From a virus, in the IMG/VR virus record IMGVR_UViG_3300021405_000007, positions 44,107 through 108,106 of that record: a stretch of DNA of 64,000 nt; one strand, given 5' to 3'. The notes under the pieces are model-generated. The model did no database searches, was not told where the DNA came from, and saw only the letters and a list, made by a program, of their open reading frames with translations. The translations under genes were made by a program, and so were the position numbers. Within the stretch, counting starts at the first letter, position 1; the number at the start of each line of letters is the position of its first letter. Of the stretch, positions 1 through 64,000 are shown in pieces.

Positions 1-45
1 GAAGTACATAGGGTAGTTAAGCAAGGTATAAAATAAGCTTACGGA

Positions 46-54
46 TGTTATAAT
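46..54 (+). promoter_or_regulatory. extended -10 box TGTTATAAT (putative late promoter)
   Basis: TGnTAwAAT ~30 nt upstream of ORF 83; same motif precedes many structural genes. Confidence 0.55.
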
Positions 55-82
55 TGTTTGGATTCTATATAAGGAGTTTAAG

Positions 83-505
83 ATGATTGAGGGATCGTGG
101 CTAGCAGTAGCTCCTCAGGCATTCACTGCTAATGGCACTCAATATGGTCTGATCACCCTCGCCTCAACTGCAGGGTTTTATACAAGACAGATCGTCACTA
201 TTCAAGCTACTGCTTTACCTGATTTACAAGTTCAGGTTAAACGCGTAAACGCAGACGGCGCTACAATGATTGTGGGTCCTACTGATGGAAACATTGGAAC
301 TTGGAGCAATATTGCCCTTTACACTACAGCTGCAACCTCTACAGTTAGGGCAGCGGAACAACGTAGAGCAGCTTTGGCAATAGATGCTATATCTAGAGCA
401 GTCTTCCAAGAAGATCCGGTTGTTGCTTTAAGGGTGGTTCTAGTGGATGGTTCCGGCAATGTTTTAGGGGTAGAAGGCAACCCGCTTCACACAACTACTA
501 CCTAG
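83..505 (+). CDS. virion structural protein, paralog of the N-terminal domain of 14376..15200
   Basis: AAGGAG RBS; shares PQAFTAxGT...QRR...RAV..E.P.VA.R..LVD..GN...NPL with 14376..15200. Confidence 0.65.
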   Translation: MIEGSWLAVAPQAFTANGTQYGLITLASTAGFYTRQIVTIQATALPDLQVQVKRVNADGATMIVGPTDGNIGTWSNIALYTTAATSTVRAAEQRRAALAIDAISRAVFQEDPVVALRVVLVDGSGNVLGVEGNPLHTTTT

Positions 506-587
506 TCTTTTAAATTAAAGATTTACAAAATAAACTCCGATAAGTATATTGTTCTTATCGGAGTTTATTTTTATAGGAATGGTTTAT

Positions 588-974
588 ATGAAGCTTGGCC
601 AATTAGTAGATAATCCTCTTTTCTTGAAAGCCTTAAAGGATCTTTCATCACAACCCCTCCCCGTTCTTGCAGCCTATAAACTTGTAACTATTATGGAGAT
701 TAGAGACCGAGAAGTCGGAAGATGGCAAAAGGTTCGAAATGCCCTTTTACAAAGTTATGGAAAAAAAGATGAAAAAGGAGAGTTAGTTATATCAGAGGAT
801 GGTACTCAGTATGTTTTGGAAAAAACAACCGCTTTTAATGAAGATTATAATCATTTGATATCTTTACCAGTAGATATACCAAAACTCTCCATTGAGGAGT
901 TAAAAGATGTTAAACTCTCCGCCGAATCTCTTCTGATTTTGCGACCAATACTCGCTTTAGAAACCTCGGATTAG
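588..974 (+). CDS. DUF1617-like phage protein
   Basis: L..L....LP...AYKL...RNALLQSYGKKDEKGEL pattern; start moved from 549 to ATG 588. Confidence 0.5.
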   Translation: MKLGQLVDNPLFLKALKDLSSQPLPVLAAYKLVTIMEIRDREVGRWQKVRNALLQSYGKKDEKGELVISEDGTQYVLEKTTAFNEDYNHLISLPVDIPKLSIEELKDVKLSAESLLILRPILALETSD

Positions 975-994
975 GTTCTCCCCCGCCGAGTTCA

Positions 995-1018
995 ATGGGA
1001 TCCAAACTAGGATCCCAT
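995..1018. other. 9-bp intergenic hairpin ATGGGATCC-6nt-GGATCCCAT
   Basis: perfect inverted repeat after ORF 588..974; no U-tract, so terminator role uncertain. Confidence 0.5.
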
Positions 1019-1045
1019 ACCCCTCCCTCTAGCAGTTTGAATACA

Positions 1046-1054
1046 TGTTAAAAT
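1046..1054 (+). promoter_or_regulatory. extended -10 box TGTTAAAAT
   Basis: identical 9-mer at 36446, 43768 and 53094, each 39-53 nt upstream of a start codon. Confidence 0.55.
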
Positions 1055-1101
1055 TTTGTAAGTTCTATAATAATAGACACTTATAATAATCTTTACTTTC
1101 A

Positions 1102-1461
1102 GTGAGTTATATTTCTATGACCCCAGAATTCATGGATAAAATCAGTGAATTGCAAGCCGCTCAAAGAGAAATGGCACTTCTTCAAAAAATTCATACTGAA
1201 ACTCTTGATAAACAGTTAAAACTTCTTGAAAGTCAAAGAGATATATTAACAACCAATACTGTAATAGTAAAAGATCATGAACGTAGAAGCACGCAATTGG
1301 AAGGACGGATGGGTATTTTAGAAGAAAAGTTATCGCCCATTGAAAAATACTTAGCTGAGTTAGCAGCAGTAAATAAAGTTATGAAGATTCTTGGAACAAC
1401 CTTTACCTTTCTAGCCTCTGCAGCCACAATAATAGAACTAATCAAAATGTTTGCCAAATAA
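1102..1461 (+). CDS. coiled-coil protein with C-terminal TM helix (holin/XhlA-like)
   Basis: heptad-rich N-terminus, hydrophobic C-terminus ILGTTFTFLASAATIIELI. Confidence 0.45.
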   Translation: MSYISMTPEFMDKISELQAAQREMALLQKIHTETLDKQLKLLESQRDILTTNTVIVKDHERRSTQLEGRMGILEEKLSPIEKYLAELAAVNKVMKILGTTFTFLASAATIIELIKMFAK

Positions 1462-1876
1462 GGAATTTTCGATGCTGATAGGTAAACTTTTAAATAGCGA
1501 TGCAACTATCAATAATTATTACGAAATTGGTAGTTTACAATTTGTTTCGGGTGAAGCTTTCACCGTAGTAATGCAGGTTTTTGGAGCTCAAAGCGGTCTT
1601 AGAAAGATGCTAATAGCTCAAGATAACAATCCTTCCCATATAGCTGTTACTTTAACCCTACCCAATTTAGATGGTTCTGATTTATCACTAACAATGACTC
1701 AAATGACCAATGACGCTAGTATATGGTCGGCAGCCGTTAACTCCACTCAATCAGCACTTTTAGCTATGGGTAATGCTCAATTTTCAGTAGTAGATTCAAG
1801 TATGGGAGCGCCCGGACCAGTTATGGGTTTTATTCCTAGTGCTCTAAGTTTAGTTATAACCGGGGATGTTCCTTAA
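1451..1876 (+). CDS. putative virion structural protein
   Basis: beta-rich composition, located in the structural operon. Confidence 0.45.
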   Translation: MPNKEFSMLIGKLLNSDATINNYYEIGSLQFVSGEAFTVVMQVFGAQSGLRKMLIAQDNNPSHIAVTLTLPNLDGSDLSLTMTQMTNDASIWSAAVNSTQSALLAMGNAQFSVVDSSMGAPGPVMGFIPSALSLVITGDVP

Positions 1877-1879
1877 ATA

Positions 1880-1908
1880 TGAGCCGATTAAACTACTGAA
1901 TCGGCTCA
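1880..1908. other. 10-bp intergenic hairpin TGAGCCGATT-9nt-AATCGGCTCA
   Basis: perfect inverted repeat between ORFs 1451..1876 and 1940..2776. Confidence 0.5.
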
Positions 1909-1939
1909 CACTTTGACCTAATTAGGAAAAAAAACAATA

Positions 1940-2776
1940 ATGACAAGAACTTATGGTAAGTCTAACAGGGGCGAGTCCCAATTGCAACCATTGATGACCG
2001 TTGCACGTCTAAAAGCGGAATACCTCTTCGGCGCTGTAGACGTGACTGATTCTAATGGTAATACTATTTCTGATTCTGCTCTCCAATCCTATATTGATTC
2101 AGCTATAAACATGCTTGAATTAGACTTAGATATGGCTTTTACTCCTCGTCAAGAATTAGAAGAGAGAGACTTCTTTGGTAATGACTATTTTAACTGGGGG
2201 TATAACCAGCTTAATCGATACCCTGTAATTTCTATTCAAGACGTATTCTTTGCTTTTTTAAGAAACGATGATGGTACGTACGATGAAACTATTGACATCC
2301 CACAAGCTTGGTGGCGTTTGAAGAAAGAAACCGGACTCTTTCGAATGATACCAAATAACAAATTCCCAGCTAACCTTCAAATTGATCAAACGGGCACCTT
2401 TTTCCCTGAATTATTTCGTAGGGAAGGTCACGTCCCTCAATTATTTGTTATATCTTATACTTGGGGATTACAAGAAGGTCAGATACCACCATTAATAAAT
2501 CATGCCATAGGCATGTTAGCGGCAATATTCGCTTTATCACCTCTTGGTAACTTAATTTTAGGCCCTGGCATAGCTAGTTCTAGTTTAGGTATTGACGGAC
2601 TCTCCCAATCGTTGTCTACTACCAATAGCGGTGCAGATGGGGGCGCCTTTGCAAGCCAAGTTAGAGACTACAAAAATCAACTTTGGGGTCAACGAGGCGA
2701 TGCTACTGATAACACCAGTATCGTTCATATTTTAAGAAACTACTACAAGGGTGCCCCACTAATGTCCATGATATAA
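1940..2776 (+). CDS. head-tail adaptor / neck protein
   Basis: L..YIDSAI..LE.DL, YPVISI, ISYTWG...IP.LI..AIG, S.GIDGLSQS motifs typical of myovirus adaptors. Confidence 0.65.
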   Translation: MTRTYGKSNRGESQLQPLMTVARLKAEYLFGAVDVTDSNGNTISDSALQSYIDSAINMLELDLDMAFTPRQELEERDFFGNDYFNWGYNQLNRYPVISIQDVFFAFLRNDDGTYDETIDIPQAWWRLKKETGLFRMIPNNKFPANLQIDQTGTFFPELFRREGHVPQLFVISYTWGLQEGQIPPLINHAIGMLAAIFALSPLGNLILGPGIASSSLGIDGLSQSLSTTNSGADGGAFASQVRDYKNQLWGQRGDATDNTSIVHILRNYYKGAPLMSMI

Positions 2777-2785
2777 GGGGAAGCA

Positions 2786-3064
2786 ATGAAAGAAGAAACT
2801 CCTCAAGATAAGATCGTGGGATATACTAAATCAAAAAAGCCTATCTATGACGTGGATGCGCATCACCCGGATCCTGAATGGAAGCATCTTTACTCCGACT
2901 TCACTAGAAATGATCACGCTGATGCGGCGATTGTTTTGCTGGCTCAAGGACACAACCCTGAAACAGAGTTAAACAAGAAAAAAGCTTATGGTTTCGCGGC
3001 CTCATGCCATGAAAGACATGTAGTGAATTGTGATTGGATCGAAGCGCATCCTAAAGGTAGGTAA
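2786..3064 (+). CDS. small protein with one IxGxTKSxKPIY + His-rich module
   Basis: KIVGYTKSKKPIY...DFTRNDHADAA matches the repeats in 3126..5837. Confidence 0.6.
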   Translation: MKEETPQDKIVGYTKSKKPIYDVDAHHPDPEWKHLYSDFTRNDHADAAIVLLAQGHNPETELNKKKAYGFAASCHERHVVNCDWIEAHPKGR

Positions 3065-3125
3065 GGTATAATTTTCACGTAACAAGTTTGTTTATATTGA
3101 TAAATTTTTTAGATTAGGCTTATAA

Positions 3126-5837
3126 ATGTCAAAACCTTTTGATATTAATGAAGAAATTGATCAACTATCTGAAAAAATGGTTAAAGCTCAAAAAATCACC
3201 TTTTTTGAGTTAGCTTCTGAATTAGGCCTGGAAGGTCTAAAAAAAGCAAGCTCTAAAATGTCAGAAGCACAACTCACTGCTTTTAAAGAAGAATTACAAA
3301 AACATATACCAAAAAGTGTAACTAAATCTGATTCTACTCCTGATGGTATGAGTGAAGAAATGGCTGGAGTTTCAATGGCTCCTAGAGATGAAAATGAAAC
3401 TGAACAAAAAAAAGAAGAACGAGAAAAAGCCGCTAAAAGAGTCGAAGATGCCGAAGGTTTGAATAAAGATGAAAATGCTTTAGGAGAAATGCTAATGGCC
3501 TCTGAAAAAGCTCCAATGAAAAAGTCTGAAGGTGCTAGAGGGGGACATGTGATAGGTCATACCAAGAGTGGTAAGCCTATATATGCTTCTGGTGATGGCC
3601 AATCTTATTGGAAAACATTTAACTCAGATGAGCATTTGACAGCTGCTGCAATCCATGCTAAAGAAGCAGATAAATATAAAAAAAATGTTAATGAAATACG
3701 TGCAAAGTATAAAGAAAATGAAGCACCAATGAGTGATCAGGATCAACGTTTGCATAGTTATAATTGGAATAAATGGGATCACCATCACCATGAAGCTCAA
3801 CAACATCAAGAAATAGGTCGGGTTTTAAGGGACAGAGAGGAGCGTAAGAAAAAAACTCTAGAAAAATCTAAAGGTGCTAGAGGAGGCCACGTAATAGGGT
3901 ACACCCAATCAGGCAAACCAATCTATGAAGCAGCTAATCACTCCAGCCATAAAGATTTTTCCAAAAAAGATCATGCTGATGCACTTCAAGCCCACAAAGA
4001 ATTAACTCCTACAGCCGGTAATCTTAAAGCTTTGATGGAAGCGAAATACCATGCTGAGCAACAAAAAACTCATTTAAATGCTATGGAAAACAATAAAATG
4101 AAAAAAAGTGTAGTAGAAAAATCAATTATAAACAATACCATGAGTCTTGAGCCTTTTATCGAAACTGATAGAGGCGGTAAATTTGAAATGAATATGGACG
4201 ATATGAACCGTCAAGCATTGCTTGATGAACTTATTGCTATGGATGCAATGGCTTCAGAAGAGATGAGAGACGTACTGCACCAAGGCGGCCCCGAAATGTC
4301 AGAATCTTGGACTGGACAAACAATAGACGATCCACAACCCCATATGGACTATGAGTTGGGTGCGGAAGATCTTAAAACTCCAAAATCTGAAAACAAAAAT
4401 GATCAAATTGCTGATAAGATTATAGAATTAAACAAATTAGGCGAAATGTCTCACGAGGAAAGAATGGAAATGCGCGAAAAAATAATGATGATTCTTGAGG
4501 CTTTAATGGAGCGTCAACTAGAAAAAGCTGTTATTTCTAAAGCTCTTGACACTTTATCTGTGAAATTGAATCTACCAAATGGTAAATTGCATACTCTTTA
4601 CGACAAAGTAGTTGAATTGAAAAAGTCTGAAGGCGCCAGAGGTGGGAAAATTATAGGCCATACTAAATCGGGTAAACCTATTTACGAACATGCCGAACAT
4701 AAAGGGCATGAAGGCTTTCATTATGAAGATCATTTCGATGCTATGAAAGTTCATCATAAATTGGCGCATTCCCATGAAGATAAAGCTAAAGGCATGATTG
4801 CCGCTGATGGAATGAAAGACTTTAAAGAGCTGAAAGGTCACGCTGAAGGCATAAAACACCACCTCAATGAGGCTTCCAAACATGAAAAAATGTTCCGTAA
4901 AATGACGCCAGGCATTAAAAAAGCCCTAGATCCTTTTTATGATAACATCGAAACTAACGAAGATTTCTATAAATCTGATGCTTTAAATCCTTTCGAATAT
5001 AGAAAGATTGGACAAAACTACCATGCAGATGTCGACGCTTATATTGAAGCAGAAGAAAAAGCAACAAAAGAAAATCTAGATAAATCAACTTTCTTTTACC
5101 CAGACCAAAAAGCTTTGACCAAGTCATCAGGCATCCAAGAGTTGATCGAAAAGGGCGCTCACATGGACGAGCTGGAGCTTGAAACTGCTTTAATTAATAA
5201 AGGTATTTCTGCTACCTATCGTGGAGTTAACATAGTAAAATCATTCACAGACTCTTCTATGGAAGACCTTTTTGTACAACGAGATACTTGGGGTCAACCA
5301 ATTAAAAAGTCATACGATGATATTCATCGCGAAGGTAGCGGTTCTGCAGAAGACCATGATGACGTAATGCATCAAGATGCCGGCGAAGCAATGGAAGAAT
5401 CCGGAGAGCCGATCCGTAAAGATGAGTCAGAAGAGTCTGATGAAGAAAAGAAAAAAAGAGAAGAAGCTAAAGAAAAACTCATGGAGATGGAAGAACGCGA
5501 ACATGCAACCAAAGATCCAGAAGAGTTGATTGAAGCTGAAAAAGAAGAGCATATGGAAAAAGCTGAAGATGACCACAAAGAAAGCGACAATTGTGAAGAT
5601 GTTGACTTGGAAAAATGTGGTGGCTATGATATGCTTTCTAAAGAGTTAGATGATATGAAAGAAGATGCTAAAGATGAAGAGATTGAAAAAGCCTATATCG
5701 GCTTTAAAAAACTTGAAAGCAAAATAGCTCATCGTGGTGGAGTTAAAAACCCAGCTGCAGTCGCCGCTTCGATAGGTAGAAAAAAGTATGGAAAACAAGG
5801 ATTTGCAAAATTAAGTGCTGCAGGACGTCGTAAGTAG
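3126..5837 (+). CDS. 903-aa charged head-associated protein, probable protease-processed polyprotein/internal protein
   Basis: three KSxGARGGxxIGxTxSGKPIY modules, ~20 hydrophobic-x-K-[SAG] sites, acidic stretch, basic C-terminal peptide; sits among neck genes. Confidence 0.6.
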   Translation: MSKPFDINEEIDQLSEKMVKAQKITFFELASELGLEGLKKASSKMSEAQLTAFKEELQKHIPKSVTKSDSTPDGMSEEMAGVSMAPRDENETEQKKEEREKAAKRVEDAEGLNKDENALGEMLMASEKAPMKKSEGARGGHVIGHTKSGKPIYASGDGQSYWKTFNSDEHLTAAAIHAKEADKYKKNVNEIRAKYKENEAPMSDQDQRLHSYNWNKWDHHHHEAQQHQEIGRVLRDREERKKKTLEKSKGARGGHVIGYTQSGKPIYEAANHSSHKDFSKKDHADALQAHKELTPTAGNLKALMEAKYHAEQQKTHLNAMENNKMKKSVVEKSIINNTMSLEPFIETDRGGKFEMNMDDMNRQALLDELIAMDAMASEEMRDVLHQGGPEMSESWTGQTIDDPQPHMDYELGAEDLKTPKSENKNDQIADKIIELNKLGEMSHEERMEMREKIMMILEALMERQLEKAVISKALDTLSVKLNLPNGKLHTLYDKVVELKKSEGARGGKIIGHTKSGKPIYEHAEHKGHEGFHYEDHFDAMKVHHKLAHSHEDKAKGMIAADGMKDFKELKGHAEGIKHHLNEASKHEKMFRKMTPGIKKALDPFYDNIETNEDFYKSDALNPFEYRKIGQNYHADVDAYIEAEEKATKENLDKSTFFYPDQKALTKSSGIQELIEKGAHMDELELETALINKGISATYRGVNIVKSFTDSSMEDLFVQRDTWGQPIKKSYDDIHREGSGSAEDHDDVMHQDAGEAMEESGEPIRKDESEESDEEKKKREEAKEKLMEMEEREHATKDPEELIEAEKEEHMEKAEDDHKESDNCEDVDLEKCGGYDMLSKELDDMKEDAKDEEIEKAYIGFKKLESKIAHRGGVKNPAAVAASIGRKKYGKQGFAKLSAAGRRK

Positions 5838-5853
5838 TAAATGGAGTTTGGAT

Positions 5854-6240
5854 GTGGATAGCAACAATAAATCTATTGATTTTTGGGTTCAATTTGGAAT
5901 TGATGTTCCTTTGGATGAAATTTTCCAAAAAGCGACGCTCACGACGCCCAAAGCTCCACGCCTCCCTCACCCCGGGGAAGGCGCAAAAGCCAAACAACCA
6001 GAAAGCTATAAACCACCTAAAGGTACTATAACTAAACCTGAATCTTTGCAACCACACTATTCTGATAAGCCTAATATGAGTAAATTCAAAAAGATTTTGA
6101 GTCACCCAGAATTAGGTCCAAAACTTCAAGGACGTATTGGATATCATCCTAAAACCGATACTATTCACGTATTGCATCCCTCAGCACATAAAATAATCAG
6201 TGAGCATGTTTCACAACAGAAAGAGATGGCTCATGGTTAG
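5854..6240 (+). CDS. hypothetical Pro/Lys-rich protein with FQKA site
   Basis: track ORF 5815..6240; GGAG RBS favours GTG at 5854. Confidence 0.5.
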   Translation: MDSNNKSIDFWVQFGIDVPLDEIFQKATLTTPKAPRLPHPGEGAKAKQPESYKPPKGTITKPESLQPHYSDKPNMSKFKKILSHPELGPKLQGRIGYHPKTDTIHVLHPSAHKIISEHVSQQKEMAHG

Positions 6241-6272
6241 TTCTTTTTCCACTAGAGTTTCGGAAAAATATT

Positions 6273-7079
6273 ATGACGTCCATTAAAAAGGGTTGGAATG
6301 TAGAAGTAGCTAAACCTACAAAACGTCAATCCACTCTCCCTAAAGTAAATTTAAAAAAAGAACAATTTGACCAACTTATACTTGACCAAGGTGTAAATGT
6401 AAGAGTCTTTAGAACAGTTCCATGCCCTAATGTTAAGTCTATTGAAGCTGGGGAGCATGAGATTGATTGTCCACTTTGCCGTGGTTCTCAATTCGTGGAT
6501 CGATACCCATTAGAAACTAGAGTTGTGATTCAATCCGTACAAACAGAAGTAGCTCACTTAGTTGAAGGTCTTTACGACGGTAATACGGTCACTATTACCC
6601 TCCCAAGCGGTGTAGAATGCCAATATTACACCATGATTGAATTAGTTAACTATACCGAAATTTATATTGAACGTGTGTCCCGGCAATTAGGACAAGTAGA
6701 TGTTCTAAAATTCCCAGCTACTAGGGTCAATTTGTTAATTGATCAACACGGCAAGGAATACCTTGAAGGTGCAGACTTTAGCGTAGATCTTAACAGCAAT
6801 ATAAAATGGGGAACTAATAGAGGCCCGGTAGAAGGCACTATTTACTCAATTCATTATGAAACCAAAGTACGGTACCGTACTGTACGGGCACTGCACACCA
6901 ATCGTTATGGCAATATAACCGAAAACGGTGTGGATGATATGACTAAGATGGCGGAATCATGGTTAGGCTTCAAAATTTTCTTAGTTGACAGAAAAGATCA
7001 ACTGGGCAATCTAGTTAGGAGTAATAAACTCCCACTTCATGAGATTTCTGATGATTCCGATTATTACACTACAACTTAA
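6273..7079 (+). CDS. head closure / neck protein with Cys motifs
   Basis: FDQLILDQG..V...PCP...DCPLCRG motif as in large-myovirus neck proteins; position between adaptor and tail completion genes. Confidence 0.6.
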   Translation: MTSIKKGWNVEVAKPTKRQSTLPKVNLKKEQFDQLILDQGVNVRVFRTVPCPNVKSIEAGEHEIDCPLCRGSQFVDRYPLETRVVIQSVQTEVAHLVEGLYDGNTVTITLPSGVECQYYTMIELVNYTEIYIERVSRQLGQVDVLKFPATRVNLLIDQHGKEYLEGADFSVDLNSNIKWGTNRGPVEGTIYSIHYETKVRYRTVRALHTNRYGNITENGVDDMTKMAESWLGFKIFLVDRKDQLGNLVRSNKLPLHEISDDSDYYTTT

Positions 7080-7249
7080 ATAGTGGATTCTAAGTCTTCT
7101 ACTTCTAATATTTCAAAAGATCCGACTGCATAACCCTCGATTACTAGGTGCCTAGCCTCTTTATCTACTTCTCTTCTTGTTGAGAAGATTCCTGAGTGGA
7201 TCGCATCTTCCATGGATTCATCCTTGAATTTAATTACGTATTTTTTCAT
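7076..7249 (-). CDS. 57-aa hypothetical protein (not in ORF track)
   Basis: AAGGAG RBS, MKKYVIKFKDESMEDAIHSG...LESTI*. Confidence 0.6.
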   Translation of the reverse strand: MKKYVIKFKDESMEDAIHSGIFSTRREVDKEARHLVIEGYAVGSFEILEVEDLESTI

Positions 7250-7313
7250 AGTTTTTTACTCCTTTAATTTTTTAGAAGTCAAAGCCGTCATTATCTAGCT
7301 CTTCGTCATCTTC

Positions 7314-7481
7314 CTAATAATTTTCAGTTTCTAGAAAGTCTTCATCATCAAAGTCTTCTTCTAATAGATCATCTGATTCTTTATCTTCGTGAAATCCACC
7401 ATCTTCGTATTCTTTTTCTAAGTTTCCAAAGGCTAACTCATTCATTTCTTTACTTAATTTTATCATTTCTTCTATTCTCAT
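7314..7481 (-). CDS. 55-aa very acidic protein (not in ORF track); acidic frame continues past TAG to TAA at 7272
   Basis: AAGGAG RBS; 22 D/E versus 5 K/R; first gene after sigma-28-type promoter. Confidence 0.6.
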   Translation of the reverse strand: MRIEEMIKLSKEMNELAFGNLEKEYEDGGFHEDKESDDLLEEDFDDEDFLETENY

Positions 7482-7518
7482 GATCGTTACTCCTTTATGG
7501 TTACTTTTTACAATACAC

Positions 7519-7545
7519 TCTTCGGTAGATTTTTAAAAAACTTTA
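7519..7545 (-). promoter_or_regulatory. sigma-28/FliA-type promoter TAAAGTTT-N11-ACCGAAGA
   Basis: matches FliA consensus TAAAGTTT-N11-GCCGATAA in spacing and core; upstream of ORF 7481. Confidence 0.7.
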
Positions 7546-7626
7546 GAAAAAAGTTGCATCTTTTGACAATAATCAGTAAACTATAATTAACTCATTGAGG
7601 GTAGTATAGCTAACTCTTCAAGATTC

Positions 7627-7645
7627 TTACCAAATTTGGTAAAAT
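7627..7645 (+). promoter_or_regulatory. 16-bp palindrome TTACCAAATTTGGTAA overlapping extended -10 TGGTAAAAT of the sigma gene
   Basis: perfect palindrome 7627-7642; TGGTAAAAT 7637-7645, 35 nt before ATG 7680. Confidence 0.5.
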
Positions 7646-7679
7646 AATTAAAAAATTTTTATTAAATTTGGATTCAATC

Positions 7680-8870
7680 ATGCAAGATGACTTAGATATC
7701 GTCAACGAGAATGATATTCTTGTTATAGAGACGATAGTTTACAATGACAACTCTTCTTACGCTGAAGACAATTCTTCACCTTCCCTTAAAACCTATATAA
7801 GACAACTATCTAAATTTCCACTTCTTACCCGAGAACAAGAACTTTCGCTCACGAGAAACCTCAAAAAGAACCGTGAGATCCTTTATTCAGCCTTTATGAA
7901 AACCCCAGAATGTCGTCTAGAACTTATGCAAATGCTCAACGCTAAGGTAGGTAGAGCTCGTAGAATGTTTGATCATATAGCAGAAGCTACCGATGACGAT
8001 GAGAAGGTTCTGAATCTTCAAGAAGAGCTAGCCAATGCCATAAAAGATAATAACTTCTCCAAGAAAAATCACAAGAATTTTCAGAACTTAGTTATCCCTT
8101 TTAATGATTTTTATAGACTAGTTAATATTCTAAAAGCAAAAGAACTCACTCCTGAAGTCTCTAAAGCCCTCAATGAATACAACCAAATGAAGAAAAGGTT
8201 GTCAGAGTGTAATCTTCGTTTAGTCTTCGCTAGGGCTAAGAGATTTATGAATAGAGGCATGTCTTTAGAGGATCTTATCCAAGAGGGTAACGTGGGATTA
8301 CTTAAGGCAATTGAGAAGTATAATCCAGAAAAAGGAAACAAATTCAGCACTTATGCTACTTGGTGGATTGATCAAGCTTTTGGCCGCGCTTTAGTGGACA
8401 AAAGTAAACTTGTACGTATCCCTGTACATATGGTTGATTCCATCAATAAAGTCAATAAAGCTTTTCAGACTCTTTCTGAGACTCTGACACATGAACCTAG
8501 CAATGAAGAAATAGCAAAACTTACGGGACTAACTCTAGAGAAAGTTCGAAAAGTCAGAAACTCCATTATTCTAAAAGCTAAGTACCTTCAAGAATTTCAA
8601 AATGATAAAGCTCTTCCTAAAATTATGGATTTTCCCGACGAGTCTAAAAATCCCGAAGAGCAACTCGAAGAGAAAGAATTAAGTGTTAAAGTACGGGAAT
8701 TTTTAGCAACTCTTTCGCCGCAAGAAGAAAAGATTTTAAGACTCAGGTTCGGAATTGGTGAAGCGAGAAGCTATGAAGTACAAGAAATAGCGAACACTGT
8801 AAAATTAACACGTCAAAGAGTTTCTCAAATTCTCAATAAGACTAAGAAATTATGGGAATTTAAGGTATAA
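7680..8870 (+). CDS. rpoD: RNA polymerase sigma-70 factor, RpoD/RpoS-like (regions 1.2, 2, 3, 4)
   Basis: LKTYIRQLSKFPLLTREQE (1.2), NLRLV..AKRF.NRG...DLIQEGNVGLLKAIEKY...KFSTYATWWI (2), RIPVHM (3.0), L..LSPQEEKILRLRFGIG...TRQRVSQI (4); track start is TTG 7668. Confidence 0.93.
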   Translation: MQDDLDIVNENDILVIETIVYNDNSSYAEDNSSPSLKTYIRQLSKFPLLTREQELSLTRNLKKNREILYSAFMKTPECRLELMQMLNAKVGRARRMFDHIAEATDDDEKVLNLQEELANAIKDNNFSKKNHKNFQNLVIPFNDFYRLVNILKAKELTPEVSKALNEYNQMKKRLSECNLRLVFARAKRFMNRGMSLEDLIQEGNVGLLKAIEKYNPEKGNKFSTYATWWIDQAFGRALVDKSKLVRIPVHMVDSINKVNKAFQTLSETLTHEPSNEEIAKLTGLTLEKVRKVRNSIILKAKYLQEFQNDKALPKIMDFPDESKNPEEQLEEKELSVKVREFLATLSPQEEKILRLRFGIGEARSYEVQEIANTVKLTRQRVSQILNKTKKLWEFKV

Positions 8871-8876
8871 TTTAGA

Positions 8877-9641
8877 ATGGCCTCGAATGAAATTACATTC
8901 AAAATTAGTGATGAAATCAAGAAGTTAGGTCAAGACTTAGAAGCCTTAGCACCTAGAATTCGTGATGAGCTAAATGGCATTGTTGGAGATTTAGCAAAAG
9001 CTACCTACAATCAAATAGTGGCAAAAGCTCAAATGGAGCTTCATAGCACCAGATTAGACTACCTTAGAGGTTTACAATTTCAACAAGTTGGCCCTAATGA
9101 CTATATGATAAGTTTGGATGGTTTTTTTGCTAATTCATTAGAAGATGGTCGGCCACCTTATTCTTTGAATGAGGCGCTGCTCAAGTCAGCCAAAGAGGTA
9201 AGCACGGGTAGTAGAGCGGGTGAACCTTGGGTTCGAAAGAACAAACAAGGGAAGCGTTATGCGGCTGTACCATTTGAACAGTCTCAAATGAGAGTAGAAA
9301 TGGGTTTGCCTACTTTGAGAGTTACAAACCCTTTTACCGATAAAAAACAAAAGATAAATCAACTATTTAAAGATTTTGATAAAAATATAATTCAAGGAAA
9401 AGTAGGTAGTTTTAACATCCCTAGTGCACCTAACGAACTGCAAGGATTGACTAAATACCAACACACAAATAAAGAAACCGGCAAAACTAGAAGTACTTAC
9501 GTGACTTTTAGAATGATCAGTGAAAATGGTAAACAATGGACTCACCCCGGTTTTTCTGGACTTCATGCTTTCGAAGAAGCCATGAAAATGGTAGACGTCC
9601 AATTTGAAAAAATGCTAAATGAATTATTTGATAAAATATAA
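8877..9641 (+). CDS. tail completion / neck protein
   Basis: LHSTRLDYLRGL, LEDG..PY, Y.TFR.IS...W.HPG pattern; position; TATAAT at 8866-8871 could give a near-leaderless mRNA. Confidence 0.55.
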   Translation: MASNEITFKISDEIKKLGQDLEALAPRIRDELNGIVGDLAKATYNQIVAKAQMELHSTRLDYLRGLQFQQVGPNDYMISLDGFFANSLEDGRPPYSLNEALLKSAKEVSTGSRAGEPWVRKNKQGKRYAAVPFEQSQMRVEMGLPTLRVTNPFTDKKQKINQLFKDFDKNIIQGKVGSFNIPSAPNELQGLTKYQHTNKETGKTRSTYVTFRMISENGKQWTHPGFSGLHAFEEAMKMVDVQFEKMLNELFDKI

Positions 9642-9650
9642 GGTATTGAT

Positions 9651-10604
9651 ATGGCAATGATAATTCCAGAAATTATTTTACAAAGTATTATCGATGATGG
9701 TTTTACTGATATCAGAAATAACCCTGATACTTTTAGTGATGTTTTCGGTAGTTTAACTCGCGGTTTTGCAACAAGAAGATATGGTAATTCTGAAATTGCA
9801 AAAATTACCAAAATGGTACAAAATACTCAAATTCCAGTAGTTTTTAGCTACGGAATAGTTGAAGCGAATATCCCCTGTATAAGTATCCTTATTAATTCAG
9901 ATTTAGAAGATACTAATCGGTCTGGTATGTCTGACCATCTTGGATTCGCTGATATACCTTTTATAGACCCTTCTCAGTTAGCTGCTTTAGTCTATGCTGG
10001 CCCTTTTCAACCCACTTCCTATAATCCTTTATCCGGTCAAATTGTCATCCCAGACTCAGTAGATTTATCTCAGGTTTATGCCAACCTTTTGTTCGTAGAT
10101 AGCACCGGTACCGAATTCCCAATCTTAGGAGGTATTTCTGACACTGTTGGGAGTAAGCAGATCGTAATAGCCAAACAAGCTACTGTTAGCCTTAATCCCG
10201 GAGCGGTCATAAAATCTTCAATAGACTTTAGTCGAGTTGAAGTTAAAGCCAACACTGAGAATGTTTCTCTAATGGTGGGAGTGCACAGCAAAGACCCTTT
10301 AACCACTAAGTGGTTGTATACACTAGTAAAATACTTTCTTCTTTCTAGAAAAGAATCTTTAATTAAACGTGATTTCAATTTAGCTACTTATTCAGGTTCA
10401 GATTTTGCTAGGGACATGAATTACTCTGGAGATGCCGTTTTTACAAGATTTTTAACTGTTTCCGGCGTCATTCAGAATCAATGGAATTCTGAAAACATCG
10501 ATCTATTTGATAATGTTGAGATTAATCTACAAATTCCAAAAGATGTTTATGATAGCCAACAATTAGGAATAGAAGCCGACGAAACTATAAAAACAATTCT
10601 ATAA
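9651..10604 (+). CDS. tail terminator / neck-tail junction protein
   Basis: IPCISI motif, position just upstream of the sheath. Confidence 0.5.
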   Translation: MAMIIPEIILQSIIDDGFTDIRNNPDTFSDVFGSLTRGFATRRYGNSEIAKITKMVQNTQIPVVFSYGIVEANIPCISILINSDLEDTNRSGMSDHLGFADIPFIDPSQLAALVYAGPFQPTSYNPLSGQIVIPDSVDLSQVYANLLFVDSTGTEFPILGGISDTVGSKQIVIAKQATVSLNPGAVIKSSIDFSRVEVKANTENVSLMVGVHSKDPLTTKWLYTLVKYFLLSRKESLIKRDFNLATYSGSDFARDMNYSGDAVFTRFLTVSGVIQNQWNSENIDLFDNVEINLQIPKDVYDSQQLGIEADETIKTIL

Positions 10605-10614
10605 GACACGGGCA

Positions 10615-10623
10615 TGATATAAT
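10615..10623 (+). promoter_or_regulatory. extended -10 box TGATATAAT
   Basis: 51 nt upstream of 10674, head of the sheath operon. Confidence 0.5.
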
Positions 10624-10673
10624 TATTATGTTCTTGTCCCATATTATGTTAATAAATCCAAGAGATTGAATTA

Positions 10674-10919
10674 ATGGGAAAGAAATTGAAAAAAATAAAT
10701 CTAGATTCAAATGTTCTGGAATCTGAAGCGGTTGAGATTGTTCCTCAAATGATCAAAGTCTCTCCAATGATGACTTTTGAAGCTTGGTTCCAGAAAAAGG
10801 TTAAAGAAGGCAAACTTCAGGAATGGCAAACAAAAGCTGTGAGCATTTTCTTTAAGAAGCGAGGCTTAAAGGAAATAGAGTCTGAAGATCAATTCGATGA
10901 AATTTTCAAAATTTTTTAG
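10674..10919 (+). CDS. small pre-sheath protein
   Basis: ORF track; typical small gene before the tail sheath. Confidence 0.55.
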   Translation: MGKKLKKINLDSNVLESEAVEIVPQMIKVSPMMTFEAWFQKKVKEGKLQEWQTKAVSIFFKKRGLKEIESEDQFDEIFKIF

Positions 10920-10936
10920 ATTAAGGTATCAACAAA

Positions 10937-13084
10937 ATGGCTATTAAAACAAATTTCGGTGGAAGCACTATTTATCATCCAGGTGCTTATTCAAAATCGA
11001 TCACCAACCCAACTCCCGGCTCTAATGTTGTATCAACCGATACCCTATTTCTTATTGGTGAGGCCTCTGGTGGCCAACCAGGTTCAAGCGCTGGTATAGT
11101 GTTTTACCCAGCTTCAGCTGCTTCCCAAATTCAATCTATTTATCAATCCGGCCCTATTGTAGACGCAATCATGAATTGTTTAGCTCCCCTGAAACTATCA
11201 GGCGGTGGTGGTCCGGGTTTAATTGGTATATATAAAACCAACGCATCTGTGCAAGCATCTCTATCATTAGCTAGTTCTTACGCTACCTTAAAAGCTTTAG
11301 ATTACGGCGTAAATGGAAACAGGATCACTGCTAAAATTATTGTTTCTGCAGAAGTATCTCCAGCAGTAACTGGTTCAGCAGCAGTAACTAACTTTGGTGG
11401 TTTAAACACTGAAACTTTAGTAATTAGAACAAATGGTGCAGCTTCAGTCACAGTTACATTCTCTTCTCCTGCAAGTATTGCTGATGTGATTTCTCAAATC
11501 AATTCTCAAGACACCCAAGTAACAGCGAGTCAAGTTGGTGGAATTCTTACGATTACCAAAAATACATCGGCTAATCATAATAGGGATGGTTTTGGTTCTA
11601 CTATTGAAATTGTTAGCGGTTCTGCCTTAGGCCTTTTGTTTCTAACAGCTGGTCAATTTGGAGTAGCCGCTTCAGAACAAACCGCAACCGTAACCTTAGC
11701 AAGTTCTGCTATTAATGTAACTGAAACTGATGTAGAAGGCGGAGCAATCGCTCTATCTATCGGTAGAACTAATGCTAGTTCTTGTACAGCTGCAACAGTT
11801 CAAGTCAGTTCAACTAGTTTGGTGCTTACCGCAACGGGTTCAACTTCTTATAACTTTACCTTAAGCCAATACCCTTTAATTAAAGATTTAGTAGCAGCTA
11901 TTAATAACGTAGCTGGAGGTTGGTCTGTAACTGCTAATGCAACCTTACAAAGTCTACCGTCATCAGCACTTGATGAAATGACCATTGGAGCATTTTCTGA
12001 AGCTGGTAACCAACCTGCTAGGATTAAAATTGATGCTTATTCAATGTCTCACGCTTTTGATTCATCCCAATTAGTTTCTATTGCCATGACTGCAGTAGCT
12101 GGTTTACCAGACCAACTTTCTCCTGCTGCTAGTTTAGCTGGTGGATTGTTGGGTGCAAGCGCTTCTTCTGACTTCGAAAATGCTTTAACTTTATCTTTAT
12201 CCGAAGACGTAAATGTTATCGTTCCTTTAATTAGCCAAGATGCTTCGGCTGACATCAGTATGGGTGTAACTGACTCTAGTTCTACTTACGATGTAGAAGC
12301 TGTTCAAGCAGCCCTTTCTTCTAACTTGGCATTACGCGGCAATATTAAAAATCGTCGCGAAGCTCAAGGGGTTGTAGGATACAGAGTTAATACTGCAGCT
12401 GCTATGTATGCCCAAGCAGCTTTGTTAGCCGATTCCAATACTCAATTAGTTGGACAGGATGTTTTAGTAGTAGATTCAACTGGTAATCTAAATTATAAAC
12501 AACCACACATCTTAGCTGCAATGATTGCAGGTGCTCGTTTAGGTGTTGATATCGGTGAACCTTTAACTTACAAATTCATTGCAGTTTCAGCAGTGGGTCA
12601 TTTTGTTAATCCATCTACTGGTGTTTCTGGTGGTGATTTCAACCCAGTAATCGATGGTGATGCAGCTATCCAAGCCGGGGTTACTTATTTGGAACCAGCT
12701 CAAGGAGCTTTCCGAATAGCAGTAGACAATACTACTTACGGTGCAGATGCTAATTTTGTTTACAATCGTGGTTCAGTGGTACAAGCTGCTCAATACATTG
12801 CTAAAACGATCCGTAATGATGCTGAACTTACTTTCGTAGGTAAGAAAACTTCAATCGTTGATGCTAATGCCATTAAATCAAGAATTTCAACAATATTACG
12901 TCAATTATTAGTAGCTCAAATTATAGTCCCTTCAACTGGTTATCCTTTGGGTTATAATACTGACACTTTTACCGTACAAGTTGTTGGAAACACAGCTAGC
13001 GTTCAACTCGAAGTATTCCCAGTACTTGGCCTCGACTTTGTGCTGATTACTTTTACGTTATCGGAAGCTACTTCTAACGCTTAA
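10937..13084 (+). CDS. tail sheath protein
   Basis: N-term FGG.TIYHPGAYS, LIGEASGG.P, A.DYG..GN.I, C-term GEPLTYK...GVTYLE...DNTTY...FVG...V.PV..LDFV.ITF. Confidence 0.9.
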   Translation: MAIKTNFGGSTIYHPGAYSKSITNPTPGSNVVSTDTLFLIGEASGGQPGSSAGIVFYPASAASQIQSIYQSGPIVDAIMNCLAPLKLSGGGGPGLIGIYKTNASVQASLSLASSYATLKALDYGVNGNRITAKIIVSAEVSPAVTGSAAVTNFGGLNTETLVIRTNGAASVTVTFSSPASIADVISQINSQDTQVTASQVGGILTITKNTSANHNRDGFGSTIEIVSGSALGLLFLTAGQFGVAASEQTATVTLASSAINVTETDVEGGAIALSIGRTNASSCTAATVQVSSTSLVLTATGSTSYNFTLSQYPLIKDLVAAINNVAGGWSVTANATLQSLPSSALDEMTIGAFSEAGNQPARIKIDAYSMSHAFDSSQLVSIAMTAVAGLPDQLSPAASLAGGLLGASASSDFENALTLSLSEDVNVIVPLISQDASADISMGVTDSSSTYDVEAVQAALSSNLALRGNIKNRREAQGVVGYRVNTAAAMYAQAALLADSNTQLVGQDVLVVDSTGNLNYKQPHILAAMIAGARLGVDIGEPLTYKFIAVSAVGHFVNPSTGVSGGDFNPVIDGDAAIQAGVTYLEPAQGAFRIAVDNTTYGADANFVYNRGSVVQAAQYIAKTIRNDAELTFVGKKTSIVDANAIKSRISTILRQLLVAQIIVPSTGYPLGYNTDTFTVQVVGNTASVQLEVFPVLGLDFVLITFTLSEATSNA

Positions 13085-13095
13085 GGAATTGTTGA

Positions 13096-13638
13096 ATGAG
13101 CGATAAACTCATAGATTGGGATGCGATACGAGTACCTCTAGACTTTAATAAAGCTAAAAAAGCTAGAGGTGAATACTCTTCTTACAGAGAGTTAGTAGCA
13201 AAATCTCAAGAAATGATGGTAAAAGCTCAACAAGCACAAGAACTTAGAAAAGCTCAAGAATTAGAACTGAAACCAAAGTTGATAGATAGATTGGTTAACC
13301 GCACTCCAATCACTGTTATGAGATCTTTTCAAAATCCCACTGAGACCGCTAACGGTATGGTGAACGATGAAGAAGATGACGGATTTTATACAGTAGTTAA
13401 AAGTAGTAATAATGGTAGTGGAATTAGATTTCAAGAAGTGATGGAAACGATTCCAGCTGGAGAAGTGCTCCAATTTAAAACGTTAGAAAAGACTCTAGGA
13501 CAATTAATATTTAAAAGTAAGTCAGGTCGAGAATATTGCATATATAAAGATCCAACAGTTATGTTTCAGGGACAAACGATAGATAATCCAGCATACTGGG
13601 GACTTATTTTTAACTGTGATTTGAATAAAGAAATTTAA
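13096..13638 (+). CDS. hypothetical virion protein with several hydrophobic-x-K-[SA] sites
   Basis: FNKA, VAKS, MVKA, LRKA, VVKS, IFKS; between sheath and tube. Confidence 0.55.
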   Translation: MSDKLIDWDAIRVPLDFNKAKKARGEYSSYRELVAKSQEMMVKAQQAQELRKAQELELKPKLIDRLVNRTPITVMRSFQNPTETANGMVNDEEDDGFYTVVKSSNNGSGIRFQEVMETIPAGEVLQFKTLEKTLGQLIFKSKSGREYCIYKDPTVMFQGQTIDNPAYWGLIFNCDLNKEI

Positions 13639-13649
13639 GGAGATAAAAA

Positions 13650-14090
13650 ATGGCAAGAATTTTAACGGGTTCCAAAGCGCAGATTAGAATCAATGGAAAC
13701 ATCGTTGCATTCGCATCAAACGTTTCTGTTGACTATGATTATGCATTGGCTAATGCAGATATCTTAGGACAATTGGAAACAGGCGATCTTGCGGAAGTTG
13801 GACATACTGCGAGGGCTACTTGCGATCACTTCATGCTCGTAGATCAAAGTTTTGCTTCTACTGCAGTAGAACTTGGTTTTGAAAATGCAATTCTTTCAGC
13901 AATGAGAGACCAAGCATACTTCGATATCGAAATCTTTGATACCACCAATAACAATGAAATTCGCATGAAATTAGGTGACTGCAAATTTGCTGGCGGTAGT
14001 GGTAGAATGGCTTCTCGTGACATGTTTACTGGTACTTGGAACTTCACAGCTAGGTTCGTCGAACACACTAGTGCTCGCGCTGGTTTATAA
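13650..14090 (+). CDS. tail tube protein
   Basis: AAGGAG RBS, 146 aa, ILTGSKAQIRING...LGQLE, FDIEIFD...CKF; follows the sheath. Confidence 0.8.
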   Translation: MARILTGSKAQIRINGNIVAFASNVSVDYDYALANADILGQLETGDLAEVGHTARATCDHFMLVDQSFASTAVELGFENAILSAMRDQAYFDIEIFDTTNNNEIRMKLGDCKFAGGSGRMASRDMFTGTWNFTARFVEHTSARAGL

Positions 14091-14138
14091 CCTAAATACT
14101 TGAAATAATTAGTCATTTAACTTTTGAAGGAGGGCTTT

Positions 14139-14372
14139 ATGCCAGACCAAAAACCTACTAAGCTTAAGATCTACAATAAAAAACCAGGTCAGATCTCTTC
14201 TGGCTCAAACACTGCTATAGAAGTTGACGGTAAATTATTACCTCACGTAACTTTCATTAAAATTGAACTAAAACCCAATAAATTAGCAAAAGTTACCATG
14301 GAACTACTTCTAGATATGGAGAGCGTAGATCTAGAAGTAGAGTCATCTACTTTGAAGTGTTTAAGGTCATAA
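14139..14372 (+). CDS. small hypothetical protein
   Basis: AAGGAGG RBS before ATG 14139 (track start 14124). Confidence 0.55.
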   Translation: MPDQKPTKLKIYNKKPGQISSGSNTAIEVDGKLLPHVTFIKIELKPNKLAKVTMELLLDMESVDLEVESSTLKCLRS

Positions 14373-14375
14373 GAA

Positions 14376-15200
14376 GTGGCTCTTGAAAAAACATTTAGGA
14401 GTGTCCCACCCCAAGCGTTCACTGCAGATGGTACTTCCAATGGTATTGTAAAAATTGCTGATACTACATCTTTTAAGATTGGTCAGCATGTTAGAGTTCA
14501 AGCTGTTGGTCAATCTGATCTTATAGTTAAAATTACTGATATCACAGATATAAACACGATTATGGTAGATGCTAATATAAGCCTCTACACTTTAATTGAT
14601 TCTGCTAGTATTAGTGCAGCAGCTCAAAGACGCTCGATAGTTGGCTCTATAGATGTGCTAAGAGCGGTATATTCGGAAGCCCCAACAGTAGCATTTAGAA
14701 CTACTTTGGTTGATCAATTAGGTAATAGCTATAATGATAGTAATCCCTTACCGATGGCCTTCGATGGCACTATCAATATAGGCGATGTAACGATCACCGA
14801 TGGGACAAATGATTTAAAGGTAAACTCTGATGGTTCCATAAATGTAGTAACCGAGTCTATAGCGGGCGCAGTTACCAATATTTTTTCTCAGATTTCTTCC
14901 CTAGTAGCTAACTCTCAAACTCAAATTTTAAGTTATACCGTACCTATATCTCAGACTTTTCTTTTGGCTGAAGTAGAAGTAAGCGGGACTAATATTGCCG
15001 TTTACGAGGTCTATATAGGCGGGGTTTTGCAAGCTCGGAGAAGAACCTATTTTGGGGGTTCTTTATCCGATGAGTTTAATTTTACTGCCGGTAGTGGCCC
15101 TTTAATGATTGCCTCGGGAGGTATAATTAGTGTGAAAGTAACACACATGCGTCCTGACGTTGGTGATTTTGAGGCTAGATTATTAGGCGTACTTCAATAA
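14376..15200 (+). CDS. virion structural/decoration protein
   Basis: N-domain paralogous to 83..505; C-terminal beta-sandwich similar to that of 15425..16507. Confidence 0.6.
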   Translation: MALEKTFRSVPPQAFTADGTSNGIVKIADTTSFKIGQHVRVQAVGQSDLIVKITDITDINTIMVDANISLYTLIDSASISAAAQRRSIVGSIDVLRAVYSEAPTVAFRTTLVDQLGNSYNDSNPLPMAFDGTINIGDVTITDGTNDLKVNSDGSINVVTESIAGAVTNIFSQISSLVANSQTQILSYTVPISQTFLLAEVEVSGTNIAVYEVYIGGVLQARRRTYFGGSLSDEFNFTAGSGPLMIASGGIISVKVTHMRPDVGDFEARLLGVLQ

Positions 15201-15215
15201 CAATTAAGGTATCTT

Positions 15216-15398
15216 ATGCTTCCTCTAGATTTAAAAAGAATAAAACTTGAATTAGTTAAGGTGGCGGCTGCAAGAGCTGAACTTGAGTTCAGAATTGAAG
15301 AGCGCTTAGACGATATCGAAAGAATAAAAGCTAACATTCAAATTCAATTAGATAAAGAATCAGAATTACAAAAAAAGATAGCAGAAGCTTCAGTTTAA
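15216..15398 (+). CDS. small coiled-coil protein (possible fibre chaperone)
   Basis: heptad pattern, AAGGTAT leader. Confidence 0.55.
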   Translation: MLPLDLKRIKLELVKVAAARAELEFRIEERLDDIERIKANIQIQLDKESELQKKIAEASV

Positions 15399-15424
15399 AC
15401 AAATGTTTTTTATAAGGTATCGAT

Positions 15425-16507
15425 ATGTCAGACTTTAATAGTAGCCTTCCGGTACGCACCCAAAGCGCCGGCGACGTAATTGCCAAAATCTCAGACGCTA
15501 CAACCCCATCACAGCAATTAGCTGTCGATGTTACCGGTAAGATAACAGTAAAAATAGACGACGCTTCTGGCTCTGGTTTAACTTCACAAGTAAATGGTAC
15601 TCAACAAGCTTTAGATGTTGGTATCAACGTTTCCGGTGTCCAAATTGATCCGCGAAATCAAGGCTCTGCTGCTGCAACCCATGCTAGTCCTTGGTGGGTT
15701 CGACTAACAGATGGTACTAATGACTCTTCTTTATTAGCTACTGGCGAACTCAAGGTATCGGTGACTCAGTTACTAACTGAAGATCATAACTATGGAGCAG
15801 TTGGTGCAAGCACGCTTAGAGTAGCTGCTCAAATTGGTAATGCTACTGGAGCAGCCAGTTTTGGGGGAGGTGCCACTAGTGCTCAAACTCTTAGAACTTC
15901 AGCCAATTTAAGTGATGGTGCCGGTACAGCTTTGACCTCTTCTTTGGTCAACTCTAAACAACGATTAGATGTTGGCTTAGCTGCTGAGGGAGTAACTGGT
16001 GCTGCTGTTCCTTTTGATTCAGTTCAAATTGGTGGTTCAGATGGAACAGACCTAAGAACGTGGTCAATGTTTTCCTCTGGTATTGGTAAAGTTGGCATTT
16101 TTGACTCCCTAGGGAATGCTTTTAGCATAAGTAACCCGTTACCTGTAACTGTTGATACGGTTATTGGTAGCTCAGTTAATGACTTCAAGGATGCTTCTTC
16201 AATCGCTGCAAGTTCTAGTGACAACCACGACTACACCGTAACTGCTGGCAAAACTCTAACTTTAGATCAAATTGAATCAGCAGCTTCTGGTAAAGCTAAA
16301 ATGCAAGTTCAAATTGAAACCGGAGTTGCGACAGGGGTATTCAATGCTAAATTTACCCAATTTAACTCAACTGCAACCCCTAGCATGAGTGTAAAACTGT
16401 CTGACCCTATTCAAGTAGCAGCAGGCGTAAGAGTTCGAATTGTAATGACAAACTTAGATGTTAATGCAATGGATTTATATTCAACTGTATCGGGTACAGA
16501 AAATTAA
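15425..16507 (+). CDS. fibre/decoration protein
   Basis: S/T/G/A-rich shaft plus C-terminal YTV.AG.TL.L..IE.. beta-sandwich. Confidence 0.6.
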   Translation: MSDFNSSLPVRTQSAGDVIAKISDATTPSQQLAVDVTGKITVKIDDASGSGLTSQVNGTQQALDVGINVSGVQIDPRNQGSAAATHASPWWVRLTDGTNDSSLLATGELKVSVTQLLTEDHNYGAVGASTLRVAAQIGNATGAASFGGGATSAQTLRTSANLSDGAGTALTSSLVNSKQRLDVGLAAEGVTGAAVPFDSVQIGGSDGTDLRTWSMFSSGIGKVGIFDSLGNAFSISNPLPVTVDTVIGSSVNDFKDASSIAASSSDNHDYTVTAGKTLTLDQIESAASGKAKMQVQIETGVATGVFNAKFTQFNSTATPSMSVKLSDPIQVAAGVRVRIVMTNLDVNAMDLYSTVSGTEN

Positions 16508-16517
16508 AGGGTAAATC

Positions 16518-18869
16518 TTGGCTGATCTATCTTACATTCAATCTACTCAAGAAGTTAAAATTGCTGGACAAGATGCAACTGGCCATAATGTTAACTTCGT
16601 TGGTGCCGATACCAATGGCAATATGCTGGTTAAAGATTTTGCTGATGGCACGACTGGCTCTGTAACGCCTGCTACTGCGATACAAATAGGCGTTAAAAAT
16701 GTAGCCGGTAATCTACAAGCTCCCTCCTTGGATCGGAATGGCTTTTTAAGTACTACTATAAATACGGATAAATCCGTTTTCGGACCATTGATCACTTTAT
16801 CAAGGGTGCAACAATTATCTGCAGATTTTTCCCAAACAGTTGCTGCTAATAATTTATCACAAACAGTAACGGGAACCGGAGTAATAGCTCTTTCAAACTC
16901 CAATGCAACGATATCTAGTGGAACGGGCGCTACATCCTCAGCACAACTCCAAACGATAGGATCTATAAACTATTCCCCTGGTAGAGAAATTTATACTCAA
17001 TTCACGGCTGCTTTTACTTCACCTACTAGTGCTGCAAGTACCCAATATACAGGTCTTTATAATGGAACCGATGGTTTATTAATTGGGTATAACGGTCTTA
17101 ATTTTGGTATAGCAAGTGTTGCAGGGGGATCTCTAACCTTTGTCTCCTCAGCTTCTTTCAATTTAGATACTTTAGCCGGCGCTGCAACGTCTTTATTCAC
17201 TCGGGCTGGTACTCCAGAGGCGGTGAACTTTACTTTAAAAAATGTTTATAGAATTCGTGCCGGATGGTTAGGTGCCGCCCCAATATATTACGAGATTCTT
17301 TCTCCTGATGGAAATTGGGTAACTTTTCACATAATACGTCAACCAAATAGCTCAGTAAATCCAGCATTTTTACAGCCATCCTTGCCAATTACGATGTTGG
17401 TTACAAAAACTGCCTCGGATAGTACGAATTTAGTTATTACGACTACTTCCTGGGATGCGGGCATTGTCGACGTATCTTCAGGTGTTGATATCAGCAATAA
17501 TGGCACCATTTCAGTACTAAATGGAGCAGTGTTAATTAACACCGAGGAACGTTCAACTGTAGTTATGGACGTTACCGGTACTTGGTCCGGAACTTTACAA
17601 ATTCAAGGAGATGTTGGTGATAGTACTTGGAATGCTATATATGGTATTAACACCAATGCTGTTTCCGCTCAAAATTACACAGCCAATGCAACAATAATAG
17701 TTCCTTGCGCAGGTTTTGCTTCTATAAGAGTTATAGCCACTGCTTGGAGTTCCGGAACTGCTAATGTTAACTGGGTCGCTACACAAGGTATACAAGGTGT
17801 ATTAGCTCAAAGTGTGGGGAATATAGCATCTGGACAGCCGGATATTGGTAATCCTATCAAGATAGGGGGGGTTTACAATTCAACCTTGCCTGTAGTCTCC
17901 ACTGGAAGCAGAGTAGACTTGCAGGTTGATGCTAATGGTAGGTTAAAACTAGCAGGATCTAGCTATTTTCATCCTATTTTCTCCGTAAGAGTTCAAAATG
18001 TATCAGCTGTTACGACCATTCTTTCTACCTCCCTAACTGCAACCATTAGTGCCACAAAAGCGGGAAACACCATAATTGTGGCCGCATGCTGCAATGCTGG
18101 CACCCTAACTATAGCAGATAGTGCGTCACAGACTTACTCAACAGCGACAACGTTAGCTGGAAACGGCACCCAAACTTCTAAAATATTCTATTTTCCTAAT
18201 ACGGCTGCAGGGGTAACCACGGTAACTATTTCTTCGACCTCTTCTACTGACCTAAACTTAGTAGTAGCTGAATATTCGGGAGTTTTGACTGCTTCTCCTT
18301 TAGATCAGACTTCTACCCACGGTCAAACAGCTTCCACTTCTTGGACTAGTAATTCTACTCCAGCTACGGCTCAAGCTTCAGAATTGCTAATCGGTAACTG
18401 CATGGGGACTTTGCATAATAATACAACCTTCACTCCGGCTACTGGATGGAATTCCATAAGTACAGCATTAAGTACTAGGGGTGGTGCTAATTTAGAACTA
18501 TTTATGGCTGATCAATATGTACTAGCAACAGGCACATATGCTTTTACCGGGACGACTAGTCAGAGTGATGATGAGTATGCTGCTATAGCTACTTTTAAAT
18601 TCGCTACCCCAAACATGATTGTGCCGGTCAATACAGCCGCACTAATAAAGTCGGGCGCGGGAATACTCAGAAAAATTACTGTTAATACAATCGGAACAGG
18701 CTCTGCAAGTGTAACTATTTATGATAATACCACTAATTCTGGAACTATTGTGGCGACTCTGGCTTTAACATCTGCAATTGGATCAGTGGAATATAATTTG
18801 AATTATGCAACTGGGCTGACGATAGTAGTCAATTCAACTACAGCTGACCTTACGGTGATATATGACTAA
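16518..18869 (+). CDS. large fibre/appendage protein with lectin-like domains
   Basis: T/S/G-rich; WLG..PI..EI...G.W..FH lectin-like motif; shares two domains with 18862..20112. Confidence 0.6.
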   Translation: MADLSYIQSTQEVKIAGQDATGHNVNFVGADTNGNMLVKDFADGTTGSVTPATAIQIGVKNVAGNLQAPSLDRNGFLSTTINTDKSVFGPLITLSRVQQLSADFSQTVAANNLSQTVTGTGVIALSNSNATISSGTGATSSAQLQTIGSINYSPGREIYTQFTAAFTSPTSAASTQYTGLYNGTDGLLIGYNGLNFGIASVAGGSLTFVSSASFNLDTLAGAATSLFTRAGTPEAVNFTLKNVYRIRAGWLGAAPIYYEILSPDGNWVTFHIIRQPNSSVNPAFLQPSLPITMLVTKTASDSTNLVITTTSWDAGIVDVSSGVDISNNGTISVLNGAVLINTEERSTVVMDVTGTWSGTLQIQGDVGDSTWNAIYGINTNAVSAQNYTANATIIVPCAGFASIRVIATAWSSGTANVNWVATQGIQGVLAQSVGNIASGQPDIGNPIKIGGVYNSTLPVVSTGSRVDLQVDANGRLKLAGSSYFHPIFSVRVQNVSAVTTILSTSLTATISATKAGNTIIVAACCNAGTLTIADSASQTYSTATTLAGNGTQTSKIFYFPNTAAGVTTVTISSTSSTDLNLVVAEYSGVLTASPLDQTSTHGQTASTSWTSNSTPATAQASELLIGNCMGTLHNNTTFTPATGWNSISTALSTRGGANLELFMADQYVLATGTYAFTGTTSQSDDEYAAIATFKFATPNMIVPVNTAALIKSGAGILRKITVNTIGTGSASVTIYDNTTNSGTIVATLALTSAIGSVEYNLNYATGLTIVVNSTTADLTVIYD

Positions 18870-20112
18870 AGTAACATGGACTCAAATAAAACAGTCAATT
18901 ATATCAAATAATTCCGATTATAGCTGGCTCCAAGATGACAATTCTTACACGGTTACCACATTTGGAGGTTCTCAAGAACTAACGGCTATTATTCCTATTA
19001 CCGTACCAGCTTCTTCCGATCAGACTGATTTTGAGACCAATTATAAAAATTCAAGTTCAATTCCTAGAAGTAGTCTTTTTCCTAAACCCTTCATCGATAA
19101 CAGTGTGGCTACGACCTTTACTGGTGCAGGACAAACTCTTGTAATTGATACTACTGGCTGTTCTACAGTACAGTATGGGACGATAAACCATAGTTGGATT
19201 GGTGATATAAGCACTGAATTAAGTTATGATAATGGAGCTAATTGGTTTCCTTGTGCTACAGCTGATACAGACCCCTCAACCAACCTACTTATGCTTGAGT
19301 GGGGGGGTGCCTTTTCCTCAGCATTCAACGATGATCCGTGGGAAGTTAATAGCTCTGGTAGTACAAATTTCAGACTTAGAGTTTTAGACTATACGTCAGG
19401 ATCTTTAGATGTAACAATGATATCTTCGGCGGCATCTACGGATGTTGCAACACCATCAAATGATAGGTGGAATGTAGGTACTGCTAGTGCTTTGAATGGC
19501 ACAATCACAGGAGCAACCGCCGGCTGTAGTTCATGCGGAATAGCCGTATCAGGTACTTGGTCTGGAGTTTTAACTTTTCAAGCCAGTATAGATAATGTTA
19601 ACTTTTTCAATATTTCAGTTATTGACCTATCAACAGGGTTCCAAATCCCAACCGTAAGTGCTAATGGCAATTATATGACTCCTTGTGGGGGGTACAATCT
19701 TATAAGAGCTTTAGTTACTTCATACTCTTCTGGTTCAATAGTGGTGACCTTTGATGCAGGTACAGGTAGCCAAGAGGGCTTGTATCCAATAGATCCTCCT
19801 ACCAAATATAATCATATAACCGGTAACGCCACGACCACTGTTAAATCGGGTGTAGGAAGACTTCATTCAATTTGCATAAACAATAATACTACTGGCGGCT
19901 TGATTAAAGTCTATGATAATACGGCGGGATCAGGGACTTTGATAATGACTTTAACTATTGGCACGCCTAGTGGGGGTTTGCTTAGTAGCAGCGGTCAAGG
20001 TGGACCTATTTTTATGGGACCTTTAGGTGTGAACGGTCTTACTTTCACTACCGGTTTAACAGTTGTTACCTCCGGCTCTACTAGTAACGATATAACTGTG
20101 ATTTACCAATAG
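18862..20112 (+). CDS. fibre/appendage protein, partial paralog of 16518..18869
   Basis: SDQTDFETNYK N-domain; GTWSG.L..Q...PC.G...IR domain; KSG.G.L..I..N...YDNT..SGT...TGLT.V...D.TVIY C-domain. Confidence 0.6.
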   Translation: MTKVTWTQIKQSIISNNSDYSWLQDDNSYTVTTFGGSQELTAIIPITVPASSDQTDFETNYKNSSSIPRSSLFPKPFIDNSVATTFTGAGQTLVIDTTGCSTVQYGTINHSWIGDISTELSYDNGANWFPCATADTDPSTNLLMLEWGGAFSSAFNDDPWEVNSSGSTNFRLRVLDYTSGSLDVTMISSAASTDVATPSNDRWNVGTASALNGTITGATAGCSSCGIAVSGTWSGVLTFQASIDNVNFFNISVIDLSTGFQIPTVSANGNYMTPCGGYNLIRALVTSYSSGSIVVTFDAGTGSQEGLYPIDPPTKYNHITGNATTTVKSGVGRLHSICINNNTTGGLIKVYDNTAGSGTLIMTLTIGTPSGGLLSSSGQGGPIFMGPLGVNGLTFTTGLTVVTSGSTSNDITVIYQ

Positions 20113-20124
20113 GATAAAGTAATC

Positions 20125-20529
20125 ATGCCCTCGAATACTACTTATAATCCTCCTAACATTTACTCTTTTACAAAAACAGCATTACTTTTTTCTGCTCGAG
20201 GAATTTCGACAACAGTTACAGCTGGCTCATCTGCAAATTTAGATATAACTATGACCGATGATTGTTTATTGACTGGCGTAGAGTTAATAACAGAGGCCGC
20301 TGCTTTTGGAGATACCTTAACTCTTCAAGTGTTGGATCCAACTAAAACTGTAGTATTAGAAACAGCAGCATCCAATTGGTATATAAGTTCAACCTCAGAT
20401 CAGCAATTTGAAATGGTTTATCCAGCAAAGATTTTAGCTGGTTTAACCTTAAGAGTGATTTATACCTCAGTCGGAACTTCAAATGTATTTTTAGCAATTA
20501 ACTACAAACTCCATACAGTATTGATATAA
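20125..20529 (+). CDS. virion structural protein (beta-sandwich)
   Basis: YPAKILAGLTLRVIYTS; last gene of the + strand run. Confidence 0.55.
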   Translation: MPSNTTYNPPNIYSFTKTALLFSARGISTTVTAGSSANLDITMTDDCLLTGVELITEAAAFGDTLTLQVLDPTKTVVLETAASNWYISSTSDQQFEMVYPAKILAGLTLRVIYTSVGTSNVFLAINYKLHTVLI

Positions 20530-20650
20530 TCATTTTTTGTTGGTTGTATGCTTCCATGTCTCATCGCTTATTTGACTCTTTGCTTGATCCCCATACTTGA
20601 TTCCACACTTGAGCCCATATTTGATCTTTTATTTTATATATTTTACTCAT
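20530..20650 (-). pseudogene. frameshifted small QVW-repeat gene
   Basis: MSKIYKIKDQIWAQVWNQVW, then an extra G in the GGGG run (20589-20592); the shifted frame continues DQAKSQISDETWKHTTNKK*; span 121 nt = 3n+1. Confidence 0.5.
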
Positions 20651-20651
20651 T

Positions 20652-21125
20652 TTATTTGCTTCCTTCCTTTCTAAAAATTTTAAAAGTATTCATAAAAGTA
20701 TCTACGATCTCCACTCCAAAATCTCTAAAGATTGGCTGCAATTCATATTTCAAACTATCTTGAAATTCAACTTTATTTTCTTCTAATTTAGAATAATTTT
20801 CTTGAGTTATATAAACTTCGAAAAATTCAGTAACAGCTAGATTCATAGCTTCTTCTACAAAATTTTTAAGTGATCCAAAAGTAGAAATTAAATGAGAATT
20901 ATGAACATAATTCAATTTTACTACTATAGATACATCAAATTGGAGTATATCAGGAGAGAAGTTTAATTTAATACTTTTTAAGTTTTCATCCAAGGAATGA
21001 GAAGCTATCTTAAAATCGGACCAATTTAAAACAATATTAGTCGAAGGAAAATAAAGGTTTGATTGAGAAATAGAAGGAACTTCTAGATGTTTGGAATTAA
21101 ATAACTTTTTTAGAAAAGAGAACAT
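20652..21125 (-). CDS. SPFH/band-7-like domain protein
   Basis: EFQDSLKYELQPIFRDFGVEIVDTFM resembles the SPFH C-terminus. Confidence 0.45.
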   Translation of the reverse strand: MFSFLKKLFNSKHLEVPSISQSNLYFPSTNIVLNWSDFKIASHSLDENLKSIKLNFSPDILQFDVSIVVKLNYVHNSHLISTFGSLKNFVEEAMNLAVTEFFEVYITQENYSKLEENKVEFQDSLKYELQPIFRDFGVEIVDTFMNTFKIFRKEGSK

Positions 21126-21133
21126 CGACTTTT

Positions 21134-21358
21134 TTATTCCTTAACGTCTATTTCTTTGACTTTGGCTAACATGAGGCAATCTGAATCTGATTTTGAGTAA
21201 GGATAGATTTCATAAATCTCTTCATTGTAATCTTTTTGAAACTCGATCGCTTGATCTCTACTTAGGAAGAAATCCTGATATATTTCAGACTCCGAGAGAA
21301 TCTCTTCATTATCTTCTGAAAACTCATAGTGATCGGTATAAACGACATATATTTTCAT
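21134..21358 (-). CDS. small acidic hypothetical protein
   Basis: MKIYVVY... in a tightly packed operon. Confidence 0.6.
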   Translation of the reverse strand: MKIYVVYTDHYEFSEDNEEILSESEIYQDFFLSRDQAIEFQKDYNEEIYEIYPYSKSDSDCLMLAKVKEIDVKE

Positions 21359-21588
21359 TTTTCTTCCTCTTTATATAATCCGTACGAAGTTAAATAGAAG
21401 TGAGACCGCTCTCTAACTACAACTTGAATATCAGATAAAGTCAATCTAACAATTGAATCGCATCCAGGGCAGTCAAAAAACTTCTCTCCACTTCTATAAC
21501 CATAATCTCGTAACTCCCGGTAATGCTTAATTATTGTATAAAGATTGCAATTTAAGCATTTTACTTTAAATTTGACTCTAACACTCAT
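21355..21588 (-). CDS. small Zn-ribbon protein
   Basis: CLNC...CPGC. Confidence 0.6.
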   Translation of the reverse strand: MSVRVKFKVKCLNCNLYTIIKHYRELRDYGYRSGEKFFDCPGCDSIVRLTLSDIQVVVRERSHFYLTSYGLYKEEEK

Positions 21589-21617
21589 TTTTTTGCTTTT
21601 TTATTCTTGAGGGCTAG

Positions 21618-21965
21618 TTACCACAGGATATCCTTTTCTAACTCTTCTAAGATTTTTATCGAAGGTGCCAACTCATATAATCTTTCTCTTAAGACTTCTT
21701 GCTTCTGATCAAAAGCTTTTAATTCCTTAATCAATCTTATTTTTCTTATATATACCATTTTTAAAGCTTTTTCTATGGCCGCTTTTTCATCGACACAATA
21801 CTCGGAAGGAGAAGTGAAACCAATTTTATCTATTAAAATACTACATTTTCCTAGAGGGCTTTTATCATCGATTGAAAGCTTCTTATATTCGGAGGAGTCG
21901 TGCTCACTTATTCCGGTTGGCGTTCCTTTGAACTTTAGAACATGTTTAGTCACGTATATTTTCAT
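21618..21965 (-). CDS. hypothetical protein
   Basis: ORF track, overlapping operon packing. Confidence 0.55.
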   Translation of the reverse strand: MKIYVTKHVLKFKGTPTGISEHDSSEYKKLSIDDKSPLGKCSILIDKIGFTSPSEYCVDEKAAIEKALKMVYIRKIRLIKELKAFDQKQEVLRERLYELAPSIKILEELEKDILW

Positions 21966-22162
21966 TTTAGCACCATAATAGCTATCCCTATTGCAAAAAT
22001 TACTAGCCCAAAAACTGCTAAACCTATTAAAGTAGCGATAAATTGAGCAGCATAAAATCCCAGAGTAGCTTTAAATACCGTTTTAAATCCCATGTTTGCT
22101 CCGATACTCGCCATTATTTTTTCTTTATCATCATTCTTCATTTTTTGTTTCCTCTTGCTCAA
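21962..22162 (-). CDS. small membrane protein
   Basis: hydrophobic C-terminal half; true start probably 22141. Confidence 0.55.
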   Translation of the reverse strand: MSKRKQKMKNDDKEKIMASIGANMGFKTVFKATLGFYAAQFIATLIGLAVFGLVIFAIGIAIMVLK

Positions 22163-22325
22163 TTAAATTTGACTTTAACATATAAAGAGCTGTAACGATA
22201 TTGGCTACTTCAGAGGATAATTTATAATTAAGAGTATAACCAGAATCCTTATAGTCTTGAACTATAGCCTCGAATTTAATGATTAAAAATTCTTTAGTTT
22301 CTTTATTCATTTTTTTATCTTTCAA
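22131..22325 (-). CDS. hypothetical protein
   Basis: ORF track. Confidence 0.5.
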   Translation of the reverse strand: MKDKKMNKETKEFLIIKFEAIVQDYKDSGYTLNYKLSSEVANIVTALYMLKSNLIEQEETKNEE

Positions 22326-22373
22326 AATTATTTTGAAACGTCTGAAGGTATTCCGGAACTTGTTTAAATTTTT

Positions 22374-23363
22374 TCATTTTAATCCTATCTCCTTTAAACG
22401 TTCTTCTAAGAACTCTCTTGCAGTATATCTCTCCGAAAGAATAAAGTCACTAGGAGGATGAAAGAAAAAGGGTATTGAATAGCGACTATGTTCTTCACCC
22501 CACCTAGTATTAATAACTCTATGAGTAGTGCTTTTAAGTGCGCCTCCAGTCAATTCCTGCAGCATATCTCCAATATTCACAATTATCAACCTGCTTGAAG
22601 TAGGCGCACTTATCCAAGAACCATCCGAAGCCTTTATTTGCAGTCCAGTTGATCGAGAAGCTGGAAGTAAGGTGAGTAGATTGATATCCTCATGTTCAGC
22701 TGCTCGCATACCTATAGGATTAGCCCCAGTTGGAGGATAGTGTAGCACTCTTAATAAAGAGTTATTTTTTGTAGTGTCTTTAGCAATTTTTGAAAGTTGG
22801 GGTAACTTCAAGTCTTTGGCTATAACATTGATCAATATACCACCTAACTCGTCTAAAGCATTATAAGCTAGAGCGAAATTGGATAAATGGAAGGGGGATA
22901 CTAAGGAATGCGGAATATGCAAAAACTCCTTTAAATCAGGAATAGTTTGATCTTTAGCTTTTTCAGTTTTAAAGGGGGTATAGCCTATTTGACCATTTGT
23001 TTCTGGATAATGAAAAATCATTTTAAATTGAAGAGCTTGAGCAAAAAAATGTTCAGCAGCATCTTTAGCTGCATGCAAGTGATATGTTTTAAAATTGGCA
23101 AGCCAATCAATAGGGTTAATAGCAGCAAAACCAATAGTTTTAAAGGCTTGCAATAATTCTTGAGGGCTAGTTACCACAGGAATGGTTTTTGTGGTAAGGT
23201 TGTTACAATGCTCAATATAAGCTTCAGTCTGTCTTTCTTCGATTAATTTTAAAACTTTCAATAAAGTTGAAACTTCCACAATATTTGTTGGACTCGTAGA
23301 TTGTGAATAAGTAGCCATTTGTTTTTGTAATTCGGCCAAAATTCTATTTTTTAGAATTTCCAT
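22374..23363 (-). CDS. 2-oxoglutarate/Fe(II) dioxygenase, isopenicillin-N-synthase (PcbC)-like
   Basis: LRVLHYPP, HED (HxD), IVNIGDMLQ, STTHRV, RYSIPFF (RxS); GGAGG RBS gives start 23363. Confidence 0.88.
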   Translation of the reverse strand: MEILKNRILAELQKQMATYSQSTSPTNIVEVSTLLKVLKLIEERQTEAYIEHCNNLTTKTIPVVTSPQELLQAFKTIGFAAINPIDWLANFKTYHLHAAKDAAEHFFAQALQFKMIFHYPETNGQIGYTPFKTEKAKDQTIPDLKEFLHIPHSLVSPFHLSNFALAYNALDELGGILINVIAKDLKLPQLSKIAKDTTKNNSLLRVLHYPPTGANPIGMRAAEHEDINLLTLLPASRSTGLQIKASDGSWISAPTSSRLIIVNIGDMLQELTGGALKSTTHRVINTRWGEEHSRYSIPFFFHPPSDFILSERYTAREFLEERLKEIGLK

Positions 23364-23383
23364 AATTTTTACCTCCAAATAAC

Positions 23384-23411
23384 TCTTTGGAATTCTATTT
23401 AAAAAACTTTA
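23384..23411 (-). promoter_or_regulatory. degenerate sigma-28-type promoter TAAAGTTT-N12-TCCAAAGA
   Basis: perfect -35; -10 has a G>A change relative to the CCGAAGA at 7519 and 60469; directly upstream of the oxygenase. Confidence 0.45.
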
Positions 23412-23421
23412 ACTCAAAAAA

Positions 23422-24126
23422 TTAAATATTCCAATTATTGGCTTTCAAAGCAGAAATTGCTATAGGACATACATTAGCCTTTTCAACTGCTTCAAGCATC
23501 AATTCAGCCACTTTTCTAATTTCTGGTTGAGCGTGCTCAGAATTACGTAACTTTTGGTAATTTGCAAAAGATCTTAAATTAAAGATGGTTACACGTTCAG
23601 TCATATTATTTTGAGGCAAAACCCCTCGGAAAAACTCTCTACAGCGTTTATATTCTTTATTTGTAATGATTTTGTGTTCTTCGCACCCTTTAAACTCCTT
23701 AAGAATTAAACTATAGAAAAGGTTAGTTTTTTTGCACAATTCCTTGTAAGTCTCGGTAATTTCTCCAGAAATGGAGTTGTCAGCTCTACTCATAATCTCT
23801 TTAATGTCGTCAGGTATATTCAGCCATTCACTAGGCATTGTACGATACCGACCAGACATTCCGTTATGGGAACCTATTCTGTGAGTCATGTGCTGGCGGT
23901 CAGTTTGAATAGGCATTTTTATCCAAAACCTAAGAACCACGGATTCAATGGGAGAAGCATGTTTTTGATCGATTAGTAATTTGACAATTCTTTCTACGTC
24001 TAAGTCTGTCTTTGAATTTTTTGATGAAAGGGTGTTGGAGGAAGTCCAAGCTGCCTCGGCAATGGCACGATCAGAGCCCATCCAATCTTGGAGTTCTACT
24101 TGAATTTGATTATTGTTTACGGTCAT
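23422..24126 (-). CDS. thyX: flavin-dependent thymidylate synthase
   Basis: H.SP.E, RQ.MTHR..S.N..SGRY, R.VLP, N.RS..N..KLR...HAQ.EIR. Confidence 0.92.
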   Translation of the reverse strand: MTVNNNQIQVELQDWMGSDRAIAEAAWTSSNTLSSKNSKTDLDVERIVKLLIDQKHASPIESVVLRFWIKMPIQTDRQHMTHRIGSHNGMSGRYRTMPSEWLNIPDDIKEIMSRADNSISGEITETYKELCKKTNLFYSLILKEFKGCEEHKIITNKEYKRCREFFRGVLPQNNMTERVTIFNLRSFANYQKLRNSEHAQPEIRKVAELMLEAVEKANVCPIAISALKANNWNI

Positions 24127-24139
24127 TTTTCAGATACCT

Positions 24140-24544
24140 CTATAATTCTTTCTGAATTTGTTTTCTGATGGCTTCCAGCCATTTTGCCTTAGCTTTTTCT
24201 ATCTTTAGATTGTATTCGATCTCTTCTTTAAGAAGTTTCTTTCTTCTTTCATAACTACCCCTTTTAGTAATTGAGATTTTAATATATTTTTTAAATAAAT
24301 AACCATATGACAATACTGAAAAAATAAAAACACTCAGCGAATAAGCTATCGCGCCCCACATTAATTGCCCGAACTCAGAACTTTGCATCCCAAATACAAA
24401 GGCTACAGGTATAGAAATGAGGTATATCAATACAGAAATCACAAAACATCGTATAAATATTGAAGCATTCCAAGCAAATAATCCTACAGTAAATGGCAGT
24501 GTCATAGGTATATAAAACATTAACGAAAATAATAATTCCATCAT
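24140..24544 (-). CDS. multi-TM membrane protein
   Basis: three hydrophobic segments and a basic C-terminus. Confidence 0.6.
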   Translation of the reverse strand: MMELLFSLMFYIPMTLPFTVGLFAWNASIFIRCFVISVLIYLISIPVAFVFGMQSSEFGQLMWGAIAYSLSVFIFSVLSYGYLFKKYIKISITKRGSYERRKKLLKEEIEYNLKIEKAKAKWLEAIRKQIQKEL

Positions 24545-24576
24545 CAGTTCCTTTTTTTAAATTTTTTGATATAATA

Positions 24577-25023
24577 TCACGGAGCTTTTAATATAGTTGA
24601 TTGCATAGCCATTAATTTTTTAATCGCATCCGCCTGTGCCTGAATAGCGGCAGAAACCCCTTTAGTGCTATCAAAAACTATTACTCCGGAATTATTATAA
24701 ACTTGGTAAGATGTTTTGACTTCAGGATAATAATACTGAATCGCTGCTACGGCCTCTGGTACACTTGAATACCCTATATATTTGCCATCTTCGGCCACAG
24801 TTAAATGTTCAAGGGCATTAGCAATCTCTTGATCTGCCCACACCACCAGTAAAGTTTTGGCCTCCAATTTCTCGTTTAATAACTGAATTTCAGCATCGAT
24901 ACGAGCACTTTCTGTATTATCTGCTTTTTGCTCTTTGTTTTGAAGTGTTTCCATAGTGGCAAAAGGATCCGACTGCGGACCACAAGAAACTATGAAAAGG
25001 GTTAAGAGCAAAAATTTATACAT
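24577..25023 (-). CDS. putative lipoprotein
   Basis: MYKFLLLTLFIVS-C lipobox. Confidence 0.6.
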   Translation of the reverse strand: MYKFLLLTLFIVSCGPQSDPFATMETLQNKEQKADNTESARIDAEIQLLNEKLEAKTLLVVWADQEIANALEHLTVAEDGKYIGYSSVPEAVAAIQYYYPEVKTSYQVYNNSGVIVFDSTKGVSAAIQAQADAIKKLMAMQSTILKAP

Positions 25024-25065
25024 TTATTGTCCTTCTGTCATGGTTATAAGTGTTTTTTTTCATAC

Positions 25066-25272
25066 TTACTTCTTTTTTTCTAAATTTGAAGGAAAATTGA
25101 CCAAGGAAGCACCAAGAATAAGCGCAACCGCATAACTTGATAGTGCAGTAATCATAAAGCTATAAATCAATTTATCTTTCATTTTCATATTTCTTAGCCT
25201 CCATAAATACCTCTTCGGCATTTTTAAGGAAAACTTTAGCTCCAAATTATCGGAGGAGAACGACCCTCCCAA
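25066..25272 (-). CDS. small membrane protein
   Basis: ORF track; true start likely ~25188 (MKMKDKLIY) after GGAGG. Confidence 0.45.
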   Translation of the reverse strand: MGGSFSSDNLELKFSLKMPKRYLWRLRNMKMKDKLIYSFMITALSSYAVALILGASLVNFPSNLEKKK

Positions 25273-25562
25273 CTATCAATTAACTCACAATACTTTAGCA
25301 TTTGAATATTAAAGTCATAAGAAATACCTTCCACAACAGATAAATGAGCATCATCGAGTGACATTTCAAGTATCTTGATGTTTCGTTGACAATCATAAAG
25401 TAATATGAATCCATCAACAGTGTAAAAAGTTTTAAGATATATATTTGATCTAGCGCCTATAAAGACATTTATATCAAAAATGGTATTAGAAAAATATGCC
25501 AAAGATTTAGCTCCCACAAACACCCCCTTTTCCAATTTCACAGATATCAGCACTTTCTTCAA
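25236..25562 (-). CDS. hypothetical protein
   Basis: ORF track; overlaps the nrdJ 3' end, start uncertain. Confidence 0.35.
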   Translation of the reverse strand: MKKVLISVKLEKGVFVGAKSLAYFSNTIFDINVFIGARSNIYLKTFYTVDGFILLYDCQRNIKILEMSLDDAHLSVVEGISYDFNIQMLKYCELIDSWEGRSPPIIWS

Positions 25563-27144
25563 AAACTTTGCCTTCTTGAGATAAAGCTTCTTCTAAAGAA
25601 ACTCTAGTCAAAGGCTGACCACCTCTAGCACCATCCGGATAACAAGTGAATCCCCTTAACCTTTTTGCATATTTTAGCAATATTTTAGAGTATTTATCCA
25701 AAGTTTCATCATTATTGAATTCAGAGCCCCATTGAGGGAGATTGCAGGTAGAACTGATACTCATATCAACATATTGTTGAACATCTGCTTGAAACTTAAC
25801 TCTAGCTTTAAAGTCGATATCAAAAGAATCTTGAATTTGATCTAAAGAAATTCCAGCGGCCAATAAACGTTTAACCGCCCCATCCACTACATATTCATGT
25901 ACCCATTCTCTGTTTTTATCTAAGTATCTACGTTTATAGGCTTTACAGAATAAAGGTTCAATGCCGGTTGTAGTTTCAGCCAAAATGCCAATGCTTCCTG
26001 TAGGAGCTATTGCTCTCTTACCTTTAGGAATTTGAACACCTAAAGCCTTCGCCCAAATATAGGCGGCGCTATCAGACTCTTGTTCATACACATTTAGCCA
26101 TTTGTGAAGTTCCGGCGTGGCTTCGTAATCGAACTTACGAAGCATAAGCCACTCATGTAACCCTCCCAATCCAAGACCAATTCTATTATTCTTTAAACCT
26201 ACTTCTTTAATTTTATTTGTAGGAACATCAGAATATATGCCTCCACATAAGAGAAATATGGTTGCAACATGGCAAACCCGAGCAAACTCTTCTCGAGTAC
26301 TACAACGATTGATCCAAACAGTACCTAAGTTACATTTATCTGAATCGTCAGAAGATACCACCTCTGTGCAGGCATTTCTCAATGATTCATTATCCTTACA
26401 GAAATTGAAACTCATTCCGGGTTCGGCTGTTTTAAATGCCTGTTTGCAGTTTTCCAACCAAATTTTTCTAGCTTGTTTATTTTTGGGATGGTTCTTATTT
26501 TCCATGGCTACAAAGAATTCGGTGTTATATATTACTGAAATATTAGTACCTTCCATAGGAAGGGGAAAATTGAAATCTTTTTGCTTTAATTCCCTCAAAG
26601 GTTCCGACCAATCCTTTAACTTAAGAAAGTTAGGAACATCAGCATGATCCCATTGAAGGCCGGCCCAAATAGCACTTCTTCTAGCACCCCCCTGCATAAT
26701 GTATCTACCAGCTTCAGAAATCATATTCATGAGGGCTATTGGACCAGTACTTTGACCTCCAGTTCTTCGAATAAGAGCACCCTCAGGACGTAAACCAGAG
26801 TAATCAAAACCTATACCCCCGCCAGTCATAAGACAAGCGGTAGCTTTTTGCATAGCATCAGCCCAACCCTCCCTAGAATCCTCGGCACGAAGTAAGAAAC
26901 AGTTATTGACTTGGTGATAGTCTCTACCAGCTGAATATAGGTATCTACCACCCGGAATAAATTTTCTATCTAACATATATTGGAGTACTTCATTTTTTAA
27001 ATCAGAAGGTAGAAGCTGTCCAGTAACCGCCCCAACTACTCTTTCACATGTATCCGCCCAAGTTTCTTGACCATTCATTGAATACTTTTGCTTAAAGATG
27101 TTGTTCGCAAAAGAGGTCGAGAATACATCGAATTTGTCTGTCAC
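25507..27144 (-). CDS. nrdJ: class II (adenosylcobalamin-dependent) ribonucleotide reductase, no ATP cone
   Basis: FIPGGRYLY, NNCFL, GGGIG.DYS.LR, GG.RRSA, NACTE, CNLG, APTG, D.SISST.NLP, C-terminal Cys pair. Confidence 0.92.
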   Translation of the reverse strand: MTDKFDVFSTSFANNIFKQKYSMNGQETWADTCERVVGAVTGQLLPSDLKNEVLQYMLDRKFIPGGRYLYSAGRDYHQVNNCFLLRAEDSREGWADAMQKATACLMTGGGIGFDYSGLRPEGALIRRTGGQSTGPIALMNMISEAGRYIMQGGARRSAIWAGLQWDHADVPNFLKLKDWSEPLRELKQKDFNFPLPMEGTNISVIYNTEFFVAMENKNHPKNKQARKIWLENCKQAFKTAEPGMSFNFCKDNESLRNACTEVVSSDDSDKCNLGTVWINRCSTREEFARVCHVATIFLLCGGIYSDVPTNKIKEVGLKNNRIGLGLGGLHEWLMLRKFDYEATPELHKWLNVYEQESDSAAYIWAKALGVQIPKGKRAIAPTGSIGILAETTTGIEPLFCKAYKRRYLDKNREWVHEYVVDGAVKRLLAAGISLDQIQDSFDIDFKARVKFQADVQQYVDMSISSTCNLPQWGSEFNNDETLDKYSKILLKYAKRLRGFTCYPDGARGGQPLTRVSLEEALSQEGKVFEESADICEIGKGGVCGS

Positions 27145-27198
27145 TTTTAGTGCCTTTCTTAACGGATTGAAATATCGTTCTTTTTTTAAGACAAAATA

Positions 27199-27207
27199 AT
27201 TTTATCA
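27199..27207 (-). promoter_or_regulatory. extended -10 box TGATAAAAT upstream of nrdJ
   Basis: 55 nt upstream of GTG 27144. Confidence 0.4.
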
Positions 27208-27215
27208 AAAAGAAC

Positions 27216-27243
27216 TTGAGAAAGAAAGAAGAAAAGCCGATAG
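27216..27243 (+). promoter_or_regulatory. possible sigma-28-type promoter (GCCGATAG -10, poor -35)
   Basis: GCCGATAG at 27236-27243, 30 nt before RBS-preceded ATG 27273. Confidence 0.4.
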
Positions 27244-27272
27244 TATTTTTAGAACAAAAAAGGAGTCTTCAT

Positions 27273-27419
27273 ATGTTCATAATTTTAGCAATTTGGATTT
27301 GCACAGCAGCTCAAGTCGCGCCCGTTCCAACTGCAGTAATTGCAACGGGCACCTATGTAACAGCAGATATAGTTATACCAGCGGTAGCTCATTGTGGAAG
27401 TTATTGCAGAGTTTATTAA
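27273..27419 (+). CDS. small secreted/membrane protein
   Basis: AAGGAG RBS before ATG 27273. Confidence 0.5.
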   Translation: MFIILAIWICTAAQVAPVPTAVIATGTYVTADIVIPAVAHCGSYCRVY

Positions 27420-27434
27420 AAAGGAGAAGATTTC

Positions 27435-27641
27435 ATGATTTTAGGGTACATTTTTACTATCATTGCAATTGGGGCCTTATTTACCGTTTACTTTGGACTA
27501 TACGTTTATGGGGTCATTTTAGCGGGAAAAGCGCACCCCGGTTGGGTAGTAGCAGCTTTACTTTTTGGGCCAATCCCTGTTACGGTAGCTATAGTTTACT
27601 TGGTATCTAAAAAGAACTTATTCCTCTTAGGAAAGGATTAA
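27435..27641 (+). CDS. two-TM membrane protein
   Basis: AAGGAG RBS, hydrophobic. Confidence 0.6.
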   Translation: MILGYIFTIIAIGALFTVYFGLYVYGVILAGKAHPGWVVAALLFGPIPVTVAIVYLVSKKNLFLLGKD

Positions 27642-27644
27642 AAA

Positions 27645-27809
27645 ATGAAAAAATTTTTTCAACAATTATTTTGCGCCCATAAATTTGGAAAACCTAAACA
27701 TATAGAAGAGTTAGGAAATGTTGATGGAAGAATTCGAAAAGTCGAATATGATCTAATAAAATGCAAAAAATGTGATAAAGAACAAATATTTAACGGGATA
27801 GCAAAATGA
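27645..27809 (+). CDS. 54-aa Zn-finger-like protein (not in track)
   Basis: MKKFFQQLFCAHKF...KCKKC; AAGGA RBS; ATGA overlap with the next gene. Confidence 0.55.
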   Translation: MKKFFQQLFCAHKFGKPKHIEELGNVDGRIRKVEYDLIKCKKCDKEQIFNGIAK

Positions 27810-28117
27810 AACAAAAGAAAACAATTCATGAAAAAATTCAAGCAGAATTGCCTGATTTTGCAGCAGAAGTAGCTAATTTAAGTGGTGATCAGCTTAATAA
27901 TCGACTTGCAAAATTGGCTAAAGATTCTGAAGCTAATGAGCAAGCAAAAGAGGAGGATGAAGATCTCTTAAAAGCTAAAGAAAAAGTTCAACTTTATAGC
28001 GAACCTTATAAAGAATTCAAGAAAGTTCTACGGCTTAAAATGAAATATGTAATTGCTTTGGCGGAAGAACGAGGAACCACGGTAGATAAGAAAGATAAAA
28101 ATAAGGAATTAATCTAA
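27806..28117 (+). CDS. coiled-coil hypothetical protein
   Basis: ORF track. Confidence 0.6.
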   Translation: MKQKKTIHEKIQAELPDFAAEVANLSGDQLNNRLAKLAKDSEANEQAKEEDEDLLKAKEKVQLYSEPYKEFKKVLRLKMKYVIALAEERGTTVDKKDKNKELI

Positions 28118-28347
28118 TGGCACCTCGAGAAGCTTTTTGGATCGTTGCAGCTATTTGTATGACAATAGCCTATATAGCGATGAAATATAGTGATTGGAAA
28201 GTATCATATGATAGAGAAACTTTAGACTCTATAGAATGCCCGCCACTATCACATCAAAGACGTAAAGCAGGAAGAAAAGAAAAACAAGAAGCTTGGAAAG
28301 CTAAGAATAAAAAAAGCTCATGCCGATGCAAAGCCAAAAAAGGATAA
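28117..28347 (+). CDS. membrane-anchored basic protein
   Basis: N-terminal TM, Lys/Arg-rich tail. Confidence 0.55.
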   Translation: MAPREAFWIVAAICMTIAYIAMKYSDWKVSYDRETLDSIECPPLSHQRRKAGRKEKQEAWKAKNKKSSCRCKAKKG

Positions 28348-28350
28348 AGA

Positions 28351-28818
28351 GTGACCAATAAATCCAAGATCCTATTCCTTGATATCGACGGGGTTTTAAA
28401 TTCTGATGAAGATTGGGTTGAAACTCAGGTATTAGGTCATCCTTATAATAAGGGTTTTGATCACTTGAATAGAACCAAAATTGCTTTACTAGAGCTTTTA
28501 ATAAAAAATACCGATGCTAAGATTGTTCTTTCTTCAACATGGAGAAAATCCGTATCTTTAGATACTTTGCATCGAAAGTTAGTTGAAAGGGGTTCGACTC
28601 TTAAAAGAGAAGTTTTTATAGGTGTAACCGAGGAACTAGGTTTTTGTAGGGGTGATGAGATTCAAGCATATTTGGAAGAGTTTTCCCCAGAAACATATGC
28701 TATCGTAGATGATAACGACGATATGCTTGAGACTCAAGCTGAGCATTTTGTCCAAACAGATGGAACTAGAGGTCTATCTCTTGCAGATGTACGTTTACTG
28801 TCTCATATATTGAAATAA
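28351..28818 (+). CDS. HAD-superfamily hydrolase (Swiss-army-knife RNA-repair-like HAD)
   Basis: LFLDIDGVLN, IVLSSTWR, RG.EI, AIVDD, GL. Confidence 0.85.
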   Translation: MTNKSKILFLDIDGVLNSDEDWVETQVLGHPYNKGFDHLNRTKIALLELLIKNTDAKIVLSSTWRKSVSLDTLHRKLVERGSTLKREVFIGVTEELGFCRGDEIQAYLEEFSPETYAIVDDNDDMLETQAEHFVQTDGTRGLSLADVRLLSHILK

Positions 28819-28822
28819 TATT

Positions 28823-29230
28823 TTATAAGTACTGACCTCTTCGTCCAGTAAATGACCAAGAACCTATCCAAAAGCCCCTAGAATCAACACTTCCAGTACC
28901 AGCTCTAAACTTAACCCCAGAAATCTCATATTTTGGGGTATTGTCTGTATTATCATAAATAGTAACCAGCATCTCAGGTTGCAAAAGAATATCTGAAACA
29001 TTATCTGAATCTAGACCAAAATCAGCCAATGCTTGTTGGTTAGTCTTTAATACTCCTATGGTAACGCTAATTCGATGCCCATTTTCAGCATACTCAGCCA
29101 CTTCTAAATCATCGAGTTGTGGGATTTCTTCTAATTTATTTTCTTGAGTTACTTGAACATTTGTAGCCCAAAGAATGGGTTGGTGATCGATGGTTATAGT
29201 CGCTTTAGCACCAGTAAATACAGTACTCAT
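28823..29230 (-). CDS. tail tube paralog (second tube or tube-initiator protein)
   Basis: VFTGAKATITID...L..LE..E.AE.GH...I.D....G.KF..G.G...SR....G.W.FT aligns end to end with 13650..14090. Confidence 0.75.
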   Translation of the reverse strand: MSTVFTGAKATITIDHQPILWATNVQVTQENKLEEIPQLDDLEVAEYAENGHRISVTIGVLKTNQQALADFGLDSDNVSDILLQPEMLVTIYDNTDNTPKYEISGVKFRAGTGSVDSRGFWIGSWSFTGRRGQYL

Positions 29231-29232
29231 TT

Positions 29233-29394
29233 TTATCTCTTTTTAAAAAAATTAATAAAATCAAAAACTTGAAAAGTTGCACTAATTAAAAAACCTATCC
29301 ATAAAGGTGCGATCAAAAATAGTTGTGCATTTGAGAATAAAATTAATCCAAAACCAAATAAAAAAGCAAAAGCGCCACTCTCATATTTTTTCAT
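29233..29394 (-). CDS. 53-aa two-TM membrane protein (not in track)
   Basis: MKKYESGAFAFLFGFGLILF...; ATGA overlap with 29391..29840. Confidence 0.5.
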   Translation of the reverse strand: MKKYESGAFAFLFGFGLILFSNAQLFLIAPLWIGFLISATFQVFDFINFFKKR

Positions 29395-29840
29395 TTCTTA
29401 ACCTCGTATTTGGATTTTTCTCTAGACCAATCCCCAGTAGCATTACAAGATGTACAAAATGACCAAAGCATTTGACCGGTATCGGCCCACGTATGATTAC
29501 AAAATCTATTCCCGGGTTCAGCGTGCTCTATAGTAGGGAATCTCTCGTTGGGACTGATCAGCAATCTTCTGTAAGCTGAGAAACTTTGATTACTTATCGC
29601 TGCATGGGTATATTCATGATCTACTATGATATAGTTTTGGGTATCTATAGATAGTTGTTTTATTTTCCCGAATAGATCTTTATAATAAATCACTAACATA
29701 TCGAGTCCAACTGAAGGATCATATTCGATTCTAAGTTCATCGATAATAAAGTCTTCCCACATGGAATAACCATAAGGATTAGTTCTCAACCAGCGATAAT
29801 TCTCATTGATTTTCAGATCTATTAGATCACGAACCACCAT
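29391..29840 (-). CDS. hypothetical protein with C-terminal CxH...CxxC
   Basis: GGAGG RBS; FCNHTW...FCTSC. Confidence 0.6.
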   Translation of the reverse strand: MVVRDLIDLKINENYRWLRTNPYGYSMWEDFIIDELRIEYDPSVGLDMLVIYYKDLFGKIKQLSIDTQNYIIVDHEYTHAAISNQSFSAYRRLLISPNERFPTIEHAEPGNRFCNHTWADTGQMLWSFCTSCNATGDWSREKSKYEVKK

Positions 29841-29873
29841 AAAAGCCTCCCAGTAAGTTAACTTTACACTTAC

Positions 29874-29901
29874 TTATCGGGGTTTGCACTAAAAACCTTT
29901 A
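29874..29901 (-). promoter_or_regulatory. sigma-28-type promoter TAAAGGTT-N12-CCCGATAA
   Basis: near-consensus boxes, 1 nt longer spacer; upstream of ORF 29840. Confidence 0.65.
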
Positions 29902-29946
29902 GAATAAAACCTTTTATAAAAACACCTAGTTATCTTGTTTCTTAAG

Positions 29947-29955
29947 TGTTATAAT
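29947..29955 (+). promoter_or_regulatory. extended -10 box TGTTATAAT
   Basis: 52 nt upstream of chaperone ATG 30007. Confidence 0.55.
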
Positions 29956-30006
29956 TTTCTGAATACCTTCTGTATTCCAAAATCAAGATTCAAATTAGGA
30001 TATATC

Positions 30007-30387
30007 ATGGAAAACAATAACTTACCCTTTACACTTCCGCCTAAAGAACTACTTTTCAGCATCTCCACAAAAGGATCAATCACCGGCCGCGAATACACTG
30101 GTAATTTTATAATTATACCCCCCAGAGTCAAAGAGATGTCTAAAATTGGTTTAGAGTTAGGAATGTTGGGTGCTGGGGTAAAATTTGAAGATATGCCCTT
30201 TGAAACCAGAATCTTACATTACGCTATAGCTTATTTAAAGGTGCTGTTGGTTCAATCTCCAGAATGGTTCTCAAAAGAAATGGAATTTGGTTTAAACTCA
30301 TATGATCCTAATATAATTATCGAAATTTATAACTTAGCTAAAGAAAAAGTCGATAACTGGTATGATGCCTTGATGCCGAAAGCATAA
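30007..30387 (+). CDS. tail assembly chaperone
   Basis: G..TG.EY.G.F, IAYLKV.L...PEWF; upstream of the tape measure; start moved from 29935. Confidence 0.65.
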   Translation: MENNNLPFTLPPKELLFSISTKGSITGREYTGNFIIIPPRVKEMSKIGLELGMLGAGVKFEDMPFETRILHYAIAYLKVLLVQSPEWFSKEMEFGLNSYDPNIIIEIYNLAKEKVDNWYDALMPKA

Positions 30388-30393
30388 ACTTCC

Positions 30394-30768
30394 ATGGCTG
30401 ATAAAGATCCTTTTATAGCACTGAAGATGATAGCTTATAGTCGATCTCAACTTCCGCCTAGAGAAGAGGATAGAACTGCTGCTATATTTGTGGACTATGC
30501 TAGACATCAAATTTGTAAGATTAAGAACTTACTTTTCAATGATCCTAAGTGGGAATTGTACACTGCAGAAGAAATTTTAATAGAATTTTTTTGTCTAACA
30601 TTTGATGAAAACGAACAAGCAAGAGAAGCTTTTTTAGCTAAACTACGCGGTGTGGAAGCAGATGATATAAAATGGCTAGAATTGATGAAAACAAAATATG
30701 AAAATGATAAAAAAGAAGAAATAGAGAAAATAAGTAACGGTAAGCCAGAATTTGAGGATACTTTCTAG
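30394..30768 (+). CDS. tail assembly chaperone (second)
   Basis: NDPKW..YT.EEILIEF; immediately before the tape measure. Confidence 0.55.
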   Translation: MADKDPFIALKMIAYSRSQLPPREEDRTAAIFVDYARHQICKIKNLLFNDPKWELYTAEEILIEFFCLTFDENEQAREAFLAKLRGVEADDIKWLELMKTKYENDKKEEIEKISNGKPEFEDTF

Positions 30769-30770
30769 TC

Positions 30771-32798
30771 ATGGTACAAAAAACCATAAAATTCACAGGT
30801 ACGGGTGACTTTAGTCAACTTATTAGATCTTCTAAAGAAGTTACTGGAATACTTCAAAATAATCTCGGCAAAAGTGGTATTCAGATCTTTGATAAAGGTT
30901 CTATCAACTTTTTGACTCAATATTCTAAGAATATTTTTGGTCAAATGACTATTCAGATGCAAAAGTTGGTTGAGGAAGCTAAGGAGTTAGATTCCGTACT
31001 TCAAGATGGCGCCCTCTCTGAACAGAGACAAAACGCTGCCGTAGAAGCTAGGCTTGCCAACCTCAAGAAAATGTCTACTCTTCAAAGAGAGATGAAAGAA
31101 GTTGGTGGTAATGCAGGATTGGCTAATGGCCCGGGATTTGGTAGGCAGGCTACCGGTTTGGCTACTAGAGGTGCTGCAGGGGTTGCTAATGCTGCTGGCC
31201 TAGGCGCTCCAGTATCGATAGCAGCTGAGGGTTTTCATGCAGCATCAAATGCAGCTGAAGGTGGTGTTGGGGCAATGGGTGCACTAGGTTTGGGTGCTCT
31301 AGCCACAGCTGCAGCGGGTGCTGTTTTTGCAGTTAACCAAATGACTGCAGCATTCGAGGAGTTTTCTCGAGAAGTTCCCAACATGCTTACTGGCGCTGCA
31401 ATAGGAATTGGTACTGAACCCAGCCAAAGAGAACGAAATAGCTCATTAGAAATGGGATTTAATGTTCAGCAAACCATGTCACAAAGACTTGATCTAGCTA
31501 GAGCTTTTGGCACGCAACGTTCAAGCAGAGAACAAGAAAACATACTCATAAATACTCAAAGATCCGGAAGAGCATTAGGGGTTGATCCTAATGAAATTGC
31601 AGGTGCAGGCAATCAACTTCGATCCGTAGTAGGCCCTCAAGAATCTTTAAGAACGGTATCCCAAATTCTATCCAGAGCTTTAATGGATGGAATGGATAAA
31701 TCTCAAGCTACTCATTTTCTATCCACAAGTGTTAGTCTTTTAACTGAGTTAAATAAATCAGGTTTACAGAGTACAGCCTCTTTTGCAGCAGCCATGGGTG
31801 CCTTAACTAAAGGCAATATGATGTCACCAGAAATGGCTGCTCGAGGCCTGAGAGGTATTCAAGGGGCTATTACCGGAGCTCAAGGTGAAAGTGCTCAATT
31901 TTTTAGATTTGGTGCGGCTCGAGGCGGGATTGGAGGCACAAGTTTATTGGGCGCTGTTGCTGCTCAAGAACAGGGTTTAACAGGGATTAACCGAGAACAG
32001 TTTCTTAAAACAACCGGGAATAATAAACAAGCTCTGGGAATGTTGAACTCCATGGGTTTAGTGGATAATGGAGATTATACAAAACGCTATGCTCAAGGGA
32101 TTTTAGAGCAGATTAATGCTACTGGATTTAAAGAAAACACCGCAGGTAGAGCTAGGTTTGTTCAAGGTCAGTTTGGTCTTGGTACCATGCAAGAATCTTT
32201 TCAAGTTGAGAATATACTGAAGAAGCTTGCTTCTGGCACCAACTTGACCAAAGAAGAAAAAAGCAAAATGCAAGAATTGGGTAAAGATCCTGAATCTGTA
32301 GCCAGAGACAAAGCTACGACTGCATTGAATAATCTTGCTGGAGAAATCGCAAAAGTTGAAGCAAAACAATCCTTTACTAAATTTGATTTGGGCAAAGATT
32401 CTACTGATGCAATGCTCGCCTTAAAAGATGCATTAATTGAATTAGATCAGACGATCATTAGCATTTTCGGTGTAGTTAAGGATGTTAAGGGTGCAGTTTC
32501 AGCTTCCATGAACAATGGTGTATTGGGCGCTGTTTCAGATATGTTTAGCGGTAATGGAAGTGGTGCTGGAGCGGCAGCATATGGTACTTTAGGCTCAGAT
32601 ACGAGTGGTAGTTCAAAAGGTACCAAACCTGAGACAACCATGGAAAAATTATTCACGACCATGCTAAGCATTATTGGCCTCAATGCCGATCAAACAAGAA
32701 AAACCAATGAATTATTAGAAACAGGCAACAAAGATCGCAAACAAGGCATGAGTCAAAAGGTTCCCGCACAACCTCCAATGGTTGAAAGGAAAAAATAA
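30771..32798 (+). CDS. tail tape measure protein
   Basis: helical A/G/Q-rich protein with a glycine-rich hydrophobic segment, between chaperones and hub. Confidence 0.75.
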   Translation: MVQKTIKFTGTGDFSQLIRSSKEVTGILQNNLGKSGIQIFDKGSINFLTQYSKNIFGQMTIQMQKLVEEAKELDSVLQDGALSEQRQNAAVEARLANLKKMSTLQREMKEVGGNAGLANGPGFGRQATGLATRGAAGVANAAGLGAPVSIAAEGFHAASNAAEGGVGAMGALGLGALATAAAGAVFAVNQMTAAFEEFSREVPNMLTGAAIGIGTEPSQRERNSSLEMGFNVQQTMSQRLDLARAFGTQRSSREQENILINTQRSGRALGVDPNEIAGAGNQLRSVVGPQESLRTVSQILSRALMDGMDKSQATHFLSTSVSLLTELNKSGLQSTASFAAAMGALTKGNMMSPEMAARGLRGIQGAITGAQGESAQFFRFGAARGGIGGTSLLGAVAAQEQGLTGINREQFLKTTGNNKQALGMLNSMGLVDNGDYTKRYAQGILEQINATGFKENTAGRARFVQGQFGLGTMQESFQVENILKKLASGTNLTKEEKSKMQELGKDPESVARDKATTALNNLAGEIAKVEAKQSFTKFDLGKDSTDAMLALKDALIELDQTIISIFGVVKDVKGAVSASMNNGVLGAVSDMFSGNGSGAGAAAYGTLGSDTSGSSKGTKPETTMEKLFTTMLSIIGLNADQTRKTNELLETGNKDRKQGMSQKVPAQPPMVERKK

Positions 32799-34693
32799 TG
32801 CCTACTTTACCATCATTGCCTGGCGCAACCTCTGGTTCTACCTCCAATTCTGAGATACAAACTAGAATTGATCAATGTAAGATCATCTACTATCGTTGGA
32901 GTTTTCAAGTTGCAGATGACAACTCTACTTTCGGAGTTACTCTACCTGATTTGGGTTCTCTATCCGCCACGCAAGGCTTTGATATTTCTGAACATATTCT
33001 TGAATTTTCTTTTCAAAAAAGTTTAGATGAAGCAGCTGGATCATTTAGTTTGGTGCTATCTAATTCTATCGACTGGACAAAGTATCTTAAGGCTGGCGAG
33101 TGGATGCTTGCATACTTAAGTTCGGATGGGGATTTACCGCTTCCTTCTCAAGCTCAAACACCCTTATCAGGGGTTGTGGGCTCTTTAACAAATACCGGCG
33201 GCTCCGTTGCAAAACTTGGGTTGGGCGCAGCCTCTTCCATAGCGCCAGGATTAGTATCCAACCTCAATGATAAGCCACCTCTACCACCTTTAGGAATTGA
33301 TCTTACCCAGGTATCTGATAAACTTAGAGGATTATTATTAATTCAAAGAATTTCGGTCCAATCCTCTTTAGGAAACGATGGTGAACCTGATATCCGTTAT
33401 ATTGTCACTGGTAAAGATCTTGGTGTTTGCATGGAGGAAACTGACCTTTGGTTCAATTTTCTATTTCAAGAAGAGTCCAAATTTAGAACTGTGGTAGAAG
33501 ACTCATCCGGCTTGCAACAAATCCGTCAATTACACTCCTTCATGGATAAATGTTTTACTATATTTTTCAAACCTGAAGATATATTTAAAAACGGTAATTT
33601 AGCTCCCAACGATTTTCAATCAACTTTACAACAATGGCTTTTACCTAAGCAGATGTTAAAAGATGCCGGAATAGCTGTTGATGGAGACTCTTATTTTGGT
33701 CATATTAAGGCCATTAAAGAGTTTCATCCCACTCTGTTTCAGAATGTGATGACTAACCCTTTTGCGGGGTTAGAAGGTACCGCATGGGAAAAGCTCAAAA
33801 CTATTAGCCAACCTGAATATCATGAATTATTTCTTGAACTTGATGATAATGGTAGACCAAAGTTAGTTTTCAGACCTATACCTTGGGCTATTGATAAATC
33901 AAAGTACCCGAATATAGGCTCTTATGTAACTAATTACATTGATTTAGCTAACACAAATGCTTTATCTCCTGCATTTCAGCAAGTTGGGAATTTACTAAAC
34001 GCGGCAAGTTCCGCTATATCCGACCCCTTAAATGCTGCTAAAGGGGGATTGAGTAATATACTTGACTTTTCTCGCCAAGATTATGTTCAAGTTGATAGTG
34101 GAGATATATTTAGTTTTGATTTAGGTCCAGACTTTCATAATAGATACAATCACTTCTTAGTAACAGCTAATAATGAAGGGCCTAAGCAATCTACGTTGGT
34201 CTACTCTTCTTTGCAGAGCGACAAACTAGCTGACCAGCTACCTTTCAAAAATATAAACTCGATAAAACGTCATGGGTTAAGAAAAAGACATTTTAGTATA
34301 GCTGCTTTTTTAAGTGATAATAATGCTCCTCTTCAAGGAGGCCCTTTAACTGATACCCCCCAAAGAACTTTCCTAAAAGAAGCTAACGAAGTTATGAAGG
34401 ATTATTGGGGGTTTGCTGAAGACTTTAGTTCAGGTAGTTTTAACATAATTGGTTTAAACGATATAAAAATCGGTAAAGTTTTAGTCACCGATGATTCCGT
34501 AGATGGCGCCTCAAATATGGTATTCTACATCGAATCCTATACGGATTCTTTCTCTTTAACCGCTGAAGGTACTGGGGTGTGGCAACAAAATTTAGGAGTT
34601 AGTAGAGGTGTTTCTTTATCAGCCTTAAAAAATAAAGGCGGATTTAGTAAACGAACGGCTTTAACGAATGTGGGAACCTTCGTAAAAGGATAA
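32798..34693 (+). CDS. baseplate hub protein
   Basis: F.KSL...AGSFS..L, TGKD.G, HELF.E, L.FRP.PW, SIKRHGLR, IKIG, FYIE pattern. Confidence 0.7.
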   Translation: MPTLPSLPGATSGSTSNSEIQTRIDQCKIIYYRWSFQVADDNSTFGVTLPDLGSLSATQGFDISEHILEFSFQKSLDEAAGSFSLVLSNSIDWTKYLKAGEWMLAYLSSDGDLPLPSQAQTPLSGVVGSLTNTGGSVAKLGLGAASSIAPGLVSNLNDKPPLPPLGIDLTQVSDKLRGLLLIQRISVQSSLGNDGEPDIRYIVTGKDLGVCMEETDLWFNFLFQEESKFRTVVEDSSGLQQIRQLHSFMDKCFTIFFKPEDIFKNGNLAPNDFQSTLQQWLLPKQMLKDAGIAVDGDSYFGHIKAIKEFHPTLFQNVMTNPFAGLEGTAWEKLKTISQPEYHELFLELDDNGRPKLVFRPIPWAIDKSKYPNIGSYVTNYIDLANTNALSPAFQQVGNLLNAASSAISDPLNAAKGGLSNILDFSRQDYVQVDSGDIFSFDLGPDFHNRYNHFLVTANNEGPKQSTLVYSSLQSDKLADQLPFKNINSIKRHGLRKRHFSIAAFLSDNNAPLQGGPLTDTPQRTFLKEANEVMKDYWGFAEDFSSGSFNIIGLNDIKIGKVLVTDDSVDGASNMVFYIESYTDSFSLTAEGTGVWQQNLGVSRGVSLSALKNKGGFSKRTALTNVGTFVKG

Positions 34694-34696
34694 AAG

Positions 34697-35836
34697 ATGG
34701 CTTTCAGATCTGACATGTCTTATGATAGCGCCAATAACCCTACTCAGGATAACCGTTTTACGGTATTTGACCAAGGTATGTACATTGCTCAAATTGTTGA
34801 TAAGTTTTATACTGATAGTACCCAAAATAATACAACCAATGATAACGGGCCTCAAGTTCTTTATAAACTTAGGATTATAGGCGGCCGTAGAGACGGTCAA
34901 ATATTTGATAATGCAGTAGATATGCAGCTTTTCGGCGGAATCACCAACAATTCAGAACGTGGTTGGAAAAAGACTACTACTCTTGCAAGATTAGATCCAG
35001 CTAATATATTCAATCCAAATAGTGAACAGTTTCTTAATGGTGATGTGGTTTACATAATGTTCATCAATGGGGATATACATTATCCCGTGATCATTGGTGG
35101 GGCGAAGCATGCTAGTGACGTCACAGAAGGGGCTTCTGAGTCAGACGGCCCAGTTTTTCGTACCAGTTTTAATGGTATTTCTACTAATATTGATGAAGAT
35201 GGTGTTTTGACGTGGACAAAGGCAAAGGGTGAGTATTTTCCTTTTCCTACTACCAATTCAGATGGGCAATTATTATGGGATCAATTTGTTGCGTTGCCTG
35301 GATTCGATGAGGCTTTTAAATTAACTGTAGATAATGACTTAAGCTTAGCTTTATCAATAAATCCTACTCCCGGAACCAGCTTATCAATGGCCTTAGATGC
35401 TTCTCAAGACTCCATTTCTTTCGCCAATGTTACTGGAGCAAGTTTAACTTTAGATGGAATTTCAGATAGTTTTGAATATTCAAGTAAAGCGGGTGCAGCT
35501 TTATCAGTTAAAGGTGAGCAAGATGAAGTCTCTATAGAGACCTCCGCAGGTACCTCAGCAATTTTTAGTGGTTTAACCGGAGTCAAATTAAAAGATAGTG
35601 TGGGAGCAGAATTAAATTTAGCTAATGGTTTGGTAGCTTTGGGTAATGAATCAGCTGAACTTTTAGATTTATTTAACCAAATATTGCAACAACTCGAAAC
35701 TTTAACACAAGCTTTATCTACTGAGAGCCCAGCGGGTTTTGGTGCTCCACTGGTAAACGTCGCAACCTACATATCTGTTAATACTCAAATAACGGCGATC
35801 CAAACGTTGCTCCAAACAATAAAAGGCTCCTTGTAA
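34697..35836 (+). CDS. baseplate central spike (OB-fold plus beta-helix)
   Basis: GD.V...FING....PVIIG OB-fold motif followed by beta repeats. Confidence 0.65.
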   Translation: MAFRSDMSYDSANNPTQDNRFTVFDQGMYIAQIVDKFYTDSTQNNTTNDNGPQVLYKLRIIGGRRDGQIFDNAVDMQLFGGITNNSERGWKKTTTLARLDPANIFNPNSEQFLNGDVVYIMFINGDIHYPVIIGGAKHASDVTEGASESDGPVFRTSFNGISTNIDEDGVLTWTKAKGEYFPFPTTNSDGQLLWDQFVALPGFDEAFKLTVDNDLSLALSINPTPGTSLSMALDASQDSISFANVTGASLTLDGISDSFEYSSKAGAALSVKGEQDEVSIETSAGTSAIFSGLTGVKLKDSVGAELNLANGLVALGNESAELLDLFNQILQQLETLTQALSTESPAGFGAPLVNVATYISVNTQITAIQTLLQTIKGSL

Positions 35837-36423
35837 TGCTAGTAGCTTCAAGTTTAAATACTGCATTAGCTGCAGGGTTGGGAATAACCGCTACTCCATA
35901 CACTTTGGCGTATGCTGAAGGGATCATTGCTTCTCTTCAAGCGGCCACTTTTAGTCATGTTTTAGTTACAGGGATTGCTCCTCCTTCCGGCCCTTTAACC
36001 GCCGGGACAGCTGTGGGTGGTATTATGGTGATTACTCCCGGACCGATGGAAGCAATTACTTCAGTCCAATTTAGCACTTCTCCACATATATTAACTGAAA
36101 ATGCAGCAATAGTAACCTATGTAGGTACAGGATTAATTAATTTTGCTCCAGGCACTATAAATGGTGCTTGTGCAGCGGGCGCATTCGTTGGAAGCGGTAT
36201 AGGCGGTACTATTCTTGGTTTGACCGGTTCTGATGCTCTGGTGGCTGTGTCCACTGCTTTAGGTAGTGTGGGACCGCTTGGATTACCATTTTATAATGCC
36301 TTGATAACTTATATTTTAGCTAATGCCAACTGTTCTTACGCACCCGGAACTGTGGTCGGTGCCTACGCTTTTCCTGCAGGCGGCCCCATGACTGGCTCCG
36401 CTGCGGGAGGTACAATAGCTTAA
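35836..36423 (+). CDS. Gly/Ala-rich baseplate protein
   Basis: TAATG overlap with the spike gene. Confidence 0.5.
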   Translation: MLVASSLNTALAAGLGITATPYTLAYAEGIIASLQAATFSHVLVTGIAPPSGPLTAGTAVGGIMVITPGPMEAITSVQFSTSPHILTENAAIVTYVGTGLINFAPGTINGACAAGAFVGSGIGGTILGLTGSDALVAVSTALGSVGPLGLPFYNALITYILANANCSYAPGTVVGAYAFPAGGPMTGSAAGGTIA

Positions 36424-36445
36424 TATTACTTATTAATTTCAAAAA

Positions 36446-36454
36446 TGTTAAAAT
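36446..36454 (+). promoter_or_regulatory. extended -10 box TGTTAAAAT
   Basis: 40 nt upstream of 36494. Confidence 0.55.
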
Positions 36455-36493
36455 TATTCTGGAATTATATTCAAATAGAGATTTAAATTTACT

Positions 36494-39031
36494 ATGGCGA
36501 GCATATCAGATCTTCTGAACAATATTAGTAGTTTAGCACGAGGGATCGGTAGTGCTCTTGGTATAATTCCTTCTAATACCAATCCTAAATACTTATTATT
36601 TCCAAACCAAGGCATCAATGATATAAAAGCCGACGATAAGAAACGTTGGCTAGATTTTCCCCAAGATAGATATGTATTCGGTGTTATAAGAGATGGCGAT
36701 GATTTAAACTACCTGAGTAAGGGTTCTCAAGCTATTCAATCGATTAGTTCTTTATTTAGCGGTGGTGGCGACTCTTCTGGTAATGATTTCTCTGATTTTC
36801 CACTACCGATAACACCCCAAGAAATCACACAAACTGAAAATTTTGCGGTCACGATTAAACCATCACAAGGTGGTACGATTATTCAGCATGCAGGTAATCG
36901 ATATAAAGATTTGGTTATCTCAGGAACTACTGGAGTAAGCCCCTTTAGGGGAGCTACGGGAGTTGATCAATTAACTGGTGCTGCAATAGCGCAACCCGAT
37001 GAACTCAAATACCGTTCAGGCTATGAAGTTTTTATTCATTTTAGGCATTGGATCAAATCCTATCACCAGGCTAAAGTTAATCCCGATAAAAAAAATCTAA
37101 GGATGATTTTCAAGAATTATAAAGATTGGGAGTTCTTAATTGTAGAACCCTTAAAATTTTCAATGAAACGGGATGCTTCTAGACCTTTATTATATAACTA
37201 CTCTATACAATTTAAAGTTTTGGGGCATTATAAATTACCCAATGTTAGTAACAGCATTCTTGATAGCATAGATAACGCTATAACGGAGGTGTCTGTTGCG
37301 ATTAGCACAGCTAGGGGCATTTTCCTTAAATTCCAAGATGTAATTAGATCTTCTGCTCTAGAAATTGATAGTTTTACTGAAAATCTAAGAAATGTGAACT
37401 TGGCTGTAAAAGCCGCCATTGGTATTAAGTTAACAGCAACAGACATGAGTAATCGAATTCAGCAAAACTTTCTCACTCAGAGAGATGCTCTAAATCTTCT
37501 TTTAAAACTTGGTGTTAGAACTCAAGCATTGGCTAATCCTGCTACTATTAAAAGTTTAGAAAGGGCGGGGATCGATCTATCTTCTATTAGTCTTACTGGA
37601 ACACCTGAGCAAGTTGGCGCACAACTTCAACAAGTGGCTAGAGGATTTGGCGGAAGCGGTAATCCTAAGAATGATTTCTTTCAAGCTCAAGCCAATTTAG
37701 GAGATTTAAATTCACAAATTGGCATAGAAGATTTTCCTCCAGCTGCGCAACAAGAACTTATTAATGAGCAAGTTTCGGCATCCGGTATATCTCGTCAAAA
37801 GATGCAAACTATTCTAACTCAAGGAATCTCCATTAGGGATAAATTCGCAGATTCTATACAATTGAGTGGTGCAGATTACGACGATGTTTATGGGATCACC
37901 TCTACCTTCAATGGAATAATTCCCACAGATAGCGTGGACGTACAATTTCAGATACTTTATGCATTTAGCCTAGCAATTCAACAATTAGAACAATTACTTA
38001 GTAACGATCAGTTATTTGACATAAATCAAAATCTTTTTAGTCGAACTGACTCGAATTCAAGTTATCTCAATATTGGTGCTGGAATCATCAGTTTTCCAGA
38101 TCCACAAGCAGGAATTAAAGAGGGCATAGTACCTTTTGGTGCCACCCTAGAATCAATAGCTTTATCGGAACTTGGTTCAACTTCTCGTTGGACTGAGTTG
38201 GCTGAACTTAATAATTTAAAACCTCCCTTTATAGATAATACTAACTCCTCAGGATCAAGAATAAATTTATCTGTTCAATCAGCGGGTTATAGCAATCCTA
38301 CTCAATTACAGCATTTGGCTGCAGGATTTCAGTATATAGTAGCTATCTCACCTTCTCCGACTGGTGCTTGGATTGGAAAACCTAACTTCATAGCCACCTT
38401 CTCTGGAGGTGATCCAACAGTTTCAACAAATTGGAATTTTAGATATCCTGACGATGGCATGACTGCTCAAGTATTTGACAGCCAGAAAGTTCTGGAATTT
38501 TCAATACTAACCAATACTTGGAGTCCAATATCTTTAGCCGAGTTGATGTCAGGAGAAGTTTTAAGGCCTGGTGATCTAATCAAAATACCTATAATCCAAC
38601 GTCCTGATAATAATACAATTCAACGAGGGCCTAGAGATAATGCCACCACAAATGGTTTATCTCAATCTGAGAAGAGTCTAGGCGTGGACTTAAAGTTAGG
38701 ATCAGATGGGGACTTAATAATTACCCCTAATGGTGATTTAGATCTTTCAGTAGGCACAGTCAATGGTGCTCAAGCTATAATCTTGAAACTTCTTTATTCT
38801 CGAGGAGAAGTAAAAAGTCACCCAGAACTTGGTACAAAACTCCAAATAGGCGGTAAAATTCAGGATATAGGTGTGGTGCGAGCTCAAATCTTGACTACTT
38901 TATTACAAGATTCGAGAATTCAAGATGTTAAAAATGTGAATTTGTTCCAACAAGGTAGCACTATAATGGTGTCTATGGATGTATATTTTAAGAATATACA
39001 ATCTCCCGTTCCTGTAACTATACCAGCTTAA
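36494..39031 (+). CDS. multidomain baseplate protein: tube-initiator-like N-domain, LysM, DUF2793-like insert, gp25-like C-domain
   Basis: LPITPQ...ISGTTG...LYNYSI.F; TLESIA..ELG...RW.ELA.LN.L; GAW.G; DL....G..N..QAI...HPE.G...L.QD.RI. Confidence 0.65.
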   Translation: MASISDLLNNISSLARGIGSALGIIPSNTNPKYLLFPNQGINDIKADDKKRWLDFPQDRYVFGVIRDGDDLNYLSKGSQAIQSISSLFSGGGDSSGNDFSDFPLPITPQEITQTENFAVTIKPSQGGTIIQHAGNRYKDLVISGTTGVSPFRGATGVDQLTGAAIAQPDELKYRSGYEVFIHFRHWIKSYHQAKVNPDKKNLRMIFKNYKDWEFLIVEPLKFSMKRDASRPLLYNYSIQFKVLGHYKLPNVSNSILDSIDNAITEVSVAISTARGIFLKFQDVIRSSALEIDSFTENLRNVNLAVKAAIGIKLTATDMSNRIQQNFLTQRDALNLLLKLGVRTQALANPATIKSLERAGIDLSSISLTGTPEQVGAQLQQVARGFGGSGNPKNDFFQAQANLGDLNSQIGIEDFPPAAQQELINEQVSASGISRQKMQTILTQGISIRDKFADSIQLSGADYDDVYGITSTFNGIIPTDSVDVQFQILYAFSLAIQQLEQLLSNDQLFDINQNLFSRTDSNSSYLNIGAGIISFPDPQAGIKEGIVPFGATLESIALSELGSTSRWTELAELNNLKPPFIDNTNSSGSRINLSVQSAGYSNPTQLQHLAAGFQYIVAISPSPTGAWIGKPNFIATFSGGDPTVSTNWNFRYPDDGMTAQVFDSQKVLEFSILTNTWSPISLAELMSGEVLRPGDLIKIPIIQRPDNNTIQRGPRDNATTNGLSQSEKSLGVDLKLGSDGDLIITPNGDLDLSVGTVNGAQAIILKLLYSRGEVKSHPELGTKLQIGGKIQDIGVVRAQILTTLLQDSRIQDVKNVNLFQQGSTIMVSMDVYFKNIQSPVPVTIPA

Positions 39032-39049
39032 ACTAGGAAAATTTGAAAT

Positions 39050-42000
39050 ATGAGTATCATAACCTTAAAATCAGAGAATCAAATCTTAAGTGATATGATT
39101 GCTACAATATTTTCTCAAACAGGGTTGACCGATATAAATCCGGGGAGCGTTCTTTTAACTCTTTTAGAGGCTGCAGCTAGACAGGATTTTGCTCAATATT
39201 ACCAACTTATGCAAGCAGTTAAGAATTATAACCTCGACACTACTACTGGTACAGACCTTGACAATAGAGCTTTTGAATATGGTTTAACTAGAACTCAAGC
39301 TCAACAAGCTACCGGACAAGTGAACATCCTACGGCCTGCAGGTTTTGTAAAAATCAGTTCAGGATTCTTTGCTGGTTTTAGAGCACCGTTAGCCGGTGAT
39401 ACAGTTATTTATGTAAACGACGCTTCTGAATTTGGAAGCAGCGGAACTTTGATCATTGGTAGAGGTACTCCCGTAGAAGAAGAAGTGAATTTTTCTAGTG
39501 CTCCGGTTAATAATACTAATTATTGGACTGTTACCCTTTCCAGTTCTGTAACTAATAATCACAATACCAGTGAAGTAGTTATCCTTAGCCAAGGATTTAA
39601 CATAACTATAAATGCTGGGACTTTTGTTCAAGTCCCAGCAACCTCAAAGAATCCAGCGGTAGTATTTCAAACTACCCAAGAAGTCACGATTCTTGCCGGA
39701 GAAGCTGAGGTAGATGGTGTAGACGTTAGAGCTATTCAAGCTGGTGCAGCCGGTAATATACCAGTCAATGCAATTCCTGGAACTACTGATGCCTTCCCAA
39801 CTCCCCCATTTACGGGAGCTCAAGCAGTAAATGTAGCAGCGTTTACAACTGGTTCCGATATGGAAACAGATACTCAACTTAGAAATAGAATTAAACAATT
39901 TATCCAAGGGTTATCCCAATCTACAGCTAGTGGTATTTTCAATGCAATTCTTGGTTTAACCGATGCAGAGACCAGCAAAAGAGTAGTCTCTGCTAATATA
40001 GTTGAACCGACTAACCCTACAGACAATGTTAAAGTTTATATAGACGATGGTACCGGTTTTGAACCTTCTTTTAGTCTGCAGGGTCAAGAAACTATTCTTG
40101 CTAGTGCTCAAGGTTTAGAAACTAGACTTCAATTAATGAATTTTCCTTTGGTTAAAGCTTTTGTTCAAACTATTAACGCAACACCTTATAATTTTACTAC
40201 AAATGGTTTAACTTTAGAAATAGCTGTTGGTAACTCTTCTGAAACAATTGTTTTCAATAACCTAAACTTTCTAATTCCAGAAGCCGCCTCTGCGGATGAG
40301 ATTGTAAATGAAATCAACAGTCAATCTACTTTGGTGGACGCTCGTACTGCTGATATAGGTACAACTGTATTTATAAGTGCTAAAGTTAGTACGAATGAAG
40401 GTATACAAATCTTAGGTGGTACCGCTAATGCTATCCTGGACTTCCCTATTGACTTGCGTGAAACCTTTTATCTTTACAAAAATGATAGACTTTTATCAAA
40501 AGATGGTGCTACTGCTTACGTAGATTCGGCTAGTACGACCTTTAACTTTTCTAGTGTTCCTGAAACTTTAGCGATAATAGTAGACGGCAAGTCAGCCAAT
40601 CCACAAACAGTAACGTTTCAATTAGCGAACTTTTCTATTCCTTCACAAGCCACTCCTGAGGAAGTGGTGGCCGTTATAAATGCTCAACTTGCAGGAGCAA
40701 CAGCCTCTGTGTTTAATAATAATACAGTAAGGTTGACTTCAAATACTACTTTGTCCTCCGCTTCTAAGATCCAAATTAACTCGTCTGCTGCCGCCACAAC
40801 TTTAGGGTTTCCCTTAATGTTGGTGACTGGTGCTAACGATGATTATGTATTAAATGAGCAACTTGGGACTATTGGATTTAATTCACCGCTTTCTGCAGGA
40901 GATATGATAACCGCAGGAACTAGAAATACTAGAGGCTTCCTAACTGCTACCAATCCACAAAATTATACGGTGGGGGCGAGTACTACTTTATTGATCAGTG
41001 TAGATGGTGGTTCTGTTCAAACCATTACGTTGCCTGCCCGAAGTGCAGCTTCTGCTTCCTTGATTGCAGGAGATATAAACGCCCAACTTCTTGGAGGGTT
41101 AGCAGTTACTAGAACTATCGGGAATAATGTTTATTTAGAAATCAGAACCAACTCTTATAATGCGACTTATGGTAGTATTGAAATTACCGGCGGCACAGCT
41201 GTAAGCGTATTTGGTTTCCCTGTTAATAGCATTAACGATTCTATTCCGGCTCACGTAGCTTTTGTGGAAAACTCAAGTTTAGGTCCTTGGAGTTTTGACA
41301 GTGGTTGGACTCTGGTAGTGATTATAGATAATGATCCAATCGGAAAAACTTTTGTTATACCAATTGATTATGCTGGTCAAGTTACTAGTGGAAGTTCAAC
41401 AACTATTTTTGCTGCCAGCGTTTTCTCAACTGTATTTCTTGTAAATAATATCTTAAATAATTTTTATGTTGTATTCAGAAGTGGTGCCAATACTACTACT
41501 CAAACTATAAGTCAAGTCGATAGTGTCGGTGGTAATACCTACAAATATACTTTTAGTGCTTTACCTCCAAACTTCACTAACTTTGCCGTTGGTGATGAGG
41601 TTACTTTTTCTAGCATGAAAAATGCTGATAATAACGGTAGTTTTTTAATTACTGCTATAAATTCCGGTTCTTCTCCTTATTGGGTCGAAATAACAAATGC
41701 AGTGGGAAAAGTAGAAAGTGCTTCAACTGGAACTGGTTTGATCGGACAAAGACGCCAAGTAAGTGCTTATACAACCTCCACAGGACAGATCACTGTATCT
41801 TCTGCTTTTTCCCATACACCTTCTGCGAGTGACAATTTTGCAGTAATTCCTAGCACTAGTACTAACCTTTTGAATTTTTTGAATAATTTCAAAGTCACTT
41901 CTATATCTGCTTTGGCTACCATAGAAGCGGTAAATCAAAATAGATACTTACAAATCTCTTCAGATAACAATGGTTCAGATGGTTACATTCAGGTTGCCGG

Positions 42001-42457
42001 CGGAAAAGTTAATAACTTGGTGCAATTTTCAACTACCGAAGTTCAAGGGCATCAAGCGTACTCTTACTATACTGGGTTAACCAAACTAGTTCATAAAACC
42101 ATTTACGGTGATGAAACAGATTTAAGCTCATTCCCGGGTGTTGGGGCTGCAGGGGTGAGTTTTGAGGTCGCTGCACCAAGTACGGTTGAAGCTGAGTTTT
42201 CAATTCAAGTTAGTTTAGCACAAGGTTTGTCTTTGGCTACTTTAGAAAATGAGATCCAAAGTCAAATTATCTCATATGTTAATACTTTAGGAGTTGGGGA
42301 TTCAGTAATACTCTCAAATATAGTTGAAAGAGTCTTGAACGGTGTGTCTGGCATCAACGATATAGTGATAACCTTTCCTACTTCTAACATTGAGGTTCTT
42401 CAAAATGAGGTTGCTAAAACTCAAGCCTCATTAATAAACGTGGAGCAAATTAACTAA
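39050..42457 (+). CDS. baseplate wedge protein J (gp6-like) with large insertion
   Basis: TD.NPGSV..TLLEA, TG.DLD.RA..YGL.R..A..ATG, G..GN, GSD.ETD.QLR.R, C-term YVN.L.VG..V. Confidence 0.85.
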   Translation: MSIITLKSENQILSDMIATIFSQTGLTDINPGSVLLTLLEAAARQDFAQYYQLMQAVKNYNLDTTTGTDLDNRAFEYGLTRTQAQQATGQVNILRPAGFVKISSGFFAGFRAPLAGDTVIYVNDASEFGSSGTLIIGRGTPVEEEVNFSSAPVNNTNYWTVTLSSSVTNNHNTSEVVILSQGFNITINAGTFVQVPATSKNPAVVFQTTQEVTILAGEAEVDGVDVRAIQAGAAGNIPVNAIPGTTDAFPTPPFTGAQAVNVAAFTTGSDMETDTQLRNRIKQFIQGLSQSTASGIFNAILGLTDAETSKRVVSANIVEPTNPTDNVKVYIDDGTGFEPSFSLQGQETILASAQGLETRLQLMNFPLVKAFVQTINATPYNFTTNGLTLEIAVGNSSETIVFNNLNFLIPEAASADEIVNEINSQSTLVDARTADIGTTVFISAKVSTNEGIQILGGTANAILDFPIDLRETFYLYKNDRLLSKDGATAYVDSASTTFNFSSVPETLAIIVDGKSANPQTVTFQLANFSIPSQATPEEVVAVINAQLAGATASVFNNNTVRLTSNTTLSSASKIQINSSAAATTLGFPLMLVTGANDDYVLNEQLGTIGFNSPLSAGDMITAGTRNTRGFLTATNPQNYTVGASTTLLISVDGGSVQTITLPARSAASASLIAGDINAQLLGGLAVTRTIGNNVYLEIRTNSYNATYGSIEITGGTAVSVFGFPVNSINDSIPAHVAFVENSSLGPWSFDSGWTLVVIIDNDPIGKTFVIPIDYAGQVTSGSSTTIFAASVFSTVFLVNNILNNFYVVFRSGANTTTQTISQVDSVGGNTYKYTFSALPPNFTNFAVGDEVTFSSMKNADNNGSFLITAINSGSSPYWVEITNAVGKVESASTGTGLIGQRRQVSAYTTSTGQITVSSAFSHTPSASDNFAVIPSTSTNLLNFLNNFKVTSISALATIEAVNQNRYLQISSDNNGSDGYIQVAGGKVNNLVQFSTTEVQGHQAYSYYTGLTKLVHKTIYGDETDLSSFPGVGAAGVSFEVAAPSTVEAEFSIQVSLAQGLSLATLENEIQSQIISYVNTLGVGDSVILSNIVERVLNGVSGINDIVITFPTSNIEVLQNEVAKTQASLINVEQIN

Positions 42458-43767
42458 TGGCTATTGATGCAGTAGCAAAAATGTTAAATGACCTCCCACA
42501 GGTCTTTAACGCTAAAGTAAACCCCGTCATTAAAGCTCTAGTGACTGCTTGGGCTACTTCTGATCAAGACATATTAACTCAATTAGATAACACAAAAGCT
42601 CAACTTTTTGTGAAAACAGCTAATGGGACTTATTTAGATAAGCTGGCATCTGCAGTAGGAGTGTCTCGACCAGCTAATACTGGGATAAATGATACTGTTT
42701 TTAGTCAATTGATTCCCAATTTGTCCTTTAAAAACAAACAAATTTATAAAGCTTTTTATGATACTATGGATGTCTTTTGGGGGCCTCTATACTCTAGGGC
42801 TAACATCACTGGAACCTTAAGCGCACCTTTCAATGTTACGATAGGTCAAACATTCAGCATTTCTGTTGATGGACAAATGGCGCAGTTTATAACGGTAAAA
42901 ACAGGCGATGTAGCAAACAATGGTGCCGCTACAGCGCAAGAAGTAATTGATTTTCTAAATCAAATAAATACCATAACAGCCAGCCTTCTTCTATTGAATA
43001 CCGGTGAACAACAAATAAATATAAGGACTAATACTCCGGGGTTGCGTGGATCCTTATTAGTGGATGACACCAATAACTTACCGGGAGTCGGGTTTCCAAC
43101 TGCACTTATGACTTTAACCCAACAAAGTCAGAGGGTTGCTGCTTATCAGCTAAATCCGGGTGAAGTTATACTTGAAATACCCGCTTTTGTGCCGGTTACC
43201 AGAGATACATTGCTTGGTTCGCACCATTTTCATGCTGATGATACTTTAGCTAGTCCAGTTCCGAGCGCTAATGGGGTTTGGCAAGGTAGCTTCTTTTATT
43301 CGACCACACAAACTCCCTTCGTTCCAACTAGTAAAACGGCAGTCTTGAATCAAAGTATCTCGCAAGGTGCTTTTTTGAATACTTTAACTGTTTCAAGTAC
43401 GGCTGGTTTGCCTACTTCTGGCGGTAGTCTAGTGATAAACTTCGGTCAAAATGCCGAAGAGCATGGTTTGAAATACTTCGCTGTTCTCAACAGCCAAACA
43501 ATAGAGATTGACGCTAGTTATTTCTTTCAAAATGATCACTCTCCTGGAGAAGTTTTAAATGTGCTGATGCCTAACACCAACAGTCCTTACGCTCCAAGAG
43601 TCGCAGGCCAAGATTTAGCCATGTATATGCCTTCGGAAGTTGATGCTAGAACCTCAGTTCAGACTCTTCTAGAGACTATCGCAGCAGCTGGGATTGTTGT
43701 TAAATTCATAATTTTATTACCACATTACGACTATATCATAGCCTCACCTTTCGCTAATACCGATTAG
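42457..43767 (+). CDS. baseplate wedge protein (gpI/gp7-like)
   Basis: TA.G.YLD.LA...GV.R, C-term I.AAGI.V. Confidence 0.7.
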   Translation: MAIDAVAKMLNDLPQVFNAKVNPVIKALVTAWATSDQDILTQLDNTKAQLFVKTANGTYLDKLASAVGVSRPANTGINDTVFSQLIPNLSFKNKQIYKAFYDTMDVFWGPLYSRANITGTLSAPFNVTIGQTFSISVDGQMAQFITVKTGDVANNGAATAQEVIDFLNQINTITASLLLLNTGEQQINIRTNTPGLRGSLLVDDTNNLPGVGFPTALMTLTQQSQRVAAYQLNPGEVILEIPAFVPVTRDTLLGSHHFHADDTLASPVPSANGVWQGSFFYSTTQTPFVPTSKTAVLNQSISQGAFLNTLTVSSTAGLPTSGGSLVINFGQNAEEHGLKYFAVLNSQTIEIDASYFFQNDHSPGEVLNVLMPNTNSPYAPRVAGQDLAMYMPSEVDARTSVQTLLETIAAAGIVVKFIILLPHYDYIIASPFANTD

Positions 43768-43776
43768 TGTTAAAAT
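43768..43776 (+). promoter_or_regulatory. extended -10 box TGTTAAAAT
   Basis: 39 nt upstream of tail fibre 43815. Confidence 0.55.
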
Positions 43777-43814
43777 TTTAAAGTGTAGACACTTAGATTG
43801 AGATTTAAAAAAAT

Positions 43815-46800
43815 ATGGCAATTCTCCAAAGATTACTAGAACATAGCCAACAAAGATTTGATTTAGAAGATCTTAATACCATACTATCGGCGTTAAGATC
43901 AGACTCTAAATACTGGCAATTACTATTCAATGCTCAAACCTCCTATGTTGTGGCTGGTTTTGAAATAAGCTCAAGTTCTATAGGTCAAAGCAGCATAAAC
44001 ATCGTTCTTGACTCCTCTATTCTTTTAAATCCCAATAACTCCACAGATTTTTCTTGGTTTGCAGGTTTTTCGGGCGCTTCCCCTATAAATGTAGGAATTG
44101 AAGCGGGCGCTCTCGTAATCGGTAGAAACTATGTAGAATTACAACTTAGTACCATAGATAGCGTGCCCCTTCAAAGGGCTTTTTGGGATCCTACGGCCAA
44201 TAGTGGTGCCGGCGGCGAGTTTCAGCAACAAGTAAATACGACTACAGAACTACAAGTACAAGTGGTTGTTAACCAAACTGCTTTTCATGTTTCAAATCCT
44301 GACTTAATTCCTTTGGCGATCGTTGATGTCAACAGTAGCGCCTTAATTTCTGGCATTTTAGATCAAAGGAACTTATTTTTTAGACTTGGAACCAAAGACA
44401 CTCCTACTCTAGGTTGGACTTGGAATACTCAAATTGAACCCCCAACCACCCTCACCTTTGTAATGAATTCTAGCCCGGCCTTTGATGCCGGAGAAACCAT
44501 AACCTTCACCAGTGGTGCTACTGCAGTTCTAGAAACTGGAGGCACTAATAATATTCAAGCTACCTCTTTCTCAGGTTTGAACTTCGCATTGGGTGATACC
44601 GTAACAGGGCTGACTTCTGGTGCGACTGGAACACTGCAATCCTTTTATGAATCTTTTGTTGGTGCAGATAAAGATATCCTAAATCTGAAAGAGATGCTAA
44701 ATGCTTTAATGACCGAAATTAGAACATTAAAGGGCACCCCTTACTGGTATTCACAAAGTGTAGCACCTACTACACCGGGATTGTTAGACTTTATCAATAC
44801 CATCCCTGTTCCGCTCACAGCTGGCGCAAAATATGAATGGGATGGTTCAAATTTAGCAATCAGCGATGCCGCAACGAGCGGTCAATCTTCTGCAGATCAA
44901 ATAGCTGCTCTTAGAATTCCAGGGAAAAGCGGTACCTTTATTCTATCCCGCCAAGATGGAACAGTTAGTACTTCAGAGATAGCTATTGGTGATGGACAAA
45001 TTTTATTCATAATCCTACCTTCTGATCTCACAACTTCCCGCACTTATTCTGGAATTGGTACTGCATCCACTAACTTTCAAGTTATTGCCAGAAACAGTTT
45101 TGTAGCAACAGATAAAACTCATTGGTTAGCTTATAGGGAAGGTTCTAGGCTCATCACTCACGGTTTCGGTCAAATGGTCGCCGGCCAAGAGATGTCGATC
45201 GATGCTGGCGGAGGAGGCGGTGGTGGCGGAGTTCAAGAATTTATTCCATTCAGACTTTACGAAAATGTTCCGAATACCTCTGTATTAAATATTGGCCCAT
45301 CCGTAAATACGGACGACGTTTCAGGTAAAAAATCCGCTGTTTCAAGAAATCCACCCAATACTTCTGATTTCTTGGGTGGGACAATCTCCTTCCCAACTAC
45401 TTCAGGTAATAATGCAACACCTTCAGTTGGGTCAGCTGTTAGAATAGATATACAATCATCCTTCTATCTAAAAGTTTTAATCGCTGTTGATCTTAGTGGG
45501 AATATAGTGATAGTCCCCGGTGTTCAAGCATCTAGCCTTTCTGCAGCGAAACTACCAGCATTCCCTTATGGCGCATTTTCAATCGGGTATATAGTTTTAG
45601 TAAATACTGCTGGCGTTATAAGTTTAATTTCACAAACGAACATTTATCAGTTTGCCGACCTAGGGCATTTCGAAGACGGCAATAATGGTGGCGGAAACGT
45701 TTATAAAGAGGATGTTGACGTAGTTTCTAGCCCGAGTGGCAATGACCAAATGGCTCCAATTAGTTCGCCACCAGTAACAGTGACTATTCCTAAAGATACC
45801 AATCTGTATTTAGGAACTGGACTTGAAGCTCGAGTAACTAGTTCTTCTTCGACTGTTCAAGTTTCAAAGTCCAACCATGGTTTAACTACAGGTGATTTAG
45901 TAACAATCATTACTGCTTCTGCAATTGGTGGGATAACTGGGGGAAACCTTTCTCAAACCGCAACAGCCTGTACTGTAATCGATTCGAATAATTTTTCTTA
46001 TGTTGCAGGTGCTGCGGGCACTTACAATGACTACGGTACTTTAGATGCCACTTTCGCCAATACTACTAGACACTTTATAGTTGGTGATAGAACTCTGGTA
46101 GTTTATTTAAACGGTGTTGAACAAAGAAATGGTATTGATTATTCTGAGTTTGGCACATTTGGACTATCTTCTAATCAAATCATTTGGTTAACCACTATTG
46201 TTGTGGGCGACTTAGTAACCTACGAAATAGTAAGGGTGGGTGGATTAACCATTCTTCAAAATGGTTCCCCAGTTGCGACAGGGACCTTACAAGAATCTTA
46301 TAATAATGGTCAATCAATAGTAACTGAGTCTGGTGCGCCGGTAGTTATTAGCGGCCCTAGCGGTCAAAAATTGCTGCACGTAGCTGGTAACGTTCAAATT
46401 GATGGCGTCATAGATCCAACCGCTATCACTTTTACCCCTCAATCTTCCAATCCTTTAAGTTCTGGTCAACAAGGTATTTGGTTTGATAGCTCCAATGCTA
46501 TGCATACTTATGATGGAACTACTGACACCAACACTAATGCTAGTTTTGTAAAAATAAATGGTTCAAATCCTTTTACCGGCCCTCAATCAATGGGGAGCAA
46601 TAAGCTAACCAATGTAGCTACCCCAACAGTAAGTTCTGATGCAGCTACCAAAGGTTATGTTGATGGTCTGGCTATTAGTGCTTTGATTGGAGATGTCAGT
46701 GGAACGGGCCCCGGATCAACCAGCACCACTGTTAATTCAGTTGGTGGTAGTTCTGCTAGTAACATACATTCGGCTGAACAAGCCGCTAATGCCGCAACCA

Positions 46801-48473
46801 TCTTCCCAACAGCATCTACCATCTCAAAATGGGATGCACATATTAATCTAAGCGCTAATTCTTTTCTTTCTGGGTATGCAACCACAACTAGCTCTTTAAC
46901 TCCTTTAGTTTTAACTGTTTCAAGTGCTTATAGGCAATATATCACAGGAAGTGTCGCTCAAACTGTAACTTTACCTATAGTTAGTACTTTAACTATAGGT
47001 CAAGAATTTGAGATCGTTAATCTAGCGTCAACTTCTATAACCGTTGAATCTTCCGGATTGAATACCGTTCAAACAATGGCGGCTAATACAGTTGCTCGTT
47101 TTACTGCAATTTTGACGACCGGGACGACCGCAGCTTCATGGGCTGTTAAATATGGTTATTTATCGGGCGGTTCAGTAAACTCCGTCGCTTTATTTGATGC
47201 TAGTACAATTCCTATATATGGAGTTTCTGGAAGTCCGATCACGGCTGCAGGCACATTAGATTTAACTCTCGTCAATCAATCTGCTAATCAAGTGTTTGCA
47301 GGTCCTACAAGTGGGGGAGTAACCCAACCAGCATTTAGAGCTTTGGTAGCAACTGATATTCCAAGTCTCTCCAGCACTTATGTAACCCAAGCAGAGGTTG
47401 GTGCAGTAAGTGGTGTTGCCCCCTTAGATGTTTCTGGAAAAATTCCAATAGGTTACTTACCCTCCAGTGTATTTGAATACCAAGGTGCTTGGAATCCTAC
47501 AACTAACACTCCTACCTTAGTGGACGGAACTGGTCAATCTGGGTATACTTATTGGATTTCTGCAGCTTTTGCAGGCCCTATTTCTGGACTAAATAACTCC
47601 TCAATGATCAACTTCCAAATTGGAGATTTGGTCATTTACAATGGTTCACAGTGGGAGCTTACGACTCCCGCAGCGGGTGTGACTTCAGTTAATGGCGCAC
47701 AAGGAGCAGTAACGGTTAATGCTATTAGTCAGTTAACAGGGGATGTAACTGCGGGGCCAGCTTCGGGATCTGCTTCAGCCGCTGCTTCAGTGGCAAAAAT
47801 TCAAGGAACTGTAGTAAGCGGCACCACGGGTAGTGGGAACGTAGTATTTTCTGCTTCTCCGGTTTTAACAACACCTACTATTACGATCAAAGACAATGCA
47901 TTAACCCTTGAAAATTCAACGGATACTACTAAACAAGCTTTATTTAGCTTAGTTGGCATCACGACGGGGCATACCACAACTTTAGCCGTTCCTGAAGTTA
48001 ACGGCACTGACACCTTAGGTCTGATTGCTTTAGCTCAAAGCCCCACCAATAAAACCTTTGATGCTACCAGCTTTTTCCCAACGATCTCAGAACAAATGAT
48101 AGCTGGACAAAGCTTCTCAGCTAATACGATATATGCTGTCAGACTTGGGCAAGGGGGGCAAAGTGAAACAGTCGGTAGAATTTATGCCGCAGATCCAAGT
48201 GTTTCTGGCGGTGTGAACAACTATTTTGCAATCGGGTTGATATATCCAACTGGAGCGATCTCTGCAGGCGGTTCTGTAAATGTTGTAAAAATGGGCTTGA
48301 TAAATGTGGGTGCCTCAACTTATACTTCTGGCCAAACTGGAACTCCCTTATATTTGACTACTTCTGGCGCTGTAACTTTGACTAATCCTGGTGCTACAGA
48401 CGTTTTAACGATTAGAGTGGGGATAGTTAGAGATACTGCAAAAATAGAAGTTCAAATTTTAGGGTGGTATTAA
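43815..48473 (+). CDS. long tail fibre protein
   Basis: 1552 aa after the baseplate; VYLNGV, DAATKGYVD, LTGDVT, YQGAWN..TNTPTL fibre modules; Gly8 hinge. Confidence 0.8.
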   Translation: MAILQRLLEHSQQRFDLEDLNTILSALRSDSKYWQLLFNAQTSYVVAGFEISSSSIGQSSINIVLDSSILLNPNNSTDFSWFAGFSGASPINVGIEAGALVIGRNYVELQLSTIDSVPLQRAFWDPTANSGAGGEFQQQVNTTTELQVQVVVNQTAFHVSNPDLIPLAIVDVNSSALISGILDQRNLFFRLGTKDTPTLGWTWNTQIEPPTTLTFVMNSSPAFDAGETITFTSGATAVLETGGTNNIQATSFSGLNFALGDTVTGLTSGATGTLQSFYESFVGADKDILNLKEMLNALMTEIRTLKGTPYWYSQSVAPTTPGLLDFINTIPVPLTAGAKYEWDGSNLAISDAATSGQSSADQIAALRIPGKSGTFILSRQDGTVSTSEIAIGDGQILFIILPSDLTTSRTYSGIGTASTNFQVIARNSFVATDKTHWLAYREGSRLITHGFGQMVAGQEMSIDAGGGGGGGGVQEFIPFRLYENVPNTSVLNIGPSVNTDDVSGKKSAVSRNPPNTSDFLGGTISFPTTSGNNATPSVGSAVRIDIQSSFYLKVLIAVDLSGNIVIVPGVQASSLSAAKLPAFPYGAFSIGYIVLVNTAGVISLISQTNIYQFADLGHFEDGNNGGGNVYKEDVDVVSSPSGNDQMAPISSPPVTVTIPKDTNLYLGTGLEARVTSSSSTVQVSKSNHGLTTGDLVTIITASAIGGITGGNLSQTATACTVIDSNNFSYVAGAAGTYNDYGTLDATFANTTRHFIVGDRTLVVYLNGVEQRNGIDYSEFGTFGLSSNQIIWLTTIVVGDLVTYEIVRVGGLTILQNGSPVATGTLQESYNNGQSIVTESGAPVVISGPSGQKLLHVAGNVQIDGVIDPTAITFTPQSSNPLSSGQQGIWFDSSNAMHTYDGTTDTNTNASFVKINGSNPFTGPQSMGSNKLTNVATPTVSSDAATKGYVDGLAISALIGDVSGTGPGSTSTTVNSVGGSSASNIHSAEQAANAATIFPTASTISKWDAHINLSANSFLSGYATTTSSLTPLVLTVSSAYRQYITGSVAQTVTLPIVSTLTIGQEFEIVNLASTSITVESSGLNTVQTMAANTVARFTAILTTGTTAASWAVKYGYLSGGSVNSVALFDASTIPIYGVSGSPITAAGTLDLTLVNQSANQVFAGPTSGGVTQPAFRALVATDIPSLSSTYVTQAEVGAVSGVAPLDVSGKIPIGYLPSSVFEYQGAWNPTTNTPTLVDGTGQSGYTYWISAAFAGPISGLNNSSMINFQIGDLVIYNGSQWELTTPAAGVTSVNGAQGAVTVNAISQLTGDVTAGPASGSASAAASVAKIQGTVVSGTTGSGNVVFSASPVLTTPTITIKDNALTLENSTDTTKQALFSLVGITTGHTTTLAVPEVNGTDTLGLIALAQSPTNKTFDATSFFPTISEQMIAGQSFSANTIYAVRLGQGGQSETVGRIYAADPSVSGGVNNYFAIGLIYPTGAISAGGSVNVVKMGLINVGASTYTSGQTGTPLYLTTSGAVTLTNPGATDVLTIRVGIVRDTAKIEVQILGWY

Positions 48474-48484
48474 TTAAAAATGAA

Positions 48485-48493
48485 TGATAAAAT
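48485..48493 (+). promoter_or_regulatory. extended -10 box TGATAAAAT
   Basis: 24 nt upstream of 48517. Confidence 0.45.
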
Positions 48494-48516
48494 ATATAAA
48501 AATTAAGAGGATTTAG

Positions 48517-50484
48517 ATGTCAGCTTCATATACCCGCGTGGATTTACGTCAGACAATTGAGAGAGACCTTCTTCAATCAGCAACTGCTCAATCAGGTAGC
48601 TTAGGGGATTCTGTTGCAAGAGGTTTAGACAAAGAGGTAACCCGGCCGTATTACTTTACCGTAACGGGCTCCTCCAGAGTACTGACGGTTGCTGGTGCTG
48701 GCTTGATTACAAATGCTGAGAGTTCAGTTTCTCATGCAAACCCAGCCATTGTTGGCGTTGTTGATCCGCGCACAACTTCTTTCACAGTTACTTTTCCTTC
48801 GGCCAGTGCTGGAACTGCAACAAGTTCAATTACAATTGATTCGGGTTCAACTGTAACGGTTTCATCTAACAACTATATAAATGTAGGCGTAAATCTTGCC
48901 CCTACTGGAAACATAGCTTTAACTTACGGCACCCAAAATACCGTAGCTGCTTCTGCTACTGCTCCAGCGATACCAGCGGGTTATTTAGGAATTGGCTACG
49001 TTCAACTATTTAATAATGCCGGAGCTATTGCTAATTTAGCTAACTCTTCTTTAGTACATTACCATGCTTCTCGCTACAGTGAATATCTAGCCACAGTAAA
49101 AACTGTAGCAATTTCAGGTAGTACTACTTTAACGGACAATGCTCTTCACTTCGTTGATACTACAGTTGGAAGGTCTTTAACTTTACCGGCACCTTCAAAA
49201 AGTTCTTCTATCATAATAAAAGATTCTACTGGTAATGCAGGTACCAATAGCATTAGCATATTGCAGCATGCTTCTGAAAATATAGAAGGTGTTGCAGCTA
49301 CTTACGTTTTCTCGGTAGGTAATGGTGCTCTCCATTTAACGAGCGATGGCACCAACTGGTTTATCACAGATTCTTGGGTGGGTGTTCCGGTTAGCACATC
49401 CCTAGCTCAGTTTAACGTACCGATAGGTAACTCAACTTCGATATATACTGCAACAAATACCAATCTTTTGGGTACTATATCAGCAAAAACATCTAGCGCA
49501 ACTGTTACCATGACGAACGCGAATCCCGGCGTTGTAACTCAAACAGCGCACGGAGCTTCTACGGGTGACACTGTTTACTTCATGACGACCGGAGCATTGC
49601 CGACCAACGTACCAGCCTCTACGACTTTTTGGATAACTAAAATTGATGCTAACACTTACAATATATCCTCTAGTTTAGAGAACTTGTATGAAGGTGTGTA
49701 CGTCAACACGACTTCGGGCGTACAATCAGGGGTTCAAACAGCGTTCTTGGGTGGTTTAACTTTAAAAAGCCTTCCTACTGCAAACCCTGCTGCTGCTGAT
49801 GGCGCGGTAACGATGTCAATAGCAAGTGCTCCAGTTCAAGTAATAACCCCCACCGTCAATAGAACTTACACACTTCCTACGACCGGCGTTTTAGCTGGCA
49901 TGAGTTATACTTTCATCAATAATTCAGCGGTAAGTCTTTCAGATATAAAGATTTTAGTTAATAGTTCAGCTGGCGGTTTGGTGAGAACTATATGGTCGCA
50001 AACATCGGCTAAGATAACAGCTTTAAAAGACACTCCCACACTATCGACTGACTGGATCTGCGAGACTCCTGCTATATCAAACTGGACAATTTTTAGTCCA
50101 GTGTTTACTGGTTTTGGGACGGTTAGTTCGTCAAACCTCTATTACCGTAGGTATGGTGATTCGATTCAAATAAGGGGCTCTTTCACTGCAGGTACGGTAA
50201 CCAGTGCTACCGCTAGTATTTCTTTACCAAACAGCTATACTTCTGCTTCAACTATGACGTCTGGAGACTTATCAGGGACTTGGACTCGAAGTGCCGCAGC
50301 GGGTGCAGCACAAGCTGATAACATAATACTGGGTGCTAGTGTGGGTACCTTTGCTTTCGCCTTTTTAACCACAGCTGCAGGGGGTTTAACTCCACAAAAT
50401 GGTAACGTGCTTATCGGAAATGGTGAAACTGTGAGTTTATTTCTGACGGCACCAATTTCGGGTTTTACAGCGGTTGGCGGATAA
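48517..50484 (+). CDS. second tail fibre / receptor-binding protein
   Basis: LTLPAP...IIKD..G.A, SDGTNWF, YRR.GD...IRG...ISLP C-terminal domain. Confidence 0.75.
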   Translation: MSASYTRVDLRQTIERDLLQSATAQSGSLGDSVARGLDKEVTRPYYFTVTGSSRVLTVAGAGLITNAESSVSHANPAIVGVVDPRTTSFTVTFPSASAGTATSSITIDSGSTVTVSSNNYINVGVNLAPTGNIALTYGTQNTVAASATAPAIPAGYLGIGYVQLFNNAGAIANLANSSLVHYHASRYSEYLATVKTVAISGSTTLTDNALHFVDTTVGRSLTLPAPSKSSSIIIKDSTGNAGTNSISILQHASENIEGVAATYVFSVGNGALHLTSDGTNWFITDSWVGVPVSTSLAQFNVPIGNSTSIYTATNTNLLGTISAKTSSATVTMTNANPGVVTQTAHGASTGDTVYFMTTGALPTNVPASTTFWITKIDANTYNISSSLENLYEGVYVNTTSGVQSGVQTAFLGGLTLKSLPTANPAAADGAVTMSIASAPVQVITPTVNRTYTLPTTGVLAGMSYTFINNSAVSLSDIKILVNSSAGGLVRTIWSQTSAKITALKDTPTLSTDWICETPAISNWTIFSPVFTGFGTVSSSNLYYRRYGDSIQIRGSFTAGTVTSATASISLPNSYTSASTMTSGDLSGTWTRSAAAGAAQADNIILGASVGTFAFAFLTTAAGGLTPQNGNVLIGNGETVSLFLTAPISGFTAVGG

Positions 50485-50690
50485 TGAAAAAGGTTGATTA
50501 TAAAACCCACAATAAAGATCTCATCGAACGAATGAAGAAAGGTGAATCTTTACTAAAGTACGATACTGGAGCAAGTTGGTACCCTGTTAGGCCTGTAATA
50601 AAAAAAGATGTGAACGCCATCAAAAAGTTGTATGATAAAAAAGAAGTAGATGAGGAGATTGTAATAGATGGTGAAACTAGAGGAAGTTAA
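50484..50690 (+). CDS. hypothetical protein
   Basis: TAATG overlap. Confidence 0.55.
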   Translation: MKKVDYKTHNKDLIERMKKGESLLKYDTGASWYPVRPVIKKDVNAIKKLYDKKEVDEEIVIDGETRGS

Positions 50691-50868
50691 AGAAACTCAG
50701 AAAATAATAAAGAGACGAGCTCCTGCTCCGAGTCTTTATGATTTAACTCCTAAATTAATGGAAAAACTTGAAATTAAATCTCCTTCCGAACTATTTTTTA
50801 TTATAGATAGACTTAGATATTTATGGGTTCAAGATAAATTATCTACTTATGAGTTTCCAGAAGAATAG
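50668..50868 (+). CDS. hypothetical protein
   Basis: GGAG RBS, ORF track. Confidence 0.55.
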   Translation: MVKLEEVKETQKIIKRRAPAPSLYDLTPKLMEKLEIKSPSELFFIIDRLRYLWVQDKLSTYEFPEE

Positions 50869-50967
50869 ATTTTTTTGCGACAACAAGTCAATTATTCCCT
50901 TTAATATTAGGTTGATATAACTACTATATGTTGCCCGTTTCTATTTTTACCTTCGACAACATAGCGA

Positions 50968-51177
50968 CTACTCAAAGTTAAAACCCAAATCCCTCATCCA
51001 CTTGGTGGGAGCCTTAAGTCCCACCACTGCATAAACATCTGTAAATAACGACAAAACTTCTTGATCGGTATATTTTGGGACGTTTGACTGTACTTGCAAG
51101 CCATATGCCAAAAATTTGTCTTTATATACTGGTATTTGCGCTTCTTGTTCTGGGGTTAGGGTTTCTAAAACTGTCAT
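50968..51177 (-). CDS. short protein resembling the N-terminus of DUF6745-type phage proteins
   Basis: LTPEQEAQIPVYKDKFLAYGL; AAGGA RBS; follows a sigma-28-type promoter. Confidence 0.5.
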   Translation of the reverse strand: MTVLETLTPEQEAQIPVYKDKFLAYGLQVQSNVPKYTDQEVLSLFTDVYAVVGLKAPTKWMRDLGFNFE

Positions 51178-51220
51178 ATTAATTCCTTTTGTTAAGTCTC
51201 TCTTTACTCTCTTGAACTAC

Positions 51221-51247
51221 CTATCGGCATATTTATGAAAAACTTTA
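51221..51247 (-). promoter_or_regulatory. sigma-28/FliA-type promoter TAAAGTTT-N11-GCCGATAG
   Basis: 15/16 match to the FliA consensus with exact spacing. Confidence 0.8.
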
Positions 51248-51268
51248 GGGATGAGATTTTTTTAAATT

Positions 51269-51571
51269 TCAAGTGTCGAAAATAATTGATTTATCTTCTA
51301 CTTGATCCCTTACTTGATCCCTTACTTGATCCCTTATTTGAACATTTGTCCTAGTCTCCCTTTTATATTTTCTTATTTTAAGAATTTCACTCATTATCTC
51401 ACCCTCCGTTTGATCTCTTACTTTACGCCACACCAACTCTCTTATTTGATATCTTGTTGTATTCCATATTTTCTTAATCACTTGAACGTTTACTTCACTG
51501 CTTACTCCATCCTTAATTTGTTTCAATGCCTGATTGACCGGCTTATCTCTTATTGTAATGATTTCATTCAT
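51269..51571 (-). CDS. QVRD/QVW-repeat protein
   Basis: QIRDQVRDQVRDQVED; start moved to 51571. Confidence 0.55.
   Translation of the reverse strand: MNEIITIRDKPVNQALKQIKDGVSSEVNVQVIKKIWNTTRYQIRELVWRKVRDQTEGEIMSEILKIRKYKRETRTNVQIRDQVRDQVRDQVEDKSIIFDT
51299..51340. repeat. 12-bp tandem repeat (TACTTGATCCCT) x3.5
   Basis: seen directly; encodes QVRD repeats on the minus strand. Confidence 0.85.
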
Positions 51572-51728
51572 TTTCTTCTCCATTTTGGAGAAAATCAAGC
51601 ATGTTAAGGTATGCCTCTTCTAGTCCAGCTTCATAGTCTTCACTATAGAGGTTTTTTGCCTCTCGAAGTTTTGAATTTATAAACTTTATAAGCTTCACTT
51701 TTTCTAAATCAACGATTTTATTTTTCAT
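51564..51728 (-). CDS. hypothetical protein
   Basis: track ORF 51564..51746, likely start 51728. Confidence 0.5.
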   Translation of the reverse strand: MKNKIVDLEKVKLIKFINSKLREAKNLYSEDYEAGLEEAYLNMLDFLQNGEENE

Positions 51729-51915
51729 AGAAATTCTCTCCCTCATTACATACTTAACCAGAATGTAAAAATTAGACTTATCAACATTGATCCAAATACT
51801 AGCCCAAATAGGGGATTAAAGTATTTGCTAGGCATAAGACTTGCTCCATGATATCCTGTAATACCTGCAGTTAGTATAATTGTTAAAACTGTTATTTTGA
51901 ACCAAATTAAATTCA

Positions 51916-52200
51916 TTATTTCTCCTTCGCCTCTTTTATTATACGCTTCACATCTTCTTGAGTCTGAGTTTTTCTTTTAACTTGCTTCACTTCGAGTTTG
52001 TCAGTTTTTACCTTGAATAGAAGCAATAAAGGCGAAAGTTCTGAGATAGGAGCGATAATATACTTGAATAGGGGTGCAGCCTTTTCATCTAAACCCTCAA
52101 AAAACTTAAGTTTTACTTCAAGTAGTCCATCATCGGTAATGATAGTAGCAATTCTTCTCTCAAAAAGGCATTTTTTACCTGAAATTAATATTGGAGCCAT
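51916..52200 (-). CDS. hypothetical protein
   Basis: GAGG RBS, ORF track. Confidence 0.55.
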   Translation of the reverse strand: MAPILISGKKCLFERRIATIITDDGLLEVKLKFFEGLDEKAAPLFKYIIAPISELSPLLLLFKVKTDKLEVKQVKRKTQTQEDVKRIIKEAKEK

Positions 52201-52270
52201 TTAATAAATCCTCAAATTAAGCATTTCTCAATCTTAGGTTTATAGTTTACGAAGTTGGACTTCGTGCTTA

Positions 52271-52882
52271 TTATACTTTGATGTTTAGTATTCTATCTAT
52301 AAGTCCCATAAATCCTATATTTTTATATTTATTATGTTCTTTTTTAATTTCTTCTCTTGATAAGGCCATTAGTCTTCCCCCATATCTGGAATTATTGGCG
52401 GCTCGCCAAACTTCATATTCATCCTCACTTATAGTCCAAATAGTTCTATTGCCATTTATACTTATCTCATTTCTACCTTCAAACCTCTCTGTTATTTCTT
52501 TATCACATAGATATTCGTCTCCAAATACTTCTGCATTTCCATGAATTTTAGAATTTCCAAATATTCTACTTCCTTTATGAATTTGGGCATTACCATAAAT
52601 CTTAGCATTGCCATAAATTTCAGCATCACGACATACGATAGCATCACCAAATACTTGAGCGTTCTCATATACCCTCCCTTGCGGGAATACCCAAGCATCT
52701 CCTTCTTGAGAGAGATTCGTTTCTTGTTCAATATATCCACCCTTTTCTCCTATTTCTACTGTAAATTTCTTTTCTTTTTCCGGACTAAATGGGTATTTAA
52801 ATTCTCTTATAGCAACTATTCGATATAGGGTACGTCCTTCTATTCTAACTAAGTCTGTTTTATCTAATTTATACTTATTCAT
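52271..52882 (-). CDS. left-handed beta-helix (hexapeptide repeat) phage protein
   Basis: LYRI.A...GEKGGYIE.E.NLSQEG.AWV, then xYGNAx repeats. Confidence 0.8.
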   Translation of the reverse strand: MNKYKLDKTDLVRIEGRTLYRIVAIREFKYPFSPEKEKKFTVEIGEKGGYIEQETNLSQEGDAWVFPQGRVYENAQVFGDAIVCRDAEIYGNAKIYGNAQIHKGSRIFGNSKIHGNAEVFGDEYLCDKEITERFEGRNEISINGNRTIWTISEDEYEVWRAANNSRYGGRLMALSREEIKKEHNKYKNIGFMGLIDRILNIKV

Positions 52883-52990
52883 TTTTACTCCTCTTTGTTT
52901 GGTTTAGGTAAGAAACAATGATGGCAGATCAGTCCCCCAAGTCCTCACTCCGCATAACTTTATGATCTTCTTTTTACACTTCCATACTAC

Positions 52991-53017
52991 TTAACGGCTA
53001 TTCTAAGAAAAACTTTA
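52991..53017 (-). promoter_or_regulatory. sigma-28-type promoter TAAAGTTT-N11-GCCGTTAA
   Basis: 15/16 match, exact spacing. Confidence 0.75.
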
Positions 53018-53093
53018 GCGCTGAAACACTGTTTTGTTATAATCGCCTGTTTTTGCACCTAAAAATTTTTCATTTTCTAACTCCCTCGAAAAA

Positions 53094-53102
53094 TGTTAAA
53101 AT
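53094..53102 (+). promoter_or_regulatory. extended -10 box TGTTAAAAT
   Basis: 53 nt upstream of clpP. Confidence 0.55.
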
Positions 53103-53154
53103 TCTTTATGAGATTCAGATTCAAATTTATCAATAAAATTAGAGTTTTAACTAC

Positions 53155-53775
53155 ATGGCAGCCCCAAAACACCAAGATAGTGACTTAGACAATCTTCATG
53201 AGCATGGTATACACGTAAAATCTAGAACAATCTTCTTAAGAAGACAAGATTATATCGATGGAGAAGAGTCAGATCCGGGGGTTGACCATGTTTTTGCTAC
53301 TAAATTCCTTAAGAATCTGTTTTTCTTAGAAATTTTATCCCATGAACCGATAACCATCATAATGTCGACTCCCGGAGGCCTCGAAACTGAGGGAATGGCT
53401 ATCTTTGATGCAATAAAAAGCTCTCCATGCCATATAACAATCGTTGTACGAGGGGAAGCATCAAGTATGGGGAGTTACATACTCCAGAGTGCCGATGAGC
53501 GTTGTATAGCTCCAAATTCAATTTTAATGATGCATTATGGTAGCAGCAATGGTTATGGATTAGATCACAAAAAAACAGCAAAGAGTTGGATCGTATTTGA
53601 AGAAAAATATGGAAAAAAATTGGATGAAATTTTATTTCAGAAAATATTATCTAAACATCCGGAATTTAAACGTAAAAAATTTGATGATATGTTAAATTTT
53701 GATACTATTCTTACGGCTGAGGAAGCCGTAGAGTTGGGGCTAGCTGATAAAATTTTGAGGGTAGATAAAGAGTGA
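53155..53775 (+). CDS. clpP: ClpP-family serine protease
   Basis: I.MSTPGG...GMAIFDAI, G.ASSMGS (Ser), MMH (His), D..LTAEEAVELGLAD. Confidence 0.88.
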   Translation: MAAPKHQDSDLDNLHEHGIHVKSRTIFLRRQDYIDGEESDPGVDHVFATKFLKNLFFLEILSHEPITIIMSTPGGLETEGMAIFDAIKSSPCHITIVVRGEASSMGSYILQSADERCIAPNSILMMHYGSSNGYGLDHKKTAKSWIVFEEKYGKKLDEILFQKILSKHPEFKRKKFDDMLNFDTILTAEEAVELGLADKILRVDKE

Positions 53776-53778
53776 AAC

Positions 53779-54135
53779 CTATAAAAGTAGAAAGTCCTTT
53801 AATGCTTCCTCCTGCTTTTTAAGTTCTTCTTTCCTTTTTTCATTCAATCTATCTTCAATTTTGAAGATTATTAAATTCAAAACCTTTTGATCTTTTATAG
53901 AATAGATAGAAGTGCCTCTAAAATATAAAGAAACCTCAGATTTAGTAACAAAAAGCGTATAAAAAGAAAAAGAGTCAAATTGGATGGAGATATGTTCTTT
54001 ATCAAGGAATTCTTTATTGAGCTTATCAAGATAACCGTCCTCCCATTTAGGTATATATAAATTTTCTCTATCCAATAACTGGAGTATTTTGTGACTATAA
54101 CCATCCAATTCAGTTTCTATTAGTTCATTTTTCAT
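53779..54135 (-). CDS. hypothetical protein
   Basis: ORF track. Confidence 0.55.
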   Translation of the reverse strand: MKNELIETELDGYSHKILQLLDRENLYIPKWEDGYLDKLNKEFLDKEHISIQFDSFSFYTLFVTKSEVSLYFRGTSIYSIKDQKVLNLIIFKIEDRLNEKRKEELKKQEEALKDFLLL

Positions 54136-54159
54136 AAGAAGTCTTCCCTTTATTTTTTT

Positions 54160-54564
54160 TTAGTCAATAAATGCAATAAGATCGTCAGTACTATATCTAC
54201 CAAATCTTTTTCCAAATTTAGTATACCCACCCTCATGGGTGACAACACCAAATTCTTCATCTGGATAGAATCCTATAATTTGAAGTATTGCTCCTTTTTT
54301 CGATCGAACCTTACGGCCCACATCCTTCTCAGTAATAGACAATTTAGGTTCTTCATATTCTGCTATCAGCTTGTATGCCTCATTAAAACAACAGCGGCCA
54401 TCTAGAGTAGATGTATGATCTCTACACATTCCATTATTATAGAAAATAGAACAGGCTACTCTCTCAAATATATCTGAGACATCAGGTCTAATGGCGTCGA
54501 TTCTAATATATTTAACATCTGCCCTATCTTTACATACATATTTCTTACCTACTTCTAATAACAT
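54160..54564 (-). CDS. hypothetical protein, family A copy 2
   Basis: LEVGKKYVC...AEYEE...ITE.DVGRKVR, paralog of 55844..56263; 27 identical bp at 54531-54557 and 56230-56256. Confidence 0.65.
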   Translation of the reverse strand: MLLEVGKKYVCKDRADVKYIRIDAIRPDVSDIFERVACSIFYNNGMCRDHTSTLDGRCCFNEAYKLIAEYEEPKLSITEKDVGRKVRSKKGAILQIIGFYPDEEFGVVTHEGGYTKFGKRFGRYSTDDLIAFID

Positions 54565-54683
54565 ACTATTACCTCGTCTAATTTTATGAGTTATTCCTGT
54601 ATTTATTCAAACTCGCCTATCTATTTTATCCTCTCTCAGATCACTCCTGAGCGGAGGGATATATATATATATATTGAATTTGT

Positions 54684-54941
54684 CTATTTAAATCCTAATA
54701 TTTGGGCAAGTTCAGTTACTTGACGAGTACTTAATGAGCAATACCCATCTGAATCTCGTAAGCCATAACAGGCCGCAGTAAGCTGCGATAAACTAATTTC
54801 TACTTTATCCTCTTCTACTTCCCAATCATCTGATATTATATCTCCGGTACTAAATCTATATGCCCCATTTGGTTCGTGCCAAATGTCGCTATATTTCTGA
54901 CGATATCTCTTACCTGACATTATTGCTTTACTAAGTGTCAT
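54684..54941 (-). CDS. DUF2829/Tad2-like small protein, family B copy 2
   Basis: M.L..AI.SGK.YR...DI..DDWEV. Confidence 0.5.
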   Translation of the reverse strand: MTLSKAIMSGKRYRQKYSDIWHEPNGAYRFSTGDIISDDWEVEEDKVEISLSQLTAACYGLRDSDGYCSLSTRQVTELAQILGFK

Positions 54942-55161
54942 ATTTCATTCCTCCTTTATAAATCCTAGTCTATCTAATACTAGATCTAGTTTCATTTTAT
55001 TTCTCCTTTTGATTAATTATTGCAAGGCCATGTTCTTTGTGAGTAACATCTAACTATACTCTTGGTTATATTATCCGCTAAAGAATTTTCACTATAGTTC
55101 ACAAATAATGCTACAAAAATTGAGCAGAAAAATAAAATAATAAAAACTGTAAACTTGTCCT

Positions 55162-55581
55162 TCATTTTCCAGTACTTCCAAAACCGCCAATTCTTTCTTT
55201 ATTTTTTACTTCTATCGTGGTATTTTGGCAAACTATTTTTGTCTCACCTTGAGCTATTCTATCCCCAACATTAAACTTGAAGGATTCAGTTTTATGGTGA
55301 TTAATGAGGATAACTTTAATTTCCCCCTTGTAATCTTCATCTATGGTGGCTGGACTATTCAATATGGTCACGCCATGAAAAAGTGCTAAACTACTTCGAG
55401 GCCTTAAATTTAAATATTCATTTAAGGAACCCTCGGCACCAGTTTCCAAGTATAGACCTGTACTGATTGCTTTCCACTCACCAGGATGTATTACGCCCGA
55501 CTCATTAGCTGCTATATCAAAACAAGCAGCATTAATAGTTTGATAGGCAAGTTCATTATTAGATTTATTTATAATTTTCAT
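55162..55581 (-). CDS. dut: dUTPase (trimeric)
   Basis: A.FDI, PRSS, TID.DY.GEI, GDRIAQ, R.GGFGSTG. Confidence 0.93.
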   Translation of the reverse strand: MKIINKSNNELAYQTINAACFDIAANESGVIHPGEWKAISTGLYLETGAEGSLNEYLNLRPRSSLALFHGVTILNSPATIDEDYKGEIKVILINHHKTESFKFNVGDRIAQGETKIVCQNTTIEVKNKERIGGFGSTGK

Positions 55582-55827
55582 TTAACACCTAACATATTCG
55601 AGTGCTTTACCCACATAATCGGGTGCATCTACTTTTCGGTAATAGAAGATCATATTTGCTAATTCTTCTAACTTAGACTTAGAAATTTCTATCGTTTCAT
55701 CAATTTCCCAGTCATCTGCTAATATATCTGGTTTTTTAAAAACATAGGGGGTATCTATTTTATACCATTCAGAGTCTCCCTTCCGTTTATATTTTTTATT
55801 GGATTTTATAGCTTCTACTATAGTCAT
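55582..55827 (-). CDS. DUF2829/Tad2-like small protein, family B copy 1
   Basis: MTIVEAIKSNKKYKRKG...DILADDWEI; start moved to 55827 after GGGAG. Confidence 0.5.
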   Translation of the reverse strand: MTIVEAIKSNKKYKRKGDSEWYKIDTPYVFKKPDILADDWEIDETIEISKSKLEELANMIFYYRKVDAPDYVGKALEYVRC

Positions 55828-55843
55828 TGCTTTACTCCCTAAT

Positions 55844-56263
55844 TTAATCAACAAATTCAATAATATCTTGAGGTTTAGTTAAGGAATTATAATCAAATTG
55901 TCCACTATAAGTATAACTATATATTTGGGTTCTTATTGGATATATACTATCCTTCATGAAATGGATTATCATAGATATATCTCCATTTCTAAGTCTCACC
56001 TTCCTACCTACATCATTCTCAGTAATTAGAATGACTGACTCTTCATATTCTGCTACTAGATCGAAGATAGATTGTTCTAAATAAGAACAAAATTTTCCAT
56101 CAATACTATAGTCTTCTGGTACGGCGGTCCCATTGGCATAAACTATTGTACAGGCTGCTTGTCCATCTCCTTCCACTCTAATTTCTCTAATAGCCTCTAC
56201 TTTAACATACTTAGTATTAGGTGTGTTTCTACATACATATTTCTTACCTACTTCTAGTTTCAT
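55844..56263 (-). CDS. hypothetical protein, family A copy 1
   Basis: paralog of 54160..54564; AGGAG RBS. Confidence 0.65.
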   Translation of the reverse strand: MKLEVGKKYVCRNTPNTKYVKVEAIREIRVEGDGQAACTIVYANGTAVPEDYSIDGKFCSYLEQSIFDLVAEYEESVILITENDVGRKVRLRNGDISMIIHFMKDSIYPIRTQIYSYTYSGQFDYNSLTKPQDIIEFVD

Positions 56264-56273
56264 TTTATTTCTC

Positions 56274-56621
56274 CTAATTTTTATCGTTCCAAAAGTCTTC
56301 TATTTGTTTATCGGCTAAATCTTTACTTTTCTTTAGTCCATTTTCTTGTTTTTTCAATTTCTTTAAAAGACTATCGATATCGGAGAGGTTTTTGTTCAAC
56401 TGTTTATTTTTTTCAGTAAGATCCTGAATTCTTTGATCAATAGCAGAACTATCTGTTTCTACTTTTTGAACATCGATTTTAACTTGTAAAGTCGCTATTT
56501 TATGCTCCTCGTAAGTTATATAATAACATAAAAATCCTATTATAAATATAAAAGCGATGGTGGTTTTGGTGTGAATTGATAGGATTATCTGTTTTAAAAT
56601 TTCAAATTTTTCAATATTCAT
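56274..56621 (-). CDS. TM plus coiled-coil protein, i-spanin-like
   Basis: N-proximal TM, long coiled coil; start moved to 56621. Confidence 0.45.
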   Translation of the reverse strand: MNIEKFEILKQIILSIHTKTTIAFIFIIGFLCYYITYEEHKIATLQVKIDVQKVETDSSAIDQRIQDLTEKNKQLNKNLSDIDSLLKKLKKQENGLKKSKDLADKQIEDFWNDKN

Positions 56622-57073
56622 AATGTTCCCCCTACGATCGCAGAAGCTGCAGTGTGTCCTACGATCCAAACAACTCCAACCCCACTTATGAGTGCCACTC
56701 CAATACCGGCAGCAAAAAATATAGCATCCCTAGTAGTTCTTGAAGACTCTTCATTTTCATATTTAGTGGTATATTTTTCAGCGGTAGTTTGCCATTCTTT
56801 GCTTTTTTGTTTTTCGGCAGCTAGAGCTACTCCATAATCTTTAATTTCTGAAGCTTGATCTAATGATTTTGATATCTGTAGGTTAATCTCTTTAAATTTT
56901 AAATCCAACTCTTCTTTATTATAACGAACCTCAGACTCTTTTTCTTTGCTAAAAAGAAAGCCATCGCAAGGTGCCACAATCCCCTGCTTCAACACTGTTA
57001 CTGGTTTAACACAGTCTTTTGCCCATAAACTAGGGGTTATTAAAAGTGTAAGTAAAATCAGTATTTTTTTCAT
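56618..57073 (-). CDS. exported coiled-coil protein with C-terminal TM (spanin-like)
   Basis: Sec signal, G..AP.DG.L motif, coiled coil, C-terminal hydrophobic helix. Confidence 0.45.
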   Translation of the reverse strand: MKKILILLTLLITPSLWAKDCVKPVTVLKQGIVAPCDGFLFSKEKESEVRYNKEELDLKFKEINLQISKSLDQASEIKDYGVALAAEKQKSKEWQTTAEKYTTKYENEESSRTTRDAIFFAAGIGVALISGVGVVWIVGHTAASAIVGGTL

Positions 57074-58452
57074 TTCAGAGATCCTTTTTCTGTAAACTTA
57101 AGTATAATAATACCTATGATACTCAATCCTACTGAAATAATCAAACTCCAAACTAATAAAAGGCCTAAATTTTCATAATGGCCTCTTGGAACTACAAAAA
57201 TATGATTCAGAAACTTTGTTATTATAGAACTTAGCATTAAGGCGGCATTCATAAGGGAGGCTGTTAGGGCGAAGTAAGTAACCTTCCCTTCTTCGGGAGC
57301 ATTCAAAGCCACAATTATACCTAAAGGGATCATGGCTATTTGAGCTAGAGCATCAACTCCAGCAGAATCTAATAAAATTAAATGTTTAGCAGAGATTCCG
57401 AAATTATAACCATAGTAGATCATTAAATCGGGTAAAGATAAAATGAGTAATCCGAGTGTTGTCCAAACTAGAATTTTTATTAATTTTTCTTTTTTAACTA
57501 GAAAATTTCTAAATAAAACCATTGAGAGAATTGAAGCAGCGTATCCTATAGTAGAAAGAGTCCCTAAAAAGGCCGCATCAAAGTGCCAAATGTCCATATA
57601 ATACCAGGTGGCTGCAATACCAGCACTAGGATTGGTTCGGAATAGAAATAAGGCAAGCATTGTTATAAAAAAACCTAGTTTGTGGCTGTTTTCTAAATGC
57701 GGGACTTTTTTATATAATAAATAAGAGAATAACAGAACACTCATTAAAAAAACTAGTATTTGAGACCAAACATCGGAGAGAAATAATCCAAGGATGGTAG
57801 AAATCAAAAGAAACAAGACTCCTATCCCTATTAAAGATTTATCAGAAGCCTCATTTGATTTTTTGTAAGTATTTGAAATTGAGATTATTAATATTACTAA
57901 AGGGCTTATGGTACTCAGCATGAATATTGTTGCAATACTAAAATAAGAGGCCAATATACCAGAGATTGCAGCTCCAACCAACCCACCAGCAATCATCAAA
58001 TTTCTACTATAAAGTTGGAAGCTTGCCTTTTCTTGTTCATCAATAGCATTTTCGACTATTAAAACATCAAATAAAAGTCTAGTGATTACTACTGAAATTG
58101 TTCCAAAAAGATTGGTAAGTAATAAAGTTGTATACTCCCCTAAATGTATGAATAGCCAAGAATTTGGGAGAGCCGATTCAGCCATCCCTAGGGATGCTGC
58201 TATACCTAGAATACTCGCTAGAACTAAATAACTCTTGCGTTGATTGCCTATAATTGGCACAGCGTCTATGACTGAAGAAAAGAGTATTTTGGCGCTCCAA
58301 GGTAAACTAGTCCAAATCCCAATAGAGATCAATTGTTCTATGGATAAATGAACCATATTTTTATTGAAGAGGGCAGAGGCTACATTGGTTAAAGCAGTAA
58401 TACCTAAAAAAAAGTAAGAAAGAAGGATAAAAAAATTATTTACTTTTTTCAT
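57070..58452 (-). CDS. BT1-family folate/biopterin transporter (MFS)
   Basis: LPWSAKILF..VIDAVPI.G..RKSYL, ~12 TM, P.EG...YFAL.AS..N. Confidence 0.8.
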   Translation of the reverse strand: MKKVNNFFILLSYFFLGITALTNVASALFNKNMVHLSIEQLISIGIWTSLPWSAKILFSSVIDAVPIIGNQRKSYLVLASILGIAASLGMAESALPNSWLFIHLGEYTTLLLTNLFGTISVVITRLLFDVLIVENAIDEQEKASFQLYSRNLMIAGGLVGAAISGILASYFSIATIFMLSTISPLVILIISISNTYKKSNEASDKSLIGIGVLFLLISTILGLFLSDVWSQILVFLMSVLLFSYLLYKKVPHLENSHKLGFFITMLALFLFRTNPSAGIAATWYYMDIWHFDAAFLGTLSTIGYAASILSMVLFRNFLVKKEKLIKILVWTTLGLLILSLPDLMIYYGYNFGISAKHLILLDSAGVDALAQIAMIPLGIIVALNAPEEGKVTYFALTASLMNAALMLSSIITKFLNHIFVVPRGHYENLGLLLVWSLIISVGLSIIGIIILKFTEKGSLK

Positions 58453-58705
58453 TAGGCTTTTTTCCTTCTCTGATTTTTATTACCCATAAAACGGTTAATG
58501 ATATCGAATTAAAACCATAATTCAATAGTAAAGGCCACATATGATTATAAGAAGTGAAAATTACATAACAGATTTCACCTCCAGACCATAGTATCAAAAG
58601 TCCCCAACTTAATCCAGCGGCTGTTCTATTTTTGATAGCGAAAATAATTTGAGGTATTGCACAAGTAGCAAAACAAATTGAACCTATCCAAGCTAGAAGG
58701 TTCAT
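58436..58705 (-). CDS. PQ-loop / SemiSWEET-type transporter
   Basis: IG..CFA.CAIPQI......A.GLSW..L.LW..GE...PLLLNY; three TM. Confidence 0.85.
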   Translation of the reverse strand: MNLLAWIGSICFATCAIPQIIFAIKNRTAAGLSWGLLILWSGGEICYVIFTSYNHMWPLLLNYGFNSISLTVLWVIKIREGKKPNEKSK

Positions 58706-59205
58706 ATATTTTTCTTCTTAAAGATCGAGCATTTAGGATCATCGCTATATCTATTATTGAATAATTCATAAAGATAGCATTCTTTGTGAGCTTCGTATTG
58801 CCATTCGGAGATTCCTTGAAAATTCATAATACTCTTAGGCAATGGGTATGCATGTTCCGGATCCCAATCTTCATAGGTCAATTCATTGTTATGCTCAAGT
58901 CGGCCTAAAAACTCATGGCCACATTCATGAAAAACTAATAAACGTCTAGTATTACTATCATATTTGTCCCACCAATAAGTATTAACTCTTATAAAGGGTT
59001 TAAAAGGGTTAGGAATAGAATAACCATCATACTTGTAATTCGCAAAGGTAGTCTTGGCTGCAGTTAATTCAACATCATCGACTTCGATGTTGAATTTTTT
59101 AGCTTCAGTTTTAAAATCTTGGATGTATGGTTCAATTTCAGGATCTACGGAGCGGCATTGTGAAAGAGAAAATAAACTCAATAATAGTAAAAACTTATAA
59201 ATCAT
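58702..59205 (-). CDS. lipoprotein zinc metallopeptidase
   Basis: lipobox LSQ-C; LVFHECGH..L.R.EH; SIMN Met-turn. Confidence 0.75.
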   Translation of the reverse strand: MIYKFLLLLSLFSLSQCRSVDPEIEPYIQDFKTEAKKFNIEVDDVELTAAKTTFANYKYDGYSIPNPFKPFIRVNTYWWDKYDSNTRRLLVFHECGHEFLGRLEHNNELTYEDWDPEHAYPLPKSIMNFQGISEWQYEAHKECYLYELFNNRYSDDPKCSIFKKKNI

Positions 59206-59217
59206 CGTAACTCCATT

Positions 59218-59733
59218 TTAAGGCTTTTCTGACTTAAAATAATTTTCATCTAACCATTTATAGAAAGCCTCTCTTGAGCCTAATTTATTTAACTTCTCAT
59301 GTAAAGCTTTTGAACTGATTCCATGAAGTTTTAGTTCTCCATGAGGGCCATCTTCTAATGATTCCCAGTGCCACCCAGCCACTAAACCCACAGATTCTAG
59401 AATCTTAGCCAGCTCTTCCCACTTACTCTTAGGAACCTTCCAAGTCCATCTACCATCCTTATCTTTAAAAACAAAATCAGTGGCTAACCCCAGAACATGA
59501 TAGGAGTATATAGTTTCACTGTAGTGTCTCTTTACTAGAAGTTTTTGTCTTTTAAGGGAGCGAACTGTTTCATATACTCCTAAATTTAAGCCTTTTTCTT
59601 TTGAAATCTTTAACACTTCCAAAACTTTGGCTTGCATTCGAGGATGCAATAGGCTGATATCCGAATTGGTATCTAGATCAGAGGCCATCAGTATACTTGA
59701 TTGAAAAAATAGTAAAAAAAGAATGAACTTCAT
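59218..59733 (-). CDS. M15-family peptidoglycan peptidase (L-Ala-D-Glu type) with signal peptide
   Basis: LHP, ET.RS..RQ, SYH..GLA.D, W..EDGPH.EL; start moved to MKFILFLLFF at 59733. Confidence 0.85.
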   Translation of the reverse strand: MKFILFLLFFQSSILMASDLDTNSDISLLHPRMQAKVLEVLKISKEKGLNLGVYETVRSLKRQKLLVKRHYSETIYSYHVLGLATDFVFKDKDGRWTWKVPKSKWEELAKILESVGLVAGWHWESLEDGPHGELKLHGISSKALHEKLNKLGSREAFYKWLDENYFKSEKP

Positions 59734-59762
59734 GTAGACCTTTCCAAGGAAAAGGGAACCAT

Positions 59763-60284
59763 CTATCCACGTTCTACAACTCTCCCAACCTTCCACCCTT
59801 CCATTGTTTCTATTCCTTTGATAAGAGCTTCAAATTCTGTTTCAGAAAAAGTACTGATTTTCTTATTGGAATAAACTTTGGTTCTTTTCTGCAGGAAACT
59901 TAAATAGTTTTTGGTGATATTTTCTGAAGGTGGAGCATATTGATAGATCATAACCTTCAAAGAAACATTACCATATTTTTCACTCACACAGGCTACTAGA
60001 GCCTTTCGACCTAGTTCTACATCTGAGAATATAAGAAAGCCTCCTGAAGAGCCTACAACCCCTTCATAGGCCTTTGAATTGCCATTGCTACGTAGATTAC
60101 CTGGATTGTTATTTCTCCAAGACTTAGAGCCGTTAATTTTTATGATTTTCTTTCCAGAAGAGGTTTTATAAACTGTAGTTCTAATCAAATTTGAGTAAGA
60201 CTTGACTACTGTATAGTCTTCAGCATAACCTTGTGAAGTTATTAATATTTGTAATAAAGTCATTAATATTAGTAAGTATTTCAA
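59763..60284 (-). CDS. exported RNNNPGN-family putative lysozyme-like protein
   Basis: signal peptide; WRNNNPGNL, F..F....G..A, YAPPSEN.T..Y, I...EG. Confidence 0.65.
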   Translation of the reverse strand: MKYLLILMTLLQILITSQGYAEDYTVVKSYSNLIRTTVYKTSSGKKIIKINGSKSWRNNNPGNLRSNGNSKAYEGVVGSSGGFLIFSDVELGRKALVACVSEKYGNVSLKVMIYQYAPPSENITKNYLSFLQKRTKVYSNKKISTFSETEFEALIKGIETMEGWKVGRVVERG

Positions 60285-60288
60285 TAGT

Positions 60289-60447
60289 TTACTCTCTATT
60301 CATATGTTTATATTTAAGTTTATCTTTAAGATCTCTAAGTTTCTTATTCATTCTTTCCCTCTTAGAGAAGACTAGCATAATCTTATCTTCATAGGAAATG
60401 AAAAGGAGTATAAAGAAAACTATTATAGTTATTACTAAGCTTTGCAT
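60289..60447 (-). CDS. 52-aa single-TM protein with basic tail (not in track)
   Basis: GGAGG RBS; MQSLVITIIVFFILLFISY...KLRDLKDKLKYKHMNRE*. Confidence 0.55.
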   Translation of the reverse strand: MQSLVITIIVFFILLFISYEDKIMLVFSKRERMNKKLRDLKDKLKYKHMNRE

Positions 60448-60467
60448 AATCAATACCTCCATAATAC

Positions 60468-60494
60468 TCTTCGGTCTAATAATATAGAACTTTA
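60468..60494 (-). promoter_or_regulatory. sigma-28-type promoter TAAAGTTC-N11-ACCGAAGA
   Basis: exact spacing; same -10 as the 7519 site; heads the long minus-strand operon. Confidence 0.7.
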
Positions 60495-60497
60495 ATA

Positions 60498-60958
60498 ATC
60501 TTATAACCCTTTAATCTTTCTAGATAAACCCCACCCCTTTGGGCTCTACATCTTAGATGTTTTCCCAATTATAAGATCTCTTTATTCTTACTGACTTAGT
60601 ACTAAAGGTATCTAGGATTTATGAAACTCTTATTGCTAAGAGGATGTTTTCGACCTAGAACAGAGAATCTAACAAAGAACTGTTCAATAATACTAAGCTT
60701 ATCTAAAGAATATTTTCTATGGAAACGATGAGGTTCAGAGGGGAGTGTTTGGGTGGTATTAGTTAGATTAAACACTATTCATCTTCTTTCTTAAGGGAGA
60801 TAACTCTTATTGCTCATCATCACAATACTTATCTCAATCATTACAAAGAGATATTAGCCTTACCGGTCGGAGTAATCCGATTTGCAATCCTCTTGTTTTA
60901 AGTCTAAGGGAACTGAACCAACGACTCTGAATAAAAGAGTAGCATGAATAATAGAAAA
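60498..60958 (+). ncRNA. candidate large structured non-coding RNA (family unassigned)
   Basis: ORF-free; at least 14 mutually compatible helices, GTAA tetraloop, G-U pairs favour the + strand. Confidence 0.55.
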
Positions 60959-60962
60959 GTGT

Positions 60963-60989
60963 TAAAGTTTTTTTGTGTGGTGCCGAAAA
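60963..60989 (+). promoter_or_regulatory. sigma-28-type promoter TAAAGTTT-N11-GCCGAAAA
   Basis: 15/16 match, exact spacing, followed by GGAGG and ATG 61010. Confidence 0.8.
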
Positions 60990-61009
60990 GATTAATGGAG
61001 GGTAAAACT

Positions 61010-61183
61010 ATGATAGTTTTAATAAGTGTTATTCTCGGTGTATTTGGTGGTTATCAAATAGGTTATGAGGATGGTAAAGATAAGCCTCGAACTCATGTGG
61101 AACAACATGAACTTCAAGTTCATTGCCCCCAAATTCATACCAAAGCAGATAGAAACCCACCCTTAAATTGCACCAAGGAATAA
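61010..61183 (+). CDS. small membrane-anchored protein
   Basis: GGAGG RBS; start moved from 60944. Confidence 0.6.
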   Translation: MIVLISVILGVFGGYQIGYEDGKDKPRTHVEQHELQVHCPQIHTKADRNPPLNCTKE

Positions 61184-61186
61184 AAA

Positions 61187-61453
61187 ATGAAACGTAAAGA
61201 GGTTATGAGTAAACTTAAAGAAATTGATAACCTTCTAACTCAAACCCAAGAAATTAATAAAAAAGTTCAAGAGTTAAAGAAAGAAATGGGTTCAAAAGAA
61301 CAAGCTGCTTCCAGTCTTGAATTTGGCCATAATGGACGTGCTGCAGTAGGGATAGATGGATTACTACATGTTCAAGTAGTCCTTTCTTCAGATGAAGAAA
61401 TTAAAGCTTTGATCAATTACCTGACTGAAAATCTTGAAGGAGGATTAGAATGA
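61187..61453 (+). CDS. hypothetical coiled-coil protein
   Basis: AAGGA RBS. Confidence 0.6.
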   Translation: MKRKEVMSKLKEIDNLLTQTQEINKKVQELKKEMGSKEQAASSLEFGHNGRAAVGIDGLLHVQVVLSSDEEIKALINYLTENLEGGLE

Positions 61454-61659
61454 GTGGAATTGAATTGCTACTAGCAATAGTATGTGGTTACTTTTTAGGC
61501 CACGTAGTTGGTTATTATAGAGGTTATGATCACTCTAGAAAAGATATGGAGAGGATTATTTATGCTATCGAAGAAGGTTCTAATAGAAAAGATGCGGAAA
61601 AACTTTATGTTGATTTACAAAAATCTTCTGGAGACAGTTCAGGGGAAAAACCAGCCTGA
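61450..61659 (+). CDS. small membrane-anchored protein
   Basis: GGAGG RBS, ATGA overlap. Confidence 0.55.
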   Translation: MSGIELLLAIVCGYFLGHVVGYYRGYDHSRKDMERIIYAIEEGSNRKDAEKLYVDLQKSSGDSSGEKPA

Positions 61660-61870
61660 AATAGAAAATACTAGTGTCTCTAGATTAAAAGATTGGATTG
61701 ATCGGAGTTCGAAAGAATCTAAGTCAAAAGAGGAAAAGCTTAGAATTAAAGATATCAAGAAGTTGATTAAAGTAGTAGAAGAAGTAAAAAATATGCTGGA
61801 AAGGCATGATTTATTTTATCCAGATTTTGAACTAGTTTTAGCATTAGAATCTTTGGAGGAAGAAGCATGA
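61508..61870 (+). CDS. hypothetical protein (true start probably near 61607)
   Basis: ORF track; overlaps the previous gene. Confidence 0.45.
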   Translation: MVIIEVMITLEKIWRGLFMLSKKVLIEKMRKNFMLIYKNLLETVQGKNQPEIENTSVSRLKDWIDRSSKESKSKEEKLRIKDIKKLIKVVEEVKNMLERHDLFYPDFELVLALESLEEEA

Positions 61871-61918
61871 TAATATATATTTTATCTGTTATAACAGTGA
61901 TAGGTTTTTTTGTTTGTT

Positions 61919-62002
61919 ACTCTTCTAGATACTCATGAATAATTTTACCTGACGCATCCTTTTGTTTGACTAAAATTAATACTTGCTCATCCTTAGCTAT
62001 TT
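61919..62002. repeat. 84-bp exact direct repeat, copy 1 (outside the helicase)
   Basis: identical to 62837..62920 inside the helicase gene. Confidence 0.95.
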
Positions 62003-62059
62003 TTTAGCCATTTTTATCCCAATAATCTCGCCATTTTACAAAAAAATCACATTTCTGCC

Positions 62060-62087
62060 TAAAGCATAACCAAAAATATGCCGTATA
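62060..62087 (+). promoter_or_regulatory. sigma-28-type promoter TAAAGCAT-N12-GCCGTATA
   Basis: TAAAG and GCCG cores, spacer 1 nt long; upstream of ORF 62145. Confidence 0.55.
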
Positions 62088-62144
62088 GTAATGTATAGGG
62101 TAGGTGAGCTACCTTGGTCAAGGGTCAAAAAAGAGGAGGGGAAA

Positions 62145-62390
62145 ATGAAAAAAGCAGAAAAATTCATAAAAAAAGAATTGTCGGATTTAGATATCCCTGA
62201 AAATTGCGATGCATATATCGCTGTCTATGAAAGCGCAATAGTAGCCTCTACTATAATGACCAAAAAAGAATTAGTCGAATATATAGAGGGATTTTTAGAA
62301 TCACTTCCTAATTCATTTTTTCATATGCATAAAGGAGAGAATCTCTCGATCAAAAATTCATTTGAAAACTTCAAAAAAATAAACAAATAG
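62145..62390 (+). CDS. hypothetical protein
   Basis: GAGGAGG RBS; start moved from 62091. Confidence 0.6.
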   Translation: MKKAEKFIKKELSDLDIPENCDAYIAVYESAIVASTIMTKKELVEYIEGFLESLPNSFFHMHKGENLSIKNSFENFKKINK

Positions 62391-62489
62391 TGAAAATGAA
62401 AAAAGGAGCCAGTTTATGAAAAAAATAATAGATCAAGACTTTACCATGTTTATACAAAGTTTCTGTCAAAACAGAAGAAACATTAAAAC

Positions 62490-63953
62490 TTAAATGATTT
62501 CTATTTTCTTTGGTTCAAAGTTTTTTTCATAGATCCTAAGTCTTTCGCATAAATGATCACTCAAATATTTAGTATTCAAAAATAAAAAATCATGAACTTT
62601 TGCTATCTTTTTTCCTGGGTAAAGTCTTACAGCACGGCCTAAAGCCTGGACAATAGCTATCTCCGATTTACCGCCTTGACACATGATCAAATGATCAGTT
62701 GATTTTATATCAATTCCTTCACCCAATACACTAGATCCGATGAGAACTTGAATTTCTCGATTGTTAAAATTATCAATCGCATTTTTAACATCTTTTTGCT
62801 TATCATCACCAGAAATGAAGGTATTTTTTATTCCCAACTCTTCTAGATACTCATGAATAATTTTACCTGACGCATCCTTTTGTTTGACTAAAATTAATAC
62901 TTGCTCATCCTTAGCTATTTGATACTCGAATATCTCTTTAATTTTGAGTAACAATTCAATATTTTTACAATAGTTTTGGGTATACTCAGTATTATAATTT
63001 CGAGCATGTTTACCTTCAACCTCGTGAACTGTAATCTCCAAAGGAGTTAAATATCCATCGGAAGTGGCTTTAGCTGGAGAGTAGCGATAAAGTATGTTCG
63101 AACAAAATCCCAGTAATGACATAGTTTTAGAATCATTTCTTAAATAGGTTCCGGAGAAAGAAAATTTATAATACACGTGATCAAAATAAGGCAATAGATT
63201 CAGATAAGTATCAGCGCCAGAGTGATGCGCCTCGTCAATTCCAATAAAGTCTATATCCCAAATTACAGCTTCTAATAGACCTTGTTTTTGCAGAGAAGCC
63301 AAAGTTTGAACTGTAGCAAAACGAATATTCTTTATTGGTTTTTTAGTTTTGACGGAATCAGAAGTTATCTCCATTACTTGTTTGGAACCAAAAGCATCTT
63401 TAAATGATTCCATTAATTGATGTTTCAGATTCTTTGCAGGAACAATTATTAAGGCTTTTACACCAAGTTCTTTAACCAATTGCTGCATTACAAGAGTTTT
63501 ACCACTGCCTATACTCAGTTCAAAAACCCCTCGACCATATTTTAAACCTAAATCAATAGACTCTTTTTGGTAGTATCGAAGATTTAAATCAGAATACCAT
63601 TGGTAATTTATTGATTTCTTTGGTTTTTTTCGAAGATCTAAAATTTCAAATTTAGATTTGTTGTTCTTAAGAACTTCCTCAACCATAAAGAGAAGTCCGG
63701 TTGGAAAATAGTTTTCCTGATCAAGAAGACAAACAGTTTCTTGTTGTTTTAAAATCTCAATTTTTTTTCTAAAAAATTCGATCTTATAACTCAATTTTTT
63801 CCTTTGAGCTATTTTGATTTGCATGAATAGGTTGACTATTTCTTTGGCGACCTCATCGTCTTGATAGGTCAAGGTAGTTCTAACCAAAGAAATAGTCTTT
63901 GAATCCACATTCAAAAGTTGAGAAAATGAATTTTTTATATGAATATTAATCAT
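62490..63953 (-). CDS. superfamily 2 DNA helicase (UvsW-like, DEAH)
   Basis: LRYYQ Q-motif, GSGKT, DEAHH, SGT, GEGIDI, QALGRAVR. Confidence 0.92.
   Translation of the reverse strand: MINIHIKNSFSQLLNVDSKTISLVRTTLTYQDDEVAKEIVNLFMQIKIAQRKKLSYKIEFFRKKIEILKQQETVCLLDQENYFPTGLLFMVEEVLKNNKSKFEILDLRKKPKKSINYQWYSDLNLRYYQKESIDLGLKYGRGVFELSIGSGKTLVMQQLVKELGVKALIIVPAKNLKHQLMESFKDAFGSKQVMEITSDSVKTKKPIKNIRFATVQTLASLQKQGLLEAVIWDIDFIGIDEAHHSGADTYLNLLPYFDHVYYKFSFSGTYLRNDSKTMSLLGFCSNILYRYSPAKATSDGYLTPLEITVHEVEGKHARNYNTEYTQNYCKNIELLLKIKEIFEYQIAKDEQVLILVKQKDASGKIIHEYLEELGIKNTFISGDDKQKDVKNAIDNFNNREIQVLIGSSVLGEGIDIKSTDHLIMCQGGKSEIAIVQALGRAVRLYPGKKIAKVHDFLFLNTKYLSDHLCERLRIYEKNFEPKKIEII
62837..62920. repeat. 84-bp exact direct repeat, copy 2 (within helicase CDS)
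   Basis: identical to 61919..62002. Confidence 0.95.
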
Positions 63954-64000
63954 ATAACAAGTTTATAATAAAATTGATATAAAAGTAAAGGTTTATATAA

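Follow-up and report, generated by a model that had tools for sequence, protein, structure and literature searches.

An uncultured 108-kb phage (G000) and its closest relatives carry near-perfect copies of the bacterial sigma-28/FliA promoter upstream of variable accessory genes, which raises the question of which sigma factor reads these copies. The motif was examined in a window of 64,000 nt of G000, in the whole genome of this phage, in its relatives and in unrelated phages.

A sigma-28-type motif ahead of accessory operons

The loose pattern TAAAG-N15/16-CCG matches the window 14 times against 2.9 matches expected, a count that none of 100 shuffled sequences reached. With a two-box matrix, 10 sites in the 108-kb genome, which are also the sites on which the matrix was trained, score above 20, the next best site scoring 15.8, and first-order shuffles yield 0.05 sites above 20. 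The relatives G002, which shares approximately 55% protein identity with G000, and G001 provided an independent test, and contain 11 (0.13 expected) and 4 (0.03 expected) sites scoring at least 18, respectively. When upstream regions were searched for dyads without bias, AAAG...CCGA/CGAT ranked first in G000 and also in G002. The motif described originally is confirmed. Canonical -35/-10 sites for sigma-70 are not enriched in the accessory arm (48-64 kb; 42 observed, 59.6 expected).

The consensus of the 25 strong sites in the three phages is cTAAAGTTT-N11/12-(A/G)CCGATAA, of which the -35 octamer is TAAAGTTT, and the published FliA/sigma-28 consensus is TAAAGTTT-n11-GCCGATAA (PMC2859248). The CCG core is invariant in all 25 sites (2.4 bits per position). 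Among the 10 strong sites of G000, the -35 box is TAAAGTT(T/C) in eight and TAAAGGTT in two, and the spacer is N11 in seven and N12 in three, with a similar split in G002 and G001. In 24 of the 25 sites, the -10 octamer is followed by a G or an A instead of the T at -7 that sigma-70 requires. When a matrix derived exclusively from the phage sites was applied to 45 kb of Escherichia coli sequence, its four best sites were the FliA promoters of tar (24.2), fliD (18.7), fliC (18.0) and motA (17.5). These sequence comparisons support the view that the motif, hereafter class 1, represents a true sigma-28 (FliA/SigD/WhiG)-type promoter class placed ahead of accessory operons.

All 10 strong sites of G000 are non-coding and directed toward the next gene; the three that overlap crude open reading frame calls do so through over-extended starts or a spurious frame. 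The nine sites with an identifiable downstream open reading frame are all oriented toward it and have a start codon, supported by a ribosome-binding site (RBS), 20-108 nt from the -10 box, in agreement with the 20-110 nt proposed originally. The first gene downstream is lineage-specific in almost every case. Strong sites are also found beyond the window, at genome positions 114+, 35454+ and 36029+, together with weaker ones at 5768+ and 42794+, and the GroEL/replication module is likewise headed by one class-1 site.

The sites in the window are listed in Table 1. The seven that had been reported previously (7545-, 29901-, 51247-, 53017-, 60494-, 60963+ and 62060+) are all present with the sequence, strand and spacing described, but that list overlooked the equally strong site on the minus strand at 25212-25238 and included a weak one, 62060+, which lies below the clear class and for which a promoter role is plausible. 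Two positions described as weaker sites did not hold up: 23411- is a doubtful class-1 site in which the CCG core is missing (TCCAAAGA), and 27236+ has a -10 box only, with no -35 box (score 2.7). A look-alike at 516..543 (+), TAAAGATT-N12-TCCGATAA, was also rejected, its -10 box being one arm of a 13-bp hairpin (AAACTCCGATAAG/CTTATCGGAGTTT); the hairpin and the T-run that follows it (516..575, +) are the probable terminator of gene 83-505.

Table 1. Predicted promoters and the sigma gene in the 64,000-nt window (leader, distance from the -10 box to the RBS-supported start)
Feature	Position	Strand	Elements	Score	Leader (nt)	Predicted unit or context
Class-1 promoter	7519..7545	-	TAAAGTTT-N11-ACCGAAGA	22.3	37	Divergent from phage sigma gene; orphan genes 7314-7481 and 7076-7249, of which the first encodes 55 aa and is without homologue in six relatives
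Class-1 promoter	25212..25238	-	TAAAGTTT-N11-GCCGAAGA	23.4	23	Minus-strand unit to ~20652, with ThyX (23422-24126; Pfam Thy1) and 2OG-Fe(II) oxygenase (22374-23378; 2OG-FeII_Oxy)
Class-1 promoter	29874..29901	-	TAAAGGTT-N12-CCCGATAA	21.4	33	Orphan first gene; 29391-29840, 29233-29394, 28823-29230; divergent from baseplate/tail module
Class-1 promoter	51221..51247	-	TAAAGTTT-N11-GCCGATAG	23.4	43	Orphan gene 50968-51177
Class-1 promoter	52991..53017	-	TAAAGTTT-N11-GCCGTTAA	21.5	108	52271-52882 and small genes as far as ~51269
Class-1 promoter	60468..60494	-	TAAAGTTC-N11-ACCGAAGA	20.4	20	Long minus-strand accessory operon to ~53779, with (Pfam) M15 peptidase 59218-59796, BT1 transporter 57070-58452, dUTPase 55162-55581
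Class-1 promoter	60963..60989	+	TAAAGTTT-N11-GCCGAAAA	23.7	20	First ORF 57 aa; small orphan genes to ~61870
Weak class-1-like site	62060..62087	+	TAAAGCAT-N12-GCCGTATA	9.4		Precedes gene ending at 62390
Possible internal class-1 promoter	56308..56335	-	TAAAGAAA-N12-GCCGATAA	11.5		-35 box matched in part, -10 box matched perfectly; 45 nt ahead of gene 55844-56263
Sigma gene (only one in phage)	7680..8870	+				RpoD/SigA-like; regions 1.2, 2, 3 and 4
Class-2 promoter (example)	36446..36454	+	Extended -10 TGTTAAAAT, no -35 box			
Further class-2 promoters	Starts 46, 1046, 10615, 29947, 43768, 48485, 53035, 53094	+	Extended -10			
Class-2 promoter	27199-27207	-				Precedes ribonucleotide reductase gene

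Core genes and the sigma factor of the phage

The core genes, including the sigma gene and the plus-strand structural genes, are preceded by extended -10 promoters of housekeeping type without a -35 element (class 2). The pattern TGnTAnAnT occurs 23 times in upstream regions against 5.7 expected, and no class-1 site was found before the plus-strand structural genes, as had been noted originally. Extended -10 promoters (TGnTATAAT) that lack a -35 box are read by sigma-70/sigma-A, and the class-2 promoters of core genes across the whole phage family resemble this known class; here they are only the companion of the sigma-28-type feature and are distinct from it. Because relatives without a sigma gene also carry class 2, these promoters can be read by the housekeeping sigma factor of the host, and the RpoD-like sigma factor of the phage probably reads them as well. 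In the relative G003, the GroEL module is headed by a promoter with TTGACC and an extended -10 element, in a family comparison whose answer is partial because gene order differs.

The genome of G000 is closed, its ends overlapping by 126 nt, and contains a single sigma gene, ahead of which lies the extended -10 element TGGTAAAAT (7637-7645). The product exceeds the Pfam cut-offs for Sigma70_r1_2, r2, r3 and r4, shares 40-45% identity with RpoD/SigA chains of known structure in regions 2-4, and scores 220-240 bits with RpoD models, which are the best named sigma models. With FliA_WhiG it reaches 112.3 bits, below the cut-off of 189.6. A sigma-28 encoded by the phage, which the original prediction had named as a possible refutation, was therefore not found in the closed genome, the one sigma factor being RpoD-like. 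Its alignment contains KFSTYATWWIDQAFGR, PVHMVD and the -35 helix TRQRVSQI, and it has W433/W434, Q437 and H455 (RpoD numbering), the corresponding FliA residues being Q/R, G and S. A search for a gene encoding a FlgM-like anti-sigma factor in G000, G001 and G002 found none.

The factor that reads the class-1 promoters

The class-1 promoters are probably read by host RNA polymerase carrying the flagellar sigma-28 of the host, a reading drawn from sequence comparison. Host sigma-28 is the best explanation because the phage sigma factor is RpoD-like and because the same promoters are carried by unrelated phages in which no sigma gene is detected. In two such complete phages, G229 (87.6 kb) and G231 (43.4 kb), the pattern has 13 matches against 2 in the control and 7 matches against 0, respectively; profile searches with Sigma70_r2 and FliA_WhiG, which a very divergent sigma factor would escape, had no match in either phage. 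The motif-bearing unrelated lineages share few genes with G000. A search for cultured relatives of two further motif-rich phages found nothing useful.

According to this model, free sigma-28 in the cell would form a holoenzyme that binds TAAAGTTT-N11/12-(G/A)CCGATAA, and initiation would occur a few bases beyond the -10 box. Approximately eight units in the window, and approximately 12 genome-wide, would be transcribed in this way, comprising small lineage-specific genes together with those for ThyX, the 2OG oxygenase, dUTPase, the BT1 transporter and the M15 peptidase, and the core replication, head, tail and sigma genes would be left to class 2 (TGnTAnAAT without a -35 box). Part of the infection programme would then presumably depend on the motile state of the host. 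The original prediction, according to which the early programme is keyed to the motility sigma factor of the host rather than to the housekeeping one, stands in part: the comparative evidence favors a host factor, whereas the core genes, including the sigma gene, have housekeeping-type extended -10 promoters. From gene content alone (small orphan genes), we infer that the class-1 units may be early.

Alternatively, the RpoD-like sigma factor of the phage, in the variant found in G000, G001 and G002, might have acquired a sigma-28-like specificity and read class 1 itself, leaving the extended -10 promoters to host sigma-A. Within the family, enrichment of the motif is confined to these three phages and is not seen in relatives with a sigma gene (G003 and G009) or without one (G004 and G006); with the core-gene tree ((G0,G2),(G3,G9)),G4,G6, the motif is restricted to the subclade whose sigma factor has a divergent region 4. 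The canonical -35 helix TRERIRQIE, which is retained in G003 and L005, is not matched by G000 (TRQRVSQIL), G001 or G002, and the RVSQ of the G000 helix equals E. coli FliA at four positions. In addition, the sigma gene and a class-1 site face away from each other in G000 and in G002, where the counterpart of the 7519-7545 site occupies the same divergent position (99113+). A functional link between the motif and the divergent region 4 may therefore exist. Nevertheless, region 2.4-3.0 of the G000 protein, including the residues that contact the -10 and extended -10 elements, is sigma-70-like and identical to that of the motif-negative G003, and the -35 helix varies between the three phages (TRQRVSQI in G000, SKERVQQR in G001 and TRENVRQR in G002) despite the invariant TAAAGTTT box common to all of them. 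The lack of a -7 T in class-1 sites and the presence of the same promoter set in phages without a detectable sigma gene also argue against this possibility, which is considered unlikely.

It is also rather improbable that the motif is the target of an unrecognized factor specific to the subclade, either a very divergent sigma factor or an appropriator that re-targets host sigma-A. Many proteins (about half of the genes) are orphan or clade-specific with no recognizable domain, and phage sigma factors such as T4 gp55 and SPO1 gp28 are difficult to detect by profile; one of the proteins without a recognizable domain could be such a factor. Against this, no sigma-like protein is found among the clade-specific proteins with Pfam hits, and the motif is also present in the unrelated phage lineages. 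Moreover, a match of both octamers to the host consensus would be an unlikely coincidence, and the four best E. coli hits of the matrix derived from phage sites are the known FliA promoters of tar, fliD, fliC and motA.

That the sites are not promoters at all, being instead operators of a DNA-binding regulator or a short repeat spread with gene cassettes, is very improbable: three G002 sites with near-identical spacers and downstream sequence do suggest local duplication, but apart from these the spacers have unrelated sequences, whereas both boxes and the distance between them stay constant, and the consistent orientation of the nine strong sites toward a nearby RBS-supported start, as well as the recovery of four E. 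coli FliA promoters by the matrix, speaks for promoters.

Host and relation to known systems

The original prediction of a Bdellovibrionota-like host is not supported. In the attack phase of Bdellovibrio bacteriovorus, TTAAG-N16-CCGATA is found in 92 of 140 promoters (PMC3627812); this regulon resembles the phage in that a sigma-28-type promoter extends far beyond flagellar genes to a global programme, but its -35 box is TTAAG and not the TAAAG of the phage, and its promoters are chromosomal. The BT1 transporter has no match in 201 genomes from the phylum of a Bdellovibrionales metagenome-assembled genome (MAG); it has only three close homologues, an identical protein is encoded on a 202-kb contig, and its Atlas neighbors are scattered across several phyla. 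The best match of the phage Nramp protein is indeed this Bdellovibrionales MAG, by a small margin amid near-equal matches from many phyla, in which homologues of 53-58% identity are present. The phage GroEL is 32-37% identical to GroEL from every phylum sampled, and a GroEL scan of bacterial genomes, like a metagenome scan for the host, had no match. No tRNA gene was found in the phage, 20 kb of its sequence had no megablast match among cultured phages, and the nearest cultured tail sheath is that of Myxococcus phage Mx1 (29%).

In sequence, the phage sites closely resemble the class 3 promoters of flagellar and chemotaxis genes in E. coli and Salmonella, which are transcribed with sigma-28/FliA and match the phage sites in both octamers, in the 11-nt spacing and in the invariant CCGA core. 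The phage promoters differ in that they lie on a lytic-type myovirus genome, drive orphan and auxiliary rather than flagellar genes, and have a 12-nt spacer in approximately 40% of sites. Textbook phages use the housekeeping sigma factor of the host first and then switch to their own factors, and phage-encoded sigma factors run temporal programmes in SPO1 (gp28 and gp33/34), T4 (gp55) and phiEco32 (gp36). As in these programmes, two promoter classes divide the gene sets here and a phage sigma gene is present; in those phages, however, the special class is peculiar to the phage, whose own sigma factor reads it, whereas here it follows the consensus of a host alternative sigma factor, and the phage sigma factor resembles the housekeeping one.

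A literature search, which does not prove absence, yielded no description of host sigma-28 acting at phage promoters. We tentatively suggest that use of the host flagellar sigma factor could be a widespread, undescribed strategy by which uncultured tailed phages of several unrelated lineages, whether or not they have a sigma gene of their own, allow early or accessory cassettes to fire only in motile cells that export FlgM, for example cells reached via the flagellum. The sigma-28 consensus is conserved across bacteria, and the proposal can therefore be tested in heterologous reporters. If it is correct, phage gene expression is tied to host physiology, specifically to a flagellated state in which FlgM has been exported, and this keying to the motility sigma factor could account for state-dependent outcomes of infection. 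Sigma-28 promoters would then allow phages of motile hosts to be recognized from sequence alone, and a rule of annotation in which sigma-28 promoters denote variable cargo and extended -10 promoters the conserved core would help to spot recently acquired cassettes in uncultured phages.

Two-box promoters ahead of the variable genes

All seven bipartite sites of the original prediction were found as described. TAAAG-N15/16-CCG has 14 matches in the window, versus 2.9 expected, a count that none of 100 shuffles attained. In a scan of the whole genome of the phage (G000) with a two-box matrix built from ten strong class-1 (sigma-28/FliA-type) sites, these ten score 20.4-24.2 and the next best 15.8. 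With over-long ORF calls discounted, all ten lie in non-coding DNA; all are oriented toward the next gene, and in the nine cases where a downstream ORF could be identified, an RBS-supported start follows at 20-108 nt. The site at 62060+ is present but was downgraded, with a score of only 9.4, as were the weaker sites at 23411- (no CCG core) and 27236+ (no -35 box); a look-alike at 516+ was rejected as one arm of a terminator hairpin.

Across 25 strong sites of G000 and its relatives G001 and G002, the consensus is cTAAAGTTT-N11/12-(A/G)CCGATAA-g, with CCG invariant; the published sigma-28 consensus is TAAAGTTT-n11-GCCGATAA (PMC2859248). The motif belongs to a promoter class already known, here in a new role; the literature searched gave no precedent for such phage use of sigma-28 promoters. 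As a positive control, the phage-trained matrix was applied to 45 kb of E. coli K-12 DNA, where its best four matches were the tar (24.2), fliD (18.7), fliC (18.0) and motA (17.5) promoters, all of them classic FliA-dependent promoters. Thus, the phage sites match the best host sigma-28 promoters in quality.

Because the matrix was trained on the ten G000 sites, the real test lies in other genomes. In G002, which is 108.9 kb long, has terminal repeats and shares 56% identity with G000 over 6343 core residues, 11 matrix sites score at least 18, versus 0.13 in shuffles; the 38-kb fragment G001 has 4, versus 0.03. In an unbiased dyad search of the regions upstream of genes, AAAG...CCGA/CGAT ranked first for enrichment in both G000 and G002. 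Among the family genomes examined, gathered with a head-protein profile, the motif is enriched in G000, G001 and G002 only, and enrichment is absent in both the sigma-bearing relatives G003, G007, G009 and G014 and the sigma-less relatives G004 and G006. Near-identical spacers (agctagcaat) and the downstream sequence GTAATATGTAAG are common to several class-1 promoters (G002 90956+, 94174- and 94594-, L017; G001 20368-, L020), which suggests that promoter cassettes were duplicated or that the start of the transcribed region is conserved.

In G000, none of the nine first genes behind class-1 sites has a homologue among six relatives, whose absence defines an orphan; orphans make up 48% of genes genome-wide. 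In G002 the first gene is an orphan behind 8 of 11 sites, the BT1 and Nramp transporters being two of the three exceptions. Given these orphans and the auxiliary genes in class-1 units, "accessory operons" is a fair description. BT1 and Nramp are confined to the G000/G001/G002 subclade, each directly behind a sigma-28-type promoter in G002, and BT1 has three close homologues only (51-54%) among 5.8 billion proteins. The homing endonuclease gene, which no relative has and which is preceded by TAAAGAAA-N12-GCCGATAA, is a mobile gene, apparently carrying or using such a promoter.

Features of the G000 genome, in window or whole-genome coordinates
Feature	Position	Strand	Remarks
903-aa ORF	window 3126-5837	+	inside head/neck module; no PHROG match; relatives match a short stretch only
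Sole sigma gene	window 7680-8870		regions 1.2, 2, 3, 4
Tail sheath	window 10937-13084
Class-1 site	window 25212-25238	-	overlooked in original prediction; as strong as other strong sites
BT1 folate-biopterin family membrane transporter	window 57070-58452	-	within class-1 unit
ThyX, 2OG-Fe(II) oxygenase, dUTPase, M15 peptidase			within class-1 units
Class-1 site	genome 114		head of GroEL/replication module; G002 site at matching position
Major head protein, DNA polymerase, primase-helicase, GroEL	left arm of genome
GroEL	genome 1149-2774 (L021)		family-wide
GIY-YIG/HNH-type homing endonuclease	genome 5768-6672 (L021)
Nramp metal transporter	genome 40270-41529 (L023:270-1529)

Core-gene promoters and the phage sigma factor

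The 108,106-bp contig (G+C 36%; window, 44107-108106) ends in 126 nt that repeat positions 3-128; this closes the assembly on itself, so that the list of genes may be regarded as complete. The phage is a myovirus without a close cultured phage: megablast against cultured phages gave no match, and the best tail-sheath match among them is Myxococcus phage Mx1 (29%). The phage GroEL is 49-58% identical across the family and only 32-37% identical to bacterial GroELs (eleven genomes, diverse phyla).

Core genes, including head, tail, baseplate, sigma and ribonucleotide reductase genes, have class-2 promoters, with an extended -10 element (TGTTAAAAT, TGTTATAAT or TGATATAAT) and no recognisable -35 box. 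In each of the seven family genomes examined, gene upstream regions are enriched in TGnTAnAnT, among them those of the sigma-less G006 (17 versus 3.0 expected) and G004 (8 versus 1.6), and class 2 can therefore be read by the host housekeeping sigma. The accessory arm shows no enrichment of canonical -35/-10 sigma-70 sites (42 versus 59.6 expected). A sub-variant of the extended -10 element, GCGTG(C/A)TA(T/A)A, at genome 30543, 33066 and 40225 (L022, L023), lies ahead of three genes: the major head gene, that at 30612 and the Nramp gene. It may be the sign of a late class that is very strong or under separate regulation. Complete genomes of this one family either carry an RpoD-like sigma (G003, G009; L069-L080) or lack it (G004, G006; L081-L093), with extended -10 promoters in all; at least one G003 promoter, before GroEL, combines TTGACC with an extended -10, and the -35 helix of the G003 sigma is canonical.

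A phage-encoded sigma-28, raised in the original prediction as an alternative reader, was sought genome-wide and not found. The lone sigma is RpoD-like: RpoD models score best among named sigma models, and its score falls under the FliA_WhiG cut-off. In an alignment with E. coli RpoD, FliA and eleven phage homologues, it retains KFSTYATWWI-Q and PVHM of the sigma-70 signature, at positions where FliA has other residues. No FlgM-like gene was found in G000, G001 or G002.

Reading of the class-1 promoters

The best explanation, and a probable one, is that host sigma-28 reads the class-1 promoters. The phage sigma is an unlikely reader: its contact residues are of sigma-70 type, class-1 sites lack the -7 T, and its region 2.4-3.0 is the same in L005 and in G003, which lacks the motif. 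Its -35 helix, canonical in G003, differs among G000, G001 and G002, all of which share TAAAGTTT; a helix this variable is not a good candidate for reading an invariant box and fits a sigma relying on extended -10 promoters. The distribution of motif and sigma over the core-gene tree, ((G0,G2),(G3,G9)),G4,G6, shows that the sigma gene pre-dates the motif and is not sufficient for it.

An unknown phage factor is likewise an unlikely reader. The same promoters occur in two complete unrelated viral genomes, G229 (87.6 kb, terminal repeats; 13 pattern matches versus 2 in the control) and G231 (43.4 kb; 7 versus 0), in which a profile search gave no Sigma70_r2 or FliA_WhiG match even with permissive thresholds, and motif-rich viral contigs have few genes in common with G000. 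A host factor would be the simplest reader in G229 and G231, which makes the same reading likely for G000. Among the matches listed, the exact 16-base consensus is found, often clustered, in at least 119 stretches of viral contigs. Dense arrays, with up to 10 sites per 5 kb on one strand, occur in unrelated contigs (IMG/VR L209, L224, L191/L220, L196, L256; G227-G231): L209 has 10 strong sites in 5 kb, L224 has 10, L191 has 7 and L196 has 6.

The Bdellovibrionota-like host originally proposed received no real support. The class-1 units may plausibly be expressed early, since many promoters among clustered small orphan genes are typical of early regions. With host sigma-28 as reader, host polymerase carrying it would transcribe the variable cassettes, and the core genes would be expressed from extended -10 promoters by host sigma-A and later probably by the phage RpoD-like sigma. 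In enterobacteria, active sigma-28 marks a flagellated cell after FlgM export; cassette expression would need a host in this state, that is, a flagellated cell from which FlgM has been exported.
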